The notes below the pieces were generated by a model. It had not been told where the DNA came from. It did not search any database and was given only the letters and a program-made list of their open reading frames with translations. Positions 1-64,000 of a DNA stretch of 64,000 bases are shown here, piece by piece. Source of the DNA: Roseibacillus sp. (GTDB taxonomy: Bacteria > Verrucomicrobiota > Verrucomicrobiia > Verrucomicrobiales > Akkermansiaceae). Made by a program: the position numbers and the translations under genes. The stretch is from positions 407,832 through 471,831 of the forward strand of contig CBDEUM010000029.1 in the NCBI GenBank assembly GCA_965242925.1, given 5' to 3'. The number at the start of each line of letters is the position of its first letter. Within the stretch, counting starts at the first letter, position 1.

Positions 1-493
1 AGAGCCCGGGACGCCCTCCTTGCGGTTCGTGCACGTAGAACTGGAAAAGGAGGTGGCAGGGCGGGAGGGCCATCTGGTCAACCTTTCCCACGTTCCAGGC
101 CGAGACGATGTGACGGCGGGAGTGCGGCTTGTTCTTGAGGTCGTCGAGGAGGCGTGAGATCTGGTCGATGGGGCTGCCGTCTTCGGTCTGCCAGGCCCGC
201 CACTGCTGTCCGTAGACCGGCCCGAGATCTCCGTTCTCATCGGCCCATTCGTCCCAGATGCGCACCTTGTTTTCCTGCAGGTAGCGGATGTTGGTCTCGC
301 CCATCAGGAACCAGAGGAGTTCATGGATGATGGAGCGCAGGTGGAGCTTCTTGGTGGTGAGGCAGGGGAATCCCTCACGCAGGTCAAAACGCGCCTGACG
401 ACCGAAGACCGAGCGGGTGCCGGTGCCGGTGCGGTCGGCGCGCTCTTCGCCGTTCTTGAGAACATCACGGAGCAGGTCCAGATATTGCCGCAC
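1..493 (-). CDS. thyA: Thymidylate synthase (5' part; runs off the window)
   Basis: Manual translation from GTG at 493: [31 protein letters not shown]...[18 protein letters not shown]...[21 protein letters not shown]...[14 protein letters not shown], with the catalytic PCH motif. Not in the ORF track because it has no stop in the window. Confidence 0.97.
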
Positions 494-607
494 GCAATAA
501 CCTTAACCAAGAATGGGGCGAAAGACGCGAAAAAAATCCAGGATGGGAGCAACTTTACGGATGATGGGGACTGACGCTGTGGCGGGGCTTTGCTCCGTGC
601 TGCGCCG

Positions 608-1012
608 CTAGTCGTCAGTGCGAGGCTTTCTCCGGAACTCCTTTTTCTGTCCGTGCTGCCGCTTGAGACCGACCTCCCGTTGGCGTTGCCGGCGGGAGCG
701 CCGGCGTTTCTGGCGGCGGATTTTCTCGATGCGCTGACGGCGTTCGGATTTGCGGCCCTGTTCAATCTCCTCGATGCGATCGCACAGCTCCCGGCGGACA
801 AAAAAGCGGTTCATCTCGCGCGAGCGCTGGGTCTGGCACTTGATTTCGATCCCGCTCGGCCGGTGGTGGAGGTAGACGCAGGAGCTGGTCTTGTTGATTT
901 TCTGTCCGCCGTGCCCCGTTCCCCTGATGAATCGCTCAATGAGATCGTCTTCCAGGATTCCGAGCTCCGCCATGCGGCGTTTCATGGCGGCACGTTTGTC
1001 CTGTCCGATCAT
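608..1012 (-). CDS. Peptide chain release factor-like protein (ArfB/YaeJ-type ribosome rescue family)
   Basis: GTGHGGQKINKTSSCVYLHH...QTQRSREMNR GGQ domain followed by a very basic C-terminal tail; 134 aa. Confidence 0.85.
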   Translation of the reverse strand: MIGQDKRAAMKRRMAELGILEDDLIERFIRGTGHGGQKINKTSSCVYLHHRPSGIEIKCQTQRSREMNRFFVRRELCDRIEEIEQGRKSERRQRIEKIRRQKRRRSRRQRQREVGLKRQHGQKKEFRRKPRTDD

Positions 1013-1812
1013 GGCGCAGCCGGGGCTGGCATCGTGGAGCGTTCAGTGGACTGGCAATGGACGATGTAGTCCGAGACCGCTCTCCTGATTTCACCCGCCA
1101 CATCGGCACGCTGCGTGGCGAAGGGCGGGACGAACCATGGATAAGAGCCGATCACATCGGAGGTTACCGCAATCTCGCCGTCACAGCTATCCGTGCCACA
1201 TCCGATTCCGATGGTGGGAATCCCGATGCTGGTGGTGACTTCGGCAGCAACCGCGGGTACCACGGTCTCAAGAACGATGCCGAAGCAGCCGGCCTGCTCA
1301 AGTGTCTCTGCTCCTTTCAGGAGTGCTGATATTTCGTCGGCTGACGTTCCCTTCGTCCTGTAGCCGCCCTCCTCCTTCAGACGTTGCGGGAGCATGCCGA
1401 GGTGGCCCAGGACAGGGATGCCATCCTCCACGATGGCCTTCACTTTCCCGGCCTGGCGGACTCCGCCTTCCAGTTTGATCGCTTCCGCACCGGCTTTCAC
1501 CAGGGCCCGGGCGGTTTCCACCGCCTCGGCTTCACTGTCATAGGAGTGGATCGCGAAGTCGGCCACCAGAAGGGACTCCCGGCAACCGCGGGCGGCGGCG
1601 GCCACATGGTGCAGCATGTGGTCGAGGGTGACATGGGTGGTGTCAGGAAAGCCGAGTACCACCATTCCCAGGGAGTCTCCCACCAGGATGAGATCCGTGC
1701 CCGCCTCATCCAGCAGGCGCGCAGTGGGATAGTCCCAGGCGGTGAGAGCAGCAATGGGTGGTCCAACCTCCTTCCGGGCGCGGAGGGCGGAACACTTGTC
1801 ACTGACAGGCAC
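1009..1812 (-). CDS. panB: 3-methyl-2-oxobutanoate hydroxymethyltransferase
   Basis: LTAWDYPTA, LVGDSLGMV, KLEGG, GHLGMLPQ, TIGIGCG motifs. Start placed at GTG 1812; the ORF track extends to 1932. Confidence 0.95.
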   Translation of the reverse strand: MPVSDKCSALRARKEVGPPIAALTAWDYPTARLLDEAGTDLILVGDSLGMVVLGFPDTTHVTLDHMLHHVAAAARGCRESLLVADFAIHSYDSEAEAVETARALVKAGAEAIKLEGGVRQAGKVKAIVEDGIPVLGHLGMLPQRLKEEGGYRTKGTSADEISALLKGAETLEQAGCFGIVLETVVPAVAAEVTTSIGIPTIGIGCGTDSCDGEIAVTSDVIGSYPWFVPPFATQRADVAGEIRRAVSDYIVHCQSTERSTMPAPAAP

Positions 1813-1975
1813 GGGAAATTCATAGCACCTCTCCGGGGGGGATGCGAGTCCGGGGAAGTAAAAAGATGGTCGGGTTGGTGCGTTCTCCGGAGGTGCGTTT
1901 CCGGGTCCTCTCCAGATCATGTGCCTCGTCATTGGTACGGACTCCGGACCCCGTTGACCGGTTGTCCTTACCCGG

Positions 1976-2485
1976 CTACCAGTTGGCCTGGATGAGGGTC
2001 AGTTCAGGTTCTCCGGAATCAAGGTGCTGGAGATGCCCGCTGATGGTGACGTGATCGCCGGGGAGGGTCATGAGAGGTCGGATTTCAGCGAGGGGCTGCA
2101 GGACGAAGCGCCGGTGGGTCATGTGCGGATGCGGAATGATGAGGATTCCGGTGTCGATGGTGAGGTCATCAAAGTAGAGGATATCGATGTCGATGACGCG
2201 GGGAGAATTTGGACCTGCACCGGGTTTGCGTCCGAGATGGTACTCGATGGCCTTGGCGTCCTCGAGGAGTTTGGCGGGTTCCCCGACGTAATCGAGTTCG
2301 ATCACGGTATTGAAGAAGTCGGGCGAACCTTCCGGGCAGTTGACTGGTTCGCTCTGGTAGACGGGAGCCTGCTCGAAATGGACGTTGTCCGGGGTGAGGG
2401 CACGGAGGAGGTCGCGGGCGGCGCGCAGGTTGGCGAGGCGATCACCCAGATTCGATCCCAGTGCTATTCCCGTCCGAGTGGCCAT
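1976..2485 (-). CDS. folK: 2-amino-4-hydroxy-6-hydroxymethyldihydropteridine diphosphokinase
   Basis: IALGSNLGDR, FFNTV, PRVIDIDILYF, IPHP...RRFVLQPLAEI. Confidence 0.96.
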   Translation of the reverse strand: MATRTGIALGSNLGDRLANLRAARDLLRALTPDNVHFEQAPVYQSEPVNCPEGSPDFFNTVIELDYVGEPAKLLEDAKAIEYHLGRKPGAGPNSPRVIDIDILYFDDLTIDTGILIIPHPHMTHRRFVLQPLAEIRPLMTLPGDHVTISGHLQHLDSGEPELTLIQANW

Positions 2486-2568
2486 TTCAAGATGCTGACG
2501 ATACGGTTTGCATGCCTGCTTAGTCGATGCCAGGGCGACAGGACTCTCCGCGAAACTCCGCGGATGGC

Positions 2569-3303
2569 TTACCTGAGTCCCAGGACGTCCTGCATGTCGA
2601 AGAGACCCGGGGATTTGTCACCGAGCCAGAGGGCGGCCTGGAGAGCTCCCGAAGCGAAGGTCATGCGGCTGGAGGCCTTGTGAGTCAGTTCCACGCGCTC
2701 GCCCTCGGCGGCGAACATGACGGTGTGGTCCCCCACGACATCCCCACCGCGGAGTGAGTGCATGCCGATCTGCCGGCCGGGTCGCGCTCCGGTGATTCCA
2801 ACCCGGCCGTGGCTCACATCGTCTTCGTATGAAGTGCCCGTTTCCTCGTTGAGGATCTCGAGGAGACGGCGGGCGGTGCCGGAAGGGGCATCAATCTTGT
2901 GATGGTGATGCATTTCGGTCACTTCGATATCGCACCGGTCGTTGCCGAGGATGCGGGCCGCGTGGCGGGTGAGCCAGAAGAGCGTGTTGACGCCCACCGA
3001 AAAGTTGGGAGCAAGGACGATGGGGATTTTATTCGAGGCCTCGTGGATGGCGGTGAGTTCCTTCTCATCGTGTCCGGTCGTGCCGATGACGAGAGCGCTC
3101 CTGGTAGCCAACGCTTCCTGGAGAAGCTGGGCGGTGAACGAGTGGATGGTGAAATCGATCACGGCATCTGCTCCTTCAAGGAGAGGGCCCAGCTCTTCCC
3201 CCGTGTCGTGGGTTCCGTGAATGGTGGCGGCTGGATGGGCTTCCACGGCTTCCGCCACGGACAGACCCATGCGGCCCGAACGCCCGGTGATGACGATGTT
3301 CAT
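2569..3303 (-). CDS. dapB: 4-hydroxy-tetrahydrodipicolinate reductase
   Basis: GRMG, IDFT, VIGTTG, APNFSVGVN, EMHHHHKIDAPSGTA, RGGDVVGDHTV. Confidence 0.97.
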   Translation of the reverse strand: MNIVITGRSGRMGLSVAEAVEAHPAATIHGTHDTGEELGPLLEGADAVIDFTIHSFTAQLLQEALATRSALVIGTTGHDEKELTAIHEASNKIPIVLAPNFSVGVNTLFWLTRHAARILGNDRCDIEVTEMHHHHKIDAPSGTARRLLEILNEETGTSYEDDVSHGRVGITGARPGRQIGMHSLRGGDVVGDHTVMFAAEGERVELTHKASSRMTFASGALQAALWLGDKSPGLFDMQDVLGLR

Positions 3304-3327
3304 GGTGAGGTGATGAAAGGGGACAGG

Positions 3328-4206
3328 CTAAAGGAGCTCGAACTCGCTGAGGACGGCCCGCAGTTCTTCAGTTTTTTCCGCGGTGAGGCCGACGAGGGGG
3401 AGCCGGAACTCGGCGGTGCACTGTCCACGGAGGGCGAGGGCACTCTTGATGGGGATGGGATTGGTATCGAGGGTCATGAGCGCACTCAGGAGGGGGTAGT
3501 AGCGCTTCTGGATTCCCAGGGCTTCATCGAAGGAGCCGTTGAGGGCCGCCTTGACCAGGCGGGCGACCACATCGGGGATCAGGTTGGCGGCCACGGAAAC
3601 TACTCCCACCGCTCCCACCGATATGAAGGGGATGGTGAGAGGATCGTCGCCGGAGACCACGGTGAAGGCTTCCGGGACGGCCTGGACGAGCTTGTTGACG
3701 CGGTCTGACGACCCCCCCGCTTCCTTGATGCTGACCACGGTCTCACAGTCGCGGGCCAACCGCGCGACGGTCTCCACATCGATCTGAATGACACTGCGTC
3801 CGGGCACTGAATAGAGCATGAGGGGAAGGGAGGAGGCGTCCGCGACCGCCTTGAAGTGCTGGTAGAGTCCTTCCTGGGAGGGCTTGTTGTAGTAGGGGCA
3901 GACCTGGAGAGAACCGTCGGCCCCAGCCTGCTCTGCTTCCCTGGTAAGGAGAATGGCCTCGCTGGTGGAATTGGCGCCGGTGCCGGCCACCACCTTCAGG
4001 CGCCCCGCGGAAAACTCCACCGCACGCCTGATGATCTCGATGTGCTCGGCATCGTTGACGGTAGGGGATTCGCCGGTCGTGCCAACCGGGACGATCCCGT
4101 CAATGCCGGCCTCGGCCTGGCGATTGATGAGCGCCTCGAAAGCGTCATAATCGACGTGACCGTCGCGAAATGGCGTGACAAGGGCGGTGTAGCTGCCTGC
4201 GAACAT
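3328..4206 (-). CDS. dapA: 4-hydroxy-tetrahydrodipicolinate synthase
   Basis: ALVTPF, GTTGESPT, GTGANST, PYYNKPSQEG, IKEA, SGDD, NPIPIK. Start at ATG 4206. Confidence 0.97.
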   Translation of the reverse strand: MFAGSYTALVTPFRDGHVDYDAFEALINRQAEAGIDGIVPVGTTGESPTVNDAEHIEIIRRAVEFSAGRLKVVAGTGANSTSEAILLTREAEQAGADGSLQVCPYYNKPSQEGLYQHFKAVADASSLPLMLYSVPGRSVIQIDVETVARLARDCETVVSIKEAGGSSDRVNKLVQAVPEAFTVVSGDDPLTIPFISVGAVGVVSVAANLIPDVVARLVKAALNGSFDEALGIQKRYYPLLSALMTLDTNPIPIKSALALRGQCTAEFRLPLVGLTAEKTEELRAVLSEFELL

Positions 4207-4263
4207 GGCAGGAGAGTAGTGGGGAGCGATCACCGCACTAGCAAGGGCAAAAACGCCTCCTGT

Positions 4264-5073
4264 TCACAACTCGATATCGCCCTCGAAGACGAAGTCGGCC
4301 GGACCGGTGAGAGTGACGTTTCGGAAGCCTGTCCCGGCGTTGCCTTCGAAGCCAATCCGGAGCGTCTCTCCGCCCTGGACGTCGACTTTGATGGGCGCGG
4401 GCGCCCCGTGGAGGAGGTGATGGATAATGGCGCAGGCCACCATGCCCGTGCCGCAGGCCAGGGTTTCGTTCTCCACTCCGCGTTCGTAGGTCCGGATCGC
4501 GATGTGTCCGGGAGCGATCTCCTTCACGAAGTTGGCGTTGGTTCCGTTGGGGAAGTGTTCGTGGTGGCTGATGGCGGCGCCCAACCGGAGGACATCAAGA
4601 TTGGCGAGGTCATCGACATAGGCCAGAGCGTGAGGAACTCCAGTGTTCAGGATGTGAAGGGAGCTTTCGAGATCCTTGATCGAGACCCCGGAATTCAGGT
4701 CGAGGTCAAAGGGGGTCGACATGGTGACCTCGACCTCCTCCCCGATGAGCCGGGCTGTGAGGGTGCCGGCGATGGTCTCGAAGCTGATGTTCTCCCGGCT
4801 GTCGTTGAGCAGACGGGCGGTGTAACGACCGAAGCAGCGGGCGCCATTGCCGCACATCTCGGCTTCGCCACCGTCGGCATTGTAGTAGCGGAACCTGAAA
4901 TCCGCTCCGTTCCGGGCTGGTTCGGCTGCCAGCAGGCCATCGGCGCCCACCCCCCGGTGACGGTCACAGATCCTTGCTATCTGCTCGTTGCTGAGCTCGA
5001 TCGAAAGGGCCCGATTGTCGATCATGACGAAATCGTTTCCGGCTCCGTTCATCTTGGTGAAAGGCAGACGCAT
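4264..5073 (-). CDS. dapF: Diaminopimelate epimerase
   Basis: FTKMNGAGNDF, GVGADG, EMCGNGARC, NTGVPH, RTYERGVENETLACGTG. Confidence 0.97.
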   Translation of the reverse strand: MRLPFTKMNGAGNDFVMIDNRALSIELSNEQIARICDRHRGVGADGLLAAEPARNGADFRFRYYNADGGEAEMCGNGARCFGRYTARLLNDSRENISFETIAGTLTARLIGEEVEVTMSTPFDLDLNSGVSIKDLESSLHILNTGVPHALAYVDDLANLDVLRLGAAISHHEHFPNGTNANFVKEIAPGHIAIRTYERGVENETLACGTGMVACAIIHHLLHGAPAPIKVDVQGGETLRIGFEGNAGTGFRNVTLTGPADFVFEGDIEL

Positions 5074-5268
5074 GGCGTGCTTGATATGCGTGGAAGGCGA
5101 TACGCCTGTTGGGTGCAAAGGTCAAGGTCCAGCCCTTGGGTCGGGAGCGTGCGATGGCTTGTCCATGGAAGCTCTCGGGTTCAGGTCGGGAGCATCCGCT
5201 TGGAGGAGCGGGGAGTCCGGTAGGCTCACATGCCGGTCAGCCAGTGCGGCGGAGGGGCTGCCGGTTCC

Positions 5269-6075
5269 TTACCCATGGGCCTTGGCGGCCTCGATGAGGG
5301 GCCTGGTGAAGGCCCCTACTTTATCCGCTACATCGGGAGCGTCGGCATTGAGTTCGACCTGCTTGACGATGGCGGAACCCACCACGATGCCGTCCGAGAC
5401 GGAGGCCACGAGGGCGGCCTGCTCGGGTGTGGCAATCCCGAATCCCACACAGACAGGGAGGTCGGTGTGCCGCCTTATTGCCGACACGTGGTCGCCGATC
5501 TGTGCGGAAGGTCCTCCATGGGAGCCGGTCACCCCGGTTCGGGAGAGGGCGTAGATGAACCCCTCCGCATGGCGGGTGAGAAGGTCGATGCGGCCGGGAG
5601 GAGTGGTGGGAGCAATGAGGCGGATCTGCCGCAGGCCCGCATGGTTGGCCATCTCGCAATTCAGGGCCGCTTCATCAGGGGGGAGATCGAGAAGGAGGAT
5701 GCCGTCTGCTCCGGCCTCGGCGGCATCGTGGTGGTAGGCGTCGTAGCCGTAGGTGTAGACGGGGTTGAGATAGGTGAAGAGAACGATGGGGATCTGGTGG
5801 GATTTGCGGAAGCGGCGGATGAGTTCGAAAACCCCTTTGCTGTCACAGCCGGCCGCAAGGGATCGGGCAGCCGCAGCCTGGTTGACGATGCCGTCGGCGA
5901 GGGGATCGGAAAAGGGAACGCCCAGTTCGATGATATCCGCTCCCGCTTCCGCGAGTGCGATCAGGATCTCCAGGGAACGCCCAAGGTCGGGGTCGCCCGC
6001 ACTCACATAAGCCACGAAGGCCTTCTCGCCGGTGGCCCGGAGATTCTCGAAGGTGGCGTCTATGCGGTTGCTCAT
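5269..6075 (-). CDS. trpA: Tryptophan synthase alpha chain
   Basis: AGDP, IELGVPFSDPLADG, SRTGVTG, VGFGI, GIVVGSA. Confidence 0.97.
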   Translation of the reverse strand: MSNRIDATFENLRATGEKAFVAYVSAGDPDLGRSLEILIALAEAGADIIELGVPFSDPLADGIVNQAAAARSLAAGCDSKGVFELIRRFRKSHQIPIVLFTYLNPVYTYGYDAYHHDAAEAGADGILLLDLPPDEAALNCEMANHAGLRQIRLIAPTTPPGRIDLLTRHAEGFIYALSRTGVTGSHGGPSAQIGDHVSAIRRHTDLPVCVGFGIATPEQAALVASVSDGIVVGSAIVKQVELNADAPDVADKVGAFTRPLIEAAKAHG

Positions 6076-6160
6076 GCCGCCAGAGGGATAGGGGAGAGCG
6101 GGCCCGGTGGGAAGGACGATTGGTGGACAAGGAGAGATCTTCGTGGTTCAGTCACCCGCC

Positions 6161-6526
6161 ATGCGTGCGCGTCTGACCAAGGACTTTCGTTTTGAAGCGG
6201 CCCATACCCTCCCCAGCCTGCCGGAAGGGCACAAGTGCCGATGCATGCACGGTCATAGCTTCAGGGTGGAGATTTCGATTGAGGGCGAAGTGGATGAGAA
6301 GATCGGCTGGGTTTATGACCACAAGCGGATCAGCGACGCCGTGGCACCTCTTCTGGCAGATCTCGATCACGGTTACCTCAATGACATCGAGGGGTTGGAG
6401 AGTCCGACCATCGAGCACCTGGCCGCCTGGTTCTGGCGGAAGCTGGAAGCCGGTCTTCCGGGACTCTGTGAGGTCGTGATCTACGAAACCCCAACCGCGC
6501 GCTGTGTCTTTCGCGGTGAGTTTTGA
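6161..6526 (+). CDS. queD: 6-carboxytetrahydropterin synthase
   Basis: FEAAH, HKCRCMHGHSF, LDHGYLNDIEGLESPT, ETPT. Start at ATG 6161. Confidence 0.93.
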   Translation: MRARLTKDFRFEAAHTLPSLPEGHKCRCMHGHSFRVEISIEGEVDEKIGWVYDHKRISDAVAPLLADLDHGYLNDIEGLESPTIEHLAAWFWRKLEAGLPGLCEVVIYETPTARCVFRGEF

Positions 6527-6564
6527 CTGGTGTTTGGGCGGGGAGAGGTTACCTAGCCTGCGAC

Positions 6565-6783
6565 ATGAAACGCCTGAGTCTTCTGGTTGCCGTTTTTGCC
6601 TTCCTCCTGGGCTCCTGTGAGCGTCATAATTGGGAGGATGTGGATGAGAATGGGGACGGCAGGATCGACCAGAACGAAAAGGGCACCAAGCGTCTTTACA
6701 AGGAGCACAAGGAAGACGAAGGGGAGCACAAGGAAGACAAGGAAGACGAAGGGGAGCACAAGGAAGACGAAGAGGAGGGCTAG
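6565..6783 (+). CDS. Small lipoprotein with an EF-hand-like loop and an acidic His/Lys repeat tail
   Basis: MKRLSLLVAVFAFLLGS-C lipobox; DENGDGRIDQNE; KEDEGEHKED repeats. Confidence 0.7.
   Translation: MKRLSLLVAVFAFLLGSCERHNWEDVDENGDGRIDQNEKGTKRLYKEHKEDEGEHKEDKEDEGEHKEDEEEG
6708..6767 (+). repeat. Perfect 30-bp tandem repeat x2 within the lipoprotein gene
   Basis: caaggaagacgaaggggagcacaaggaaga occurs twice in tandem. Confidence 0.9.
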
Positions 6784-7439
6784 GAAGGTCTCCGCTTCCT
6801 CCGGTAGGAGAGGAAGCACTCGCCGTTGTCGAGGGGCTCGAAGTGAGTGAGCTCGAATTCAAGGGAGGCGGGCAGATGGTCTCCCAGAGGGCCGGTGATG
6901 GTGGGAGCCTCCGCTCCGCCCAAGAGGGTGTGGCCCGCCCAGGTAAGATGAATCTCATCGAGGGCATCGAGCTCGGCAAGGGTCCGTACCAGGGTCCCGC
7001 CGCCTTCGCAGAGGAGGGTCCTGACCTGATGCCCGGTGGCCAGGATGTGGAGGAACTCCTGAATCGAGCAACGGTGTACGGTCGCGCCGACAGCCTCATA
7101 GAGGCCCGGGTCGTAGTCCTCCGGGGCCGTTGTGGCGAGCAGGTGAATGGCACCACCCGCGCTATGAAAGACCTTGTGTCCGAGGTCGAATTTCCCCGCG
7201 TGCGAGGCGATGCACCGCAACGGCTGGCGGGGCGGCTTGAGTTCGGGCGGGATGGTCATCGACATGTTGTCCGCTTCCAAGGTGCCCCGTCCCACCATGA
7301 GGGCGTCCGCCCGCCCGCGGATTTCCAACAGGCGCTGGAGATCACGTGGGGAAGTGAACTGCGCCGGGTCCTTGTTCACGGTGGAAATCTTGCCATCGGC
7401 AGTGATGGCGAAGTTGATCAGAACGGTTGGACGGGTCAT
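6780..7439 (-). CDS. RibD C-terminal / dihydrofolate-reductase-like pyrimidine reductase family protein
   Basis: INFAITADGKIS, RGRADALMVGRGTLEADN, LLCEGGGTL, DEIHLT. Start at ATG 7439. Confidence 0.88.
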   Translation of the reverse strand: MTRPTVLINFAITADGKISTVNKDPAQFTSPRDLQRLLEIRGRADALMVGRGTLEADNMSMTIPPELKPPRQPLRCIASHAGKFDLGHKVFHSAGGAIHLLATTAPEDYDPGLYEAVGATVHRCSIQEFLHILATGHQVRTLLCEGGGTLVRTLAELDALDEIHLTWAGHTLLGGAEAPTITGPLGDHLPASLEFELTHFEPLDNGECFLSYRRKRRPS

Positions 7440-7555
7440 GCCGCTTTTTCGTGGGACGTGAGAATGACGCGAATGGCGGCGGGGCAAGAGCGGATATTGT
7501 AATAATTGCAGGTTGAAAACAGGGAAATAGATTGTACGCTGTTCCACCTGAAGCC

Positions 7556-7936
7556 ATGACCGAGCCCCAAGCCACCTCCCCTCACCCTCAAATAGCCTGT
7601 TTTCTCAAGACCTATTGCGGTTGGAGTGAAGGCGTGCGCGCCATCATGCGCAAGTATGAACTGGACTACGAGGAGAAGGATATCATTGCAAACCCGGCCT
7701 TCCGCTGGGAGATGGAGCAGAAGAGCGGTCAGCCGCTCTCGCCCTGCGTGGAAATCAACGGGGAAATGTTGCCGGACGTGAGCGGGGAGGAAGTGGAGGC
7801 ATGGATGATTGAAAGGGGACTTGTCAGGGCCAGTGAGGTTGAGCCCGACGCGCCGATTGACTCGTCCTGTTCCCCCGAGGAACACGAGGCCCGGGCGCAG
7901 GAAGATGCCGCCGGGAAGGTTGTCTTCGTGGATTAG
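7556..7936 (+). CDS. Glutaredoxin-like protein (monothiol-type CGWS)
   Basis: KTYCGWS...YEEKDI...KSGQPLSPCVEING thioredoxin-fold pattern. Confidence 0.82.
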   Translation: MTEPQATSPHPQIACFLKTYCGWSEGVRAIMRKYELDYEEKDIIANPAFRWEMEQKSGQPLSPCVEINGEMLPDVSGEEVEAWMIERGLVRASEVEPDAPIDSSCSPEEHEARAQEDAAGKVVFVD

Positions 7937-7951
7937 GAAGTGCCTCTGAGG

Positions 7952-9013
7952 TTAACCGCGCCGTTTCCGGACGGCTTGGGCGAATCCTTCCAGCACCTCC
8001 TCGGTGGCCTGCCACGAGATACAGGCGTCCGTGACGGATTGGCCGTAAACCAGTGCTCCGGGGTCGTCGCCGAGCTTCTGGTTGCCCTCCACCAGGTTGG
8101 ATTCAACCATGACCGCTGCGATGGCGCTGCATCCGGTTGCGATTTGCGCACAGAGATCGTGGGCCACTTCGGGTTGTTTCCGGTAGTCCTTGCAGGAATT
8201 TCCATGGGAGCAGTCGACCATCAGGTAGGGAGCGAGCCCGGCTTCGCCGAGGTGGCCCTCCACCCGGGCGATGCTTTCAGCGTCGTGATTCGGTCCGTCG
8301 GTTCCACCGCGCAGGATGATGTGGCAGGCCCTGTTGCCGGCGGTGGTCACGATGGCGGAGACACCCTGCTTGGTGACCGAAAGGAAATGGTGGCCTTCGC
8401 GGGCTGCGCCGATGGCATCCAGTGCTATCTGGTTCGATCCCCCGGTCCCGTTCTTGAAGCCCACCGGCATCGACAGACCGGAAGCGAGCTCGCGGTGGAT
8501 CTGTGATTCGGTGGTGCGTGCCCCGATGGCCGCCCAGGCGATCAGGTCGGCGATGTACTGCGGCGAGATGGTGTCGAGAAACTCCGTTCCGGCCGGAACG
8601 CCGAGGGCGGCCAGCTCGAGGAGGAGTTCGCGCGCAATGCGCAGTCCCCGGTTGATGTCGAAGGAGTTGTCGAGGTGAGGATCGTTGATGAGCCCCTTCC
8701 AGCCCACCGTGGTGCGGGGTTTTTCGAAGTAGACCCGCATGACGATCTGCAGATCGTCGCCGAAGCGGTCAATCAGGGGCTTGAGCCGCGAACCGTATTC
8801 CAGGGCGGCGGAGGGATCGTGAATGGAACAGGGGCCAATTACGACCAGGAGGCGGTCGTCCTTGCCCTCGAGGATGGCTTCCGCCTGCAGGCGTGCGTTG
8901 CAGACAAGCTCAGTGGCCCCGCTGGTGATGGGGAGATAATAGGAGAGAACCGCCGGAGAGATGAGCGGATCAATCCCGGCGATGCGGAGGTCATCGGTTT
9001 TGTGGGGCGGCAC
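7952..9013 (-). CDS. aroG: 3-deoxy-7-phosphoheptulonate (DAHP) synthase, class I (AroF/G/H type)
   Basis: TDDLRI, GPCSIHD, MRVYFEKPRTTVGWKGLINDP, IGARTTESQIHRELASG, DCSHGNS, YGQSVTDACI. Start approximated at GTG 9013; the isoenzyme name is not resolvable. Confidence 0.93.
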   Translation of the reverse strand: MPPHKTDDLRIAGIDPLISPAVLSYYLPITSGATELVCNARLQAEAILEGKDDRLLVVIGPCSIHDPSAALEYGSRLKPLIDRFGDDLQIVMRVYFEKPRTTVGWKGLINDPHLDNSFDINRGLRIARELLLELAALGVPAGTEFLDTISPQYIADLIAWAAIGARTTESQIHRELASGLSMPVGFKNGTGGSNQIALDAIGAAREGHHFLSVTKQGVSAIVTTAGNRACHIILRGGTDGPNHDAESIARVEGHLGEAGLAPYLMVDCSHGNSCKDYRKQPEVAHDLCAQIATGCSAIAAVMVESNLVEGNQKLGDDPGALVYGQSVTDACISWQATEEVLEGFAQAVRKRRG

Positions 9014-9139
9014 GGGGAGGAAGTTGGTGGCGCGGTTGTTGTGATGCAAGGGTATTTGCACCCCGTGGGGAGGTGATGGGGAAGGGCTTCGCGGGGATTT
9101 AGGTTTCAGAATCCGGCATTTGGAATCTACCTTCCATCC

Positions 9140-10264
9140 ATGAGTCAGCATGTGCAGCCCACGAAGGTGCCGCAGGAACGGGATTTCACAGGCGGGATGA
9201 TTCCGCCGGCCTCCTGCTCCTTTGTCGGATCAACGGGAGAGAAGGAATTGGATGATCGCATCATGAATCTCGCGCAAGGCACGCCCGAGGTGCCCAATCA
9301 TTGCCTGTTGGAGGAGATGATGATCACGGCGGTGCGGATCGCCCGTGGCGGAGCGGTGACCGAGGGGGACTTCAAGCTCATGAATCGGGCCCTCAAGGAA
9401 ATGCGGGAGGCCAGCGAGGTGTTTCATCCTTACCGCAATCATCGCAAGATAGCCGTCTTCGGATCCGCGCGGACACGGCCGGACGAACCGGCCTACCAGA
9501 CCGCGGCGGAGTTTTCGCGCCGCATGCGGGAGGAGGGCTTCATGACCATCACGGGCGCTGGGCCGGGCATCATGGCGGCGGGCAACGAGGGGGCGGGGCG
9601 GGAGGACAGTTTCGGGCTGGATATCTCACTGCCCTTCGAAGCCTCTGCCAACGAGTTCATTGCGGGAGATCCCAAGCTGGTCAAATTCAACTACTTCTTC
9701 ACCCGGAAGTTGTCCTTCGTGAAGGAGGCTGATGCCGCAGTCGGTCTGCCGGGGGGGTTCGGGACAATGGACGAGATTTTTGAGGCCCTCACCCTGATTC
9801 AGACCGGGAAGGCTTCCATCTATCCGATTGTCCTTCTCGATGGGAAGGGAGGAACCTACTGGAAGTTCTGGAAGCAGTTCGTCGATGAGCATCTGGCCCG
9901 GCTGGGAATGATCTCGGAAAATGACTTCCATCTTTTCCGGGTGACCGATGACGTGGAGGAAGCAGTGGAGGAGATCGTCGGTTTCTACCGGATCTTCCAT
10001 TCCTACCGTTATGTTGGCGACAAGATCGTGTTGCGTCTCAATGCCCCTCTTACCGAGGATTCCCTTGCCACGATCGAGGAGGAATTTGCCGACGTTGTGA
10101 AGGCGGGCAGGATGATCCAGCAGAAGGCCCTGGAGGAGGAGAATGACGAAGAGGAATTGTCGGAGTTGGTTCGTCTGGTCTTTCGTCATCGGCGACGGGA
10201 TTTCGGTCGGTTACGGCAATTGATTGATGCCGTGAATACCAGTGAGGTTGTAGTACAGAAGTGA
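9140..10264 (+). CDS. LOG family nucleotide phosphoribohydrolase (long form)
   Basis: VFGSAR, TGAGPGIM, FFTRK, PGGFGTMDE. The start may be 9197. Confidence 0.9.
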   Translation: MSQHVQPTKVPQERDFTGGMIPPASCSFVGSTGEKELDDRIMNLAQGTPEVPNHCLLEEMMITAVRIARGGAVTEGDFKLMNRALKEMREASEVFHPYRNHRKIAVFGSARTRPDEPAYQTAAEFSRRMREEGFMTITGAGPGIMAAGNEGAGREDSFGLDISLPFEASANEFIAGDPKLVKFNYFFTRKLSFVKEADAAVGLPGGFGTMDEIFEALTLIQTGKASIYPIVLLDGKGGTYWKFWKQFVDEHLARLGMISENDFHLFRVTDDVEEAVEEIVGFYRIFHSYRYVGDKIVLRLNAPLTEDSLATIEEEFADVVKAGRMIQQKALEEENDEEELSELVRLVFRHRRRDFGRLRQLIDAVNTSEVVVQK

Positions 10265-10271
10265 GGAGATC

Positions 10272-11045
10272 GTGATGGCAGCGAGGGAACGAGCCGATTT
10301 TCTGCTGGTTGCGCGGGGACTTTGTGATTCGCGGGAGCAGGCCAAGCGCTTCATCATGGCAGGCGAGGTCATGTGCGGGACTGAGCGGGTTGCCAAGCCC
10401 TCCACCAGGGTGCCCCTGGACGCTGATTTGACTGTCCTGCGTCGTCCGAGATACGTCGGTCGGGGAGGGCTCAAGATGGAGGGTGCGCTGAAGGGGTTTG
10501 CAATCGATCCGGCAGGTTGGGTTTGTCTGGACCTGGGCGCTTCGACCGGAGGATTTACGGATTGTCTCCTGCAGCACGGTGCGGAGCGGGTGCACGCGGT
10601 GGATGTAGGCACAAATCAACTGGCGTGGAAATTGCGGCAGGATTCGCGGGTGGTGGTGAAGGAGCAGTTCAATGCCCGCCATCTGGTGGAGTCTGATGTG
10701 GGCGAGCGGGTTGACCTGGTGGTAATGGACCTCTCCTTTATTTCCCTGACCAAGGTTTTGCCGGCGGCTGTTGGGGTGCTGAAGCCGGAAGGGATCGTGA
10801 TCTGTCTGATAAAGCCGCAATTCGAACTCTCCAGAGCGGAAGTGGGGAAGGGGGGGATCGTGCGCGACCCGGAATTGCGGGCCAAGGCGGTGGACGGTGT
10901 CCGTGAATTCGTCACCCGGGAATTACAGTGTTCCTGGGCGGGGCTCATTGAGTCACCAATTACCGGAATGGACGGGAACGTCGAGTTCCTGGCCAGACTG
11001 CAACTGAGTGATCCCCGCTCCGACCATGCACCGGATCGGCAATAG
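10272..11045 (+). CDS. tlyA: TlyA family rRNA methyltransferase (S4 + FtsJ domains)
   Basis: YVGRGGLK, DLGASTGGFTDCLLQHGA, DVGTNQL, DLSFISL, LIKPQFE, SPITGMDGNVEFL. Confidence 0.95.
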   Translation: MMAARERADFLLVARGLCDSREQAKRFIMAGEVMCGTERVAKPSTRVPLDADLTVLRRPRYVGRGGLKMEGALKGFAIDPAGWVCLDLGASTGGFTDCLLQHGAERVHAVDVGTNQLAWKLRQDSRVVVKEQFNARHLVESDVGERVDLVVMDLSFISLTKVLPAAVGVLKPEGIVICLIKPQFELSRAEVGKGGIVRDPELRAKAVDGVREFVTRELQCSWAGLIESPITGMDGNVEFLARLQLSDPRSDHAPDRQ

Positions 11046-11066
11046 AAGCATTCGACAGGACTCTGC

Positions 11067-12335
11067 TTATTGCAGGCGGCTCTTGGCCGCCCAGAGTCCC
11101 AGGGCGGGATTGCCGATAAAGTAGAACCGTTGTCCGTCTGCGTCGGTGTGCCATCCATCACTGCGTCCGTCGGGCCGGTAGCGGGTCATCATTTCGTCGA
11201 GGTCGGCATATTGGTAGCCCACGTCCTCGATCTGCTGCCGGGTGAGGTGGCCGGGGCAGTAGGTGACCGTGAATCGTCCCTCCGGGGAGCCATGGATAAG
11301 GTGGGCCGCCGCTCCGAGATTGTCGCGCAGGTCATCGTTCTCCTCCACGAGGCGAATCACCTCGGCGGTGGAGCGGTAGCCATACTTGCGGATCATCCGA
11401 TCGATCTCGGGATCCTCACCGAAGGTTCGCACGCCGGGGGCGAGGACAATGAGTTCGCCGCCGTCAGCGATGGCCATGCGGGTGCGATAGATGCCCTTGT
11501 TGCCGATCCAGGTGCTGTGGAATTCGTCGGGATCCATGAGGACCACCACCCTGTCGAGTTCCTCGTCGAGGTGGTTGAAATTGACCTCCACGGCGAGTTC
11601 TGCGGCCTTCTCGAAGGCCTCGCGGTCTCCCACGAAGAGCCCGCGGGTGACAAGATTCCCGTCGGCGTCGGCCCCGATCACGGTCTGGGCGTAGATGATG
11701 GGGAGATGCCCACAGAAGGTATCCTCGGCGTAATTGAGGATCCTGCGGAGGCAGGTGTCGGTTCGCCCCATCATGCGTTCCGTTCCATAGATCGACCCGA
11801 TGTAGTGGCTCTCGTTGATACCGGCTTCCCCTCCCGTTCCAACGAAGAGGTTCTTGTTCCCGTTGGCAACGCCGATCACCTCGTGAGGCACGGCCTGACC
11901 GATGGAGAGGATGAGGTCGTGGCCTCCTTCCCAGACGAGTTTGTTGAGCTGCGCCGGCCACGGACGCGTCCATACTCCCTCGGTGACCTCGGAAACAAAT
12001 TCGGCGGGCACCTCCCCGATGGTGACCACGTCCTCGCGCCAGCGATGGGGCCGGATACGGTCGCGCGGGATAGTGGGATACATTCGGTCGAGTTGCTCGT
12101 CGCTCATGGGGAAGTGGGTTCCCAGAGCGGGGAGCACGTCGACCAGCCGGTTGCCGTAGTGGTCCGCTGCTGCGCAGGCGAGGGGACCGGACTTGCTGTA
12201 GAAACGTGAGAAGTCGGGAGGAACGAGCAGGACCTTGTTCCGTCGGCCCAGGGTGGCGAGGGCGGATGTGAGGCCGGTGGCCAGATCCTCGTCGCTGAGG
12301 ACGGTGGTGGGAGAACCATGGGAGAAGAGAAGCAC
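11067..12335 (-). CDS. Lactate racemase (LarA/DUF2088) superfamily protein
   Basis: LLVPPDFSR, PALGTH, PHEVIGVANGNKNLFVGTGG, IADGGELIVLAPG resemble LarA-family epimerases; substrate unknown. Confidence 0.8.
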   Translation of the reverse strand: MLLFSHGSPTTVLSDEDLATGLTSALATLGRRNKVLLVPPDFSRFYSKSGPLACAAADHYGNRLVDVLPALGTHFPMSDEQLDRMYPTIPRDRIRPHRWREDVVTIGEVPAEFVSEVTEGVWTRPWPAQLNKLVWEGGHDLILSIGQAVPHEVIGVANGNKNLFVGTGGEAGINESHYIGSIYGTERMMGRTDTCLRRILNYAEDTFCGHLPIIYAQTVIGADADGNLVTRGLFVGDREAFEKAAELAVEVNFNHLDEELDRVVVLMDPDEFHSTWIGNKGIYRTRMAIADGGELIVLAPGVRTFGEDPEIDRMIRKYGYRSTAEVIRLVEENDDLRDNLGAAAHLIHGSPEGRFTVTYCPGHLTRQQIEDVGYQYADLDEMMTRYRPDGRSDGWHTDADGQRFYFIGNPALGLWAAKSRLQ

Positions 12336-12396
12336 GTGGCTTTTTAACTCCGGAACCGCTCAAAATCGAGCGATTCGATCGATTCCGGGAGCGAGT

Positions 12397-12414
12397 TTGT
12401 GAAAAATTTCACAA
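12397..12414. promoter_or_regulatory. Rex-type operator palindrome
   Basis: TTGTGAA-AAAT-TTCACAA matches the Rex consensus TTGTGAAnnnnTTCACAA and lies 21 bp before the nuoB ORF. Confidence 0.75.
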
Positions 12415-12435
12415 GCTGATCTTGAGTAGGGCGGA

Positions 12436-12999
12436 ATGAGGGTTATTCTTTCCCTGTTGAGCGTAGAAACTGCCGATACGACGCTTTCGCATGCCGCCTA
12501 TGACTCCAAGGTCGAAGGCAACATCATCTTCACGCGTCTGGATTCCGCCATCAACTGGATGCGCAAGAACTCCCTCTGGCCCATGCCGATGGGGCTGGCC
12601 TGCTGCGCGATCGAATTGATGGCTACCGGGTCATCCCGCTTCGATATTTCCCGATTCGGGGCGGAGGTCATGCGGTTCTCCCCCCGTCAGGCCGATGTCA
12701 TGATTGTTGCCGGCACGGTGACCTACAAGATGGCTCTGGCGGTGCGCCGCATCTGGGAACAGATGCCGGAACCGAAGTGGTGTATTGCGATGGGGGCCTG
12801 TGCCTCCAGTGGCGGAATGTATCGAAGCTACGCTGTTCTTCAGGGAATCGACAGGCTCTTGCCCGTCGACGTTTACATTTCCGGTTGCCCGCCCCGTCCC
12901 GAAGCTCTTCTGGAGGGATTGATGAAACTGCAGCGGATCATCGAGGGCGAGAAGCCGATCGAAGACCAGATTGCCGAGATCCGGCAAGCACAGGTATGA
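12436..12999 (+). CDS. nuoB: NADH-quinone oxidoreductase subunit B
   Basis: [53 protein letters not shown]. Confidence 0.97.
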
Positions 13000-13565
13000 G
13001 TAGCGACGCGGATGCCAGCAAGCTGCGCAAGGAGTTCGGGCGAACCAAGGTGCGGGCGATGCGCGAGTTCCGTGGTGAGCACACCGTGGTGGTAAAGCTT
13101 GAGGCCCTGAAGGAGATCCTGGTGTATTGCCACCAGGACCTCGGGTATGACTTTCTCCTCGACGTGAGTAGTGTGGACAACATGGGCGAGGATCCGCGTT
13201 TCGAGATTGTATACGAACTCGCTACGATCGATGACCGCAAGCACCTGAGGGTGAAGGCCCCGGTGGCCGAGGACGAGGAAGTGCCGACCGCGGTCGATCT
13301 CTGGAAGACCGCCAACTGGCACGAGCGCGAAGTCTATGACATGATGGGACTTCGCTTCACGGGACATCCCAACCTGAAGCGTATCCTGATGTGGGAAGGC
13401 TACCCCTACCATCCCCTGCGCAAGGAGTTTCCCCTTGCGGGCAAGCCCAGTGAGATGCCCGACGTGGCCTTCAGCGGCGTGGCCCCTCTTGAGGGTGGTC
13501 CTTTCGTGACCAGCGCCGGAACGGATCGGGTTGGAGGGGAACCCCGGGCCAAGGGGGAGAGTTGA
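12996..13565 (+). CDS. nuoC: NADH-quinone oxidoreductase subunit C
   Basis: ATGA overlap with the nuoB stop; [40 protein letters not shown]. Confidence 0.95.
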
Positions 13566-13686
13566 ACTGATTGTCCCGGCAACCCGGGCTTGAGAGTGGC
13601 GCTTCTTATTCCGGCGTGCGATTATTGAGCGGGTTGCGCCTCGCAATACCCGAAACCATCGCCCCCATGGTGGGCGCTTTCTGTTC

Positions 13687-14466
13687 ATGAGACGCCCTTC
13701 CTTCCTCCCGCGGATCAGCCTGCATCGGCCGGGGTTTGATATCCTGACCCTTCTCTGCCTGGTCCTGCTGGTGGTTCATGTGGTGGTGGTGGTGGGTGGC
13801 GAGGTGGTGGGTGGCGGAGTGAAGGGCCTGGTGGCCGCGGGCTTTTATGAGACCATTGGTCTGAGCCGCCCGGGAGTGCTGGCTGGAAAAGGGTGGCAAT
13901 TCCTCACCTACCCTTTCTTTCACGGAGACTGGCCGCACCTGCTTTTGAACTGGATGGTAATCTACATGATAGGCGGTCGCGTGCTGCACATCCTGGGAGC
14001 GCGGGCATTCACCAGGATCTTTTTGGGAGGGGCCTTGGGCGGCGGGCTCCTGCACGTTCTCCTTTTCCCGAGCTATCCACTGGGAGAGGGTATTACCCCG
14101 CCTCACCTGCCCCTGGTAGGAGCCTCCGGAGGGATGATGGCACTCCTCATCGTCCTCGTCAGTCTCTCGCCGGATTCGCGGATGTGGCCTCTCATGGTCT
14201 CGGGCAGGAACCTCGGACGCGGGCTCATGTTCTCCACCCTCATTCTGTTCCTGCTCACTCCCGGACTGAAGATCCCCGTTCTGGAAGCGGCGGGACAATG
14301 GCTGGCGAGCAACGGGGAAATGGGTCCCCTCTTCCGGGTGAGCCACATTTGCCACTTCGGGGGTGGCTTGGTGGGAATGCTCTACGCGCGCCGTCTGCTG
14401 CGCAAGCCGGTCAGCCTGGAAGACCTTCGGCGGGATCGGAAACGGCGGGAAGGAGTTGGAGCCTGA
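13687..14466 (+). CDS. Rhomboid family intramembrane serine protease
   Basis: WQFLTYPFFHG..HLLLN, GASGG catalytic Ser, CHFGGG catalytic His; several TM segments. Confidence 0.9.
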   Translation: MRRPSFLPRISLHRPGFDILTLLCLVLLVVHVVVVVGGEVVGGGVKGLVAAGFYETIGLSRPGVLAGKGWQFLTYPFFHGDWPHLLLNWMVIYMIGGRVLHILGARAFTRIFLGGALGGGLLHVLLFPSYPLGEGITPPHLPLVGASGGMMALLIVLVSLSPDSRMWPLMVSGRNLGRGLMFSTLILFLLTPGLKIPVLEAAGQWLASNGEMGPLFRVSHICHFGGGLVGMLYARRLLRKPVSLEDLRRDRKRREGVGA

Positions 14467-14507
14467 CCCTGACCTGAAGGACGATTCATCGGGCAAGCCC
14501 GACGGCT

Positions 14508-15191
14508 CTAGCGCCTTGACTTTGAAGGGGCGGATTTTGAGGGCGCACTCGACTTGCTCGGAGCGTCATCCGTCTTGGAGGACGAACTCGGGGAGGGAGG
14601 GGGAGAAGGACGAGGGGTGGCAGGCCTCGATCTCTCCGGTCTGCTGGGGGAAGGGCGGGAACGGGACGGGGAAGCCGAGCGGGAACGGGATGGGGAAGCC
14701 GAGCGGGAACGGGACGGGGAAGCCGAAGAGCGGGATTGCCCGGAACCCAAGGAGTAGGACTTGGGCGGATTGCCCCGGGGAGTGGGACGGGAGGAGCTGG
14801 AATTGTGCGAACGCGAGGACGGGCGGATGCCGTTATCGTAGGAATCGGTCAGTTTGCGGGAGCGTCCCCGGTCGTTGTCGGCAGCGCGACTGTCGCGATG
14901 GTGTGACTGACCACGGTTGTGGTTGTGGAGAGGTTTCCGGTAATTGCGATAGTAGGTGTGGTAGTCGGTCCGGTGCCCCCCGTGGCAGGGATAGTGATTG
15001 CAGTGCGAGCAGCGTGTGTGGCGGTAGCGGTAGTAGTTGTTGTGAACGCCGATGTAATAGTCGCTGTAAAACCCGTCGTAGTAGCCGCCGTGGTAGTTAC
15101 TGTAGCCACCATTGTAGTAGGGATCGTAAACACAGGAGCTGAGGAGTGCGGCGCAGAGCAATGCGAGAAACAGGGGCAGGGAGTGTTTCAT
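14508..15191 (-). CDS. Hypothetical lipoprotein with Tyr/His-rich N-half and Ser/Arg/Pro-rich disordered tail
   Basis: Signal peptide with LLSS-C lipobox; CSHCNHYPCH motif; SASPSRSR repeats. Confidence 0.75.
   Translation of the reverse strand: MKHSLPLFLALLCAALLSSCVYDPYYNGGYSNYHGGYYDGFYSDYYIGVHNNYYRYRHTRCSHCNHYPCHGGHRTDYHTYYRNYRKPLHNHNRGQSHHRDSRAADNDRGRSRKLTDSYDNGIRPSSRSHNSSSSRPTPRGNPPKSYSLGSGQSRSSASPSRSRSASPSRSRSASPSRSRPSPSRPERSRPATPRPSPPPSPSSSSKTDDAPSKSSAPSKSAPSKSRR
14655..14726. repeat. 24-bp tandem repeat x3 (SASPSRSR)
   Basis: gcgggaacgggaYggggaagccga three times in tandem. Confidence 0.9.
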
Positions 15192-15465
15192 GGTTCTTGG
15201 ACGGCGATTCGTTATACTCTATTCGGGGAAAGTCGGGCCCTGGCACGCAGGAAGTAAGAATTTCTATAGAGCGCAATTCTCCTCTGCAGACCAGAAAAAG
15301 GATACCATAGTCGCTAGAATGCCGGGATATCTCCCTGATTTGGGACAATATGAAGACTCTCGGGCAATATCGCGCATTTGAGAATACAATGTGGTTACAA
15401 GTTCTTGCGTTGGCCTCGGGAACTCCTATGGTTAGCAACAGAAACTCGTCAGGATCAGGACACCC

Positions 15466-16188
15466 GTGCGCGCGAACCCACTACCAAAATTTCCACCCCT
15501 GCCTCCGCCCCGACGGAGGGCAGGCTTCACCCTGGTTGAGATCATGGCTGTGATGATGGTCATCGCCATTCTGCTCTCGGTTGCTGCGGTTGGAATCCAG
15601 AGCATCGACCGGGGTCAGGCGACAACTACCGCGCTTTCCGTCACCGAGGCTCTCTTTGATGAAGTTCGCAGCAGGGCGGTGGGCAAGGGAATACGCGCAC
15701 GGCTTCTCATTCACAAGGAGCTGGACGACAACGACCCATACAAGGAGGATGGCGACCGCTATCTACGCTACATGTATATGGCGGTGGAGGGCACCAATCA
15801 GGCGGGAGACGCGCAGGGGGGCGGATGGAAGGTTGAAACGCAGGCAACAAAACTTCCCACCGGGGTCTACTTCAGCATCGAGGAGAGCGAGAGAGTGGCT
15901 GCTGCGATCGGAGTGGGCAAGCCGGGCACCATGAGCATTAAGCTTCCCGGTGAATCGGATTCGCTCAAGGAGTGCTACTACTTTGAGTTCAACCCTGAGG
16001 GCGTCTGCGTCGACAGTGAGAATGCCGCTTTGGCTCCCGGCGCGGTGGTCGTCCTCATCAGTGGAGCGCGCCCCCGTGGCGCGGAAGAACCCACGATTCT
16101 GAAGAACAACAAGGTGGGTTTCGTCGTCTGGCGTAATGGCCGGACCTCCATTTTCCGCAGCCCTGAACAAATCGATCGCGCGCAATGA
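15466..16188 (+). CDS. Prepilin-type N-terminal cleavage/methylation protein (Verru/Chthon cassette D-like)
   Basis: RRAG-FTLVEIMAVMMVIAILL type IV pilin leader; later FEFNPEG and GRT motifs. Confidence 0.85.
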   Translation: MRANPLPKFPPLPPPRRRAGFTLVEIMAVMMVIAILLSVAAVGIQSIDRGQATTTALSVTEALFDEVRSRAVGKGIRARLLIHKELDDNDPYKEDGDRYLRYMYMAVEGTNQAGDAQGGGWKVETQATKLPTGVYFSIEESERVAAAIGVGKPGTMSIKLPGESDSLKECYYFEFNPEGVCVDSENAALAPGAVVVLISGARPRGAEEPTILKNNKVGFVVWRNGRTSIFRSPEQIDRAQ

Positions 16189-16937
16189 ACACGATTCTCT
16201 CCCAGCTCGGTCGCACCGGTCGCCGTGGGTTTACGCTCATGGAGACCGTGATTGCGATTGGAGTGGTGGCCGTTCTCCTCACGACTTTCCTGGCTGTCTT
16301 CGGACCGGCCTCCTCAAGCATCCGGCGCGTTCTCAGTGCCCAGGAGGCGGGTCGTCTCACCACCGCCCTGGAGAGGGAACTGGGCACGCTGCGGGTGGGT
16401 CCCGATGACGACTATGACAATTCCTTCCACAAGGCCTTCGAGTGGATTCGGGATTCCGGCAAATCGGACAAGGTCGTCCTGCTCTACAATTACCGGGGTG
16501 ATCCGAAGCAAATCCGGGAAGACGCTTCGCTCGAACCGTTCACCCTGGATGGCGGACAGTCCGGTCGGGACTTCATCCTCCAGCCGGCTGTCCGACGCAG
16601 GGGCGACGCGGAAAACGATCTCAAGGATGATCTCGAGGAGGTGGAGGGCCGGGTCTACCTTGTGCGGATGACCCAGATGATCTTTGACGACGGCCAGGAT
16701 CCCGTCCTCATCCCGGGTAGCCATGGAGAGATCAAGAACATGCACTCCCATGACGCGATCGATAACGTGATTTCCTATCCTGGTGCCATCATTGCCTACA
16801 CGGGCGATTTTTACGCGCTGAAGAGCAACAGCTACGAGTTCATCGAGCGTTTGGATCTCAGTGATGCCAATGGCGATGGCGATCCTGACTCACTGGGCAG
16901 GCCCCTCTTCTCCCGGAATCTCGGTGTGCGCCGCTGA
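16185..16937 (+). CDS. Prepilin-type protein (Verru/Chthon cassette B-like)
   Basis: RRG-FTLMETVIAIGVVAV leader; ATGA coupling to the previous gene. Confidence 0.83.
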   Translation: MNTILSQLGRTGRRGFTLMETVIAIGVVAVLLTTFLAVFGPASSSIRRVLSAQEAGRLTTALERELGTLRVGPDDDYDNSFHKAFEWIRDSGKSDKVVLLYNYRGDPKQIREDASLEPFTLDGGQSGRDFILQPAVRRRGDAENDLKDDLEEVEGRVYLVRMTQMIFDDGQDPVLIPGSHGEIKNMHSHDAIDNVISYPGAIIAYTGDFYALKSNSYEFIERLDLSDANGDGDPDSLGRPLFSRNLGVRR

Positions 16938-16959
16938 CCAGACCCTGCCTTTCCCATCC

Positions 16960-17895
16960 ATGACCATTTCCCTTTTTCCAAGACGCTCCGCGCGTGGATT
17001 CACCCTGGCCGAGTTGATGGTGGCGATGGCGATTACCGTCATTCTCCTTACCCTTCTGGTGTCCGTGACGGGGGTGGCCCTCGACGGGTGGCGGATCAGC
17101 CGGAACAAGGTAAGGGCCTCCCGGCAGGCCAAGGCCTCTCTCGATCAGATGAGCCGGGACTTTGAGGCCATGGTTGTCCGGACCGGGAGTAATTTCGAGT
17201 GGCTCTATACCGAGACTGATCCGGATGAACCGGGTCCGGCCGACAATGAAAGCCCGAATGCCGCCCGCATCCTCATGTTTTCCGCGGTCACCGATCGTTA
17301 TGAAGGAGATGTCGAGGGACAGAAGGACAAGGGAGGGGACGTCACGGGACTGAACTACAAGTTGCTCTATAAGGACCCCATCACGGATGACTACGACGAT
17401 AAGTTCAATGTCTTTGCCCTCTACCGCAACCTGGTTGATCCGGACGAGACCTTCGAGAACCTCCTTGAACACGACCCTGTCAATCCGAAGGATCTCAATA
17501 CGAAGTTCAAGCGCTACGAGGCCAATATCGGAAATTCGAGCAATTTTGTCTGCGAGAATATCTTCGAACTGACCGTGGTCTTTACGGTGGAATACACCGA
17601 ACTGGACAGAGGTCGGCTTGTCACGAGGATCGAGCGTATTCCCATCATCAGCACCGGGGGCGATTCTGCGGCGGAGACCTTCAGATTCACGGGCAATGGG
17701 ATCAAGGTGGACGACGCCGGGAACGTCCCCTTCAAACGCGGACGGATCTCGGCGGTGGACCTCAGCATCACGGTCCTCACGGACAATGGGATCGCCACCC
17801 TGCGCAAGGCGAACTTCACCGGGTCCGACCGGAACCGGTTCCTGGCCAAGAACTCCTACCGCTACTCCAAGACGATCCTTCTTCCACAGCCCTAG
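16960..17895 (+). CDS. Prepilin-type protein (Verru/Chthon cassette C-like, PulJ-like)
   Basis: ARG-FTLAELMVAMAITVILL leader, A..SLDQMSRDF, and AVDLSITVL near the C-terminus. Confidence 0.83.
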   Translation: MTISLFPRRSARGFTLAELMVAMAITVILLTLLVSVTGVALDGWRISRNKVRASRQAKASLDQMSRDFEAMVVRTGSNFEWLYTETDPDEPGPADNESPNAARILMFSAVTDRYEGDVEGQKDKGGDVTGLNYKLLYKDPITDDYDDKFNVFALYRNLVDPDETFENLLEHDPVNPKDLNTKFKRYEANIGNSSNFVCENIFELTVVFTVEYTELDRGRLVTRIERIPIISTGGDSAAETFRFTGNGIKVDDAGNVPFKRGRISAVDLSITVLTDNGIATLRKANFTGSDRNRFLAKNSYRYSKTILLPQP

Positions 17896-17931
17896 AGCGG
17901 AGACAATCCAGTCTTCTGCCGAGAGAAGCAG

Positions 17932-17957
17932 GCGCCCGGGTTCCGGGCGCTTTTTTG
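17932..17957 (+). terminator. Rho-independent terminator after the prepilin cluster
   Basis: gcgcccgg-gtt-ccgggcgc hairpin followed by tttttt. Confidence 0.8.
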
Positions 17958-18033
17958 TGGGTCGGAAAACCTGAGCACGTCGTCACTTCCCCCTTGCCGC
18001 CGGGTAGGGGTTGCTCCCAACCTGCATACCACC

Positions 18034-19548
18034 ATGGGACTCAACGCTTTTTCCATTCTCGCGCAGGCCGCTGGCGGGGCCGAATATGATACCTTCCGCC
18101 TGGTCTCTGTCCTGGTCCTGTCGATCATCCTCATTCTGGTCCTGATTCTGGCCTTTCGGATCCAGGCCTTTGTGAGCCTGCTCCTTGCGGCCATCTTCGT
18201 CGGGATCGGTTCCGGGACGATGGAGCTCATCGAGGTGGGGGACACCATCAAGGAAGGAATGGGCGGGGCACTCGGGTTCATTGCCACCATCATCGGCCTG
18301 GGGGCGATCTTCGGGCAGATGATCGAGCACTCGGGCGGGGCTCAGAGCCTGGCTAACGGCATGTTGAGAGCCTTCGGGGAGAAACGGGCCAACTGGGCCA
18401 TGTTGCTCACGGGCTTTCTCATTTCCATCCCTGTTTTCCTGGATGTGGGGGTCGTGATTCTCGCTCCCATTATCTACGCCCTTGCGCGGAAAAGCAGGAA
18501 GTCCGTTCTCGTGTTTGCGCTACCTCTGCTGGCCGGGATGGCGGTGACACATGCCTTCGTGCCGCCCACCCCGGGCCCCACTTTCGTCGCCTTTGCCCTG
18601 CAGGTTCCTCTGGGCTACGCCATTCTCTGGGGAGTCATGGTGGGGCTTCCCACCGCCCTGATCACCATACCGATCTGTCGCTGGCTGGGGGAGAAGTTTC
18701 ACATCGATCCCCCTGCTGCCGATGGTGAGCCGGAGGAGGAGGGAGAGACCGGCAGCAGCACCCAGTCGCTGGGTCTTCCCTCCGTGTGCACCATTCTTGC
18801 CATCCTGGGAGGGCCCATTCTCATCATCGTAGTGGCTTCCTTCGTGGAGGGCTCGATTGCGGACGGGGTCCCGGAGTTTCTGACCACCGAGGAGGGCAGG
18901 ACGCTGACGGAGGGGCTGGACAAGAAGAAGTCCTTTGATGTCGCCCTTGGCAGCCTGAAGGCGAAAGCCTCTACGCTGGCGCACGTCATTCTTTTCCTGG
19001 GACACCCCATCATTGCCCTGCTGATCGGCACCTGTGCGGCCATCTACGTTCTCGGCATGCGCCGGGGCGTTCGCGGAAACGCGTTGATGGAAGTGGCCAC
19101 CAAGGCCCTCGGTCCGGCCGGGATCATCATCCTGGTGACCGGAGCGGGTGGAGTCTACAAGCAGATGCTGATCACCACCAAGGTGGGGGATGCGCTGGCT
19201 GATATCCTGCAGGGATCAGGGTTGGGCCCTCTCATCCTGGCCTGGACGCTCACCACCATCATCCGCATTGCACAGGGTTCCGCTACCGTGGCGATGGTCA
19301 CGGGGGCAGCCTTGATCAGCCCCTTCCTGGCAGCGGGTGACTATTCCACCTCCCAGCTTGCGCTGGTTACGATTGCGATAGCGGCGGGGGCTACCGGTTT
19401 CGGGCACGTCAACGATAGCGGATTCTGGATCGTGAACCGCTACTTCCACATGACCGAGCGGGAGACCCTGCTGACCTGGACTCCCATCCTGACCGTCATC
19501 TCGGTGGTGGGGTTGATCATGGCGTCCCTGCTCTGGATGGTGGTCTAG
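18034..19548 (+). CDS. GntP family gluconate:H+ symporter-like permease
   Basis: GLGAIFGQMIEHSGGA, IPVFLDVG, THAFVPPTPGP, RIAQGSATVAM, HVNDSGFW. Confidence 0.93.
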   Translation: MGLNAFSILAQAAGGAEYDTFRLVSVLVLSIILILVLILAFRIQAFVSLLLAAIFVGIGSGTMELIEVGDTIKEGMGGALGFIATIIGLGAIFGQMIEHSGGAQSLANGMLRAFGEKRANWAMLLTGFLISIPVFLDVGVVILAPIIYALARKSRKSVLVFALPLLAGMAVTHAFVPPTPGPTFVAFALQVPLGYAILWGVMVGLPTALITIPICRWLGEKFHIDPPAADGEPEEEGETGSSTQSLGLPSVCTILAILGGPILIIVVASFVEGSIADGVPEFLTTEEGRTLTEGLDKKKSFDVALGSLKAKASTLAHVILFLGHPIIALLIGTCAAIYVLGMRRGVRGNALMEVATKALGPAGIIILVTGAGGVYKQMLITTKVGDALADILQGSGLGPLILAWTLTTIIRIAQGSATVAMVTGAALISPFLAAGDYSTSQLALVTIAIAAGATGFGHVNDSGFWIVNRYFHMTERETLLTWTPILTVISVVGLIMASLLWMVV

Positions 19549-19635
19549 GAGTGGACGCAGGGATCAAGTGATCCCGGTGCAGGAATGCTTGTTCCCGATC
19601 GGCAGGGCGTAGAGGTCCGGGCAGGGCCTTGCGCC

Positions 19636-20958
19636 CTATCCGAACAGCTTTGTGAGGGGCTGGCCACTCCGCGCCCCGAGCTTGAAGGGCCGTCGGCTGG
19701 GGGACATGAGAGTCAGGTCGTGGGGCACTCCCATGGCGAATCCGATGGTGGCGTTGAAGTCCGGTCCTGTGACCGGGCTTTCCGCCACGTTGGAACCGGT
19801 CTCATCGGTTTTTCCGTAAACCTGGCCCCCTTTGATTCCGCCCCCGGCGAGGAGGTAGGAAAAGGCCTTGGGGAAGTGGTTTCGCCCGGAACGTTCCTGC
19901 ACGATCTTGGGAGTGCGTCCGAACTCGGTGGCCACCACCACGAGGGTGCTCTCGAGGAGGCCCTTTCCTTCGAGATCCTGCAGGAGGGCTGACAATGCCT
20001 GGTCAAGGATGGGGAGTTTCTGCTCGCACTGATCGAAGTTGTCATTGTGCCAGTCAAAGCCGCCGAGTTCGACGTCGATGAAGCGGACTCCGCGTTCCAC
20101 CAGGCGGCGGGCGAGGAGAGCCCCCTTGGAGAAACTGTGGGCGCCGTAGGCGGCGTGAACCTTGGCGTTTTCCTTTTTCAGGTCGAAGGCCTCGAGGTCT
20201 TTGCTTTGCATGAGCTTGACCGCCTCCTCAAAGACCTGGTTGTAGGCCCGCACGTTTTTCTGTCCCTTGTGGAACTGCTCGTCGAACTGCTTGTCAAGGA
20301 GCTGACGGAGAGCGAGTTGCTTGTTGAACTGGGCTTCGCTGACCTGACGGAGTCGCCGCACATTCTGCAGCCCCGAGTTAGCATCCCCAACCGGGAGCGG
20401 TGCATACTGGGGCTCAAAGAACCCGGCCGCCGGATGGTTATTGCCCGAGCCGACGGTCACGAAGGATGGCAGGCTCTTGTTTGCCCGTTCCTTGAGCCGG
20501 GTGATCCAGGCCCCGTTGGAGGGGTGCACGATCGAAGCCCGCTGGGTGTAGCTGGTACGCATGAAATAGCGTCCCGGTCCGTGAGCTCCCTGGGTGGAGG
20601 TCATGGAGCGGACGAGGGCGATCTTGTCCGCCTGTCCGGCCAGTTTGGACATGTAATGGCCGAGTCGCACACCATCGGCCTTGGTCTTGATGGTTTCGGT
20701 TGGTCCCCGGAACTCATCGGGGGCCTCCGGCTTGGGATCGAAGGTGTCGAGGTGGGTCATGCCGCCAGACATGAAGAGGTAGATCACATTCTTGGCCTTG
20801 CCCCCACCCTCTGCCACGGTGGCAGGGTCGGCAGCGTGGGCGGCCGGAGAAAAAAGCTCTGCCGCACTTCCGGCGATGGTGACGCCCAGGCAGCCCCGGG
20901 CTGCGGAAGCCATGAAGGAGCGGCGGTCCAGTTCGTCGAGTTTGTTGAGGTCGGACAT
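19636..20958 (-). CDS. DUF1501 domain protein (Tat-exported)
   Basis: RRSFM Tat motif, LFMSGGMTHLDTFDPKP, LARRLVERGVRF, EFGRTP, GRNH. Confidence 0.92.
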   Translation of the reverse strand: MSDLNKLDELDRRSFMASAARGCLGVTIAGSAAELFSPAAHAADPATVAEGGGKAKNVIYLFMSGGMTHLDTFDPKPEAPDEFRGPTETIKTKADGVRLGHYMSKLAGQADKIALVRSMTSTQGAHGPGRYFMRTSYTQRASIVHPSNGAWITRLKERANKSLPSFVTVGSGNNHPAAGFFEPQYAPLPVGDANSGLQNVRRLRQVSEAQFNKQLALRQLLDKQFDEQFHKGQKNVRAYNQVFEEAVKLMQSKDLEAFDLKKENAKVHAAYGAHSFSKGALLARRLVERGVRFIDVELGGFDWHNDNFDQCEQKLPILDQALSALLQDLEGKGLLESTLVVVATEFGRTPKIVQERSGRNHFPKAFSYLLAGGGIKGGQVYGKTDETGSNVAESPVTGPDFNATIGFAMGVPHDLTLMSPSRRPFKLGARSGQPLTKLFG

Positions 20959-21009
20959 GGTGAGTGGAATGGGGGTTTTCAGATACGGAATGGTCGTGAA
21001 GGGGTAACC

Positions 21010-23040
21010 TTATTGCACGAAGAGGTAGCGCTTGGAGGTCAGCATGGCCCGCGCGAGGGTGAAGATGTCCTCCCGGTCCTCGGCGAGGGGAAGGAGGTCC
21101 TTCTTCTCGGTCTCGGAGGGGCGGCTGGCGTAGAAGGCCAGGAAAAGGTACTCAAGGCGCTGTTCGGGATTGGTGATTTCCGCCAGTGCCTCGAAGACCT
21201 TCGACCGTCGGCTCTCCGTGCTGGCTGCAACCTGTCCGTTCAGCAGGGTGAGGGCCTGTGGAATGGTGGCGGCGGTGTGGGCCGCTTCCGGGGTGTTGCG
21301 GTCGGAACCACCGAATTGCCGGACCATGTGACCAGCCTTGAAGGGGCTGGGGTGCTCGGAGGCCCGCATGTTGATCGCGGCCCGGGCCCCACCGCCGGAG
21401 CGGTTCATTGCCGCGCTGCTCATGCCCATTTCCTCCTGTTTCCTTTTTCCCTCCCGGCGCAGGGCCTGCTGGCGCTGCTTGAGACGTTCCACTTCCTTGG
21501 CGTTGCCTCCGGTCCTGGCCTTGGTCTGAGCGATCTGAAGTTCCCGGTACTTTCGCTGGTAGACCCGTCTCTGCTCGTCCATTTCCTTGGCTGCCCTGCC
21601 TGCCTCGAGGAGCTTGTTGGCAGAGAGGTTGAGGAGCCCGCTGATGTCACCCTGGTAGTTTTTCCATTTGTAATCCAGGGAAGTGTTGATGTTGTCGTCG
21701 GTGTTACCGAAGGCCAGCACGGTGAAGGAATCGTAGAGTTCCTCGGCCGACATCCGCCGGAGCTGGGGACCCACGAAATAGTAATCCGTGCCCGGGGTAG
21801 CTTCCACGGGTGAGACTTGCCGCTGGAAGAGCCTGGTGTGGTAGAGGATCCGCTCAAAGTCACGGGTCCGGTAGTTCACCCCCTTCATCACTTTCTCGAT
21901 GTAGGAGAGGACCTCCGGATGGGAACCCACCAGCTTGCTGTTCCAGTCGTCTACCGGATCAACCAAGCCGTGCCCGAAGGTGCGCCGCCAGAGCCGATTG
22001 GCGATGACCTTGGTGAAATAGGGGTTTTCGGTCGAAGTCACCCAGTCGGCAAAGACCCGGCGGCGATCTTCGGGCTTCACGTCCTTGACCTTGGCGCCGA
22101 AGAGGGTGGCGGGCTCGATGGCCTCGCCGGGGGCGGCGTCCTCGTACTGATAGTCGTCGGGGAGCTTGAGCTTCTGCTTGGCGGACTCGTCGATCTCGTT
22201 CCTGTTAAAATAGCGGAGGAGATAGCGCATGTCGCCACTGATCCGCCTGTACATGGTCTTCTGGGCCTTCGCTTTTTCGGCCTTGTTCTTGTTCTTGAGA
22301 GACCGGGTCATGCGAGGGTGATTTTTCTTCGCCTGCTCCGTGACCTTGCTGATGACCGTTCGTGCTTCCTCGCTGCGATAGGCAATTCCTCCGCTGAAGG
22401 CCGCCATCTCGTAGTATTCCATCTGAGTCCACTTGTCGAAAGGGTGGTCGTGGCACTGGGCACAGCCGATCTGGTGGCCGAGGAAGACCTGCACTGTATT
22501 GCTCACGTTATCGAGCAGCATGCCGCGGTCGCGGAGGTAGTATCCTACCGCGGGGTTCTTTGAAGCATGGCCCTCCGCGGAAAGCATTTCGTGGACAATC
22601 CTGTTCCAGGGCTTGTCGGAGGCCAGGGAGTTGCGCAGCCAGACGTGCCAGCCCAGCCCATACTGTTCGTCAGTCGTCTGGAGCCGGAGGAGGTCGGCGA
22701 AGTAATTGAAAACTGAGCTGTCATAGCCGGGAGAGGAGATCAGGCGCTCGATCAGGTGCGTGCGCTTGTCGGGCATCTTGTCATCGAGGAACCGGGACGT
22801 TTCCATCGCGGTGGGAATGCGGCCCACGATGTTGAGGAAGGTCCGCCGCACGAAAAGTTCGTCCGGGATAATCGGAAGCGGCTGCAACTTGCGTGCATCG
22901 AGGTCCTTCTCCAGCAATTGATCGATGGTGGAGGCCACCCGGAGAACCTCCTGCAGTTCCAGGGGCTTGGCGTGGGGAGCGGACCCGGCCACGAGAGTGG
23001 CGGAGCCGAGCACAAGAATGGTGCCTGTGATGCACTTCAT
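21010..23040 (-). CDS. DUF1549/DUF1553 (PSD1) domain protein
   Basis: FVRR..L..GRIPT, QVFLGHQIGCAQCHDHPFDKWTQ, NPYF..VIANRLW, RRMSAEELYDS, QALTLLNG. Confidence 0.92.
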   Translation of the reverse strand: MKCITGTILVLGSATLVAGSAPHAKPLELQEVLRVASTIDQLLEKDLDARKLQPLPIIPDELFVRRTFLNIVGRIPTAMETSRFLDDKMPDKRTHLIERLISSPGYDSSVFNYFADLLRLQTTDEQYGLGWHVWLRNSLASDKPWNRIVHEMLSAEGHASKNPAVGYYLRDRGMLLDNVSNTVQVFLGHQIGCAQCHDHPFDKWTQMEYYEMAAFSGGIAYRSEEARTVISKVTEQAKKNHPRMTRSLKNKNKAEKAKAQKTMYRRISGDMRYLLRYFNRNEIDESAKQKLKLPDDYQYEDAAPGEAIEPATLFGAKVKDVKPEDRRRVFADWVTSTENPYFTKVIANRLWRRTFGHGLVDPVDDWNSKLVGSHPEVLSYIEKVMKGVNYRTRDFERILYHTRLFQRQVSPVEATPGTDYYFVGPQLRRMSAEELYDSFTVLAFGNTDDNINTSLDYKWKNYQGDISGLLNLSANKLLEAGRAAKEMDEQRRVYQRKYRELQIAQTKARTGGNAKEVERLKQRQQALRREGKRKQEEMGMSSAAMNRSGGGARAAINMRASEHPSPFKAGHMVRQFGGSDRNTPEAAHTAATIPQALTLLNGQVAASTESRRSKVFEALAEITNPEQRLEYLFLAFYASRPSETEKKDLLPLAEDREDIFTLARAMLTSKRYLFVQ

Positions 23041-23282
23041 GGGGTCGCTAATACAGGTTTCGAGACGAGGAAAACAGCCTGATTGTCGGATGTTCAGACC
23101 TGATACGGATGAAACCCCGCAGGGCTTACGGAGTTGTGGCGGGAAACCACCACGATCCGATCAGGCGGAAGCAACTGGTGGCGGGTCCGGAAGGGTCAGG
23201 GCCAGCTGGGAGCGTCAGCTTGCCTTGTGTTCGTTTCGGGGACTACTCTTCCCCCATCAGACCTCCAATCCATGCCTGCCCA

Positions 23283-25580
23283 ATGGCCTGTCTCGGGTTT
23301 CTGGCCGTGTCGCTGGTTTTCGGGTCGGGGGCCGAGCCTCAGGAGGAGGTGACTCAATCCCGGGCTGATAGCGGAGCGTCTGTGCGTCCGTTCCTGGAAA
23401 ACCATTGCGTCAGGTGTCATGGTGCCAAGAAAGCCAAAGGAGGAATCCGCCTTGATCGCCTGGACGGACGTGTCGCGCAGGGCTACGATTTTGAGAATTG
23501 GGCGATCGTCCTTGAGCAACTGCGCGAGGGCGAAATGCCCCCGGAGGATGAGGATCAACCGGACGACGACGATCGGGTGTCGGTGGTGTCATGGCTTGGC
23601 GATGAGCTGGAGAAGGCGCATTCCTCCGATCGGATACGGTATTTGATGGGCCAGTTCGGGTATGGAAATCATGTCAGTCACGAGAAGCTCTTCAGCGGAG
23701 AGATTGACGATCGGCCGTTCTCCCCTGCTCGGCTATGGCGGATCAACCCGAACATCTACGATCGCACCAAGCAGCGGATCATTAAGCACCACTGGGAGGA
23801 GTTGCGTCGGGTGCGACAGCCCTTCGCCCTGGAGAAGAGGCCTGGAATCAACGATTACGCGGTGAATCTGCATGTGGACTCTGCGACGTTCGAAACGTTA
23901 CTGCGCAACGCCCGAACGATTGTTGAGCACCAGCTGAGTCGCGACGTCTCTCCGATCTTTCGCGCGGTTCTGGAATCGGAGAAGCCGAGCGATGAGCAGG
24001 TCGATGCGGCGGTGCAGCATCAGTTCAAGGCCCTGGTATACCGGCTGCCGGGGGAGACCGAGTTAAGGCGTTATCGGGAATACATGCTGCGTGCGATTGG
24101 TGAGGCGAAGAATGTGCGTGAGGGCCTGGCAGTCTGTTTGAAAGCAATCGCGCTGATACCGGAGGCGGTGTATCGCATGGAGCTGGGTCTTGGCCGGAAG
24201 GACGAGCACGGGCGACGGCGAATGTCAGGGAGCGAACTGGCCTTCGCGATTAGTTTTGCGCTCACCGACGATCCGCCGGATGCGGAACTCTGGTCAGCGG
24301 CTCGAGAGGGCGAGTTCAGCGCGGGGGAAGGGATCCGGGTGCAGATCGAGCGCCTGCTTGATGATGATGCGATCGCCAAGCCGAAGATCCTGCGATTCTT
24401 CCAGGAATTCTTCGGATATCGCCGTGCCCCCGATGTGTTCAAGGACGCCAAGCGCTACCAGAACTACGATTGGGGAATCGTACCGTATCAACTCGTGCAC
24501 GAGGCGGATTTGCTGGTGCTGCACATCCTGGATCAGGACAGGCAGGTATTGCGGGAGTTGCTGACGACGAAGAAATTCTATGTCGGGCACTTCGGTCCCA
24601 AGGGGGATCCGGTGGAGCTGGAGCAACGCCTGGTGGCTCTCCGCCTCCTCCATGACTACTGGATAGACAAGCCCTGGAAGAAACTGGATTACGAGCTCGA
24701 GTCCGAGGTTCGTGCGGATATCGAGGGATTGCATCCCTATTTCCGCACGCAACCGGCCAGGCACCGGATGAGCGGAGGGTTGATCAGAGACTACATGGAG
24801 TACCTGCCAGCCTGTTACAAGAGTGGGATCCGTCCCATGCTCGCACAGTTCACTCTCATGGAGGGGGAGCGCGAACGGAATCTGACTTCTGCCCACGACC
24901 AGCGGTTTTTCCTGAGGGCCTACAATCTGGAGACCGATCAGTTCGATTGTCCGACCAGGCAGCCGTTCGAACTCAATCCGGCACAACGGGCCGGACTGCT
25001 GACCCACCCGGCATGGCTGATTGCTCATTCGAAGAACACCGAAACCAATCCAATTGTCCGTGGGAAGTGGGTTCGCGAGCGTCTGCTGGCCGGGTATATA
25101 CCCGATGTGCCGATCACGGTGAGTGCGGTCATCCCGGAAGATCCGCACAAGACCCTGAGAGAGCGGTTTGCGCCGACGCGGCGGGCCGAGTGCTGGCGTT
25201 GTCACAAGAAAATGAATCCTCTGGGGATGGCGTTTGAAGCCTACGATGACTTCGGTCGTTTCCGGACCAACGATGAGGTGAACGGCAAACCGATCGACGC
25301 GAGAGGTCAGCTCGATTCGACGGGTGACCCCCGCCTGGACGGAAAAGTGGAGAGTGCAGTCGAACTGGTTCAGCGATTGGGAGAGTCGGAGCGCGCACGT
25401 CAGTCATTTGTGCGGCATGCGTTCCGGTATTGGATGGGACGTAACGAGATGCTCAGCGATTCGGCGACCCTGATGACGGCGGATGAAGCCTACCTCAGGA
25501 GCGGGGGCAGCTTCCGGGCTCTCCTGGTTTCCCTGTTGAGCTCCGATTCCTTTGTATACAGAAAGCGCATGGAAAAATGA
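23283..25580 (+). CDS. Planctomycete cytochrome c + DUF1592/DUF1588/DUF1585 domain protein
   Basis: HCVRCHG and MPP N-terminal heme domain; RAGLLTHPAWL, NPIVRGKWVRERLL, CWRCH, PLGMAFEAYD. Start uncertain; the ORF track begins at 23109. Confidence 0.88.
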   Translation: MACLGFLAVSLVFGSGAEPQEEVTQSRADSGASVRPFLENHCVRCHGAKKAKGGIRLDRLDGRVAQGYDFENWAIVLEQLREGEMPPEDEDQPDDDDRVSVVSWLGDELEKAHSSDRIRYLMGQFGYGNHVSHEKLFSGEIDDRPFSPARLWRINPNIYDRTKQRIIKHHWEELRRVRQPFALEKRPGINDYAVNLHVDSATFETLLRNARTIVEHQLSRDVSPIFRAVLESEKPSDEQVDAAVQHQFKALVYRLPGETELRRYREYMLRAIGEAKNVREGLAVCLKAIALIPEAVYRMELGLGRKDEHGRRRMSGSELAFAISFALTDDPPDAELWSAAREGEFSAGEGIRVQIERLLDDDAIAKPKILRFFQEFFGYRRAPDVFKDAKRYQNYDWGIVPYQLVHEADLLVLHILDQDRQVLRELLTTKKFYVGHFGPKGDPVELEQRLVALRLLHDYWIDKPWKKLDYELESEVRADIEGLHPYFRTQPARHRMSGGLIRDYMEYLPACYKSGIRPMLAQFTLMEGERERNLTSAHDQRFFLRAYNLETDQFDCPTRQPFELNPAQRAGLLTHPAWLIAHSKNTETNPIVRGKWVRERLLAGYIPDVPITVSAVIPEDPHKTLRERFAPTRRAECWRCHKKMNPLGMAFEAYDDFGRFRTNDEVNGKPIDARGQLDSTGDPRLDGKVESAVELVQRLGESERARQSFVRHAFRYWMGRNEMLSDSATLMTADEAYLRSGGSFRALLVSLLSSDSFVYRKRMEK

Positions 25581-26992
25581 GATCGGCGATGACGTCAAGA
25601 CGCAGGTTTTTCAGACAGCTATCGCTTGGTAGCAGCGGGATGTTGCTGGCGCCATTGATCCGCCAGCTCTCAGCGGAGGCCGCCGCCGCCCAGGAGGCGT
25701 TTCCACAACGGTTTGTGTTCCTGGTGAAGTCGAGTGGGCTCACGCCGTCTGCGGTCACGCCTGATGCTTTGCTCGACGTGGAGGTTGGAGGGGGGACTCC
25801 TTTCAGGACTGCGTTGAAGGATCACGCTCTGCCGGATTCACTGAAGGCCCTCGAACCATTCAAGGATCAGGTGGGTATTGTTCAGGGGTTTTCCGGCAAG
25901 ATGTGCCTGGCAGGGCATACGTCCTACTTCGGGGCAATGGGTGTCCACGCTTCTCCGAGCGAGACGTCGAGCGGGAACCCGCGGCGTGCCACGATCGACA
26001 CCCGCCTCTCGTCGAAATATCCAACTCCGTTCGGACATGTTGGTCTGGCCCTGCGTGGACGAGCGGTTGGTGGTGCGGGCGATCCGATTCCCGAAGGGAC
26101 TATTTATCCGGGACTTTCGGCGCTGGCAGCCGGAAGGGAACTTCCCTTTCAAGCAAGTCCGGATCAGGCCTACGACCAGTTATTCGGTTCTGCGATGGGT
26201 TCGGCTCAGGGACGCAAACGCTACGCCCTGGAATCCGGGATGCTCGATTTTCTCTCCGATGATATCAGGCGTCTGCGAAAAGAAATCCCCTACGCGGAAC
26301 AGGAGAAACTTAACCATTATCTGACCGCCTTCGAAGAGATGCAGGAGAGGCGGAGCAAGCTCGCTGTGATGGGAGAGATCATCAGGAAGGGAGCTCCGGA
26401 ATTGACGGACAAGTTCGCATCAGATCGCGGGATCGACCGGCTCGAGTCACATTTTGCGCTTGCCGCCTCATGTCTGATTACCGGGTTGAGTCATGGGGTG
26501 ACAATTCGCCTGGATAACCTCGAGCACGTCTACACCGGATTGGGGCTGACCGAACAGAACGTCCACGCGATTGGCCATGGGACTGGTTCGAACGGCCGGG
26601 ATGCCGATGAGTGCCGCGATGTCATTCGCGCCTACCACATCAAACTGATGGCCGGGCTGGCGGCGAAACTGCGAAGCATTCCGGAGGGCAGCGGAACGAT
26701 GCTCGACAATACGATGATCGTCTATTTCAGCGATGCAGGGGAAGCACATCACGGAGCCTTGCACGAGTGGCCGTTTCTGGTGGTTGGCGGCTGCGGCGGG
26801 CGATTGGCAATTCCCGGCCATTATATCAGGATGCCGGACTACGGACAGGTCGGACACGGTACGATTGGAAACCTCTACACCACGATTTTGAACGCATACG
26901 GGGATCCTGTCGTGCATTTCGGAGATCCGGATTTTGAGTTGGAGCGCCAGGGTCTTCCGCAGCGGGGAGCGGTGGCCTCCCTGATGGCCTGA
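25577..26992 (+). CDS. DUF1552 domain protein (Tat-exported)
   Basis: SRRRFF Tat motif, L.PLEPFK, LRSIPEGSGTMLDNT.IVYFSD..H; typical partner of DUF1592 genes; ATGA overlap. Confidence 0.88.
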   Translation: MRSAMTSRRRFFRQLSLGSSGMLLAPLIRQLSAEAAAAQEAFPQRFVFLVKSSGLTPSAVTPDALLDVEVGGGTPFRTALKDHALPDSLKALEPFKDQVGIVQGFSGKMCLAGHTSYFGAMGVHASPSETSSGNPRRATIDTRLSSKYPTPFGHVGLALRGRAVGGAGDPIPEGTIYPGLSALAAGRELPFQASPDQAYDQLFGSAMGSAQGRKRYALESGMLDFLSDDIRRLRKEIPYAEQEKLNHYLTAFEEMQERRSKLAVMGEIIRKGAPELTDKFASDRGIDRLESHFALAASCLITGLSHGVTIRLDNLEHVYTGLGLTEQNVHAIGHGTGSNGRDADECRDVIRAYHIKLMAGLAAKLRSIPEGSGTMLDNTMIVYFSDAGEAHHGALHEWPFLVVGGCGGRLAIPGHYIRMPDYGQVGHGTIGNLYTTILNAYGDPVVHFGDPDFELERQGLPQRGAVASLMA

Positions 26993-27071
26993 CCGGAGGC
27001 AACTCCTGCCCCGTATCTGCGGCACCCCTCATCCCGCCTTGCCAGGGGACCGGGAAATCCCCTAGGATTCC

Positions 27072-27485
27072 ATGATGGCGGCAAGCCTTCACGCCGGAAG
27101 CTCCGATCCTGCCCTGGCAGAGGGCATGAAATCCGGTGACCTGGCCGGCTACCTCAGGGAATTGACGGTGTCGGTGAATGCGAAAGTCCCGGTCAACCCC
27201 GCTCACCTCACGGAGAAGCGGGTGAAGGGCCTGTTCGAGGACCGCGTCTTCGCCAGTGCGCTCGCCCAGCGGCAGCTGATCTCCAAGTTCGGCCCCGCCA
27301 ACCTCACCGCCTTCATGGGCGAGGGAGAGCAGAATGAGCGGTTCCTCGGCTGGTTGCTCGGACACACCGAAGCGCTCGAGCTGGTCCTCAGGAAGGGGCT
27401 TCACACCCTCATCATCACGCGCTCCTCCGCCCAACGCGGGCTCGCTGTCCGGTATCTGGAACTGAGGAAGAAGGCGCAGGAGTAA
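27072..27485 (+). CDS. Hypothetical protein, possibly a truncated remnant
   Basis: 137-aa ORF with plausible codon usage; no family recognised. Confidence 0.45.
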   Translation: MMAASLHAGSSDPALAEGMKSGDLAGYLRELTVSVNAKVPVNPAHLTEKRVKGLFEDRVFASALAQRQLISKFGPANLTAFMGEGEQNERFLGWLLGHTEALELVLRKGLHTLIITRSSAQRGLAVRYLELRKKAQE

Positions 27486-27614
27486 TCGCGGGGTCTCGCC
27501 CCGGCCGGGGCCCGGACCGGGTGGGATTCGATCTGGCCTGCTACTGCGGACGGGGGATGGGAAAGCCGAATTCCCGTGACAACTGTTATTTTGAACAGTA
27601 TATGATCTGACAGC

Positions 27615-29150
27615 ATGATCGCGAAACTGCATAGTGCCGCGCTCCGGGGAGTGGAGGCGGTGGAAGTGGAAGTGGAGGTCAACTCACCGGGGACCGGGAC
27701 ACCCCGCATGGTGATCGTGGGACTGCCCGATGCGGCGGTCCGGGAGTCCGCAGAGCGCGTCACTTCTGCGGTCCATGCCTCGGCCCTCATCAAGGACGAC
27801 GGTGTGATTACGATTAACCTGGCACCCGCCGACCTGAAAAAGGAGGGGCCTTCCTTCGATTTGCCGATCGCGCTGGCGGTGGTGGCCTGTGCACACAACA
27901 GCCGTCTGGACGGGGCCGTTGATTGTCAGATTCTGGGAGAATTGGCACTGGATGGTTCGGTTCGTCCAGTGAAGGGGGTTCTTTCGGCGGCGATCGAGGC
28001 GAAAGCGCGGGGGAAGAGGCGCCTGCTGGTTCCGGAACAGAACGCGAGGGAAGCCGCGGCGGTCTCCGGCATTGAAGTCTTCGGAGTGCGTGGACTTCGT
28101 CAGGCCTGGGATTTTCTCAACGGGGACGAGGTGCTGGTCCCGGCAAGGGCGGGAGATTTGAAGGAATGCGGGGAGCGATGTTATCCAGTGGATCTGGAGG
28201 AAGTGAAAGGCCAGCCCCACGTGAAACGGGCTCTCGAGGTTGCGGCGGCAGGATCTCATAACCTGCTCATGGTGGGACCACCGGGAACCGGCAAGTCGAT
28301 GCTGGCAAAACGCATGCCGACCATCCTGCCGGACATGACGCAAGAGGAAGCGATCGAGACAACCCGGATACATTCCATCTCAGGCATTCTTGATCCCGGG
28401 GCAGGACTCCTGCGCACACGACCGTTCCGCAGCCCACACCATACGATTTCGAATGCGGGCCTGCTTGGTGGTGGAAGCAATCCGGGACCGGGAGAGATTT
28501 CGCTGGCGCACAATGGAGTGCTGTTCCTCGACGAGTTGCCGGAATTTCGACGTCAGACCCTGGAGGTGCTGCGGCAGCCGTTGGAGGACGGACAGGTGAC
28601 GATCTCCCGTGCGGCCGGAACCCTCACCTTCCCAAGCAAGGTTCTTCTGGTCGGCTCGCTCAACCCCTGCCCCTGCGGCTACTTTGCTGATCCGGTGCGG
28701 GAGTGCTCCTGTTCGCGACGCCAGGTGGAACGTTACCGGCAGAAGATCTCCGGACCTCTTCTGGACCGCATGGACCTGCACGTTGAAGTGCCGCTCATCG
28801 ACTTCAGGCAATTGTCATCCCGGGAGCCGACCGAAAGCTCTGAAACAGTGCGGGAACGGGTCCAGGAGGGTCGCGCCCGGCAGCAATACCGGTTCAGGGA
28901 TGCTCCGGGAGTAAGGGTCAACTCCGACATGGGGCCGGGGCAGGTGCGCAGGCATTGCGAACTCGATCGGGAGTCCTCGACCCTGCTGGAGCAGGCCATG
29001 GAGCAACTGAACTTTTCAGCCCGGGCTTATGACCGAATCCTGAAGGTGGCCCGCACGGTGGCAGACCTGGACGATTCGGATCTGGTTCGTGCAACCCACC
29101 TGATGGAAGCGATTCAGTATCGGAGCCTGGATCGCAAGTTGATGCCCTAG
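27615..29150 (+). CDS. comM: YifB/ComM family Mg-chelatase-like AAA+ ATPase
   Basis: IVGLPDAAVRES, NLAPADLKKEGPSFDLPIA, GPPGTGKSM, PFRSPHHT, AHNGVLFLDELPEF, NPCPCGY, SARAYDRILKVARTVADL. Confidence 0.96.
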   Translation: MIAKLHSAALRGVEAVEVEVEVNSPGTGTPRMVIVGLPDAAVRESAERVTSAVHASALIKDDGVITINLAPADLKKEGPSFDLPIALAVVACAHNSRLDGAVDCQILGELALDGSVRPVKGVLSAAIEAKARGKRRLLVPEQNAREAAAVSGIEVFGVRGLRQAWDFLNGDEVLVPARAGDLKECGERCYPVDLEEVKGQPHVKRALEVAAAGSHNLLMVGPPGTGKSMLAKRMPTILPDMTQEEAIETTRIHSISGILDPGAGLLRTRPFRSPHHTISNAGLLGGGSNPGPGEISLAHNGVLFLDELPEFRRQTLEVLRQPLEDGQVTISRAAGTLTFPSKVLLVGSLNPCPCGYFADPVRECSCSRRQVERYRQKISGPLLDRMDLHVEVPLIDFRQLSSREPTESSETVRERVQEGRARQQYRFRDAPGVRVNSDMGPGQVRRHCELDRESSTLLEQAMEQLNFSARAYDRILKVARTVADLDDSDLVRATHLMEAIQYRSLDRKLMP

Positions 29151-29340
29151 TGCAAATCCTGACTACCACGAACAGGCTGATCCCGTGGTGCTCCGCCGTG
29201 ATTCAGGTGTGTGAAAAAGGGCGAGGATTTCTCCTCGTCCCGCTCTTCCGGCGAAATCCGAAGCGGTTGCGATACTCGTGAAAAAACCGGTCCTGAACCC
29301 TGGGCCCAATTGCCGCTCCATCCACGAACCACCACGTCCG

Positions 29341-29445
29341 TCAATTCTCCTGCATCCGGACCCGCATGTGCTTCTTGTCAAGGCCGCTGCCTATGGCGTT
29401 GACCCGGATGCAGGTGACATTGGACGAAGCGGCTCCGGCAATCCT
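29341..29445 (-). pseudogene. Orphan 3'-end copy of the 33661 surface-protein gene
   Basis: Translates IAGAASSNVTCIRVNAIGSGLDKKHMRVRMQEN* versus IAGTASSNYTYTQVNAIGSGLDKKYMRVRVQEN* at 33661-33765. Confidence 0.9.
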
Positions 29446-29550
29446 CACCATCAGCTTGCTCTGCTGTAATCGAATGTGTGCCCTCTACGGATGTTGCGAA
29501 TTTTCGAATTCTCGAATCGCAACAAGTTCTGCGGGAAGGACAAGGATTTC

Positions 29551-30384
29551 TTAGGAACGAGCAGGCGTGGAACAGGGTGTTGTGATCGTGGAAGATTTCT
29601 CGGAGGCGGACTTCTTCGACGAGGCACGGATCATCTCTCCCGTTTCGGCGGCCTCGAATTCTCCTCGATTCTCCCTCAACTTCGGATCGATATAGGAAAG
29701 CCCGAGTTCCCGGTAGATGTCTGCCTCTTCTTTAAAGGTCAGGGTGGAGTCGTTCCAAGTTTCTCCGTTGATCGGAGCGAGGTGGTACTCGTTCAAGGTA
29801 AGCCCCTGCTTCAGAGCGCGAGAGGCAAGCTCAAGGAGGTGCTCCTTGCTCCCGGTAAAATGTAACAAGGCGAAAGGCCACTCGGCAGGCGTAACGGCAC
29901 GGAGGTCGCAGGGCAGTCCGTTCTTGAGACGAACCGCGGCCTTGCGATTGCTTTGCAGGATGACCTGTTGGATATCCTCGATCTCCGTGAAGAACTCCGT
30001 CACATCGGTGGGCCTTGTCGTGGCTACCAGAAAGTGGAGATCATCGACAGTCTCTCGCTCGCGTCGGTAGGTCCCGCCCACTTCGGCTTCGGTGACATCG
30101 GGATGACTGCGCAGAATTCCGACTATTTGCTCCGCGACTGGCGCCACGTCGGCGCGCAGAAATCGGCCAGACAGACGCTTGCGGTCGTCGAGCTCGCGGA
30201 GAATCTTTTTCACGCTCTCTTTTCCGAACCCCGGCAAGGCTTCGACCTTCCCGGAATTGGAAGCGGCTTCGAGGGTGTCGAGAGACGCAATGCCTAGCTC
30301 TTCGTGGAGGATTCTGACCTCCTGAGGGCTGAGGCACTGCAAGTCGAGAAGGTCGGAAGGAAGATCGGAGGTGGGTTCAGGCAT
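29551..30384 (-). CDS. Truncated, probably inactive family X DNA polymerase-like protein
   Basis: HhH motif LPGFGKES, GTYRRERETVDDLH (canonical G-S-x-RR...GDxD), CDLR, LLHFTGSKEH, LNEY, EADIY..LGL.YI.P.LRENRGE. No PHP domain. Confidence 0.85.
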   Translation of the reverse strand: MPEPTSDLPSDLLDLQCLSPQEVRILHEELGIASLDTLEAASNSGKVEALPGFGKESVKKILRELDDRKRLSGRFLRADVAPVAEQIVGILRSHPDVTEAEVGGTYRRERETVDDLHFLVATTRPTDVTEFFTEIEDIQQVILQSNRKAAVRLKNGLPCDLRAVTPAEWPFALLHFTGSKEHLLELASRALKQGLTLNEYHLAPINGETWNDSTLTFKEEADIYRELGLSYIDPKLRENRGEFEAAETGEMIRASSKKSASEKSSTITTPCSTPARS

Positions 30385-30926
30385 GGAATGGGTGAGGAAC
30401 TAACACCAAGACGCGTCAATCATCAACCTCAGACGGGAATGTTTTTTTTTCTGTCGCTCATCGTCCCATCCAGAATCTGAATAACGACATAATCCTCTGA
30501 TTGCCAGATCGTTGGAGGATTTGTCCTGGTGCCAGACTCTGATCATGAGCGGTCCCAATGAGTTAGCCCGGATCGTTCATGAAGGAGTGCTTTGCACGAT
30601 TACGGCCCCGATTTTCAGCAAGCATACCCGCAGCGCGCTGACCTGCCGGCGGGGCTGCCCCTGGTGAGGGGGCTTTGATCTCTGCGAAACGATCTCCTTC
30701 TAGTCAGGCATCCCAACCCTCAGACTCGTGCCGCCGAACTGCCCTGTCAACCAGTCAACCGGTGATAGAGTCAATCCCAGATCGTCCACTTTGAGTGGGT
30801 CCGATCCTGGAGGCAGCCCCCACGCCTTCCGGATGGTCAGAATGGGCACGATTCAAGTCATCTGAATCGATCCTGTCTTCGAAAGGCCTTTGGCGCATCT
30901 CAGCGTCCACCCCCAACCAATCTCGA

Positions 30927-31610
30927 TCAATCCCGTCGCTCCGCGAGATAGATCCGATGTCGTCGCTGTTTGGCCCGGGGGTGCTTCGCAACCGCGAGTT
31001 CTTCGACCGTGAATCCGGTCTGTCGTAGATCACGCAGGAGCCCGGGCTCTGCGGTCGCGGCCCAAAAGGCGACCCGGCCTCCGGATGTGAGCGCGCGCTT
31101 GATGGTCTGCAAACCCTCCCGCCGATAGATCCGGGCGTTTTTCGGTTGCAGGAGTGACGAGGGGCCGTCGTCAACATCGAGAAGGATCGCGTCATAGGGC
31201 GACGCCTTCTTTGCGGCCGCCTTGATTAACGGGTAGACGTCTCCCTCGATGATTCGCGTTCTTCGATCTGCAAGAATCCCGTCGTTGAGACCAGCGAGAC
31301 ACTCCCTGTTCCACACGATGATCTCAGGCAGCAACTCAGCCACTTCGATGCGCGCATCGCTCCCGGTAAGCTGCAAGCAACGGCGGAGGCTGAAACCAAG
31401 CCCAAGGCCACCGATCAGGACGTTGGGGCTCTTGCGGCCATCACGAAAATCGCATCCGAGATCGGCAAGCAGCAATTCGGAGTGCGTCATGGTGGTGCTC
31501 ATAACCTGCCGCTCGTTCATGTAGAGAAAGAACTCACCATCATGCGAACAGAGGCGGAACGTCGCCCCATCGGGAGCCACTGTCTCAGCAACATTGATGG
31601 TCGGCTTCAT
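30927..31610 (-). CDS. Spermidine-synthase-like SAM-dependent methyltransferase
   Basis: VLIGGLGLGFSLR, VAELLPEI..WN, YDAILLDVDDGP. Confidence 0.85.
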   Translation of the reverse strand: MKPTINVAETVAPDGATFRLCSHDGEFFLYMNERQVMSTTMTHSELLLADLGCDFRDGRKSPNVLIGGLGLGFSLRRCLQLTGSDARIEVAELLPEIIVWNRECLAGLNDGILADRRTRIIEGDVYPLIKAAAKKASPYDAILLDVDDGPSSLLQPKNARIYRREGLQTIKRALTSGGRVAFWAATAEPGLLRDLRQTGFTVEELAVAKHPRAKQRRHRIYLAERRD

Positions 31611-32391
31611 GACTGAGGGGATCTGTCTCCAGCGGAGAAATCGTTATCATTTCGGAGCTTGTTACCGAGACTGCGGCAAATGTCTAGCAGGAGCAGTGCG
31701 TAGGAGATGAATTCTAAGGCGGTTTATTGAATGGAAGTCGCTTTTGAGACTGAAGTTTCAGGAGGCGGCTGTTCCCGTCTTCACAAAGGCAACGAAGGGG
31801 GGCTGGAGTAGGCACGGTATGGAGCGCGGAGCACTCAGTAAGTTGGGATCAACATGACGTGCCCTCGGTGGAGCCTCCGCTATCAGCTTCCCATGTCGGT
31901 TCTCGCCCGCCTGTTCTCAATTGGTCCCATTCGCAAGGGAATTTGGCAAGAGGGGGATCCCTTCCCTGCTGATCGCCTCCGGTGAGGGGATACTCTTTTC
32001 GCAACGATACCGCTGATGACAGATCCGCCAGAGAAAATAGCTCTGGAGAGTGAGGAGGAACCGGATCGGGGCGGCATCCGGCTTTACCATCACGTCGCAC
32101 CGCAGGTCGAGTTGATTGGGAAGTGCCTGCAGGAGGTGACTTGCAGACATGGCGGCGGGGCTCCGTGAGTGACTCGACAATGGGCCCCACTCAGTTCACA
32201 GAGCTGGAGCTCAATCCTGCCGGGGTCGAATATTGCCGTCGTCGTCATGGAGTTCATGATCGCTCACCTTGGCAGGGGAGGCACAAAGTCTGAATTGACG
32301 GATGTATTCGTGGAATCCCGAAATTCGATCACAGCCGTATAGCAGAGAGGAATGTTTTGTAAGCGCGTGCGGATCCACCCAAGGTTCGGGC

Positions 32392-33255
32392 ATGACAAAT
32401 CTGGGTGACAGGGCGGAGTTGACGATTGTCCGCGAGAAACCGCCGGGTCTGATTCTCGATGGTGGGGAGGAATTGGGGGAGATCCTGCTGCCGAAACGGG
32501 AGATGCCGAAGAGGTGGGAGCTTGGTGGAACAGTCGAGGTGTTTCTCTACTGCGATTCCGAGGACCGTCCGGTGGCGACGATGAAGCATCCGAAGGCCAT
32601 GCCTGGAGAGTTTGCCTACCTCGAGGCGACGGCCATAACGGAGGTAGGTGTGTTTCTCGACTGGGGGCTCCCCAAGGATCTGCTGCTGCCTTTCGGCGAG
32701 CAGAAGGAGCGCATCGAACTGGGGCGATCCTACGTAGTGCGGATCACGGTGGACGAGAAGAGCGGGCGGATCATTGCAAGTCGAAAGATCGGGCGCTACC
32801 TGAGCCACGAGCAAGTGGACTACCGGGAAGGGGAAGAGGTCGAGTTGATGCTCTTCGGGAAAACGGACCTGGGTTACAAGGCGATCGTGAATGGAAGACA
32901 CGAAGGGCTCCTCTTTGCAAACCAGGTGTTCCGGCGCCTGCGGGCGGGAGAACGAACGGTGGGCTACGTGAAGAGGGTGCGCGATGATGGGAAGATAGAC
33001 CTCGTGCTCGCTGCCCCGGGTCGCGCAAACGTCGAGGCGCTGGAAGAACGAATCCTGGCCGAGTTGGAGCGCGGAGGAGGGCAGTGGGAGCTTTGTGACA
33101 AGAGTCCGGCGGAGGAGATCTACGCGGCGCTGGGAGTCAGCAAGAAAGCTTTCAAGCAGGCCACCGGAGCCTTGTACCGGAAGCGGCGTATCGTGATCGG
33201 TGAGGACGAGATCCGTCTGGTGGGTAGTAGGCGGGAGGAGTGGCGACCGGAGTAG
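32392..33255 (+). CDS. cvfB: CvfB/YitL family S1-domain RNA-binding protein
   Basis: EILLP, VFLYCDSEDRPVAT, FLDWGLPKDLLLPF.EQ, TDLGYK, DKSPAEEI...GVSKKAFKQATGALY. Confidence 0.9.
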   Translation: MTNLGDRAELTIVREKPPGLILDGGEELGEILLPKREMPKRWELGGTVEVFLYCDSEDRPVATMKHPKAMPGEFAYLEATAITEVGVFLDWGLPKDLLLPFGEQKERIELGRSYVVRITVDEKSGRIIASRKIGRYLSHEQVDYREGEEVELMLFGKTDLGYKAIVNGRHEGLLFANQVFRRLRAGERTVGYVKRVRDDGKIDLVLAAPGRANVEALEERILAELERGGGQWELCDKSPAEEIYAALGVSKKAFKQATGALYRKRRIVIGEDEIRLVGSRREEWRPE

Positions 33256-33338
33256 GCTCCCTGTGCGGGGAGCGCAATCCGAGCGTAACTGGTTGTTCAT
33301 GGGGGCACTTAGGATTCACGCTTTGCGTGCCCATTTTA

Positions 33339-33544
33339 AAGCCGTGCCCTTCTGGCTGCTTGGCCGGTCCGCTTCGGGATTGTTCCCGCTCGTCGCGCCA
33401 GGTGGGAGATTGCCGGCAGAAGATTTCCGGGCTGCTCCTGGATCGCATTGACCTGCACGGCGAAGTGCTCCTCATGGATTTCAAGTAGCTCCCCTGATGG
33501 AGGCGATCCATTACCGGAGTCTCGATCGAAAGTTGATGCGCTAG
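33339..33544 (+). pseudogene. Degenerate, internally deleted copy of the comM 3' end
   Basis: KPCPSGCLAGPLRDCSRSSRQVGDCRQKISGLLLDRIDLHGEVLLMDFK* then LMEAIHYRSLDRKLMR*, versus comM [49 protein letters not shown]...LMEAIQYRSLDRKLMP*. Confidence 0.92.
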
Positions 33545-33660
33545 TGCGAATCCTGAGGGTCCCGAACAGGCTGATCCGGTGGTGTGCCTTCGTAATTCAG
33601 GAGGATGAAAAAGGGTGAGGATTTCTCCAATCTCGTCCCATCCGCGAAATACCATGTCCG

Positions 33661-36600
33661 TCAATTCTCCTGCACCCGGACCCGCATGTATTTTTTATCA
33701 AGGCCGCTGCCTATGGCGTTGACCTGAGTGTAGGTGTAATTGGACGAGGCGGTCCCGGCAATCCCATCGGGCCCATCGCTTGCTTCTATCACAAGTCCGG
33801 TGAGATCCACCCACGGATCCTCATCACCCAGGTCATCGCTACCCTCGATGGTGAGGGTGATATTCGGCGGGAGGGAATCCGCCCGCCGGAGATGCAGAAC
33901 CAATTGATCGGAACCGCTGACAGACGCGGATGGCTGCAGTGCAGATGCATCATGGGTGTCCGGACGCGTCCCCGGTGAGGCGAGGGAATAGGCGTATTCG
34001 AAGAGGTTCGCGATTCCATCCCCGTCAGAATCGTCAGTCGGTGCGGAAAGAGTATCGACCCCGGGGAAGGTGGCAATCCAGTCGGCATAGGATGAGGGGC
34101 TTTCTCCGGTGCTCACGGTGAGAAGATCCGGAGCATTGTTGTAATCGATTGCGTAGCCCGTGTTTGAGTAGGGGACGATGACAAAGTAGTAAGTGGTGTC
34201 GGGGGTGGACAAGCCACTGAAGGTCCGGGCCTGTGTTCCCGCCGGGACGTAGACCCGTGTGAAGCCATCGCTCAGATCGCCGTCTGGAAGAAACTGCTCT
34301 CCATCCGAGGGGATCACGAAGTCATCATCGGTAGATCCCAGAATGAGATAGCCATAAGGCACGATCACTCCGGTGGCATCGGTCCAGTTGAGGCGCAGGC
34401 CGGTAGCACTGGTGACCTCCACCCTGAAATTGGTGGGCTGCCCGGTGGGCTGGTCCACGATCTTGAACCAGTTCCTGCTTTCCAGGGTCGGGACGTCGGT
34501 TGGGAAGCCGGCCGGAAAGATGGTCGTGTCGTCGTACCATTTGGGTCCCGTGTCGTTCAGATTGGCGAGATTGCCAGCCTTGATATGGCCGGGATCGGGG
34601 TCTCCATTTGAAGCCTTGCCGTTTGGATCCGTGAAATCGACGCCTGCCCAGTTGGTGTCGACCGCCTCGGATTGACTGTTGAACAGGTTGGCATTGTTGC
34701 TGGTGGTGTTATGACCCCGCATTTCAAACACGCAGTCCGCAAAATTCCAGCCCGTCATTTTCAGAGCTTTCGCCGGTGAGGTCAGTTTCCCACCAAAGTG
34801 GGCGGTCCCCGAAAGGAAGAACTGCACGCCGGCGAAGTTCGCTCTCTTGCCCAGGGTCTCCCGGAAGGCCTCGCTTTTCTTGGCGGTGATGATGGCGTTA
34901 CTGAAATCAGTTTCATTCAGATTGGCGCGGAAAAACAAGCGGTAGCCACCCTTGATCACGCAGTCGCTGAAGTCGGAATGCTGGCACTTCAGATTTGCGA
35001 AGGAGAATTCAGTCTGGTTTTCGCCCAGCAATTCCAGCCCGGAGAAACTCACTCCATTCGCATTGACGTGACGCATGAACCCATTCCTCGACCAGGTGAT
35101 CTTGGTGAACGGCCTGCTGAAGGTCTGCCCCTCGATGCTGAAATCCCGGTCGGTCAGATCAGATGTCTTGTTGGCGATGGTGGTATGCCCGAATTTGACA
35201 TCATCGAGGGTGGTGTCCTCCTGGACGTAATCGATCACCTCGTCCGGATTGATATTCCCGCCGCTGGCCGCGACATTGTAGACCCGGTTGTCCCTGAGGA
35301 GCTTGCCGGTAAAGACGGGAGGGTGCTCCATCGTTTCAGGGGGAGCCGGGAGCGTCTTGTAGTCAATGAGGGATCCGCCATTGGTGTAGGAATAAATCCG
35401 GAAGTAGTAGTCCACCCCGCCAGGCAGCCGGCTGAACCGGTAGGCTTGTGATCCGGTCGGCAGATAGACAACGGCCGATCCGTTCCGGAGGTCCGTATCC
35501 CCGGGAGGGGAAACGCCGTCGACCGGGTCGGTAAAGATGTTGGTTGTATTGGCCATGATCAGGTAGCCGAAGGCCGGCACCGCGCCCGTTGCGTCGGTCC
35601 AGGACAGGTCGATGGTCTCGGCGAGTGAAGAAGCGGTGAACGAGGCGGCATGAGCAGAAGGCTCAACAGTCACCTGGAACCAGTTCTTGGTCGCCAGGGT
35701 GGCGGCATCAGTGGGGAATCCCACCGGGAAAACAGTCGTCGCGGCGTCATAGAATTTGGGACCGGTCCCGTCCAACAGGTCCAGCTCGGTGGCGAGGAAA
35801 TCGGGGTCCGACATGTCGGTTCCGATCCAGTTGGAGTTGGCGGCGGTTGTTGTATCGCCAAACAGGGTTGTTCCGGGAGCCAGTGAAAAACTGGCGCCGG
35901 AGAAGTTCCACCCGGTCATCTTGGATCCCGCGAAGTGATCCGATCCCGAGAGATGGAATGCTGCTCCGGCAAAGGTGGCATTCTTGCCCGAGGCGCTGTT
36001 GAAGCTGTTCGCCCCGGCCGTGATGGTGGTGCCACTGAAATCGGCGTTGGTCAGGGAAGTGCTCCGGAAGGCCCCCGTGGCGGTTCCTCCATCCAGAACG
36101 AGACCCGAGAAGTTCGAGTTGTTGGCATTGACACTCCGCATGAAGGAGGATGCCGACCAGGCGAACCCGGTGAGGGGTTCGCTGAAACCGGTGGTGAAAT
36201 CCCGGCCTCGCAGATTGGAAACGACTTCCTCATTGTCGCTGCCAAACTGGGCATCGGAAAGGACCCCGTCGGGGTCGATATGATCCATGGGAGCTCCAGC
36301 GGTGATCACGATCCCGTTTCCGAGGGTGTAATCGAGGCCATCGGCCAGCAGGATGCCGGAGGGGGTTGTCACCGAATCCACCGGCGCGGCGGGCACCGTC
36401 TTGAAATCAATATTCACCCCGGTGTTGGAGTAGGGATAAATTGCGAAGTGGTAGGGGGTCGTTCCGGTCAGTCCCCTGAATTGATGGGACTGAAGGCCCT
36501 GCCGGACATAAACCACCGCCTCGCCGTCGCTCAGGTCGGGATCCATCTCAGGGGCACTCAGATCGACCGGATCAGGGAAGCCCGGCGTTGTGCTGGCAAA

Positions 36601-36957
36601 GAGGACGTAGCCATAGGGCGGGTTCGCTCCCCCGGCATCGGTCCATGACAGGTTGACGATTTCATTGCTGGGAGCGAAGGCCGTAAAATTGTCCACGTGC
36701 GCGGTGGGCTCAGGCATGCCAAAAACGTCCAGAACCGTGATTTCCTGGCTCAGCGTCACGGTTCCACCACGCAGGTCCAGGACGTCAACCGACACGGAGT
36801 CCGGGCCGGGCAGCTCCCAGGTGTGGGTGAGACTCAGGGCATTGTCCTCAAAGATCTCCGGGTGATTCCCGGTGGTCCAGACGCCGACACAGGAATCTCC
36901 ATCCGCGTCCGTGGGAGTGACCGTGATTGTCACGGGAGTGCCAGCCGGAACTGCCAA
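33661..36957 (-). CDS. C-terminal part of a large secreted protein: PKD-like, three FN3-like, two pentapeptide-repeat-like blocks, verrucomicrobial C-terminal module
   Basis: Repeated LSWTDA..GY...P.DG...D.DLSDG...Y.F.IYPYSN modules; ANFS/ADFS/TDFS pentapeptide-like runs; D.DGDG..NLFEYA...S.DL...W...YMRVRV end. The frame continues upstream to ~37005. Confidence 0.8.
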   Translation of the reverse strand: MAVPAGTPVTITVTPTDADGDSCVGVWTTGNHPEIFEDNALSLTHTWELPGPDSVSVDVLDLRGGTVTLSQEITVLDVFGMPEPTAHVDNFTAFAPSNEIVNLSWTDAGGANPPYGYVLFASTTPGFPDPVDLSAPEMDPDLSDGEAVVYVRQGLQSHQFRGLTGTTPYHFAIYPYSNTGVNIDFKTVPAAPVDSVTTPSGILLADGLDYTLGNGIVITAGAPMDHIDPDGVLSDAQFGSDNEEVVSNLRGRDFTTGFSEPLTGFAWSASSFMRSVNANNSNFSGLVLDGGTATGAFRSTSLTNADFSGTTITAGANSFNSASGKNATFAGAAFHLSGSDHFAGSKMTGWNFSGASFSLAPGTTLFGDTTTAANSNWIGTDMSDPDFLATELDLLDGTGPKFYDAATTVFPVGFPTDAATLATKNWFQVTVEPSAHAASFTASSLAETIDLSWTDATGAVPAFGYLIMANTTNIFTDPVDGVSPPGDTDLRNGSAVVYLPTGSQAYRFSRLPGGVDYYFRIYSYTNGGSLIDYKTLPAPPETMEHPPVFTGKLLRDNRVYNVAASGGNINPDEVIDYVQEDTTLDDVKFGHTTIANKTSDLTDRDFSIEGQTFSRPFTKITWSRNGFMRHVNANGVSFSGLELLGENQTEFSFANLKCQHSDFSDCVIKGGYRLFFRANLNETDFSNAIITAKKSEAFRETLGKRANFAGVQFFLSGTAHFGGKLTSPAKALKMTGWNFADCVFEMRGHNTTSNNANLFNSQSEAVDTNWAGVDFTDPNGKASNGDPDPGHIKAGNLANLNDTGPKWYDDTTIFPAGFPTDVPTLESRNWFKIVDQPTGQPTNFRVEVTSATGLRLNWTDATGVIVPYGYLILGSTDDDFVIPSDGEQFLPDGDLSDGFTRVYVPAGTQARTFSGLSTPDTTYYFVIVPYSNTGYAIDYNNAPDLLTVSTGESPSSYADWIATFPGVDTLSAPTDDSDGDGIANLFEYAYSLASPGTRPDTHDASALQPSASVSGSDQLVLHLRRADSLPPNITLTIEGSDDLGDEDPWVDLTGLVIEASDGPDGIAGTASSNYTYTQVNAIGSGLDKKYMRVRVQEN

Positions 36958-38047
36958 GGGGGCGTCCCAGGTGGCGGTCGGAGCGACGTTGGCTCTGGTG
37001 TCCTCCCCGGATCACCGCGACATCCATGTATTTATTGGGAAGGGTGCCGCCCGTTCCAAGGTTGGTGATGAAGAGATCCCCTCCTCCATCATGAAGCGTC
37101 TCATAGGGTGGGAGGTGCGCGTTGTCGAGTGCTCCGCCGGGCTTGTAATCGCACAGGAGAGAGGGATCGGTGTTTCGCTGGTAGTAAATCTGCAAGCCCT
37201 TCTGCAGCCCGTAGTTCTTGCCGGGACTGCTGAACTTGTTGAGGAGCTTGGAGCGGTATTGAAGCCAGACCCACTGCTTGGACTGCCCCTTGCGGTCCAC
37301 CCGGATGCAGCGCTTCCGGCCCGCGCCGACGTTCTGCTGGTCGATATTATAAAGGCGATCCATGTAGACCCCGTCACGAGTATGATTAAATCGCGTGTTG
37401 TTGGTGATCCAGTTGGCCATGTGGGCCTCCCGCGCCTTGGGGGACACGCCGGCCCTCTTCATGAAAGAGTAGGTATCGCCCTTCTTGCCAACCCCGGGAA
37501 TTCCGATCGGATTGCTGATGGTGTTTCTCCTGACCCAGTGATACGGATGATCAAATCCCAGGTTGTGACCCATTTCATGCTCCGTGGCGCCCAGCGATTT
37601 CACCCAGAAGCGCCTGCCTCCCTTGGTGGCCAGGCCCCCCCAGCCGAAGTTGGTTCCGGTGAAGAAGATCCCCACATGGCGGTAGGGCCCCGGGACGGTG
37701 GCGAAGCCACTCCTGTTTACCGCCTGTTCCGCGGCCGTGGCCAAGGATCCCGCCGTTTTATACCATCCGGCATTGTGGGGCATGGTGTAAACCCTGGGCG
37801 TGACGGTAACGATGAGGTTGTACTTTCCATACGAATACTTGTCAAAATTGCGCTTCACCGCCTGGAGCTTGTTGGTCACCGCATCAAACCCGTGAGTTGA
37901 CCGGTGGTCGGGAAAGTTGATGCGGATCGCAAGCACTCTCTGATTCCCGGTCGTATTTGGCACGGCCATGACAGATTGCGATGAGGCAAGCAGTCCTGAG
38001 GCAGCAAGAAGCAAGCGGAGAGCCAGCGTCTTGTTTGGTGGAATCAC
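36848..38047 (-). CDS. N-terminal part of the same gene: signal peptide plus metzincin zinc metalloprotease (M6/M11-like)
   Basis: Signal LALRLLLAASGLLASSQSVMA; VLAIRINFPD, SYGK, HEMGHNLGFDH (HExxHxxGxxH). Joined to the downstream part by a 1-nt frameshift at ~37005. Confidence 0.8.
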   Translation of the reverse strand: MIPPNKTLALRLLLAASGLLASSQSVMAVPNTTGNQRVLAIRINFPDHRSTHGFDAVTNKLQAVKRNFDKYSYGKYNLIVTVTPRVYTMPHNAGWYKTAGSLATAAEQAVNRSGFATVPGPYRHVGIFFTGTNFGWGGLATKGGRRFWVKSLGATEHEMGHNLGFDHPYHWVRRNTISNPIGIPGVGKKGDTYSFMKRAGVSPKAREAHMANWITNNTRFNHTRDGVYMDRLYNIDQQNVGAGRKRCIRVDRKGQSKQWVWLQYRSKLLNKFSSPGKNYGLQKGLQIYYQRNTDPSLLCDYKPGGALDNAHLPPYETLHDGGGDLFITNLGTGGTLPNKYMDVAVIRGGHQSQRRSDRHLGRPLGSSGWHSRDNHGHSHGRGWRFLCRRLDHRESPGDL

Positions 38048-38280
38048 GATGGTCGGGGGGTGCAGGAAAAACTGGCAGAACCAATATCGTCTCAAGAGGA
38101 ACTGTGCCCATTTCCGGGGAGCTCCGTCAAGGCGCAAGGAAACACACAGGCCATTGGAGCGCGGCGGTCCCGCCCTCCAACCGGCTCACCGGTAGCGATT
38201 GCACGGCCAAGGCCCCGGCAAGGGAGGTCTCGTGTCCTCCGCCAGGTTCGGGCACTGCAGGATCCTATGATGCGGGCGGA

Positions 38281-38775
38281 CTATTCGCCCGCATTCATCT
38301 GCTGGGCAAGATTCATCTGCTGGGCGAAGTATCGCTCCAGGCCGACCAGTTCAATAAGGTCGAACTGGGACTCGGCCCAGTCGATACTTTCCTCCGACTC
38401 CACCACCATGCGTTCCATCAGGGCGCGGCTTCCCGCATCCTTCTTGTCGATGGCGAGGGCGACCGCTTCGTTGTAGGTAGCAACGCCCTTCTTCTCCAGT
38501 TCGTAACTGCTCTCAATGTGTTCGCGTGGCGTAGTGCCCACCTTGATCTCGTGGTAGCGGGCGATCGCGGGAACCCCGCCGAGGAACAGGATACGGTCGA
38601 TGACCTCCTCGGCGTGTTTCATCTCCTCGATGGACTCCTCGTAGAAATGCTGGGCGAGGCGATCAAGTCCCCAGTCCTTGCACATCTTGGAGCTGATGAA
38701 GTAGAGATTGATGGCGGTCAGTTCGACCGTCAGTCCCGCATTGAGTGCCTCGATTACCTTTGGGTCGCCTTGCAT
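38281..38775 (-). CDS. bfr: Bacterioferritin
   Basis: MQGDPKVIEALN..LTVELTAINLY, ESIEEMKHA, RILFLGG.P, D.GSR.LME. Confidence 0.93.
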   Translation of the reverse strand: MQGDPKVIEALNAGLTVELTAINLYFISSKMCKDWGLDRLAQHFYEESIEEMKHAEEVIDRILFLGGVPAIARYHEIKVGTTPREHIESSYELEKKGVATYNEAVALAIDKKDAGSRALMERMVVESEESIDWAESQFDLIELVGLERYFAQQMNLAQQMNAGE

Positions 38776-38855
38776 ATCTTGTCTGTTCTACGCCGCCAAC
38801 ATAGGACGTAAAATACCGAGTCCAAGGGATATTTCGTGTCTCTGGTTATTGTGAT

Positions 38856-38870
38856 TGAGACCGTGTCTCA
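38856..38870. promoter_or_regulatory. Candidate metalloregulator (Fur-like 7-1-7) palindrome upstream of bfr
   Basis: TGAGACC-G-TGTCTCA inverted repeat about 80 bp upstream of the bfr start. Confidence 0.4.
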
Positions 38871-38977
38871 TCTGCCTGGCAGAAGCAGATGGGGAGTCCG
38901 CGCCAGGTAAGTTGGTGCAGGGATGAGAGGACCTGCGTGTCGGGGGCGTCCAACGGCTCCTTGTTCCCTGCAGGAGA

Positions 38978-39703
38978 TTACCAGGCGGCCTGTGCCTTCT
39001 TGAGCTCCTCGGCACTCAGGCCGAAGGCTTTCAACACGCCGGCGGCCATCATCTTGTTGCCATCGGGGTTCATGTGTACCCCATCGCTGGTGAGCAGCTT
39101 GCCGCCCTTCTTGTCTGCGCTGGCGGCGATCGCGGCCTGCATGTCGGCATTCAGGTCGGCCAGGAGGCATTTCTTTTCCTTGGCCAGCTCCTTGAGAAAA
39201 TCGTTGTAGGTGGCCAGCCTCTTGTTGTTGGCGTTGTCCTTGTCCTCGCCGATCATGGTGGAGGTCAGGATCATGACCTTGACCCCGGCGCTCTGACAGC
39301 GGTCGACGATCTTGGTGATATTGACCTTGTAGTCCTCGAGGGACACGCCGCGTTTGCCGTGCCAGACGTCGTTGACGCCACAGCTGAGAGTCATCCAGTT
39401 GGGCTTCTTGCTGAGCACGTGGGGCTCGAGGCGGGCGAGCATCTGATTGGACTTGTGGCCACTGATGCCTGCGGGAATGGCAGAGGTTTTCACTCCAGAA
39501 GATTCCAGCCCGCGGATGACGAGCCGGACGTAGCCGTTGGGGCGGGCGCCAGCCTGGGTGATGGAGTCCCCCAGGAAGGCAATCTTCTCTCCTTCCTTTA
39601 CGCCGATATCGGCCTGAAGAGGGATGGAGAGGCCAACGAGGGCGGTGGCGGCGAGGGCGAGGCGGGTTGTATTCCTGCTGATGGAGCGGTTGATGGTTTT
39701 CAT
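38978..39703 (-). CDS. Secreted SGNH/GDSL hydrolase
   Basis: Signal peptide; FLGDSIT, AGISG, GVNDVW, DGVH. Confidence 0.92.
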   Translation of the reverse strand: MKTINRSISRNTTRLALAATALVGLSIPLQADIGVKEGEKIAFLGDSITQAGARPNGYVRLVIRGLESSGVKTSAIPAGISGHKSNQMLARLEPHVLSKKPNWMTLSCGVNDVWHGKRGVSLEDYKVNITKIVDRCQSAGVKVMILTSTMIGEDKDNANNKRLATYNDFLKELAKEKKCLLADLNADMQAAIAASADKKGGKLLTSDGVHMNPDGNKMMAAGVLKAFGLSAEELKKAQAAW

Positions 39704-39835
39704 GTCTTTCGGGGTGCTGGCTGGGTTTGAGATCCGCAGGCTCACGGGTTGTTTCGAGGGATCTGCCGGTATCGGGGAGGATGAGTCAACGGGAATCGGA
39801 GGAGTGGGCTGCCTCCCTCCCGACGACGAGGTGTC

Positions 39836-40872
39836 TCACACGCCCACGGAATCCTGGGAGGAATTGAGTTTCACGGAGGGATTCTCCGCGACGTTGACCC
39901 AGACATGCACATGGGGGCGGCCACGGAAGTACCAGACAAAGGAGGGGCCTTCCAACCGCCAGTTGTCGTAAATCTTGTCGTCACCAAGGTCTCCTTCCTT
40001 GTAGAAGGCGAGGTTGCAGCCATCGAGGCCACCCTGGGACTTGAGGCACCTGCTCACCTCATCGCGGTCTGATTGCCGGAAGGGTTCAAGGAGGATCTTG
40101 AGGATCCGCTGGACCTCGCTTCGCTGGTCATCGGTGAAGTCGCTGACCGGGCAGCCCTGGAACTGCCCGCCCTTGCCCTTGAAGCCGACCCGTTCCTCGG
40201 AAGGCATGCCGTGAGTGACAAGGGCCTCCTTCCGCTGTGAGCGACTCAGCGTCTGGAAGAGCTTGTTGGCCTCTACGGCCTGATGCCAGAAGACATTGTT
40301 CGGGTGATCGGGTTTTTCGTAGAGTCGCTCTCCTTCATGGGCGTAGAGGATGGGTCCCCCGAAGGCGACATGTTCGGCGCTGTCGCCATCGCAGCGCAGG
40401 GTCATGTGACGACTGGTGAGGACGAACTGGAACTTGCCACTTCCCGGTTCACCGAAAATGGCGATGGATTGCCGCTTGCCGAATCCGCCCACATCGTCCT
40501 TGAGTTGCTGGTCGAAGCGCTTGTGCCAATCGGGGCTGGTCATGCCTTCAAATATGCCCCGGATGAGGGCCTGCTGATCCTTGTTGTAGAAGTTGCTGGC
40601 CACGATGGGATTGGTGATGCGCCAGTTGTTCTCGATGCGGGTGCGCAGGAGCCCGCGCTTCGGGTCGACATGGTCCCAGGCGAAGCACATGGCCTTGCGT
40701 TGTTTTTCGTTGAGGGACTCGTAAAGGACCTTGACCAGGGACTCGGCGGGGCGGCCTTCTGGACAGGCTGCCCGGCAGAGAGCAGGGAGCCGGTTGGCCC
40801 CAGGATTCCCAAGGCCGCGGCGGTGGAAGAACGGAGAAAGTGGCGGCGTTCGAGAGGCGTGGCTGAGTTCAT
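39836..40872 (-). CDS. DUF3500-like Tat-exported protein, frameshifted at ~40750
   Basis: The Tat leader MNSATPLERRHFLRSSTAAALG is in a different frame from the body (AESLVKVLYESL...IAIFGEP...HMTLR...WRLEGPSFVWYFRGRPHVH). One extra base in the G run at 40748-40751 would join them. Confidence 0.75.
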
Positions 40873-41060
40873 TACGGCAGGATGCGCACATTTGGGAACG
40901 GATGCAATTTGGCTTTCTGGCAATGGATCGATAGCGCGGAAGCCTGAGGAAGGGAGGGATGCCCCTGGAAAAATTCAGGGCGTGCCCGGCCAGCTTCCGT
41001 TTCTGGTGGCGCACTCCTTCCGGATTGACGCAATGCCTCAACTTGAGCAGGTATATTGCC

Positions 41061-42428
41061 ATGAAGCGAAACTGCTCCCGGCGGATTTTCTCACTCACCG
41101 TCCTCTCCCTCCTGGGTTTCGGAGGATTCTGTGTCCTCGCAGCGGAGAAGACTCCCAACTGGTCGCAGTTCCGTGGTCCCGGGGCGCGGGGCGTGGCGAA
41201 TCACCAGAACCTTCCGGAGAAATGGTCCGCGACCGAGAACGTAGAGTGGAAGCGTGATCTCCCCGGTCGGGGGTGGTCCTGTCCTGTTGTCTGGGGCAAA
41301 CGTGTCTTTCTCACCACCGTGATCAACGAAGGGGTCTCAGAGAAGCCCAAGAAGGGGCTCTACTTCGGGGGGAATCGACCCAAGTTCCCGGAGACCGACC
41401 ACCGCTGGAAGGTTTACTGCCTTGATCTTGAGAATGGGAAGATCCTCTGGGAGCGCGAGGTTCACAAGGGCAAGCCGCAGTCCGCCATTCATGTCAAGAA
41501 CAGCTACGCTTCCGAGACGCCGGTGACCGATGGGGAACGGGTTTACTGTTACTTTGGGAACCTGGGGATCTTCGTTTTTGACATGGACGGCACGCCACAG
41601 TGGTCCCGGAAGTTCACGCCCCGCAAGACGCGCTACAGCTGGGGGACGGCGGCCTCCCCGGTGCTCCACAAGGACCGCCTCTACATTGTCAACGACAATG
41701 AGGTGGATTCCTGGCTGCTCGCGCTCGATAAGAAGACCGGGAAGGAAGCTTGGAAGGCCACCCGGGAAGAGAAAAGTAACTGGTCTGCCCCCTATGTGTG
41801 GGAGAACAAGGAGCGTACGGAAATCGTGGTACCGGGGAGCGGGCGCACAGTCTCCTATGATCTCGAGGGGAAGGAGCTCTGGTGGTGGCGCCGTGGAATG
41901 TCCAGCATCACAATTGCCACTCCCTACGCATCAGAGGAGTTGCTCTACATCAGCTCGGGTTACGTGGGCGACAAGAAGAAGCCGATTTACGCCATCAAGC
42001 CCGGGGCGAAGGGAGACATTTCGATAAAGCCCTTCAAGCAGAGCGACAATGAGTTCGTGGCCTGGTGCAACTGGGAGGCCGCGCCCTATAACCCGAGCAC
42101 CCTGCTTTATGATGGCCAGCTCTATTCACTCCTTGATCGCGGTTGGCTGCGCGCCCTTGAGCCCGGGAGCGGCGCTTTCATTTATGAACGCAAACGCCTG
42201 CCCCCCGGGGCGGGCTACACCGTGTCTCCGTGGGCTTATAATGGCAGGATCTTCTGCCTGAACGAGGACGGCGAAACGCGGGTGATCCAGGCCGGCAGGG
42301 AGTTCAAGTATCTCCATACCAATCGACTGGCGGAAGATGACATGGCCATGTCCTGTCCCGCCATCGCCGGGGAGCGTCTTCTCATCCGGACCGCCGCACG
42401 GGTTTACTGTATTCGGAAGGACCGGTAG
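41061..42428 (+). CDS. PQQ-like beta-propeller repeat protein (PVC BamB-like family)
   Basis: NWSQFRGP, W..DLPGRGWSCPVVWG, ASETPVTDG, ASPVL, SCPAIAG..L.IRT...YCI. Confidence 0.9.
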   Translation: MKRNCSRRIFSLTVLSLLGFGGFCVLAAEKTPNWSQFRGPGARGVANHQNLPEKWSATENVEWKRDLPGRGWSCPVVWGKRVFLTTVINEGVSEKPKKGLYFGGNRPKFPETDHRWKVYCLDLENGKILWEREVHKGKPQSAIHVKNSYASETPVTDGERVYCYFGNLGIFVFDMDGTPQWSRKFTPRKTRYSWGTAASPVLHKDRLYIVNDNEVDSWLLALDKKTGKEAWKATREEKSNWSAPYVWENKERTEIVVPGSGRTVSYDLEGKELWWWRRGMSSITIATPYASEELLYISSGYVGDKKKPIYAIKPGAKGDISIKPFKQSDNEFVAWCNWEAAPYNPSTLLYDGQLYSLLDRGWLRALEPGSGAFIYERKRLPPGAGYTVSPWAYNGRIFCLNEDGETRVIQAGREFKYLHTNRLAEDDMAMSCPAIAGERLLIRTAARVYCIRKDR

Positions 42429-42445
42429 GGCGGGGGAGGGTGCCG

Positions 42446-42913
42446 TCAATCGGCCCCCTGCCGGTTACGTTTCGGCTTGAGAAATTTCTTTGGGGTGGAG
42501 AGGGGGCTCGCTACCCGCCCGGTGCTGAGTTCGATGATGGTGACCTGGCGGGGAGCGCCGATTTCATCGAGGCGCAGTTCATAGGTTTCCGCCGCCCGGG
42601 CCTCAAAGCCGAAGGGAGCGATGCCGCGTATGGTGCGCAGGCCGCGCTTGAGGGTGAAGATCACGGTGCCGGCGGGCACACGGTACTTGCGGGGAGCGAG
42701 AAGCTTGTAGGGGGTTTCAAAGCGGAGAAGCCAGCCGTTGATCTGTTTCTCTTCGGGACCGATGAGCCGCCGACCGGTGAAGGGTTCCTCGACAGGCATC
42801 ACGATGGTGGCGAAGCCTTCCTTGCGGGTGATCACGTTGGAGGAGTTGCGGGTGGCAGAGCAACCGGCGCAGAACACCGCCAGGACCAGCAGGAGCGTGG
42901 ATGGCATTCGCAT
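42446..42913 (-). CDS. Hypothetical lipoprotein
   Basis: LLLVLAVFCAG-C lipobox; 155 aa. Confidence 0.6.
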   Translation of the reverse strand: MRMPSTLLLVLAVFCAGCSATRNSSNVITRKEGFATIVMPVEEPFTGRRLIGPEEKQINGWLLRFETPYKLLAPRKYRVPAGTVIFTLKRGLRTIRGIAPFGFEARAAETYELRLDEIGAPRQVTIIELSTGRVASPLSTPKKFLKPKRNRQGAD

Positions 42914-43140
42914 CCCATGGCTATGCCTGATCGCAGGCGGCAGCGCGACGTAAAAGGGCCCCTGCGATTCGCGGAGCAGACCAACACGAATAGGGTATGA
43001 TCTGGTCGGAAATCCGGGACTTTGGTCCGGGCCGGCCGGCCTCGCCTTGTCATTTGTTTCCAGGCAGTTAACTTGGGAGCGCTGGCGTCGTGGTGTGCGA
43101 TTGCCCTCACCGGTTAAACGATTCCCTCTAATTTCCCCCG

Positions 43141-44550
43141 ATGAAGCGACTTCTTGGTCAGAACCTGGCCATCTGGCCTGCCCTTCTGCTTATTCAGGCA
43201 GTTTCCGCCCAGAATGTTATCAGTGTGAATTTCGACGGGCAGGGAGGTACCGGCACTCCTGGTCCGGTCACGGGCGTTGCGGGTTCGGTCCCGGTCGATA
43301 ATTGGAACAATAGCGGGGTGTCCGCGCTGAATGGGCCTCTTGCCCTTGTCGACAATGCCGGCTCCCCCACTACGGCGACCGTGCTCTGGTCCGTGGCCAA
43401 CCAATGGACCACCAATGGCGGAGACAGCAGCGGGGGTGATGCCACGATGATGCAGGGGTATCTGGACAACTTTCACGACCGCCCCCCGATCGAGATTACC
43501 GGGATTCCGGCTTCCTTCATGGCAAGCGGCTACGAACTCCGGATTTATCACAACACCGACAGTGGCGGCGCGATGGGTTTCACCGTCAGTGATGACGGAG
43601 GGCTCACTTCCACCACCCACTATAGTTATCAACCGGGGGGCAATAACTCGAACTTCCCCCTGGCCGGAGTTGATCCGTTCGGAGGTGCGGCCGGATATAT
43701 TGGCAGCCAGGAAACCGGCGGCGGCGCCACGACGGCCTCGAATTACACTCTCTTCACGGAATTGTCTGGTTCGGCTGTGACGATAACCGGCGTCCGGGGT
43801 GCTTCCGGAGACACCCGTTCGCGCCCCAACGGATTTCAAATCGTGGCCAAGGCAGTGCCGGGTGCGCCCGTGGTGGAAAACAATCCAGCCACCGGCATAG
43901 CATCCCGTTCGGCCCGCCTCAATGGAACCGTAACCGCTATCGGAAGCGCCGCGCCTGTGGTGACGATCTACCATGGTGACAACGATGGTCTGGCCAATCC
44001 GGCGGACTGGGACACTGCGGTAGAGTTGCCCGGAACGCAGGCGGGGGCCTTTTTCGCCGATGTGACCGGCCTGCACCCCGGCAGGACCCACTATTACCGC
44101 GCCTACGCAAGCAATGAGTCGGGCGCGCGCTGGGCTCCCGCCAGTGATTCATTTCAGACCGGGGTGGAGCCTCCGGTGCTGGTGAACCTGCCCGCCACCG
44201 GGATCATGACGAACAGCGCCGAGATAGGTGTGGAGGTGACGAGCACGGGAGGAGAGGTGCCGCTCGTGACTGTTTACTATGGCTTGACGGACGGCGGCAC
44301 CACGGAGGGGGACTGGGATAGCTTCGCGCTGCTGGGGGCCCAGTCGGGGGCGGCGACCACCACGGTTACCGGTCTGCAGACAGGTCGCTCCTACTTTTAC
44401 AGGGCCCGGGGGGTGAATGGAGAAGGAACGGTCTGGGCGTCGGCCACCGCCAGCTTTGCCACTGCACAACCGGTGCCGCCCAGCGTGGTGACCCGCAGTG
44501 CGGACGGCGTCCGGGGTGCCTCCGCCAACCTGCGGGGAGAAGTGATCTGA
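43141..44550 (+). CDS. Secreted protein, N-part: repeated unassigned domain (copy 1) plus FN3-like repeats; frameshifted into the next ORF
   Basis: Signal ending VSA-Q; domain 43216-43845; repeats A..I....A...G.V...G...P.VT.YYG..DG...W...YYRA.A.N..G..W. Confidence 0.8.
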   Translation: MKRLLGQNLAIWPALLLIQAVSAQNVISVNFDGQGGTGTPGPVTGVAGSVPVDNWNNSGVSALNGPLALVDNAGSPTTATVLWSVANQWTTNGGDSSGGDATMMQGYLDNFHDRPPIEITGIPASFMASGYELRIYHNTDSGGAMGFTVSDDGGLTSTTHYSYQPGGNNSNFPLAGVDPFGGAAGYIGSQETGGGATTASNYTLFTELSGSAVTITGVRGASGDTRSRPNGFQIVAKAVPGAPVVENNPATGIASRSARLNGTVTAIGSAAPVVTIYHGDNDGLANPADWDTAVELPGTQAGAFFADVTGLHPGRTHYYRAYASNESGARWAPASDSFQTGVEPPVLVNLPATGIMTNSAEIGVEVTSTGGEVPLVTVYYGLTDGGTTEGDWDSFALLGAQSGAATTTVTGLQTGRSYFYRARGVNGEGTVWASATASFATAQPVPPSVVTRSADGVRGASANLRGEVI

Positions 44551-44632
44551 CGCTGGCTTCGATGCTCCCACTGTCACGATCTTCTATGGTGACAATGACG
44601 GTGGGATCGAGCCCGGCTCATGGGATCAGGCA

Positions 44633-47600
44633 GTGACGATCGGCGAGCGTAGCGGTGAGTTCTCTCTTTTCGTCTCCGATCTGGTGCCACTCACCACCTA
44701 CTATTTCCGCTGCCGGGCCACCAATGTGGCGGGCACTGTCTGGGCACCGGGCAGCGAGACCTTCACGACCACGGACCTGCTCAGCAGCTCGATTGTGATC
44801 AACGAGATCCACTATGATCACGAACCGAAAACCGAACGCGGGGAGTTCATTGAGATTTTCAATCCGAGTGACTCTCCTGTTCTGCTGACTGGCTGGCAGA
44901 TCAATGGCGCGATTGATTTTGACTTCCCGGAGGGAACCCAGATCTCCGCCAACGGGTTCCTCGTGATCGCGGAGGATCCCGCGACCATGAGATCGGTCTT
45001 CGGGATCAGAAATGCCCTTGGACCCTATACCGGTCGGCTGAGTAACGACGGTGAGCGTCTTGAACTGGAAAACGAGAACGGATTCCTGGTGGACGAGGTT
45101 GACTATGGGATCGGATTTCCCTGGCCCACTGCTTCCCGGGGAGGGGGACCCTCGATGGAACTCATCAATGAGAATCTCGACAATGACCTGGGAAGTTCCT
45201 GGCGGGCTTCCGGCAACGCCGCGCCGGGGGGAGCGCAGGTCACTTATGTCGAAGCGGGGCAATCGTGGCGCTACCGTAAGGGCACGAGCGAAGCCTCCGA
45301 TCCGGTTGACGCCTGGCGCATGCAGGGTTTCACCGAAGACGAGACCTGGGTGACCGGGACGGCGGGGTTCGGTTACGGGGACAGGGATGACACCACGACC
45401 CTGGACGACATGAGGAACAACTACGCAAGCGTCTTCCTGCGCAAGGAATTCAATCTCATCGGGACCATTCCCACCCGGCTCGAGATCCGTGTCTATCACG
45501 ATGACGGTGCGATTGTCTGGATCAACGGCGAGGAAGTGGCCCGGGTGAGCGTGGACCAGGGTGATCTCACCTACCGGGGAGTCAGGGCTTCTGATCCAGC
45601 GGGGGCTGCACCCGGTAGCGCGGTCAACAGTCAGGAGGCGACCTGGACCGACATTCTGTTCCTTGGTGCACAAAACACGCTTCGGCCGGGTGTGAACACC
45701 GTGGCCGTGCAGGGTTTTAACAGCACTCTTTCGAGCAGCGATTTCTCCCTGGATTGCGAAGTGAAGACGCCTTCCCCTGATAACCCGGGCAACCCGGCAG
45801 GAGGGGATCCCACTCCCGGGGCCGCCAATTCCGTCTATGCGGCCAACGCCCCTCCCAATATCCGGCAGGTTGAGCACATGCCTGTGCAACCCGCCGAGGG
45901 CGAGGAAGTGGTTGTCACCGCCAAGCTCACTGATCCCGACGGGATAGGGAGCGTGATCCTCAACTATCAGCTGGTGGAGCCGGGGGCCTATATCAACAAG
46001 GAAGACGCGGCCTACGAGAACGGCTGGGTGCCCCTCGCCATGGTGGACGACGGCACGGGTGGGGATGGGGCGGCAGGCGATTCGGTTTTCACGGTGACCA
46101 TGCCCGCCGGGTTACAGGTGCACCGCCGCCTGGTCCGTTACCGGATCACGGTGGAAGACGGCGTGGGCAATGCCCAGCAGACTCCCTACGAGGACGATGA
46201 GTCACCGAACTTCGCCTACTTCTGTTATAACGGGGTGCCGGACTGGTCAGGGTCCAAGCGTCCCGGGGTGCTTCGTAGTGCCAACTACCGCGCTTCCGCA
46301 CTCGACAGTATTGCGGTCTACCATCTCATTACCAAGGAATCCGATGTGATCCAGTGCCAGTGGAGCGGACCGACCGACGGTGTATACCGTTACCTGGGGA
46401 CCTGGGTCTACGATGGGAAGGTCTACGATCACATGCGCTACCGGATTCGGGGTAATGCTTCCGTCCGCCAGGTGGGCAAGAACAAGTGGAAATTCAACTT
46501 CAACCGGGCCCGGTCCTTCGAGGCCCGTGACAACTACGGGCGCAGGTATGATGTGCCCTGGGACAAGATCAACGGACTGGCCGCCACTAACCCGTGGTGG
46601 CGTAATGATGTCTCCACGGATGGCACGGTCTTCGGTGAGTCCCTCGGGTTCCGCCTGTATCAACTGGCAGGTGGACTCGCCAGCAACACGCAGTTCTATC
46701 ACTTCCGCGTCATTGACAAGGCGGCGGAGGCACCTTCAGACCAGTACGACGGTGACTTCTGGGGTCTCTACATCGCGGTCGAGCAACCCGACATCAAGTT
46801 CCTTGAGGCCCGCAACATGCCCGACGGCAACCTTTATAACGTCCATGGCGGGTCGGGATCGAGCAAGCGGGCCCAGGGCTCGACCCAAGCCAGCGACAAG
46901 TCGGACCTCTTCACCTTCCAGGGACTGCACCGCAGCGGAACCCCGCAGGCCCGGTGGGAGGCCCACCTGGACCTCGACGACTACTTCGCCTTCAACGCGA
47001 TGAACCTCGCAATCAATAACTCCGACATGCGTCCGCAGGATAACGTGAACTATTATCACAACTCGGAGACCGGCAAGTGGCATATCATTCCCTGGGACAT
47101 CGACCTGACCTTCGAGGATGCTCCCCATTGGGGTCGTGGAGACACCTCTGCCTGGGAGGGGATCTATCACTGCCTGCGGTATTCGAGCATCAACCAGGTT
47201 TATGAGAACAAGGTGCGCGAAATCCTCAACCTTCTCCTCGACAATGACCAGTCCGCCCACTTGGTCGATGAATTCGCGGGGTTCCTGACCAAGGGTGGTC
47301 GCTATAACATCGTGGAAGCAGGGCAGGCGGTCTGGGATTACCATCCACGCAAGAACAAGAAGGGCATCTGGTACGCCAACTTCAATTCATCCCTCCTGCC
47401 CAACCGGACCTTTGCCAACCTCGCCCAGTACACCAAGGACTTCCTCACGGTGCGCGGCTACGGACGCAGCAACCTGGCCAGCAAGGCGGTTGACAACGCG
47501 ATCCCGGACAGGCCTGCCATCACTTACACGGGCCCGGCTGGATTTCCAGCTGACGCCCTGACCTTCCAGTCATCATCTTTCAACGACCCGCAGGGAGGTC

Positions 47601-48808
47601 GCACCTTTGGATCGATGGAGTGGCGTGTTGGGGAGATCCGCAATCCGGACACTCCCAATTACGTGGAGGGTGATCGCTACGTCTACGAGATCGAGACCTA
47701 CTACCAGAGCGACCGGCTTACACCATTTCAGAGCCAGTTCACCTTCCCGACTGTTGAGATGAGACCCGGCCGGACCTATCGTGCCCGGGTGCGTCACCTC
47801 GACAACAGTGGCCGCGCCAGCCACTGGTCCGATCCGGTGGAGTTCACGGCCACGACCCCGGACCTCGATCTCTGGACCAGCAACCTGATGGTCACCGAGG
47901 TTCATTACAATCCCCTCCCTGCCAGCGCAGCTGAGATCACCTCTGGATTCGTCACCTCCGATTTCGAGTTCATGGAGATCCAGAATATTAGTTCCACTCT
48001 CACCCTTGATCTCACCGACATCCGCTTCACCAAGGGAATCGACTTTGACTTCGCGGATGGAACGATCACCAGCCTGGCGCCAGGGGCCTTTGCGCTGGTG
48101 GCACGCAATCCCGCCGCCTTTGAGTCACGTTACGGGGCAGGACTGCCCATTGCGGGGAGCTACGGGCCCGACAACCTTTCCAACGGGGGCGAAAACGTGA
48201 AGCTCTCCTTTGGAGCCGGCTCTGCCATCCAGGAGTTCCACTACCTTGACGTCGCGCCGTGGCCCTCCGGCCCGGATGGAACCGGGGTGTCTCTGGTCCT
48301 TGTGAATCCCGCTGCTGCTCCCGATCACGCTGATCCCCTTAACTGGAGAGCCAGCCTGACGGTGGGTGGGAGCCCGGGGGAGGCCGAACAGACTGCGACC
48401 CTGGTGAATTGGAGGAACGACAACTTTACCGCCGCCGAACTTGCTGATCCCGATCTCACGGGGGACCTGGTTGATATCGATCTTGATGGGATGAACACCA
48501 TCATGGAATACGCATTCGTGGGTGACCCCAAGTCATCGGATCCGGAGCACCTGCCCCGGTTGGTGACGGTGACCGATGGCGGGGTGGACTACCTCGGCCT
48601 CGCGATTCGCCGCCGGGCGGGAGCAGGCGATCTGACCTACGAGGTCCAGTCGTCCGGCAATCTGATGGATTGGATCGTGGAGAGCGGCGTGGTGGCGGTA
48701 AGTTCCGTGGACAACGGTGATGGCTCGGTGACGGAGACGCTGCGGCTGCCTGTGACGGTGGTTTCGGGGGTTCGAATGTTCCTGCGGGTGCGGGTGACAG
48801 TGATTTGA
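44633..48808 (+). CDS. Secreted protein, C-part: lamin-tail domains, CotH kinase-like domain, verrucomicrobial C-terminal module
   Basis: IVINEIHY..EFIEI.N and LMVTEVHY..EFMEI.N (LTD); RIRG, KWKFNF, GLY..VEQ.D, NYY..W..IPWDIDLTF (CotH); ends FLRVRVTVI. Confidence 0.85.
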   Translation: MTIGERSGEFSLFVSDLVPLTTYYFRCRATNVAGTVWAPGSETFTTTDLLSSSIVINEIHYDHEPKTERGEFIEIFNPSDSPVLLTGWQINGAIDFDFPEGTQISANGFLVIAEDPATMRSVFGIRNALGPYTGRLSNDGERLELENENGFLVDEVDYGIGFPWPTASRGGGPSMELINENLDNDLGSSWRASGNAAPGGAQVTYVEAGQSWRYRKGTSEASDPVDAWRMQGFTEDETWVTGTAGFGYGDRDDTTTLDDMRNNYASVFLRKEFNLIGTIPTRLEIRVYHDDGAIVWINGEEVARVSVDQGDLTYRGVRASDPAGAAPGSAVNSQEATWTDILFLGAQNTLRPGVNTVAVQGFNSTLSSSDFSLDCEVKTPSPDNPGNPAGGDPTPGAANSVYAANAPPNIRQVEHMPVQPAEGEEVVVTAKLTDPDGIGSVILNYQLVEPGAYINKEDAAYENGWVPLAMVDDGTGGDGAAGDSVFTVTMPAGLQVHRRLVRYRITVEDGVGNAQQTPYEDDESPNFAYFCYNGVPDWSGSKRPGVLRSANYRASALDSIAVYHLITKESDVIQCQWSGPTDGVYRYLGTWVYDGKVYDHMRYRIRGNASVRQVGKNKWKFNFNRARSFEARDNYGRRYDVPWDKINGLAATNPWWRNDVSTDGTVFGESLGFRLYQLAGGLASNTQFYHFRVIDKAAEAPSDQYDGDFWGLYIAVEQPDIKFLEARNMPDGNLYNVHGGSGSSKRAQGSTQASDKSDLFTFQGLHRSGTPQARWEAHLDLDDYFAFNAMNLAINNSDMRPQDNVNYYHNSETGKWHIIPWDIDLTFEDAPHWGRGDTSAWEGIYHCLRYSSINQVYENKVREILNLLLDNDQSAHLVDEFAGFLTKGGRYNIVEAGQAVWDYHPRKNKKGIWYANFNSSLLPNRTFANLAQYTKDFLTVRGYGRSNLASKAVDNAIPDRPAITYTGPAGFPADALTFQSSSFNDPQGGRTFGSMEWRVGEIRNPDTPNYVEGDRYVYEIETYYQSDRLTPFQSQFTFPTVEMRPGRTYRARVRHLDNSGRASHWSDPVEFTATTPDLDLWTSNLMVTEVHYNPLPASAAEITSGFVTSDFEFMEIQNISSTLTLDLTDIRFTKGIDFDFADGTITSLAPGAFALVARNPAAFESRYGAGLPIAGSYGPDNLSNGGENVKLSFGAGSAIQEFHYLDVAPWPSGPDGTGVSLVLVNPAAAPDHADPLNWRASLTVGGSPGEAEQTATLVNWRNDNFTAAELADPDLTGDLVDIDLDGMNTIMEYAFVGDPKSSDPEHLPRLVTVTDGGVDYLGLAIRRRAGAGDLTYEVQSSGNLMDWIVESGVVAVSSVDNGDGSVTETLRLPVTVVSGVRMFLRVRVTVI

Positions 48809-48972
48809 ACCTGCACGGGAGCTGAAAAGCAGGGGTAAACGTGTTCGGGTTCCTTCATTATCTGGTGTGGGCTGCTTTAACAGGATGTCAATAAAGTGGC
48901 GAAAATAATCAAATTATTCCATTTACACCCCTCTCCTGCGGCCCCTTAATCGCCTCAACCCATTAAATACGC

Positions 48973-49734
48973 ATGAAACTCAATACGTTCATCCCTCTCC
49001 TATCCGCTTCTGGTTTCTTGGTAGCAGGAGCTACTGCGGGCACGATCAGCCTGAATTTCGACGGCCAAAGCGGCACAGGCACTCCTGGTGCGGTCACGGG
49101 CGTGGCAGGTGCGATTGCGGTCGGTAACTGGAACAATACCGGTCAGGGAAATGCCTTTAATAGTGGGCCTCTTGACCTTGTCGATGACAGCGGTGCCGCC
49201 ACCGGTGCTGTCGCGAACTGGTCAGTGGCCAACCACTGGACCACCAATGGTGGAGACAGCAGTGGTGGCGATGCCCAGATGATGCAGGGGTATCTCGACA
49301 ACTTCCACGACCGTCCTCCGATCACGGTCACCGGGATTCCTTACGCGCAGTATGATCTCCGGATCTATCACAACACTGACAGCGGCGGCGCGATGGGTTT
49401 CACCGTCACTGATGGGCTCATTACCACCACCCACTATAGTTATCAGGCGGGGGGCAATAACTCGAACTTCCCCCTGGCCGGAACTGATCCGTTCGGAGGT
49501 GCGGCTGGATACATTGGCAGCCAGGAAACCAGCGGTGGCGCCACCAATGGATCGAATTACACTCTCTTCACGGGATTGACCGGTACGGACCTGAGTATAC
49601 AGGGCGTCCGGGGCGCTGCTGGCGACACCCGCACGCGTCCCAACGGGTTCCAGATCACTCAGATCCCCGAGCCCTCCTCGATCTTGCTCCTGGTGCTCGG
49701 ATCAGCAGGCATCTTCATTCGCCGTCGGCGTTAA
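48973..49734 (+). CDS. PEP-CTERM protein consisting only of the repeated unassigned domain (copy 2)
   Basis: Signal peptide, domain 49042-49659, then IPEPSSILLLVLGSAGIFIRRRR. Confidence 0.93.
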   Translation: MKLNTFIPLLSASGFLVAGATAGTISLNFDGQSGTGTPGAVTGVAGAIAVGNWNNTGQGNAFNSGPLDLVDDSGAATGAVANWSVANHWTTNGGDSSGGDAQMMQGYLDNFHDRPPITVTGIPYAQYDLRIYHNTDSGGAMGFTVTDGLITTTHYSYQAGGNNSNFPLAGTDPFGGAAGYIGSQETSGGATNGSNYTLFTGLTGTDLSIQGVRGAAGDTRTRPNGFQITQIPEPSSILLLVLGSAGIFIRRRR

Positions 49735-49798
49735 GTGGGCGCAGGTCCCGAGGGATTTTATATGAACAACGGCTGGGAAAGGGATTTCCCAGCTCTGC

Positions 49799-49831
49799 TC
49801 ACCCGCCAGATTCATGGCGGGTGATTTTTTT
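49799..49831 (+). terminator. Rho-independent terminator after the PEP-CTERM gene
   Basis: tcacccgcca-gattca-tggcgggtga hairpin plus T7; a second hairpin (gctgggaaa...tttcccagc) lies just upstream. Confidence 0.8.
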
Positions 49832-49848
49832 GGAGACCCTTTTGGACC

Positions 49849-52800
49849 GTGCACGGGCCGGCGAAATATCATCCCTCCGCCCGGAGACTTGTAGCGGGCT
49901 CGCTCCTTGCACTGGGCTTCGTTGTAGTTGCCGCCTGTGAAGGTCCGAAAGTCAACGGGGAAGGCGGTAGCCGGAACGACGACGATCCGCCAGTGGGCGC
50001 GTCGCAACCGGATTTCACCCCCGTCCTGACTGCTCCGGAGGGATCCCTGGAGGCCAGGCCTCTCGCGACGCGTTCTGAACCGACGGGGGAGACTCTCTTC
50101 CAGCGGCTTGCGCCGGAGCAGACCGGGGTTGCCTTTCAAAACAGGATCGACATCAGCCATCCCCTCAAGCGGCTCTACCATTCCGGCTTTGTGTGTGGTG
50201 GGGTGGCCATAGGCGACATCGATGGTGACGGGCTTCCTGATCTCTTCTTTGCGAGCGGCCCGGGGCAGAACAAACTCTACCGGCAGACTGAAACCGCCTT
50301 CCGGTTTGAGGACATCACCGCGGCAGCCGGGGTGGGGGGAGGAAAGGCCTGGGGCACGGGGGCAGCGTTGGCCGATCTTGATAACGATGGAGACCTCGAC
50401 CTCTACATCTGCAACTACGACTCTCCCAATGCGCTCTACCTGAACGACGGCATGGGGAAGTTTGAAGAGGCTGCTGCCCGGTTCGGTCTGGCCCGGGTCG
50501 ATGCCTGCCTCCTGCCGACTTTCTGTGACTATGACCAGGATGGCGATCTCGATGTGTTTCTCCTGACCAACCGCTACTACCGGGCGGGAGGCCGTCCCGT
50601 CAAGCCGCCCTTCAAGCAGGCCGGGAACGGCAGGGCGGTGGTCAAGCCGGAGTTCAGGAAATTCTATGGCCTTAGCGAGAAGGGGCCGGGTGACTACGAC
50701 ATGGATGAAGTGGGTCGTCCCGACATTCTCCTGCGTAATGACGACGGCCAGTTCAAGGATGTCAGTGAAACGGCCGGAATTCAGGTGCGCGGCCACGGCC
50801 TGGCAGCCACCTGGTGGGACTATGACCACGATGGGTTGATGGATCTCTACGTCTGCAATGATTTCGCGGATCCTGACAACCTGTTCCGCAATAATGGGGA
50901 TGGCACCTTCACCAATACCATCACCTCGGTGGTCAATTACACGCCCTGGTTTTCCATGGGGGCTGATGCGGGGGACATCAACAATGACGGGCAACTCGAC
51001 TTCGTGGCTCTCGATATGGCGGCCACCACACACTACAAGTCCAAGATGGCAATGGGGGAGATGGGTGTCTTGCGCTACCTCATCGAGAAGGCCCTGCCTC
51101 GTCAGGTGATGCGAAACTGCTTGTATGTGAGCACCGGGACGGGGCGCTACACCGAATGCGCAAGCCTCTCGGGGGTGTCCAATTCGGATTGGTCGTGGGC
51201 CCCGAAGCTGGCCGACTTTGATAACGACGGGCGGGTTGACCTCTTTATTTCCAACGGGATGGCGCGCGACTTCAATAACTCGGATATTTCGTTCACGGCG
51301 GCTGACCAGATCGGGAAGAGTTTGTGGGATCACTACGAGAATTCGCCTCCCAAGCTGGAGCAGAACCTGGCCTTCCGTAACAAGGGGGACTATGCCTTCG
51401 AAGATGTGAGCAAGACCTGGGGGCTCGATCACGTGGGCATGAGCTACGGCAGCGCCTACGGCGACCTCGATGGGGACGGCGATCTCGATCTGGTCACGGT
51501 GAACCTGGAGGAACCCGTCAGCATTTGTCGCAATGACTCTCAGACGGGGAACCGGGTCACGGTGTCCCTGCGGGGAGTGCGTTCCAACCGCTTTGGTCTC
51601 GGGGCGCTGGTCACGGTGGAAGCTGGCGGCATCAGGCACGTGCGGCAACTGGTGCCCATGAGTGGCTACCTCTCCAGTAACGAGCCGATTGTGCATGTCG
51701 GACTGGGAGAGGCGGCCACAATCGACAAGCTGAGTGTGCGCTGGCCGGATGGTGGGGTGCAGGACTACCGCGGGTTACAGGCCAACCAGCACTACACCAT
51801 CACGGAAGCGGGAAAGGCTCTTCCCAAGATGGAGCGCAAGAAGCCGGATCCGCTCTTCGCGCCCGAGACGCGCCTGCGCGGAATCGTTCACAAGGAGAGA
51901 ATCTTCGAGGACTTCTCGCGCCAACCGCTCCTGCCCAACAAGCTCTCCCAACTCGGTCCGGGTATTGCGTTCGGGGATGTGGATGGCAACGGTAGCGAGG
52001 ATTTTTTCGTTTCGACCGCGCGCGGGCAGTCCGGTGCCATCTTCCTGAATGATGGGAAGGGCAATTTCCGGGTGGGCGCGACCTCGCCCTTTGACGCCGA
52101 CGAGGACACCGAGGGGATGGGAGCCCTCTTCCTTGATGCTGACTCGGACGGGGACCAGGACCTCTACGTGGCCAGCGGGAGTTATGAGTATGATCCAGGG
52201 AGCCTGATGACCCGTGACCGGCTCTACCTGAACAATGGGAAGGGAAACTTTACCAAGGCCTCCCTCGATGCCCTGCCAGTGTTCCGGGACAACAGCAGTT
52301 GTGTGGTGGCCGCCGACTTCGACCGTGATGGGGATCTTGATCTCTTTGTAGGCGGGCGGGTTGTCTCTGGTGATTATCCCATGCCCGCGCAGAGCCGCCT
52401 CCTTCTCAACGAGTCCGGCGAGGGCAGGGTGAGGTTTGTGGAGGCTCCTCCCGAGCGGGCCCCGGGGTTGCGCTCCACAGGGATGGTCACTGGCGCCCTG
52501 TGGTCCGATGCCGACGGAGACGGCTGGATCGACCTCCTGGTCACTCACGAGTGGGGGCCGGTGAAGCTCTTTCGAAACGAAAAGGGCACGTTGGTGGATG
52601 TCACGGAAAAGAGCGGGTTGCACAAGCACCTGGGCTGGTGGAACAGCATCACGGGAGGCGATCCCGACAATGATGGCGACATCGACTATGCGGTGGGTAA
52701 TGTCGGACTGAACACCAAGTATCATGCTGATCCCGGCCATCCGGTCATACTCTACTATGGAGACTACGGGGACGAGGGAGTGAAACGGCTGGTGGAGGCC

Positions 52801-53604
52801 AAGTACGAGAATGATGTAATCGTGCCCGCTCGCGGGAAGAGCTGTTCCACCAAGGCCATGCCGCACCTCAGTAAGAAGTTTGGCACCTTCCACCAGTTTG
52901 CGAGCGCGACCTTGCCCCAGATTTATACCAAGGAATGCCTGAGCGAATCAGTAAAGCTGGAGGCCAACACCCTGGAATCCGGGATCTTCATCAACGACGG
53001 AAAGGGGGGCTTTTCCTTCCGGCCCCTTCCCAAGGCGGCCCAGTCGTCTGCCATTTTCGGTCTTGAATTCGTGGAGGTAGACGGTGACGGCAAGCTGGAC
53101 CTCTATGCGGTGCAGAACTTTTCCAATTCGCAATTCGAGACCCCTCCGTTCCGGGGTGGTCTGAGCGTTCTGCTCCGGGGTGACGGGAAAGGTGACTTTA
53201 CGATGGTGTCGCACTCCGAAAGTGGATTGGTGGTACCCACCGACGGGCGGGCACTGGCCTGCAGCGACCTCAATGGTGATGGCCGCCCTGACTTCCTGGT
53301 CGGCATCAACAACGGGGAACTGCTCGCCTTCACCAATCGTCGCACACCTGCCGCCGGGGTTCTCCGTCTGCAGGGAAAAGGGGGAAACCCGTCCGTTGCC
53401 GGTGCGCGAGTGACTCTGGTGAGTAAGGATGGAACGCGCGTGCAGGAAGTTTACCAGGGTGGGGGCTATCTCTCCCAGTCGACTCCCTCGATCTTCCTCG
53501 ATTCGGGCGTGACCAGGGTGGAGGTGGGCTGGCCGGACGGTTCCTCAAGTAGCCATCCGGTGGACCCCGCCACCCGGGAGACGGTCATTTCCGTCCCGGA
53601 GTAG
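49849..53604 (+). CDS. FG-GAP/VCBS repeat protein with ASPIC/UnbV domains (CRTAC1-like), probable lipoprotein
   Basis: Many D.D.DG..DL repeats; SNRFGLGA.V...GYLSS...HVGLG...VRWPDG (ASPIC/UnbV), with a second copy at the C-terminus; VAA-C lipobox candidate. Confidence 0.9.
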   Translation: MHGPAKYHPSARRLVAGSLLALGFVVVAACEGPKVNGEGGSRNDDDPPVGASQPDFTPVLTAPEGSLEARPLATRSEPTGETLFQRLAPEQTGVAFQNRIDISHPLKRLYHSGFVCGGVAIGDIDGDGLPDLFFASGPGQNKLYRQTETAFRFEDITAAAGVGGGKAWGTGAALADLDNDGDLDLYICNYDSPNALYLNDGMGKFEEAAARFGLARVDACLLPTFCDYDQDGDLDVFLLTNRYYRAGGRPVKPPFKQAGNGRAVVKPEFRKFYGLSEKGPGDYDMDEVGRPDILLRNDDGQFKDVSETAGIQVRGHGLAATWWDYDHDGLMDLYVCNDFADPDNLFRNNGDGTFTNTITSVVNYTPWFSMGADAGDINNDGQLDFVALDMAATTHYKSKMAMGEMGVLRYLIEKALPRQVMRNCLYVSTGTGRYTECASLSGVSNSDWSWAPKLADFDNDGRVDLFISNGMARDFNNSDISFTAADQIGKSLWDHYENSPPKLEQNLAFRNKGDYAFEDVSKTWGLDHVGMSYGSAYGDLDGDGDLDLVTVNLEEPVSICRNDSQTGNRVTVSLRGVRSNRFGLGALVTVEAGGIRHVRQLVPMSGYLSSNEPIVHVGLGEAATIDKLSVRWPDGGVQDYRGLQANQHYTITEAGKALPKMERKKPDPLFAPETRLRGIVHKERIFEDFSRQPLLPNKLSQLGPGIAFGDVDGNGSEDFFVSTARGQSGAIFLNDGKGNFRVGATSPFDADEDTEGMGALFLDADSDGDQDLYVASGSYEYDPGSLMTRDRLYLNNGKGNFTKASLDALPVFRDNSSCVVAADFDRDGDLDLFVGGRVVSGDYPMPAQSRLLLNESGEGRVRFVEAPPERAPGLRSTGMVTGALWSDADGDGWIDLLVTHEWGPVKLFRNEKGTLVDVTEKSGLHKHLGWWNSITGGDPDNDGDIDYAVGNVGLNTKYHADPGHPVILYYGDYGDEGVKRLVEAKYENDVIVPARGKSCSTKAMPHLSKKFGTFHQFASATLPQIYTKECLSESVKLEANTLESGIFINDGKGGFSFRPLPKAAQSSAIFGLEFVEVDGDGKLDLYAVQNFSNSQFETPPFRGGLSVLLRGDGKGDFTMVSHSESGLVVPTDGRALACSDLNGDGRPDFLVGINNGELLAFTNRRTPAAGVLRLQGKGGNPSVAGARVTLVSKDGTRVQEVYQGGGYLSQSTPSIFLDSGVTRVEVGWPDGSSSSHPVDPATRETVISVPE

Positions 53605-53961
53605 GGAGTTTCCCGGAGGCGGAGAGTTGTTCGCAAAGCAGGAGGAAGTTGAAATATATGGATCTCTGAAATTCAGAGAGCTGCCGCTCAAGGGAACCAT
53701 GCGTAAACATTTTCGTCCTAATATCACGGATCTTGGCGAACAGGACTCCATTAGGATGGATACCCGGAACTTTTCCCTGCCAGTAATACTCGCCTGTCCC
53801 GGTCTCATTCTCCGTGTTGGCTGAGTCCTGCTTCCGTACAGAACTGCAATTCTTCTTTCGTTCTGATGTTCGAATTCTTAATCGTATAGAAGCGTCTCGT
53901 GTCAGAGATCGCTCCTGTTTCACAACCCATTCAACCCATTCAACCCATTCAACCTAATCTC

Positions 53962-56900
53962 ATGAAACATTACCCTGTGAGAAAGAACAAGTCGGCTACG
54001 TGGTGTGCGGTCGCATTTTGCCTGACGGTCGCGAGCGCTTTCGCCCAGTCGATCATCAGCTTGAACTTCGACGGCCAGGATGGCACCGGCACTCCCGGTC
54101 CGGTCACCGGCGTGGCGGGTTCGGTCCCGGCCGATAACTGGAACAATACTGGAACCGGAAATGGCGGCAATGTCGGGGTAGGGGTTGCCCTTGTCGACGA
54201 CAGTGGTGCCGCCACCGGCGCTACCGTGAACTGGTCAGTGGCCAACCACTGGACCACCAATGGCGTAGACAGCAGCGGAGGCGATGCCCAGATGATGCAG
54301 GGGTATCTCGACAACTTCCACGACCAACCCCCGATCGAGATTACCGGGATTCCGGACTCCTTCATGGCAAGCGGCTACGAACTCCGGATTTATCACAACA
54401 CCGACAGTGCCGGCGCGATGGGTTTCACCGTCGACGATGGAAATGGTCCGACCACCTACTATAGTTATCAACCGGGGGGTAATAACTCGAACTTTCCTTT
54501 GGCCGGAGCTGATCCGTTTGGAGGTGCGGCCGGATACATTGGCAGCCAGGAAACCGGCGCTACCGCCACGACGGCCTCGAATTACACTCTCTTCACGGGA
54601 TTGTCGGGGGCCTCTGTGACCATAACCGGCGTCCGGGGCAGTGCCGGAGACACCCGCTCGCGTCCCAACGGATTTCAAATCGTGTCTACCGGCCCTTCCC
54701 TGGACGATGACGAAGATGGTCTTGCCGATAGCTGGGAAACGGCCAATGGGCTTGATCCTGCTGATGACGGATCGGTCGATATCAACAATGGACCGGCCGG
54801 GGATCCGGATAATGATGGCTCGGCCAACCTGGAGGAGTTTGAACGGAGGACCGATCCGCAGAGCGACGACACTGACGATGACGGGTTGCTGGACGGGGTG
54901 GAGAGTGGAAGCGGAATTTTCGCGAGTGAAACCGACACGGGCACCGATCCGCTGGATGCCGATAGTGATGGAGATAGCCTGGTGGACGGCGCCGAGGTTG
55001 CGGCCGACCCCTTCGTGACCGATCCCAATAATCCGGATACGGACGCTGATGGCGTGAATGACGGCACCGAGATTTCCAGTGGATCGGATCCGACCGATCC
55101 GACTGATGTTCCGGGCGGGGGTGTTATCGGGGCTGTCATCAGCATGAATTTCGACGGCCAGACCGGTACGGGCACTCCTGGCGCGGTTACGGGCGTGGCA
55201 GGTTCGATTCCGGTCGGTAACTGGAACAACAGCGGTCAGGGAAATGCCTTTAATGAGGGGCCTCTTGACCTTGTCGACGACAGCGGTGTCGCCACCACGG
55301 CTACTGTGAACTGGTCAGTGGCCAACCACTGGACCACCAATGGAGGAGACAGCAGTGGAGGCGATGCCACGATGATGCAGGGGTATCTCGACAACTTCCA
55401 CGACCGGCCCCCGATCGTTGTCAGTGGGATTCCCGCCTCCTTCATGTCAAGCGGCTACGAACTCCGGATCTATCACAACACCGACAGTGCCGGCGCGATG
55501 GGTTTCACCGTCAGTGATGACGGAGGGCTCACTTCCACCACCCACTATAGTTATCAACCGGGTGGCAATGGATTCAACTTTCCCCTGGCCGGAGCTGATC
55601 CGTTCGGAGGCGCGGCTGGATACATTGGCAGCCAGGAAACCGCCGGTGGGGCCACGACGGCCTCGAATTACACTCTCTTCACGGGATTGTCGGGGGCGGA
55701 GTTGACCATAACCGGTGTCCGGGGCAGTGCTGGCGACACGCGCTCGCGTCCCAACGGGTTTCAGATCGTGGCGATTGGCCCCGCCCTGGACGATGACGAA
55801 GATGGTCTTGGCGACAGCTGGGAAACGGCCAATGGGCTCGATCCCGCTGATGACGGATCGGTCGATATCAACAATGGGCCGGCCGGGGATCCGGATAATG
55901 ATGGCTTGGCCAACCTGGAGGAGTTCGAACGGGGGACTGATCCACAGAACGACGACAGCGACGATGACGGGTTGCTGGACGGGGTGGAGAGTGGAACCGG
56001 AATCTTCGTGAGCGAAACTGACACGGGGACGAATCCGAGGGATGCCGATAGTGACGGTGATGGCCTGGAGGACGGGGCCGAGGTGGACACTCACCAGACA
56101 GACCCCACTGATGCCGACTCTGATGACGACGGAACCGACGATGGCGACGAGCTGCAGATAGGGACCAATCCCAATGATGCGAATTCCATTCCACCGCTGG
56201 CGCTGCCCATCGGCTACTGGTCTTTCGATGATCAGGGTGCCGGTGGAACGACTGCGGATTTGTCCAACGGCGGCAACGACGGGACCCTCAATGGCGGTCC
56301 TGAGGTGGTGGAGGGTCCTTGTGGCCCCGGCGATTTCGCCCTTAAGTTCGACGGGATCGATGACTCGGTGACCACTGAGGTGTCCCTCTTCACGGGGGGA
56401 GCGGAGTTTACCATGTCGGGCTGGGTCAAGTTCGAGACTGCCCAGATCGGAAACCGGATCGGCTGGTTTGGGCAGAACGATGCGGTGGAATTCGGCCTCA
56501 TCAATCCGGCCCAACTGCAGCATTGGACCAATGTGGGAGGCGCGCTCAACTTGGCAGTTGCGGACACCTCTCCGGAGTGGATGCACGTGGCCATCACCGG
56601 TGACGCAGCGGGAAGGATCGCCTACCTCAACGGCGTGGCGGATCCCACCCCCGGCAACTCTGCTGCCGGGGCGTCATCGGCATTTCCCTTCAACATCGGG
56701 GGCTCAGGGATCTACGATGCCAGCGGCAACTGGTTTACCGGATGTATCGACGAGGTCGCGGTCTGGGACAAAGCTCTCACTGCGGACGAAATCATGCAAT
56801 TGGCCACCTGTGCAATCACACCGCTCGGACGTCAGCGGTCCCAGGTGGGAGTTGAGATCACCGAGTTCCATCGCACGGGGACCGGGGATATCCAGATCAG

Positions 56901-57588
56901 CTGGAAAAGCCGCCAGGACCGGCAGTATGACATCCTGAGTAATGCCGACCTGAGCACGCCACGGCTCCAGTGGGCCGAAGTGGCGGGCGCTCAGGATATT
57001 CAGGGTGATGCCTCGGGGATCACCACCGCGGTAGTGGCAGCGCCCTTCCCGGAGACCGGATACCTGGTCGTGCGTGAAGAAGGGCTTCCGGCCCTCTTCG
57101 AGGACGACCTGGAGAGCGACACGGGGTGGACTGCCATTGTCAACGACGCCAACGGCAACACCAACTGGGAGAGGGGTAGTCCCAATGGCAGCACTGGTCC
57201 CCTGACCGGGGCCGATGGTTCCGCCAACGCGTGGTGCACCAACCTTGGTGACTACGGACCGGACTCCGATATCTCCCTCCGGTCACCGGCCATCGACCTG
57301 ACCGGGGTGGTGGCCGCGGAGTTGAGCTTCGAGGCCTTCCGGGATGGCGATGGGTTCGGGGATGTCGCTTCCGTTCGTTTCCTGCGTGCGGCCGACCAGG
57401 TGCAGTTGGGTGCGGAAATCTCGATCGATATGACCGTATTTGATGCCGCCTGGAAGGCTCAGACCATCCCGGTGGAAGATGAGGCCATCGGGGAGAGCGT
57501 CATCATTGAGTTTAATTTTGTCAGTGACAGCAGTCCGGATGCCTTCAGCGGACTCTCCATCGACAACATTGAGGTGAGCGTGCCCTGA
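53962..57588 (+). CDS. Large secreted protein: two copies of the unassigned domain, TSP3-like Ca-binding repeats, LamG-like domain, C-terminal jelly-roll-like domain
   Basis: Signal ending AFA-Q; domains 54052-54684 and 55135-55770; D.D.DGL.DG.E repeats; YWSFD...FDG.DD.V...FT.SGW...W.HVA...IDEVAVW..AL (LamG). Confidence 0.9.
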   Translation: MKHYPVRKNKSATWCAVAFCLTVASAFAQSIISLNFDGQDGTGTPGPVTGVAGSVPADNWNNTGTGNGGNVGVGVALVDDSGAATGATVNWSVANHWTTNGVDSSGGDAQMMQGYLDNFHDQPPIEITGIPDSFMASGYELRIYHNTDSAGAMGFTVDDGNGPTTYYSYQPGGNNSNFPLAGADPFGGAAGYIGSQETGATATTASNYTLFTGLSGASVTITGVRGSAGDTRSRPNGFQIVSTGPSLDDDEDGLADSWETANGLDPADDGSVDINNGPAGDPDNDGSANLEEFERRTDPQSDDTDDDGLLDGVESGSGIFASETDTGTDPLDADSDGDSLVDGAEVAADPFVTDPNNPDTDADGVNDGTEISSGSDPTDPTDVPGGGVIGAVISMNFDGQTGTGTPGAVTGVAGSIPVGNWNNSGQGNAFNEGPLDLVDDSGVATTATVNWSVANHWTTNGGDSSGGDATMMQGYLDNFHDRPPIVVSGIPASFMSSGYELRIYHNTDSAGAMGFTVSDDGGLTSTTHYSYQPGGNGFNFPLAGADPFGGAAGYIGSQETAGGATTASNYTLFTGLSGAELTITGVRGSAGDTRSRPNGFQIVAIGPALDDDEDGLGDSWETANGLDPADDGSVDINNGPAGDPDNDGLANLEEFERGTDPQNDDSDDDGLLDGVESGTGIFVSETDTGTNPRDADSDGDGLEDGAEVDTHQTDPTDADSDDDGTDDGDELQIGTNPNDANSIPPLALPIGYWSFDDQGAGGTTADLSNGGNDGTLNGGPEVVEGPCGPGDFALKFDGIDDSVTTEVSLFTGGAEFTMSGWVKFETAQIGNRIGWFGQNDAVEFGLINPAQLQHWTNVGGALNLAVADTSPEWMHVAITGDAAGRIAYLNGVADPTPGNSAAGASSAFPFNIGGSGIYDASGNWFTGCIDEVAVWDKALTADEIMQLATCAITPLGRQRSQVGVEITEFHRTGTGDIQISWKSRQDRQYDILSNADLSTPRLQWAEVAGAQDIQGDASGITTAVVAAPFPETGYLVVREEGLPALFEDDLESDTGWTAIVNDANGNTNWERGSPNGSTGPLTGADGSANAWCTNLGDYGPDSDISLRSPAIDLTGVVAAELSFEAFRDGDGFGDVASVRFLRAADQVQLGAEISIDMTVFDAAWKAQTIPVEDEAIGESVIIEFNFVSDSSPDAFSGLSIDNIEVSVP

Positions 57589-57632
57589 GATCGCGAGCCC
57601 TCCCCCTGAAGAGGCGGGAGAGAACTTTTTCC

Positions 57633-57666
57633 AAGCGGTGGAGTCGATGACTTCACCGCTTTTTTG
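57633..57666 (+). terminator. Rho-independent terminator
   Basis: aagcggtggagtc-gat-gacttcaccgctt hairpin followed by a T run. Confidence 0.78.
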
Positions 57667-57901
57667 TGGAGGGGTAGTGATGCAAGTGTCCGGTGGGTGG
57701 ACCTGCAGCTTCGTCCAGAGCGAGTGGGATTCCGGGTCGTTCCCATGTTTGAGGGATCAATCCGGTGGTGCCGGAGAGTTTTGTTGCGCTAGCATCCTAT
57801 TCGGTAATTGTTCTTTCACTATGATGTTCAGATCTCTAATCGTATAGGAGCTTCACTCAGAGCGAGAGCGCCACGGTTTGACAACCCATTCAACCCATTC
57901 C

Positions 57902-60493
57902 ATGAAACACTACTTCGAAAAAAAACCCAACCCGGCTATGTGGTGCGCTATCGCACTCGGGCTCACCATCGCGAGCTCCTTTGCCCAGTCGGTCATCAGC
58001 ATGAATTTCGACGGCCAAAGTGGCACTGGCACTCCTGGTGCGGTCACGGGGGTGGCGGGTTCGGTCCCGGCTGGTAATTGGAACAACAGCGGTCAGGGAA
58101 ATGCCAATAATGTCGGGCCACTTGACCTTGTCGACGCCACCGGTGCCGCCACCGGTGCTACCGTGAACTGGTCAGTGGCCAACCACTGGACCACCAATGG
58201 TGGAGACAGCAGCGGAGGCGATGCCCAGATGATGCAGGGCTACCTGGACAACTTCCACGACCGACCCCCGATCGAAATCACGGGGATTCCCTACGGGGCG
58301 TATGAACTCCGGATCTATCACAACACCGACAGTGGCGGCGCGATGGGTTTCACCGTCGACGATGGAAATGGTCCGACCACCTACTATAGTTATCAACCGG
58401 GGGGTAATAACTCGAACTTTCCTTTGGCCGGAGCTGATCCGTTTGGAGGTGCGGCTGGATACATTGGCAGCCAGGAAACCGGCGGTGGCGCCACGACGGC
58501 CTCGAATTACACTCTCTTCACGGGATTGTCGGGGGCCTCTGTGACCATAACCGGCGTCCGGGGCAGTGCCGGAGACACCCGTACGCGTCCCAACGGATTT
58601 CAAATCGTGTCTACGGGTCCTCTCCTGGACGATGACGAAGATGGTCTTGCCGACAGCTGGGAAACGGCCAATGGGCTTGATCCTGCTGATGACGGATCGG
58701 TCGATATCAACAATGGACCGGCCGGGGATCCGGATAATGATGGTTCGGCCAACCTGGAGGAGTTTGGACGAGGGACCGATCCGCAGAGCGACGACACTGA
58801 CGATGACGGGTTGCTGGACGGGGTGGAGAGTGGAACCGGAATCTTCGTGAGCGCAACCGACACGGGGACGGACCCGCTGGATGACGACAGCGATGGAGAT
58901 AGTCTGGTGGACGGGGCGGAAGCTTCCGCCGATCCCTTTGTCACCGATCCCAACAACCAGGATACGGACGATGATGGTGTGAATGACGGCACCGAGATCT
59001 CCGGTGGGTCGGATCCGACCGATCCGACCGATGTTCCCGGCGGGGGTGGCGGCGGGGGTGTCATCAGCATGAATTTCGACGGCCAAAGTGGCACTGGTAC
59101 TCCTGGTGCGGTCACGGGGGTGGCGGGTTCGGTCCCGGTCCGTAACTGGAACAACAGTGGTCAGGGAAATGCCTTTAATGAGGGGCCTCTTGCTCTTGTT
59201 GACGCCACCGGTGCCGCCACCGGCGCTACCGTGAACTGGTCAGTGGCCAACCACTGGACCACCAATGGCGTAGACAACAGCGGAGGCGATGCCCAGATGA
59301 TGCAGGGCTACCTGGACAACTTTCACGACCGACCCCCGATCGAAATCACGGGGATTCCCTACGGGGCGTATGAACTCCGGATCTATCACAACACCGACAG
59401 TGGCGGCGCGATGGGTTTCACCGTCGACGATGGAAATGGTCCGACCACCTACTATAGTTATCAACCGGGGGGTAATAACTCGAACTTTCCTTTGGCCGGA
59501 GCTGATCCGTTTGGAGGTGCGGCCGGATACATTGGCAGCCAGGAAACCGGCGGTGGCGCCACGACGGCCTCGAATTACACTCTCTTCACGGGATTGTCGG
59601 GGGCCTCTGTGACCATAACCGGCGTCCGGGGCAGTGCCGGAGACACCCGTACGCGTCCCAACGGATTTCAAATCGTGTCTACGGGTCCTCTCCTGGACGA
59701 TGACGAAGATGGTCTTGCCGATAGCTGGGAAACGGCCAATGGGCTTGATCCTGCTGATGACGGATCGGTCGATATCAACAATGGACCGGCCGGGGATCCG
59801 GATAATGATGGTTCGGCCAACCTGGAGGAGTTTGGACGAGGGACCGATCCGCAGAGTGACGACACTGACGATGACGGGTTGCTGGACGGGGTGGAGAGTG
59901 GAACCGGAATCTTCGTGAGCGCAACCGACACGGGGACGGACCCGCTGGATGACGACAGCGATGGAGATAGTCTGGTGGACGGGGCGGAAGCTTCCGCCGA
60001 TCCCTTTGTCACCGATCCTAACAACCAGGATACGGACGATGATGGTGTGAATGACGGCACCGAGATCTCCGGTGGGTCGGATCCGACCGATCCGACCGAT
60101 GTTCCCGGCGGGGGTGGCGGCGGCGGCGGTGTGGTCAGGGCTGTCATCAGCATGAATTTCGACGGCCAAAGTGGCACTGGCACTCCTGGTGCGGTCACGG
60201 GGGTGGCGGGTTCGGTCCCGGTCGGTAACTGGAACAACAGTGGTCAGGGAAATGCCAATAATGTCGGGCCTCTTGCTCTTGTTGACGCCACCGGTGCCGC
60301 CACCGGCGCTACCGTGAACTGGTCAGTGGCCAACCACTGGACCACCAATGGCGGAGACAACAGCGGAGGCGATGCCACAGATGATGCAGGGCTACCTGGA
60401 CAACTTTCACGACCGTCCCCCGATCGAAATCACGGGGATTCCCGACTCCTTCATGTCAAGCGGCTACGAACTCCGGATCTATCACAACACTGA
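57902..60493 (+). CDS. Paralog of the 53962 gene, N-part: tandem [domain + TSP3-like] units; frameshifted at ~60377
   Basis: Signal ending SFA-Q; domains 57992-58609 and 59060-59677, third copy starting at 60143. Confidence 0.85.
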   Translation: MKHYFEKKPNPAMWCAIALGLTIASSFAQSVISMNFDGQSGTGTPGAVTGVAGSVPAGNWNNSGQGNANNVGPLDLVDATGAATGATVNWSVANHWTTNGGDSSGGDAQMMQGYLDNFHDRPPIEITGIPYGAYELRIYHNTDSGGAMGFTVDDGNGPTTYYSYQPGGNNSNFPLAGADPFGGAAGYIGSQETGGGATTASNYTLFTGLSGASVTITGVRGSAGDTRTRPNGFQIVSTGPLLDDDEDGLADSWETANGLDPADDGSVDINNGPAGDPDNDGSANLEEFGRGTDPQSDDTDDDGLLDGVESGTGIFVSATDTGTDPLDDDSDGDSLVDGAEASADPFVTDPNNQDTDDDGVNDGTEISGGSDPTDPTDVPGGGGGGGVISMNFDGQSGTGTPGAVTGVAGSVPVRNWNNSGQGNAFNEGPLALVDATGAATGATVNWSVANHWTTNGVDNSGGDAQMMQGYLDNFHDRPPIEITGIPYGAYELRIYHNTDSGGAMGFTVDDGNGPTTYYSYQPGGNNSNFPLAGADPFGGAAGYIGSQETGGGATTASNYTLFTGLSGASVTITGVRGSAGDTRTRPNGFQIVSTGPLLDDDEDGLADSWETANGLDPADDGSVDINNGPAGDPDNDGSANLEEFGRGTDPQSDDTDDDGLLDGVESGTGIFVSATDTGTDPLDDDSDGDSLVDGAEASADPFVTDPNNQDTDDDGVNDGTEISGGSDPTDPTDVPGGGGGGGGVVRAVISMNFDGQSGTGTPGAVTGVAGSVPVGNWNNSGQGNANNVGPLALVDATGAATGATVNWSVANHWTTNGGDNSGGDATDDAGLPGQLSRPSPDRNHGDSRLLHVKRLRTPDLSQH
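57992..60127 (+). repeat. Near-perfect 1068-bp tandem duplication
   Basis: Shadow ORFs recur at a fixed offset of 1068 (58302/59370, 58566/59634) with near-identical translations. Confidence 0.93.
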
Positions 60494-61532
60494 CAGTGCC
60501 GGCACGATGGGTTTCACCGTCGACGATGGAAATGGTCCGACCACCTACTATAGTCATCAACCGGGGGGTAATAACTCGAACTTCCCCCTGGCCGGAGCTG
60601 ATCCGTTCGGGGGAGCTCCCGGATACATTGGCAGCCAGGACACTGACGGGGGCACCACGACGCCCTCGAATTATACCCTGTTCACGGGATTGTCGGGGGC
60701 GGAGGTGACCATAACCGGTGTCCGGGGCAGTGCCGGGGACACGCGTTCGCGTCCCAACGGGTTTCAAATCGTGGCGATCGGCCCTCCCGTGAACGTTGAG
60801 ATCACTGAGTTCCGCCGCACGGGGACCGGGGATATCCAGATCAGCTGGAAAAGCCGCCAGGACCGGCAGTATGACATCCTGAGTAATGCCGACCTGAGCA
60901 CGCCACGGCTCCAGTGGGCCGAAGTGGCGGGCGCTCAGGATATCCAGGGTGATCCCTCGGGGATCACCACCACGGTGGTGGCGACGCCTTTTCCGGAGAC
61001 CGGATACCTGGTCGTGCGTGAAGAAGGGCTTCCGGCCCCCTTTGAGGACGACCTGGAGACCGACACGGGATGGACTGTCATTGTCAATGATGCCAATGGC
61101 AACACCAACTGGGAGCGGGGTAGTCCCAATGGCAGCACCGGTCCCCTGACCGGGGCCGATGGTTCCGCCAACGCGTGGTGCACCAACCTTGGTGACTACG
61201 GACCGAACTCCGATATCTCCCTTCGCTCACCGGCCATCGACCTGACCGGGGTGGTGGCCGCGGAGTTGAGCTTCGAGGCCTATCGGGACGGCGATGGGTT
61301 CGGGGACATTGCTTCCGTTCGTTTCCTGCGTGCGGCCGACCAGGTGCAGTTGGGGGCGGAAACCTCGATAGACATGACGACGTTCGATATCAATTGGACG
61401 GTTCAGACCATTCCGGTGGAAGCTGAGGCGATCGGGGAGAGCATCATGATTGAGTTTAATTTTGTCAGTGACAGCAGTCCGGATGTCTTCAGCGGACTCT
61501 CAATCGACAACGTTGAGGTGAACGTGCCCTGA
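60348..61532 (+). CDS. Paralog C-part: rest of domain copy 7 plus C-terminal region nearly identical to the 53962 gene
   Basis: MMQGYLDNFHDRPP... then VEITEF.RTGTGDIQISWKSRQDRQY...GLSIDNVEVNVP; LamG domain absent. Confidence 0.85.
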   Translation: MAETTAEAMPQMMQGYLDNFHDRPPIEITGIPDSFMSSGYELRIYHNTDSAGTMGFTVDDGNGPTTYYSHQPGGNNSNFPLAGADPFGGAPGYIGSQDTDGGTTTPSNYTLFTGLSGAEVTITGVRGSAGDTRSRPNGFQIVAIGPPVNVEITEFRRTGTGDIQISWKSRQDRQYDILSNADLSTPRLQWAEVAGAQDIQGDPSGITTTVVATPFPETGYLVVREEGLPAPFEDDLETDTGWTVIVNDANGNTNWERGSPNGSTGPLTGADGSANAWCTNLGDYGPNSDISLRSPAIDLTGVVAAELSFEAYRDGDGFGDIASVRFLRAADQVQLGAETSIDMTTFDINWTVQTIPVEAEAIGESIMIEFNFVSDSSPDVFSGLSIDNVEVNVP

Positions 61533-61574
61533 GATCCCGAGCCCTCCCGCGGAAGAGGGGGGGAGAGCGATTAG

Positions 61575-61745
61575 TGGGGCTACAAGCCGCTCGATCGCGC
61601 CAATCCGACCGAGTGCTATAACATTCATGCCACCATCCTGCATCAGCTTGGGATCGATCATGAGCGCCTCACTTTCCGCAGGGACAGCATGGATCGCCGT
61701 CTCACCAAGGTGCACGGCAATGTGATCAGGGAGATCCTCGCCTGA
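61575..61745 (+). pseudogene. Orphan 3' fragment of a DUF1501 gene
   Basis: Manual translation WGYKPLDRANPTECYNIHATILHQLGIDHERLTFRRDSMDRRLTKVHGNVIREILA*, a typical DUF1501 C-terminus, preceded by an in-frame TAG. Confidence 0.82.
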
Positions 61746-61946
61746 AATGCCTCATTCCCCGGTTCACAGGATAAGGCCCCCCTTTGGCCGGTGACGAGCG
61801 GGGGGATTCTTTCTTCAATGCGTCCGGCCCCTGCGGAGGGGAGAGAGTCAGGTGAAGACAGGTCTCGGGGATCGAGCTTCAATGTGAATAAGTGCCCTGA
61901 AAACAAGGTTGCCGCTGATCGTGCACTCGTGTAATCGTGTAGCACG

Positions 61947-62225
61947 ATGAAGAATGTGACAGTGAAATTGGAGGAAGCCCTGGTGCGGGCAGCGCGGCAT
62001 GAGGCGGTTGATGCGGGTCAGTCGCTCAGTGGTTGGTTGGCCGAATTGATCAGGGAACGTCTGGGACGAAGCGAGGTGGCCAGCGCGGTGGCGGAGGTGA
62101 TGGGCAAGGATGTCCGGGCGGTGGACAAGGAACTGGCGGCCTTTGATGAAGCGCGGCGGCGCGCTCTCGGGTATCTGGATCATCCGGTTTCCCTCGATGA
62201 CGAGGGCCACGAAAGGCGCGAGTGA
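61947..62225 (+). CDS. Putative antitoxin (ribbon-helix-helix/CopG-like)
   Basis: MKNVTVKLEEALVRAARHEA...SLS; overlaps the downstream PIN gene (GTGA). Confidence 0.78.
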   Translation: MKNVTVKLEEALVRAARHEAVDAGQSLSGWLAELIRERLGRSEVASAVAEVMGKDVRAVDKELAAFDEARRRALGYLDHPVSLDDEGHERRE

Positions 62226-62632
62226 GTGTCTTCGTTGACACGACGATCCTGGTATCCGCACACGACAGGGGAGCCGCCCGGCATGTGGTGGCCAACCGCC
62301 TTGTGCGGGAGCTGTGGCAATTGCCTGTCCTGCCGGTGATCAGCGTGCAGGTGTGCCGCGAACTCTGGCGTGCCTTGAACCGTTCTCCTGACCTGGAGCG
62401 GGACGTTCTGGTCCAGTTGGTTGAGAGTTATCTTGAGTGGTGCGTGGTTCCGGAGGATGGGGATCTCGTGTCCGCGGCGTTTGAGTTGCGGCGAAAATTT
62501 GACCTTCCGGTCTGGGATTCCTGGATCGTGGCAGCAGCCCAGAGGGCGGGAGTGCGGCAACTGTGGAGCGATGCCCTGGAAGTGGGGAGAGTCTTTGAGC
62601 AGGTGACCGTGGTCAATCCGCTGGTGGACTGA
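62222..62632 (+). CDS. vapC: PIN-domain (VapC-like) toxin
   Basis: VFVDTTILVSAHD, ISVQVCRE, WDSWIVAAA, LWSD, VVNP. Confidence 0.88.
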   Translation: MSVFVDTTILVSAHDRGAARHVVANRLVRELWQLPVLPVISVQVCRELWRALNRSPDLERDVLVQLVESYLEWCVVPEDGDLVSAAFELRRKFDLPVWDSWIVAAAQRAGVRQLWSDALEVGRVFEQVTVVNPLVD

Positions 62633-62637
62633 TTCCG

Positions 62638-64000
62638 CTACTTCTTCCTGAGGGTCTCGAGGTAGGCCACCAGGTCGGATAATTCAAGCGGGTGGAGGAG
62701 GCCCCCGAGACCGGCTGGCATGAGGGACTGCGGGAGCTCTTTGCGTGTCGTGATCTCCGATTTTTTCACAGCACGGGTGATCCCACCTGCCATACGGACG
62801 GTGAGTTTCTCGTCAGTGTCGGACGAGATGAAGCCGACCACGGTGTCGTTGGATCTGGTCCCGATCTGCACGCCGGTGTAGCCGTGAGATATGGCGTTGG
62901 AAGGGTAGAGGATGGCCTCAAAGAGAGCTTCCTTGGGCAACTTGTTTCCAATGCCGCTGAGGTTGGGTCCGTAGTTGATGCCCTCTCCATTGACCTGGTG
63001 ACAGGTGGAGCAGGTAGCTTTCACGAAGGACTTCCTGCCCTTGGCGGGCTGGCCCTTCATTCGCATGAGCTGGGAGAGGGGGGGCATTTCATCCGTTCCC
63101 GGGGGCGGGGCGAGCTTGAGAGCCCTGGCAATCTCGCTGCGGGTTTCAGCGTTGCTGGAACGGCTCAGGAGTGCTCCGGCCGTAAACTTCACATCGGTGG
63201 GCAGGTGGCCGTTCCGGGCGAGTTGAAGGAGGCGCTGTTCTCCCTGTCGGGTGACGGACAGGGCTTCCACGCAGGCACGACGCACCACGGTGTCCCCGGC
63301 CTCCTGCAGGGTCTGTTGCAGGTAATCGAGCGCGCGGTTGCTGCCGGATCGGCCGAGGGCGGTGGCCAGTGCCCTGCGCGATTCGATGTTGCCACTGCCC
63401 AGCGTGCGCTCAAGGATCTTGGGGTTGCCGAGCAGATGCCGGGCGGCATTGGCTCCCTCGCTGTTGTTGCGATTGGCCACGATGAACTCCAGCAGGGCGC
63501 TGAGGATGGCGTCGCTCTGCAGGTTGAAACGCGTGGCCAGTTCAACCAGCGCGGCCGATCCCCTCGCCTTGAGGGCCATCTCCTCCAGCTTCCGGATCCC
63601 ACCCGAATTCCTGATGGTCTCAAGATCAAGTTCCTTCAGGGCGAGAGTTGAGATATCGGGATTGCCACTTTCGAAGAGGGCGAGGGCGAATTGCTGGCGC
63701 TCATCGGATTCCCCATGGAAGTGAAGGGCGCGCAGGTAGCGATCGCGTTCCGAATCCTCGCGGGCGGAAATGATGAGTGGTCCGAGGTGGGAGAGAGCCT
63801 CGCCACAGCGTGCGCGCCAGACGAGGTCGGGATGCGGCTTGTTGCCCGTGGTGGCGAGGTAAGCCCTGAAGCGGGGGGACCAGCGCAGATCCGCGCCGAT
63901 GCCGAGGGCTTCAAGAAACCAGCGGTCGCCGCCCTGGTAGGAAGCGGCCAGGGACGCCCAGGCCTGGTCGGCAGTGGGTCGTTCGATGAAGCGAAGGGCG
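62638..64000 (-). CDS. PVC-type heme-binding CxxCH protein (3' part; begins beyond the window)
   Basis: CSTCH, GPNLSGIG, AILYPSNAI..GY, SLMPAGL...DLVAYL; the frame stays open upstream of 63579 to the window edge (DRWFLEALGIGA). Confidence 0.9.
   Translation of the reverse strand, partial: ALRFIERPTADQAWASLAASYQGGDRWFLEALGIGADLRWSPRFRAYLATTGNKPHPDLVWRARCGEALSHLGPLIISAREDSERDRYLRALHFHGESDERQQFALALFESGNPDISTLALKELDLETIRNSGGIRKLEEMALKARGSAALVELATRFNLQSDAILSALLEFIVANRNNSEGANAARHLLGNPKILERTLGSGNIESRRALATALGRSGSNRALDYLQQTLQEAGDTVVRRACVEALSVTRQGEQRLLQLARNGHLPTDVKFTAGALLSRSSNAETRSEIARALKLAPPPGTDEMPPLSQLMRMKGQPAKGRKSFVKATCSTCHQVNGEGINYGPNLSGIGNKLPKEALFEAILYPSNAISHGYTGVQIGTRSNDTVVGFISSDTDEKLTVRMAGGITRAVKKSEITTRKELPQSLMPAGLGGLLHPLELSDLVAYLETLRKK

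Follow-up and report, generated by a model that had tools for sequence, protein, structure and literature searches.

Patchwork variation among seven copies of a jelly-roll-like domain in a marine Verrucomicrobium points to recombination between paralogues

The window analysed here, a 64,000-nt stretch of a Roseibacillus sp. contig, contains an 18-kb locus in which four genes encode seven copies (c1–c7) of a domain of about 205 amino acids, matching the span 43216–60773 given in a preliminary description. The genes and all domain copies, the latter delimited by motif location and alignment, lie on the forward strand. Gene 1 (43141–48808) encodes a signal peptide followed by c1 (43219–43842), fn3-like modules, two lamin-tail domains and CotH (Pfam LTD and CotH). 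Gene 2 (48973–49734) encodes a protein of 253 amino acids with a signal peptide, c2 (49045–49656) and a PEP-CTERM sorting signal. Its C-terminal PEP motif, transmembrane helix and basic tail identify it as a PEP-CTERM sorted protein, and the signal is matched by PF07589 (26.9 bits, cut-off 20.7, residues 230–252) and TIGR02595 (25.7 bits, cut-off 16). An FG-GAP/ASPIC-UnbV gene without the domain (49849–53604, forward strand) is located between genes 2 and 3 and is kept in syntenic loci. Gene 3 (53899–57588) combines c3 (54055–54681), a TSP3-like acidic linker, c4 (55138–55767), a further linker, a LamG_3 domain and a choice-of-anchor-J C-terminal domain. Gene 4 (57878–61532) contains c5 (57995–58606), c6 (59063–59674) and c7 (60146–60770), separated by linkers, and ends in a choice-of-anchor-J C-terminal domain as well.

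The source assembly is a draft of 4.58 Mb in 42 contigs (completeness 89.9%, contamination 3.2%). Within this assembly the domain is confined to this locus, with eight matches that all fall here when c7 is counted as two pieces. All seven copies are situated inside long open reading frames; four come immediately after a signal-like hydrophobic segment at the N terminus, and the remaining three are preceded by acidic linkers inside signal-bearing genes. Two of the genes are interrupted in the assembled sequence. Gene 1 is read as two ORFs (43141–44550 and 44633–48808) due to one extra base at 44545–44548, and its relatives have a single ORF of ~1890 amino acids. Gene 4 is likewise split by one extra base at 60377, within c7, into the ORFs 57878–60493 and 60348–61532.

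No model in Pfam or NCBIfam matches the domain, and a profile search of PDB sequences returned nothing at E ≤ 1. At the same time, 681 representative clusters belong to the domain family at E ≤ 1e-3. An AF2 model (pLDDT 86.7, pTM 0.84) was compared with known structures by VIA-align, on which the fold assignment rests, as Foldseek against the PDB gave no match at E ≤ 1e-3. The top four matches are 2o14 (Z 11.0), 6a5e (10.2), 6d50 (10.1) and 8x8h (9.4), with rmsd values of 2.9–6.4 over 133–162 residues, and classical carbohydrate-binding modules (CBM6/35/32/36) score Z 6–7.5. Across the fold matches, 113–162 residues are aligned at a sequence identity of 9–15%. The predicted fold is thus a beta jelly roll like those of carbohydrate-binding modules and malectin. 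Since the domain is carried by proteins that a marine Roseibacillus-like Verrucomicrobium secretes or sorts through PEP-CTERM, this fold suggests that it probably binds glycan at the cell surface.

The seven copies differ from each other in alternative sequence blocks. Block A is long (SFM) in c1, c3, c4 and c7 and short (Y..Y) in c2, c5 and c6. Blocks B and C are found as DSGG/SDD in c1, DSAG/DDG in c3, DSAG/SDD in c4 and DSGG/DDG in c5. Every block combination listed in the preliminary description was found again when the seven copies were aligned, and the pairs NAFNEG/NANNVG, PLDLV/PLALV, GVD/GGD, DSS/DNS, DAQ/DAT and RSR/RTR assort as it had stated, the DAQ/DAT state of c7 being ambiguous because the extra base at 60377 disrupts the frame there. 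The variation in block B amounts to one G/C nucleotide (GGC vs. GCC). Hence, the presence of all four combinations of B and C might by itself reflect recurrent mutation.

The alignment of the seven copies comprises 601 ungapped columns, of which 191 are variable and 85 parsimony-informative, and 44% of the pairs of informative sites are incompatible. The incompatibility clusters by distance according to both PHI (p = 1e-4 at windows of 50 and 100 nt, 5e-4 at 200 nt) and NSS (p = 1e-4), each with 10,000 permutations. The PHI test had been proposed in the preliminary description, and its result on all seven copies extends to synonymous sites: 30 informative synonymous sites in codons with invariant amino acids yield p = 0.0012, 0.018 and 0.074 for 3, 6 and 10 neighbors, respectively, with 49% of pairs incompatible. 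This signal at synonymous sites means that convergent selection at the protein level cannot account for the pattern, and convergent selection is ruled out as the sole cause. PHI is also significant for c1–c5 alone (p = 0.0026), for the six copies of a related metagenome locus, L035 (p = 2e-4), and for the set with L035 added (p = 2e-4). Subsets of four sequences gave non-significant values (c1–c4, p = 0.35; copies of the sister species G012, p = 0.08). A GENECONV-like test, GENECONV having been proposed there as well, identified seven pairwise fragments at a global permutation P < 0.05, with the best values for c3–c6 (0.0008) and c1–c4 (0.0062).

Inspection of the sequence confirmed exact tracts with lengths of 149, 93 and 72 nt, and these identical tracts of 72–149 nt join copies that are otherwise 84–91% identical. 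In c1, 72 nt (43566–43637, forward strand) that hold the SDDGGLTSTT block are identical to c4 (55491–55562; global P = 0.0062). In c3, 149 nt (54411–54559, forward strand) are identical to c6 (59404–59552; global P = 0.0008), 120 nt of this tract are also identical to c5 (58336–58455), and a second identical tract covers 93 nt (54564–54656). Shared blocks moreover extend to indels and to as many as 40 polymorphic sites in a row. Parallel mutation under shared constraint is therefore scarcely credible as the whole explanation: block B is one nucleotide, and in DSS/DNS, RSR/RTR and GGD/GVD a single substitution could have happened more than once, but parallel change leaves the distance-clustered incompatibility, the synonymous-site signal, the shared indels and the long polymorphic runs unexplained.

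Two sister lineages place the tracts in time. The sequences compared all come from metagenome or draft assemblies. The first lineage, G012, is a sister species with four copies (G12a–G12d) at a syntenic locus. In alignment columns 1–165, the tree joins c1 to its G012 orthologue (support 97/100), and the AU test, whose groups were partly chosen after the trees had been seen, rejects monophyly of the seven window copies (p = 8.8e-5). In columns 441–634, the seven window copies come out as a single clade (92/97), and the AU test rejects neither c1 with G12a (p = 0.21) nor c2 with G12b (p = 0.14). The 5' part of c1 (43224–43464) is still orthologue-like and its 3' part homogenised with the paralogues: 20 of the 22 sites specific to c1 and G12a are found in columns 5–255. 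Furthermore, at seven columns between 361 and 576, c1–c4 agree on a base that none of the four G012 copies has. At these columns, c5 and c6 carry the window base at 7/7 and c7 lacks it at 6/7. Four outgroup copies never carry the window base there and have the G012 base at five of the columns; at 517 three of the four have it, and at 540 and 576 they have other bases. Segment trees and the sharing of derived sites show homogenisation after speciation.

The second lineage is represented by L035, which has positional counterparts m1–m6 and is collinear with the window over 17 kb at a median identity of 94%. Copies c1, c2 and c3 are 94–96% identical to their positional orthologues. The c5/c6-like tract of c3 is present in the window and not in m3 or P0040, and the polarity given by m3 and by domain 1 of both P0040 and P0042 suggests that c3 54411–54559 was the recipient of a c5/c6-type donor. 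Conversely, m5 and m6 carry a c1-type tract (80 + 50 nt exact) that is absent from c5, c6 and P0042. The comparison dates two putative transfers to after the lineage split, one from c5/c6 to c3 in the window and one of c1-type sequence to the c5/c6 position in L035. The same gene position shows different combinations in the two lineages, Y/GG/DDG in c5 and c6 vs. Y/GG/SDD in m5 and m6. The largest difference between the lineages is c4, which is 79% identical to m4 against the 94% background. It is enclosed by a divergent block of ~2 kb (55021–57100) that also includes a domain swap, with LamG_3 in the window vs. a third distant domain copy in L035. The difference thus resembles the replacement of an allele or a cassette more than it does a short tract.

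Most likely, the patchwork arose by ordinary homologous recombination between paralogues, i.e., by ectopic gene conversion and concerted evolution. The preliminary description had held that recombination between copies was needed beyond simple duplication and divergence, and PHI, the identical tracts and the orthologue-anchored trees agree with it. The domain copies are direct repeats that are 80–97% identical and lie within 18 kb, and the seven would be paralogues in partial concerted evolution. The general homologous-recombination machinery would copy stretches of tens of bases to ~150 bases or more from one copy into another. Each transfer would leave donor and recipient alike over the tract, and a patchwork would emerge because the tract joins the recipient's own flanking blocks in a new combination. 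The alignments themselves establish the mosaic structure, with a significant signal that extends to synonymous sites and with a timing relative to the two sister lineages. The transfer itself we infer to be non-reciprocal, RecA-dependent and intragenomic rather than fed by imported alleles. The further claim that a dedicated recombinase is not needed is supported, as neither a recombinase nor a reverse transcriptase was found among the locus genes and 28 large ORFs elsewhere in the window, and recA is present in the genome.

Alternatively, whole alleles or segments might have been imported from other strains by homologous recombination after DNA uptake, which is possible but rather doubtful as the explanation of the patchwork. 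The low identity of c4 and m4 against its background and the divergent block with its domain swap are in line with such imports. Moreover, c2 49485–49578 matches m5 of the other lineage except for one base and does not match m2, and public assemblies hold two types of c2 allele, P0001-like and P0002-like. However, strain exchange alone explains neither the seven shared derived bases across three to four genes nor the exact non-allelic tracts on one contig (c3 = c6, c1 = c4, m1 = m5 = m6). Certain tracts lack a close donor within their own genome: the 5' half of c4 is at most 90–95% like any copy, and the 3' tract of c2 finds its best match in m5/m6 of the other lineage. Some exchange between strains thus probably took place besides conversion between paralogues. 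Strain exchange is best seen as a contributor rather than an alternative.

The preliminary description had further suggested that recombination could generate combinatorial variants of surface loops. Mapping on the predicted structure assigns blocks A, B and C to loops or hairpin turns, but variable residues overall are not enriched outside strands (48/128 vs. 28/83, Fisher p = 0.66). dN/dS is 0.20–0.39 in 15/15 pairs, and much of the recombination signal is homogenising rather than diversifying. The location of the blocks in loops is thus borne out, and a selected loop-shuffling function finds no support in these dN/dS values or in the search for silent cassettes, a reverse transcriptase and a nearby recombinase, none of which was found. 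We consider it unlikely that the locus is a standing, cassette-free diversification system in which the seven expressed, glycan-binding-like domains serve as mutual donors and selection maintains the reassortment of loop blocks A, B and C among strains. On that reading, the selecting force would be changing polysaccharide substrates or phages that use the proteins as receptors, and closely related lineages would differ in their loop combinations at a given gene position, which is the case for c5/c6 and m5/m6.

Mosaics may also be produced by assembly, through path switching or a mixed-read consensus among near-identical repeats. The draft state of the assembly (42 contigs, 89.9% complete, 3.2% contamination) gives room for this, Logan contigs end within the repeats, the odd mosaics P0004 and P0005 lie on contigs 980 and 2117 nt long, and the G012 version of the gene contains a 100-N gap. 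Both frame breaks occur at two-allele sites, each reading as a merged 4-nt string of 3-nt alleles. At 44545–44548, the window has ATCT where run X15 has ACT and runs X1 and X4 have ATC, so that one base at 44546 or 44548 is missing in contigs of 3/3 runs. At 60377, the window has ACAG vs. ACG or CAG in the paralogues; contigs of three runs give no indel row there, and the extra base is probably a merged-allele consensus error. Both frameshifts thus look like merged-allele consensus artefacts. The block combinations, in contrast, are found again in independent assemblies: AG/DDG and AG/SDD in domains 1 and 2 of P0040, GG/DDG in domain 1 of P0042, GG/SDD in G12a and m1, and P0001 and P0002 for c2. 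A 5113-nt contig of run X15 covers 43001–43564 with two differences and confirms the 5' junctions of c1. L035 is collinear over 17 kb with c1, c2 and c3 at 94–96%, and a chimera cannot produce the derived-site pattern at the seven columns. The read-level data comprise Logan contigs of three runs and one raw Illumina run (18 reads), and the order of c5–c7 is that of the assembled consensus. Overall, an assembly chimera is an improbable source of the patchwork.

Still less probable is a programmed system of the vlsE, pilE/pilS or diversity-generating (DGR) type that would create surface-loop variants at high frequency. The differing combinations in c5/c6 and m5/m6, the position of blocks A, B and C in loops and the secretion or surface sorting of the proteins would fit such a system. 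Against it, every copy is part of a long ORF, dN/dS is as low as given above, and no silent cassettes were found. Recombinase, invertase and reverse-transcriptase families are absent from the locus genes and from the 28 large ORFs examined elsewhere in the window, and an Rfam scan of 40000–64000 gave no family at gathering score. A DGR in particular is rejected: RVT_1 has no match in the 89.9%-complete genome and the changes are not adenine-specific, with 104 of 157 biallelic sites not involving A and 33 being C/G.

Recombination between paralogues, the reading preferred here, involves no new mechanism, since conversion between paralogous genes for surface proteins is textbook knowledge. The locus offers a compact and well-anchored case in a free-living marine Verrucomicrobium, in which two sister lineages date and orient single transfers. 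It also exemplifies an uncharacterised family with a CBM-like fold that comprises 681 representative clusters without a Pfam model. Annotators should be cautious here, as the two apparent pseudogenes probably stem from consensus errors at merged-allele sites. Selected reshuffling of the loops among strains, if it proved to exist, would be relevant to the way in which marine polysaccharide degraders, or their phages, keep up with variable glycans. A literature search limited to the pair Roseibacillus and PEP-CTERM found no paper with both terms.

In its predicted fold, the domain resembles CBM- and malectin-like proteins, namely the N-terminal domain of YxiM (2o14), the malectin-like domain of FERONIA (6a5e), the C-terminal module of a Bacteroides GUS (6d50) and a pectate-lyase CBM (8x8h); it is unlike them in sequence and has no curated family membership. 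Borrelia vlsE, Neisseria pilE/pilS and Anaplasma msp2 undergo antigenic variation by segmental gene conversion, which is RecA-dependent for pilE/pilS, as outlined in PMC4534519. As in these systems, short and variable tracts lead to mosaic surface-protein sequences. In those systems, a single expression site is served by silent donors that are promoterless and truncated, and switching takes place within an infection, whereas in the window each copy resides in a full-length gene and a silent cassette was not seen.

Closer parallels are provided by ectopic gene conversion in Brucella omp2a/omp2b, the Helicobacter pylori bab/sab genes, tuf and the rRNA operons. Unlike in these examples, the units in the window are domains spread across four multidomain genes rather than whole genes, and they belong to an uncharacterised family of a free-living marine Verrucomicrobium host. 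Literature on ectopic conversion and concerted evolution in bacteria includes PMC7050475 and PMC3960876. As in ectopic conversion systems, non-allelic copies of one chromosome have tracts in common, segment trees disagree and the paralogues of one genome carry the same derived states, for which general recombination suffices.

The seven copies (c1-c7) of one domain of about 205 aa lie in four of five genes on the + strand at 43.1-61.5 kb. Gene 1 (43141-48808) combines c1 (43219-43842) with fn3-like modules, two lamin-tail domains and CotH, while gene 2 (48973-49734) encodes a 253-aa protein with c2 (49045-49656) and a PEP-CTERM signal. An FG-GAP/ASPIC gene (49849-53604) without the domain separates these from gene 3 (53899-57588), which holds c3 (54055-54681), an acidic TSP3-like linker, c4 (55138-55767), a linker, LamG_3 and a choice-of-anchor-J domain. 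Gene 4 (57878-61532) holds, in the order as assembled, c5 (57995-58606), linker, c6 (59063-59674), linker, c7 (60146-60770) and a choice-of-anchor-J domain. The acidic linkers of ~150 aa between copies (54682-55137, 55768-56084, 58607-59062 and 59675-60145) are rich in D and G with TSP3-like calcium-binding motifs, and linker and copy repeat together as units of 1068-1096 nt. No copies beyond c1-c7 were found in the 42-contig draft assembly (4.58 Mb, completeness 89.9%, contamination 3.2%). Judged by the source names of close protein matches, the genome belongs to or is close to the marine Verrucomicrobium Roseibacillus, and seawater and marine metagenomes (10 studies) contain DNA near-identical to the window. 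The nearest public relative of gene 4, P0042 (853 aa), has two domain copies vs. three in the window, and c5 and c6 are 97% identical; this reflects either a recent internal tandem duplication of the 1068-nt unit or a collapsed repeat in the other assembly. Synteny with the sister-species genome G012 ends at a 92-aa ORF overlapping a 136-aa PIN-domain ORF (PF01850, E=1.2e-9) by 4 nt (61947-62632), which looks like a VapBC-type toxin-antitoxin arrangement. Upstream of the locus and unrelated to the mosaic lies a cluster of Planctomycetes-Verrucomicrobia type (19639-26989; DUF1501, PSCyt2/PSD1, PSCyt3/PSD4/PSD2/PSCyt1, DUF1552).

The preliminary description had read a patchwork of sequence blocks among the copies as segmental gene conversion. 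All the block states it listed are present in the protein alignment: block A occurs in a long (SFM) and a short (Y..Y) form, and DSGG/DSAG (block B, a difference of one G/C change) and SDD/DDG (block C) occur in all four combinations, in c1, c3, c4 and c5. The DAQ/DAT state of c7 is unreadable, as the frame is broken at this very point by an extra base (60377). In the nucleotide alignment of c1-c7 (601 ungapped columns, 191 variable, 85 parsimony-informative), 44% of informative site pairs are incompatible. PHI, which the description had proposed for the aligned copies, lies 5.6-6.2 SD under the permutation mean (p=1e-4 with 50- and 100-nt windows, 5e-4 with 200 nt), and NSS gives p=1e-4. PHI is also significant for c1-c5 (0.0026), for the window together with L035, a 94%-identical metagenome locus (2e-4), and for the six L035 copies alone (2e-4); no significance is reached with c1-c4 only (32 informative sites, p=0.35) or with the G012 set of four (p=0.08). 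When only nucleotide differences in codons with one and the same amino acid throughout c1-c7 are considered (63 synonymous sites, of which 30 are informative), incompatible pairs make up 49% and PHI gives p=0.0012, 0.018 and 0.074 with 3, 6 and 10 neighbors, and the mosaic thus resides in the DNA and not in the protein alone. Seven fragments reach global P<0.05 in a GENECONV-like test, likewise proposed beforehand, that scores runs of concordant polymorphic sites with 5000 permutations; the strongest are c3-c6 (P=0.0008 for columns 362-510) and c1-c4 (P=0.0062 for columns 362-425). Direct reading reveals an exact 149-nt tract shared by c3 (54411-54559) and c6 (59404-59552) and one of 72 nt shared by c1 (43566-43637) and c4 (55491-55562).

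The domain is matched in 20 of 41 genomes searched (the window's own and 40 relatives), among them G012 of the same genus, whose syntenic locus has four copies: G12a in a CotH gene, G12b in a PEP-CTERM gene, and G12c and G12d in a LamG-type gene. In sliding windows, c1 is nearest to its orthologue G12a in columns 40-160 (86-88%) and to its paralogues c3, c4, c2 and c6 in columns 200-560 (91-98%); c3 is nearest to G12c and G12d in columns 0-160 and past that to c5 and c6 (99-100%). Maximum-likelihood trees pair c1 with G12a in columns 1-165 (support 97/100) and unite all seven window copies in columns 441-634 (92/97). With groups named partly after the trees had been seen, the AU test rejects a clade of all window copies in columns 1-165 (p=8.8e-5); the weaker reverse test in columns 441-634 rejects neither c1+G12a (p=0.21) nor c2+G12b (p=0.14). 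The clearest single result is base sharing at seven columns within 361-576, together with the location of sites private to c1 and G12a. At these columns G12a-d agree on a base that differs from the one shared by c1-c4. Outgroup copies (G16, G01, G19 and G03) have the window base at none, the G012 base at five, the G012 base in three of the four at column 517, and other bases at 540 and 576. The window base is found in c5 and c6 at all seven and is missing from c7 at six. Conversely, sites private to the c1/G12a pair number 22, and 20 of them fall within columns 5-255. Hence, the 3' two-thirds were homogenized across genes since speciation, and the 5' third of c1 was spared.

L035 comes from a metagenome contig of 93.6 kb; the 20.8-kb piece has six copies (m1-m6) and runs collinear with window 38984-56084 (median identity 94%). 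Identity to positional orthologues is 96% for c1, 94% for c2, 95% for c3, 91% for c5 and c6, and 79% for c4. Two transfers can be assigned to lineages. First, c3 departs from m3 exactly where c3 equals c5 and c6; DDGSGP...GNGSNF is retained in m3 and in P0040, an independent protein, and P0042, the relative of c5, retains the c5 form, from which we infer transfer from a c5/c6-type donor to c3 in the lineage of the window. Second, a c1-type tract made up of the SDD block and c1's own VDPFGG (80+50 nt identical to m1) is present in m5 and m6 but absent from c5, c6 and P0042; m1 was thus the donor to m5 and m6 in that other lineage. The same gene position reads Y/GG/DDG in the window and Y/GG/SDD in L035; new block combinations do arise by recombination.

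Not everything fits simple intragenomic conversion, and allele exchange between strains probably contributes. The 3' tract of c2 best matches m5 and m6, not m2, the 5' half of c4 has no donor above 90-95%, and the c4/m4 difference belongs to a 2-kb divergent segment (55021-57100). Inside this segment a domain-level swap is seen in gene 3: L035 17100-18120 holds a third, highly divergent domain copy vs. LamG_3 at window 56084-57095, and P0040 has LamG_3 like the window. Two public c2-type PEP-CTERM proteins are also mosaic, P0004 with a c4-like central tract and P0005 running from a c7-like N-terminus through Y/GG/SDD to a c2-like C-terminus; given source contigs of 980 and 2117 nt, each may be a true recombinant or a product of chimeric assembly.

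Chimeric assembly could in principle produce mosaics, and the window has two frame breaks. In gene 1, contigs of three independent sequencing runs are one base short (at 44546 in X15, at 44548 in X1 and X4) and thus read ACT or ATC where window 44545-44548 reads ATCT; the extra base splits this surface gene into ORFs 43141-44550 and 44633-48808, and with either three-base form it reads through as a single ORF (about 1890 aa), like its relatives. At 60377, c7 has ACAG vs. ACG or CAG in paralogues, splitting gene 4 into ORFs 57878-60493 and 60348-61532. Each break is a merged string of two alleles, as is typical of a consensus from mixed molecules, and both are probably consensus artefacts. However, independent assemblies (P0040, P0042, P0001, P0002, G12a and L035) show the c1-c5 block combinations again, a 5113-nt contig of X15 confirms the 5' junctions of c1, and the derived-site pattern at the seven columns cannot arise by chimerism.

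No Pfam or NCBIfam model covers the domain, no PDB chain matches its profile at E<=1, and Foldseek against the PDB gave no match at E<=1e-3. The AlphaFold2 model of the gene 2 protein is a beta sandwich (pLDDT 86.7, pTM 0.84). In VIA-align the YxiM N-terminal domain (Z 11.0), the FERONIA malectin-like domain (10.2), the C-terminal module of a Bacteroides beta-glucuronidase (10.1) and a pectate-lyase CBM (9.4) score highest, ahead of CBM6, CBM35, CBM32 and CBM36 at Z 6-7.5. Since a best score of 7-8 is commonly background, these four leading hits are moderate evidence for a jelly roll. The predicted likeness to carbohydrate-binding modules and malectin concerns the fold and is not evidence for any function. 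At E<=1e-3 the family numbers 681 representative clusters, a figure that falls to 191 at E<=1e-10, and its proteins often carry 2-5 copies. The proposal that conversion yields surface-loop variants holds for position, as all three named blocks (A, B and C) fall on loops or hairpin turns, but its functional side is not supported: dN/dS is 0.20-0.39 in 15/15 pairs of c1-c6, and variable residues are not enriched outside strands. A selected role in diversification is possible but unsupported.

PHI, the GENECONV-like fragments, the anchoring against G012 and the L035 events together support gene conversion. Also supported is the claim that no dedicated recombinase is involved, as no recombinase or invertase family occurs in the locus genes or in 28 large ORFs of the remaining window, in a scan that took in ORFs under 250 aa only at 61.5-62.7 kb. 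The genome encodes recA, and general homologous recombination between the paralogous repeats most probably makes the mosaics, homogenizing the copies overall while reshuffling them locally. No reverse transcriptase was found in the genome (89.9% complete), and differences between copies are not adenine-specific. A cassette system of the vlsE or pilS kind, as described in PMC4534519, does not fit because every copy sits in a full-length gene. Gene conversion itself is a known kind of process.
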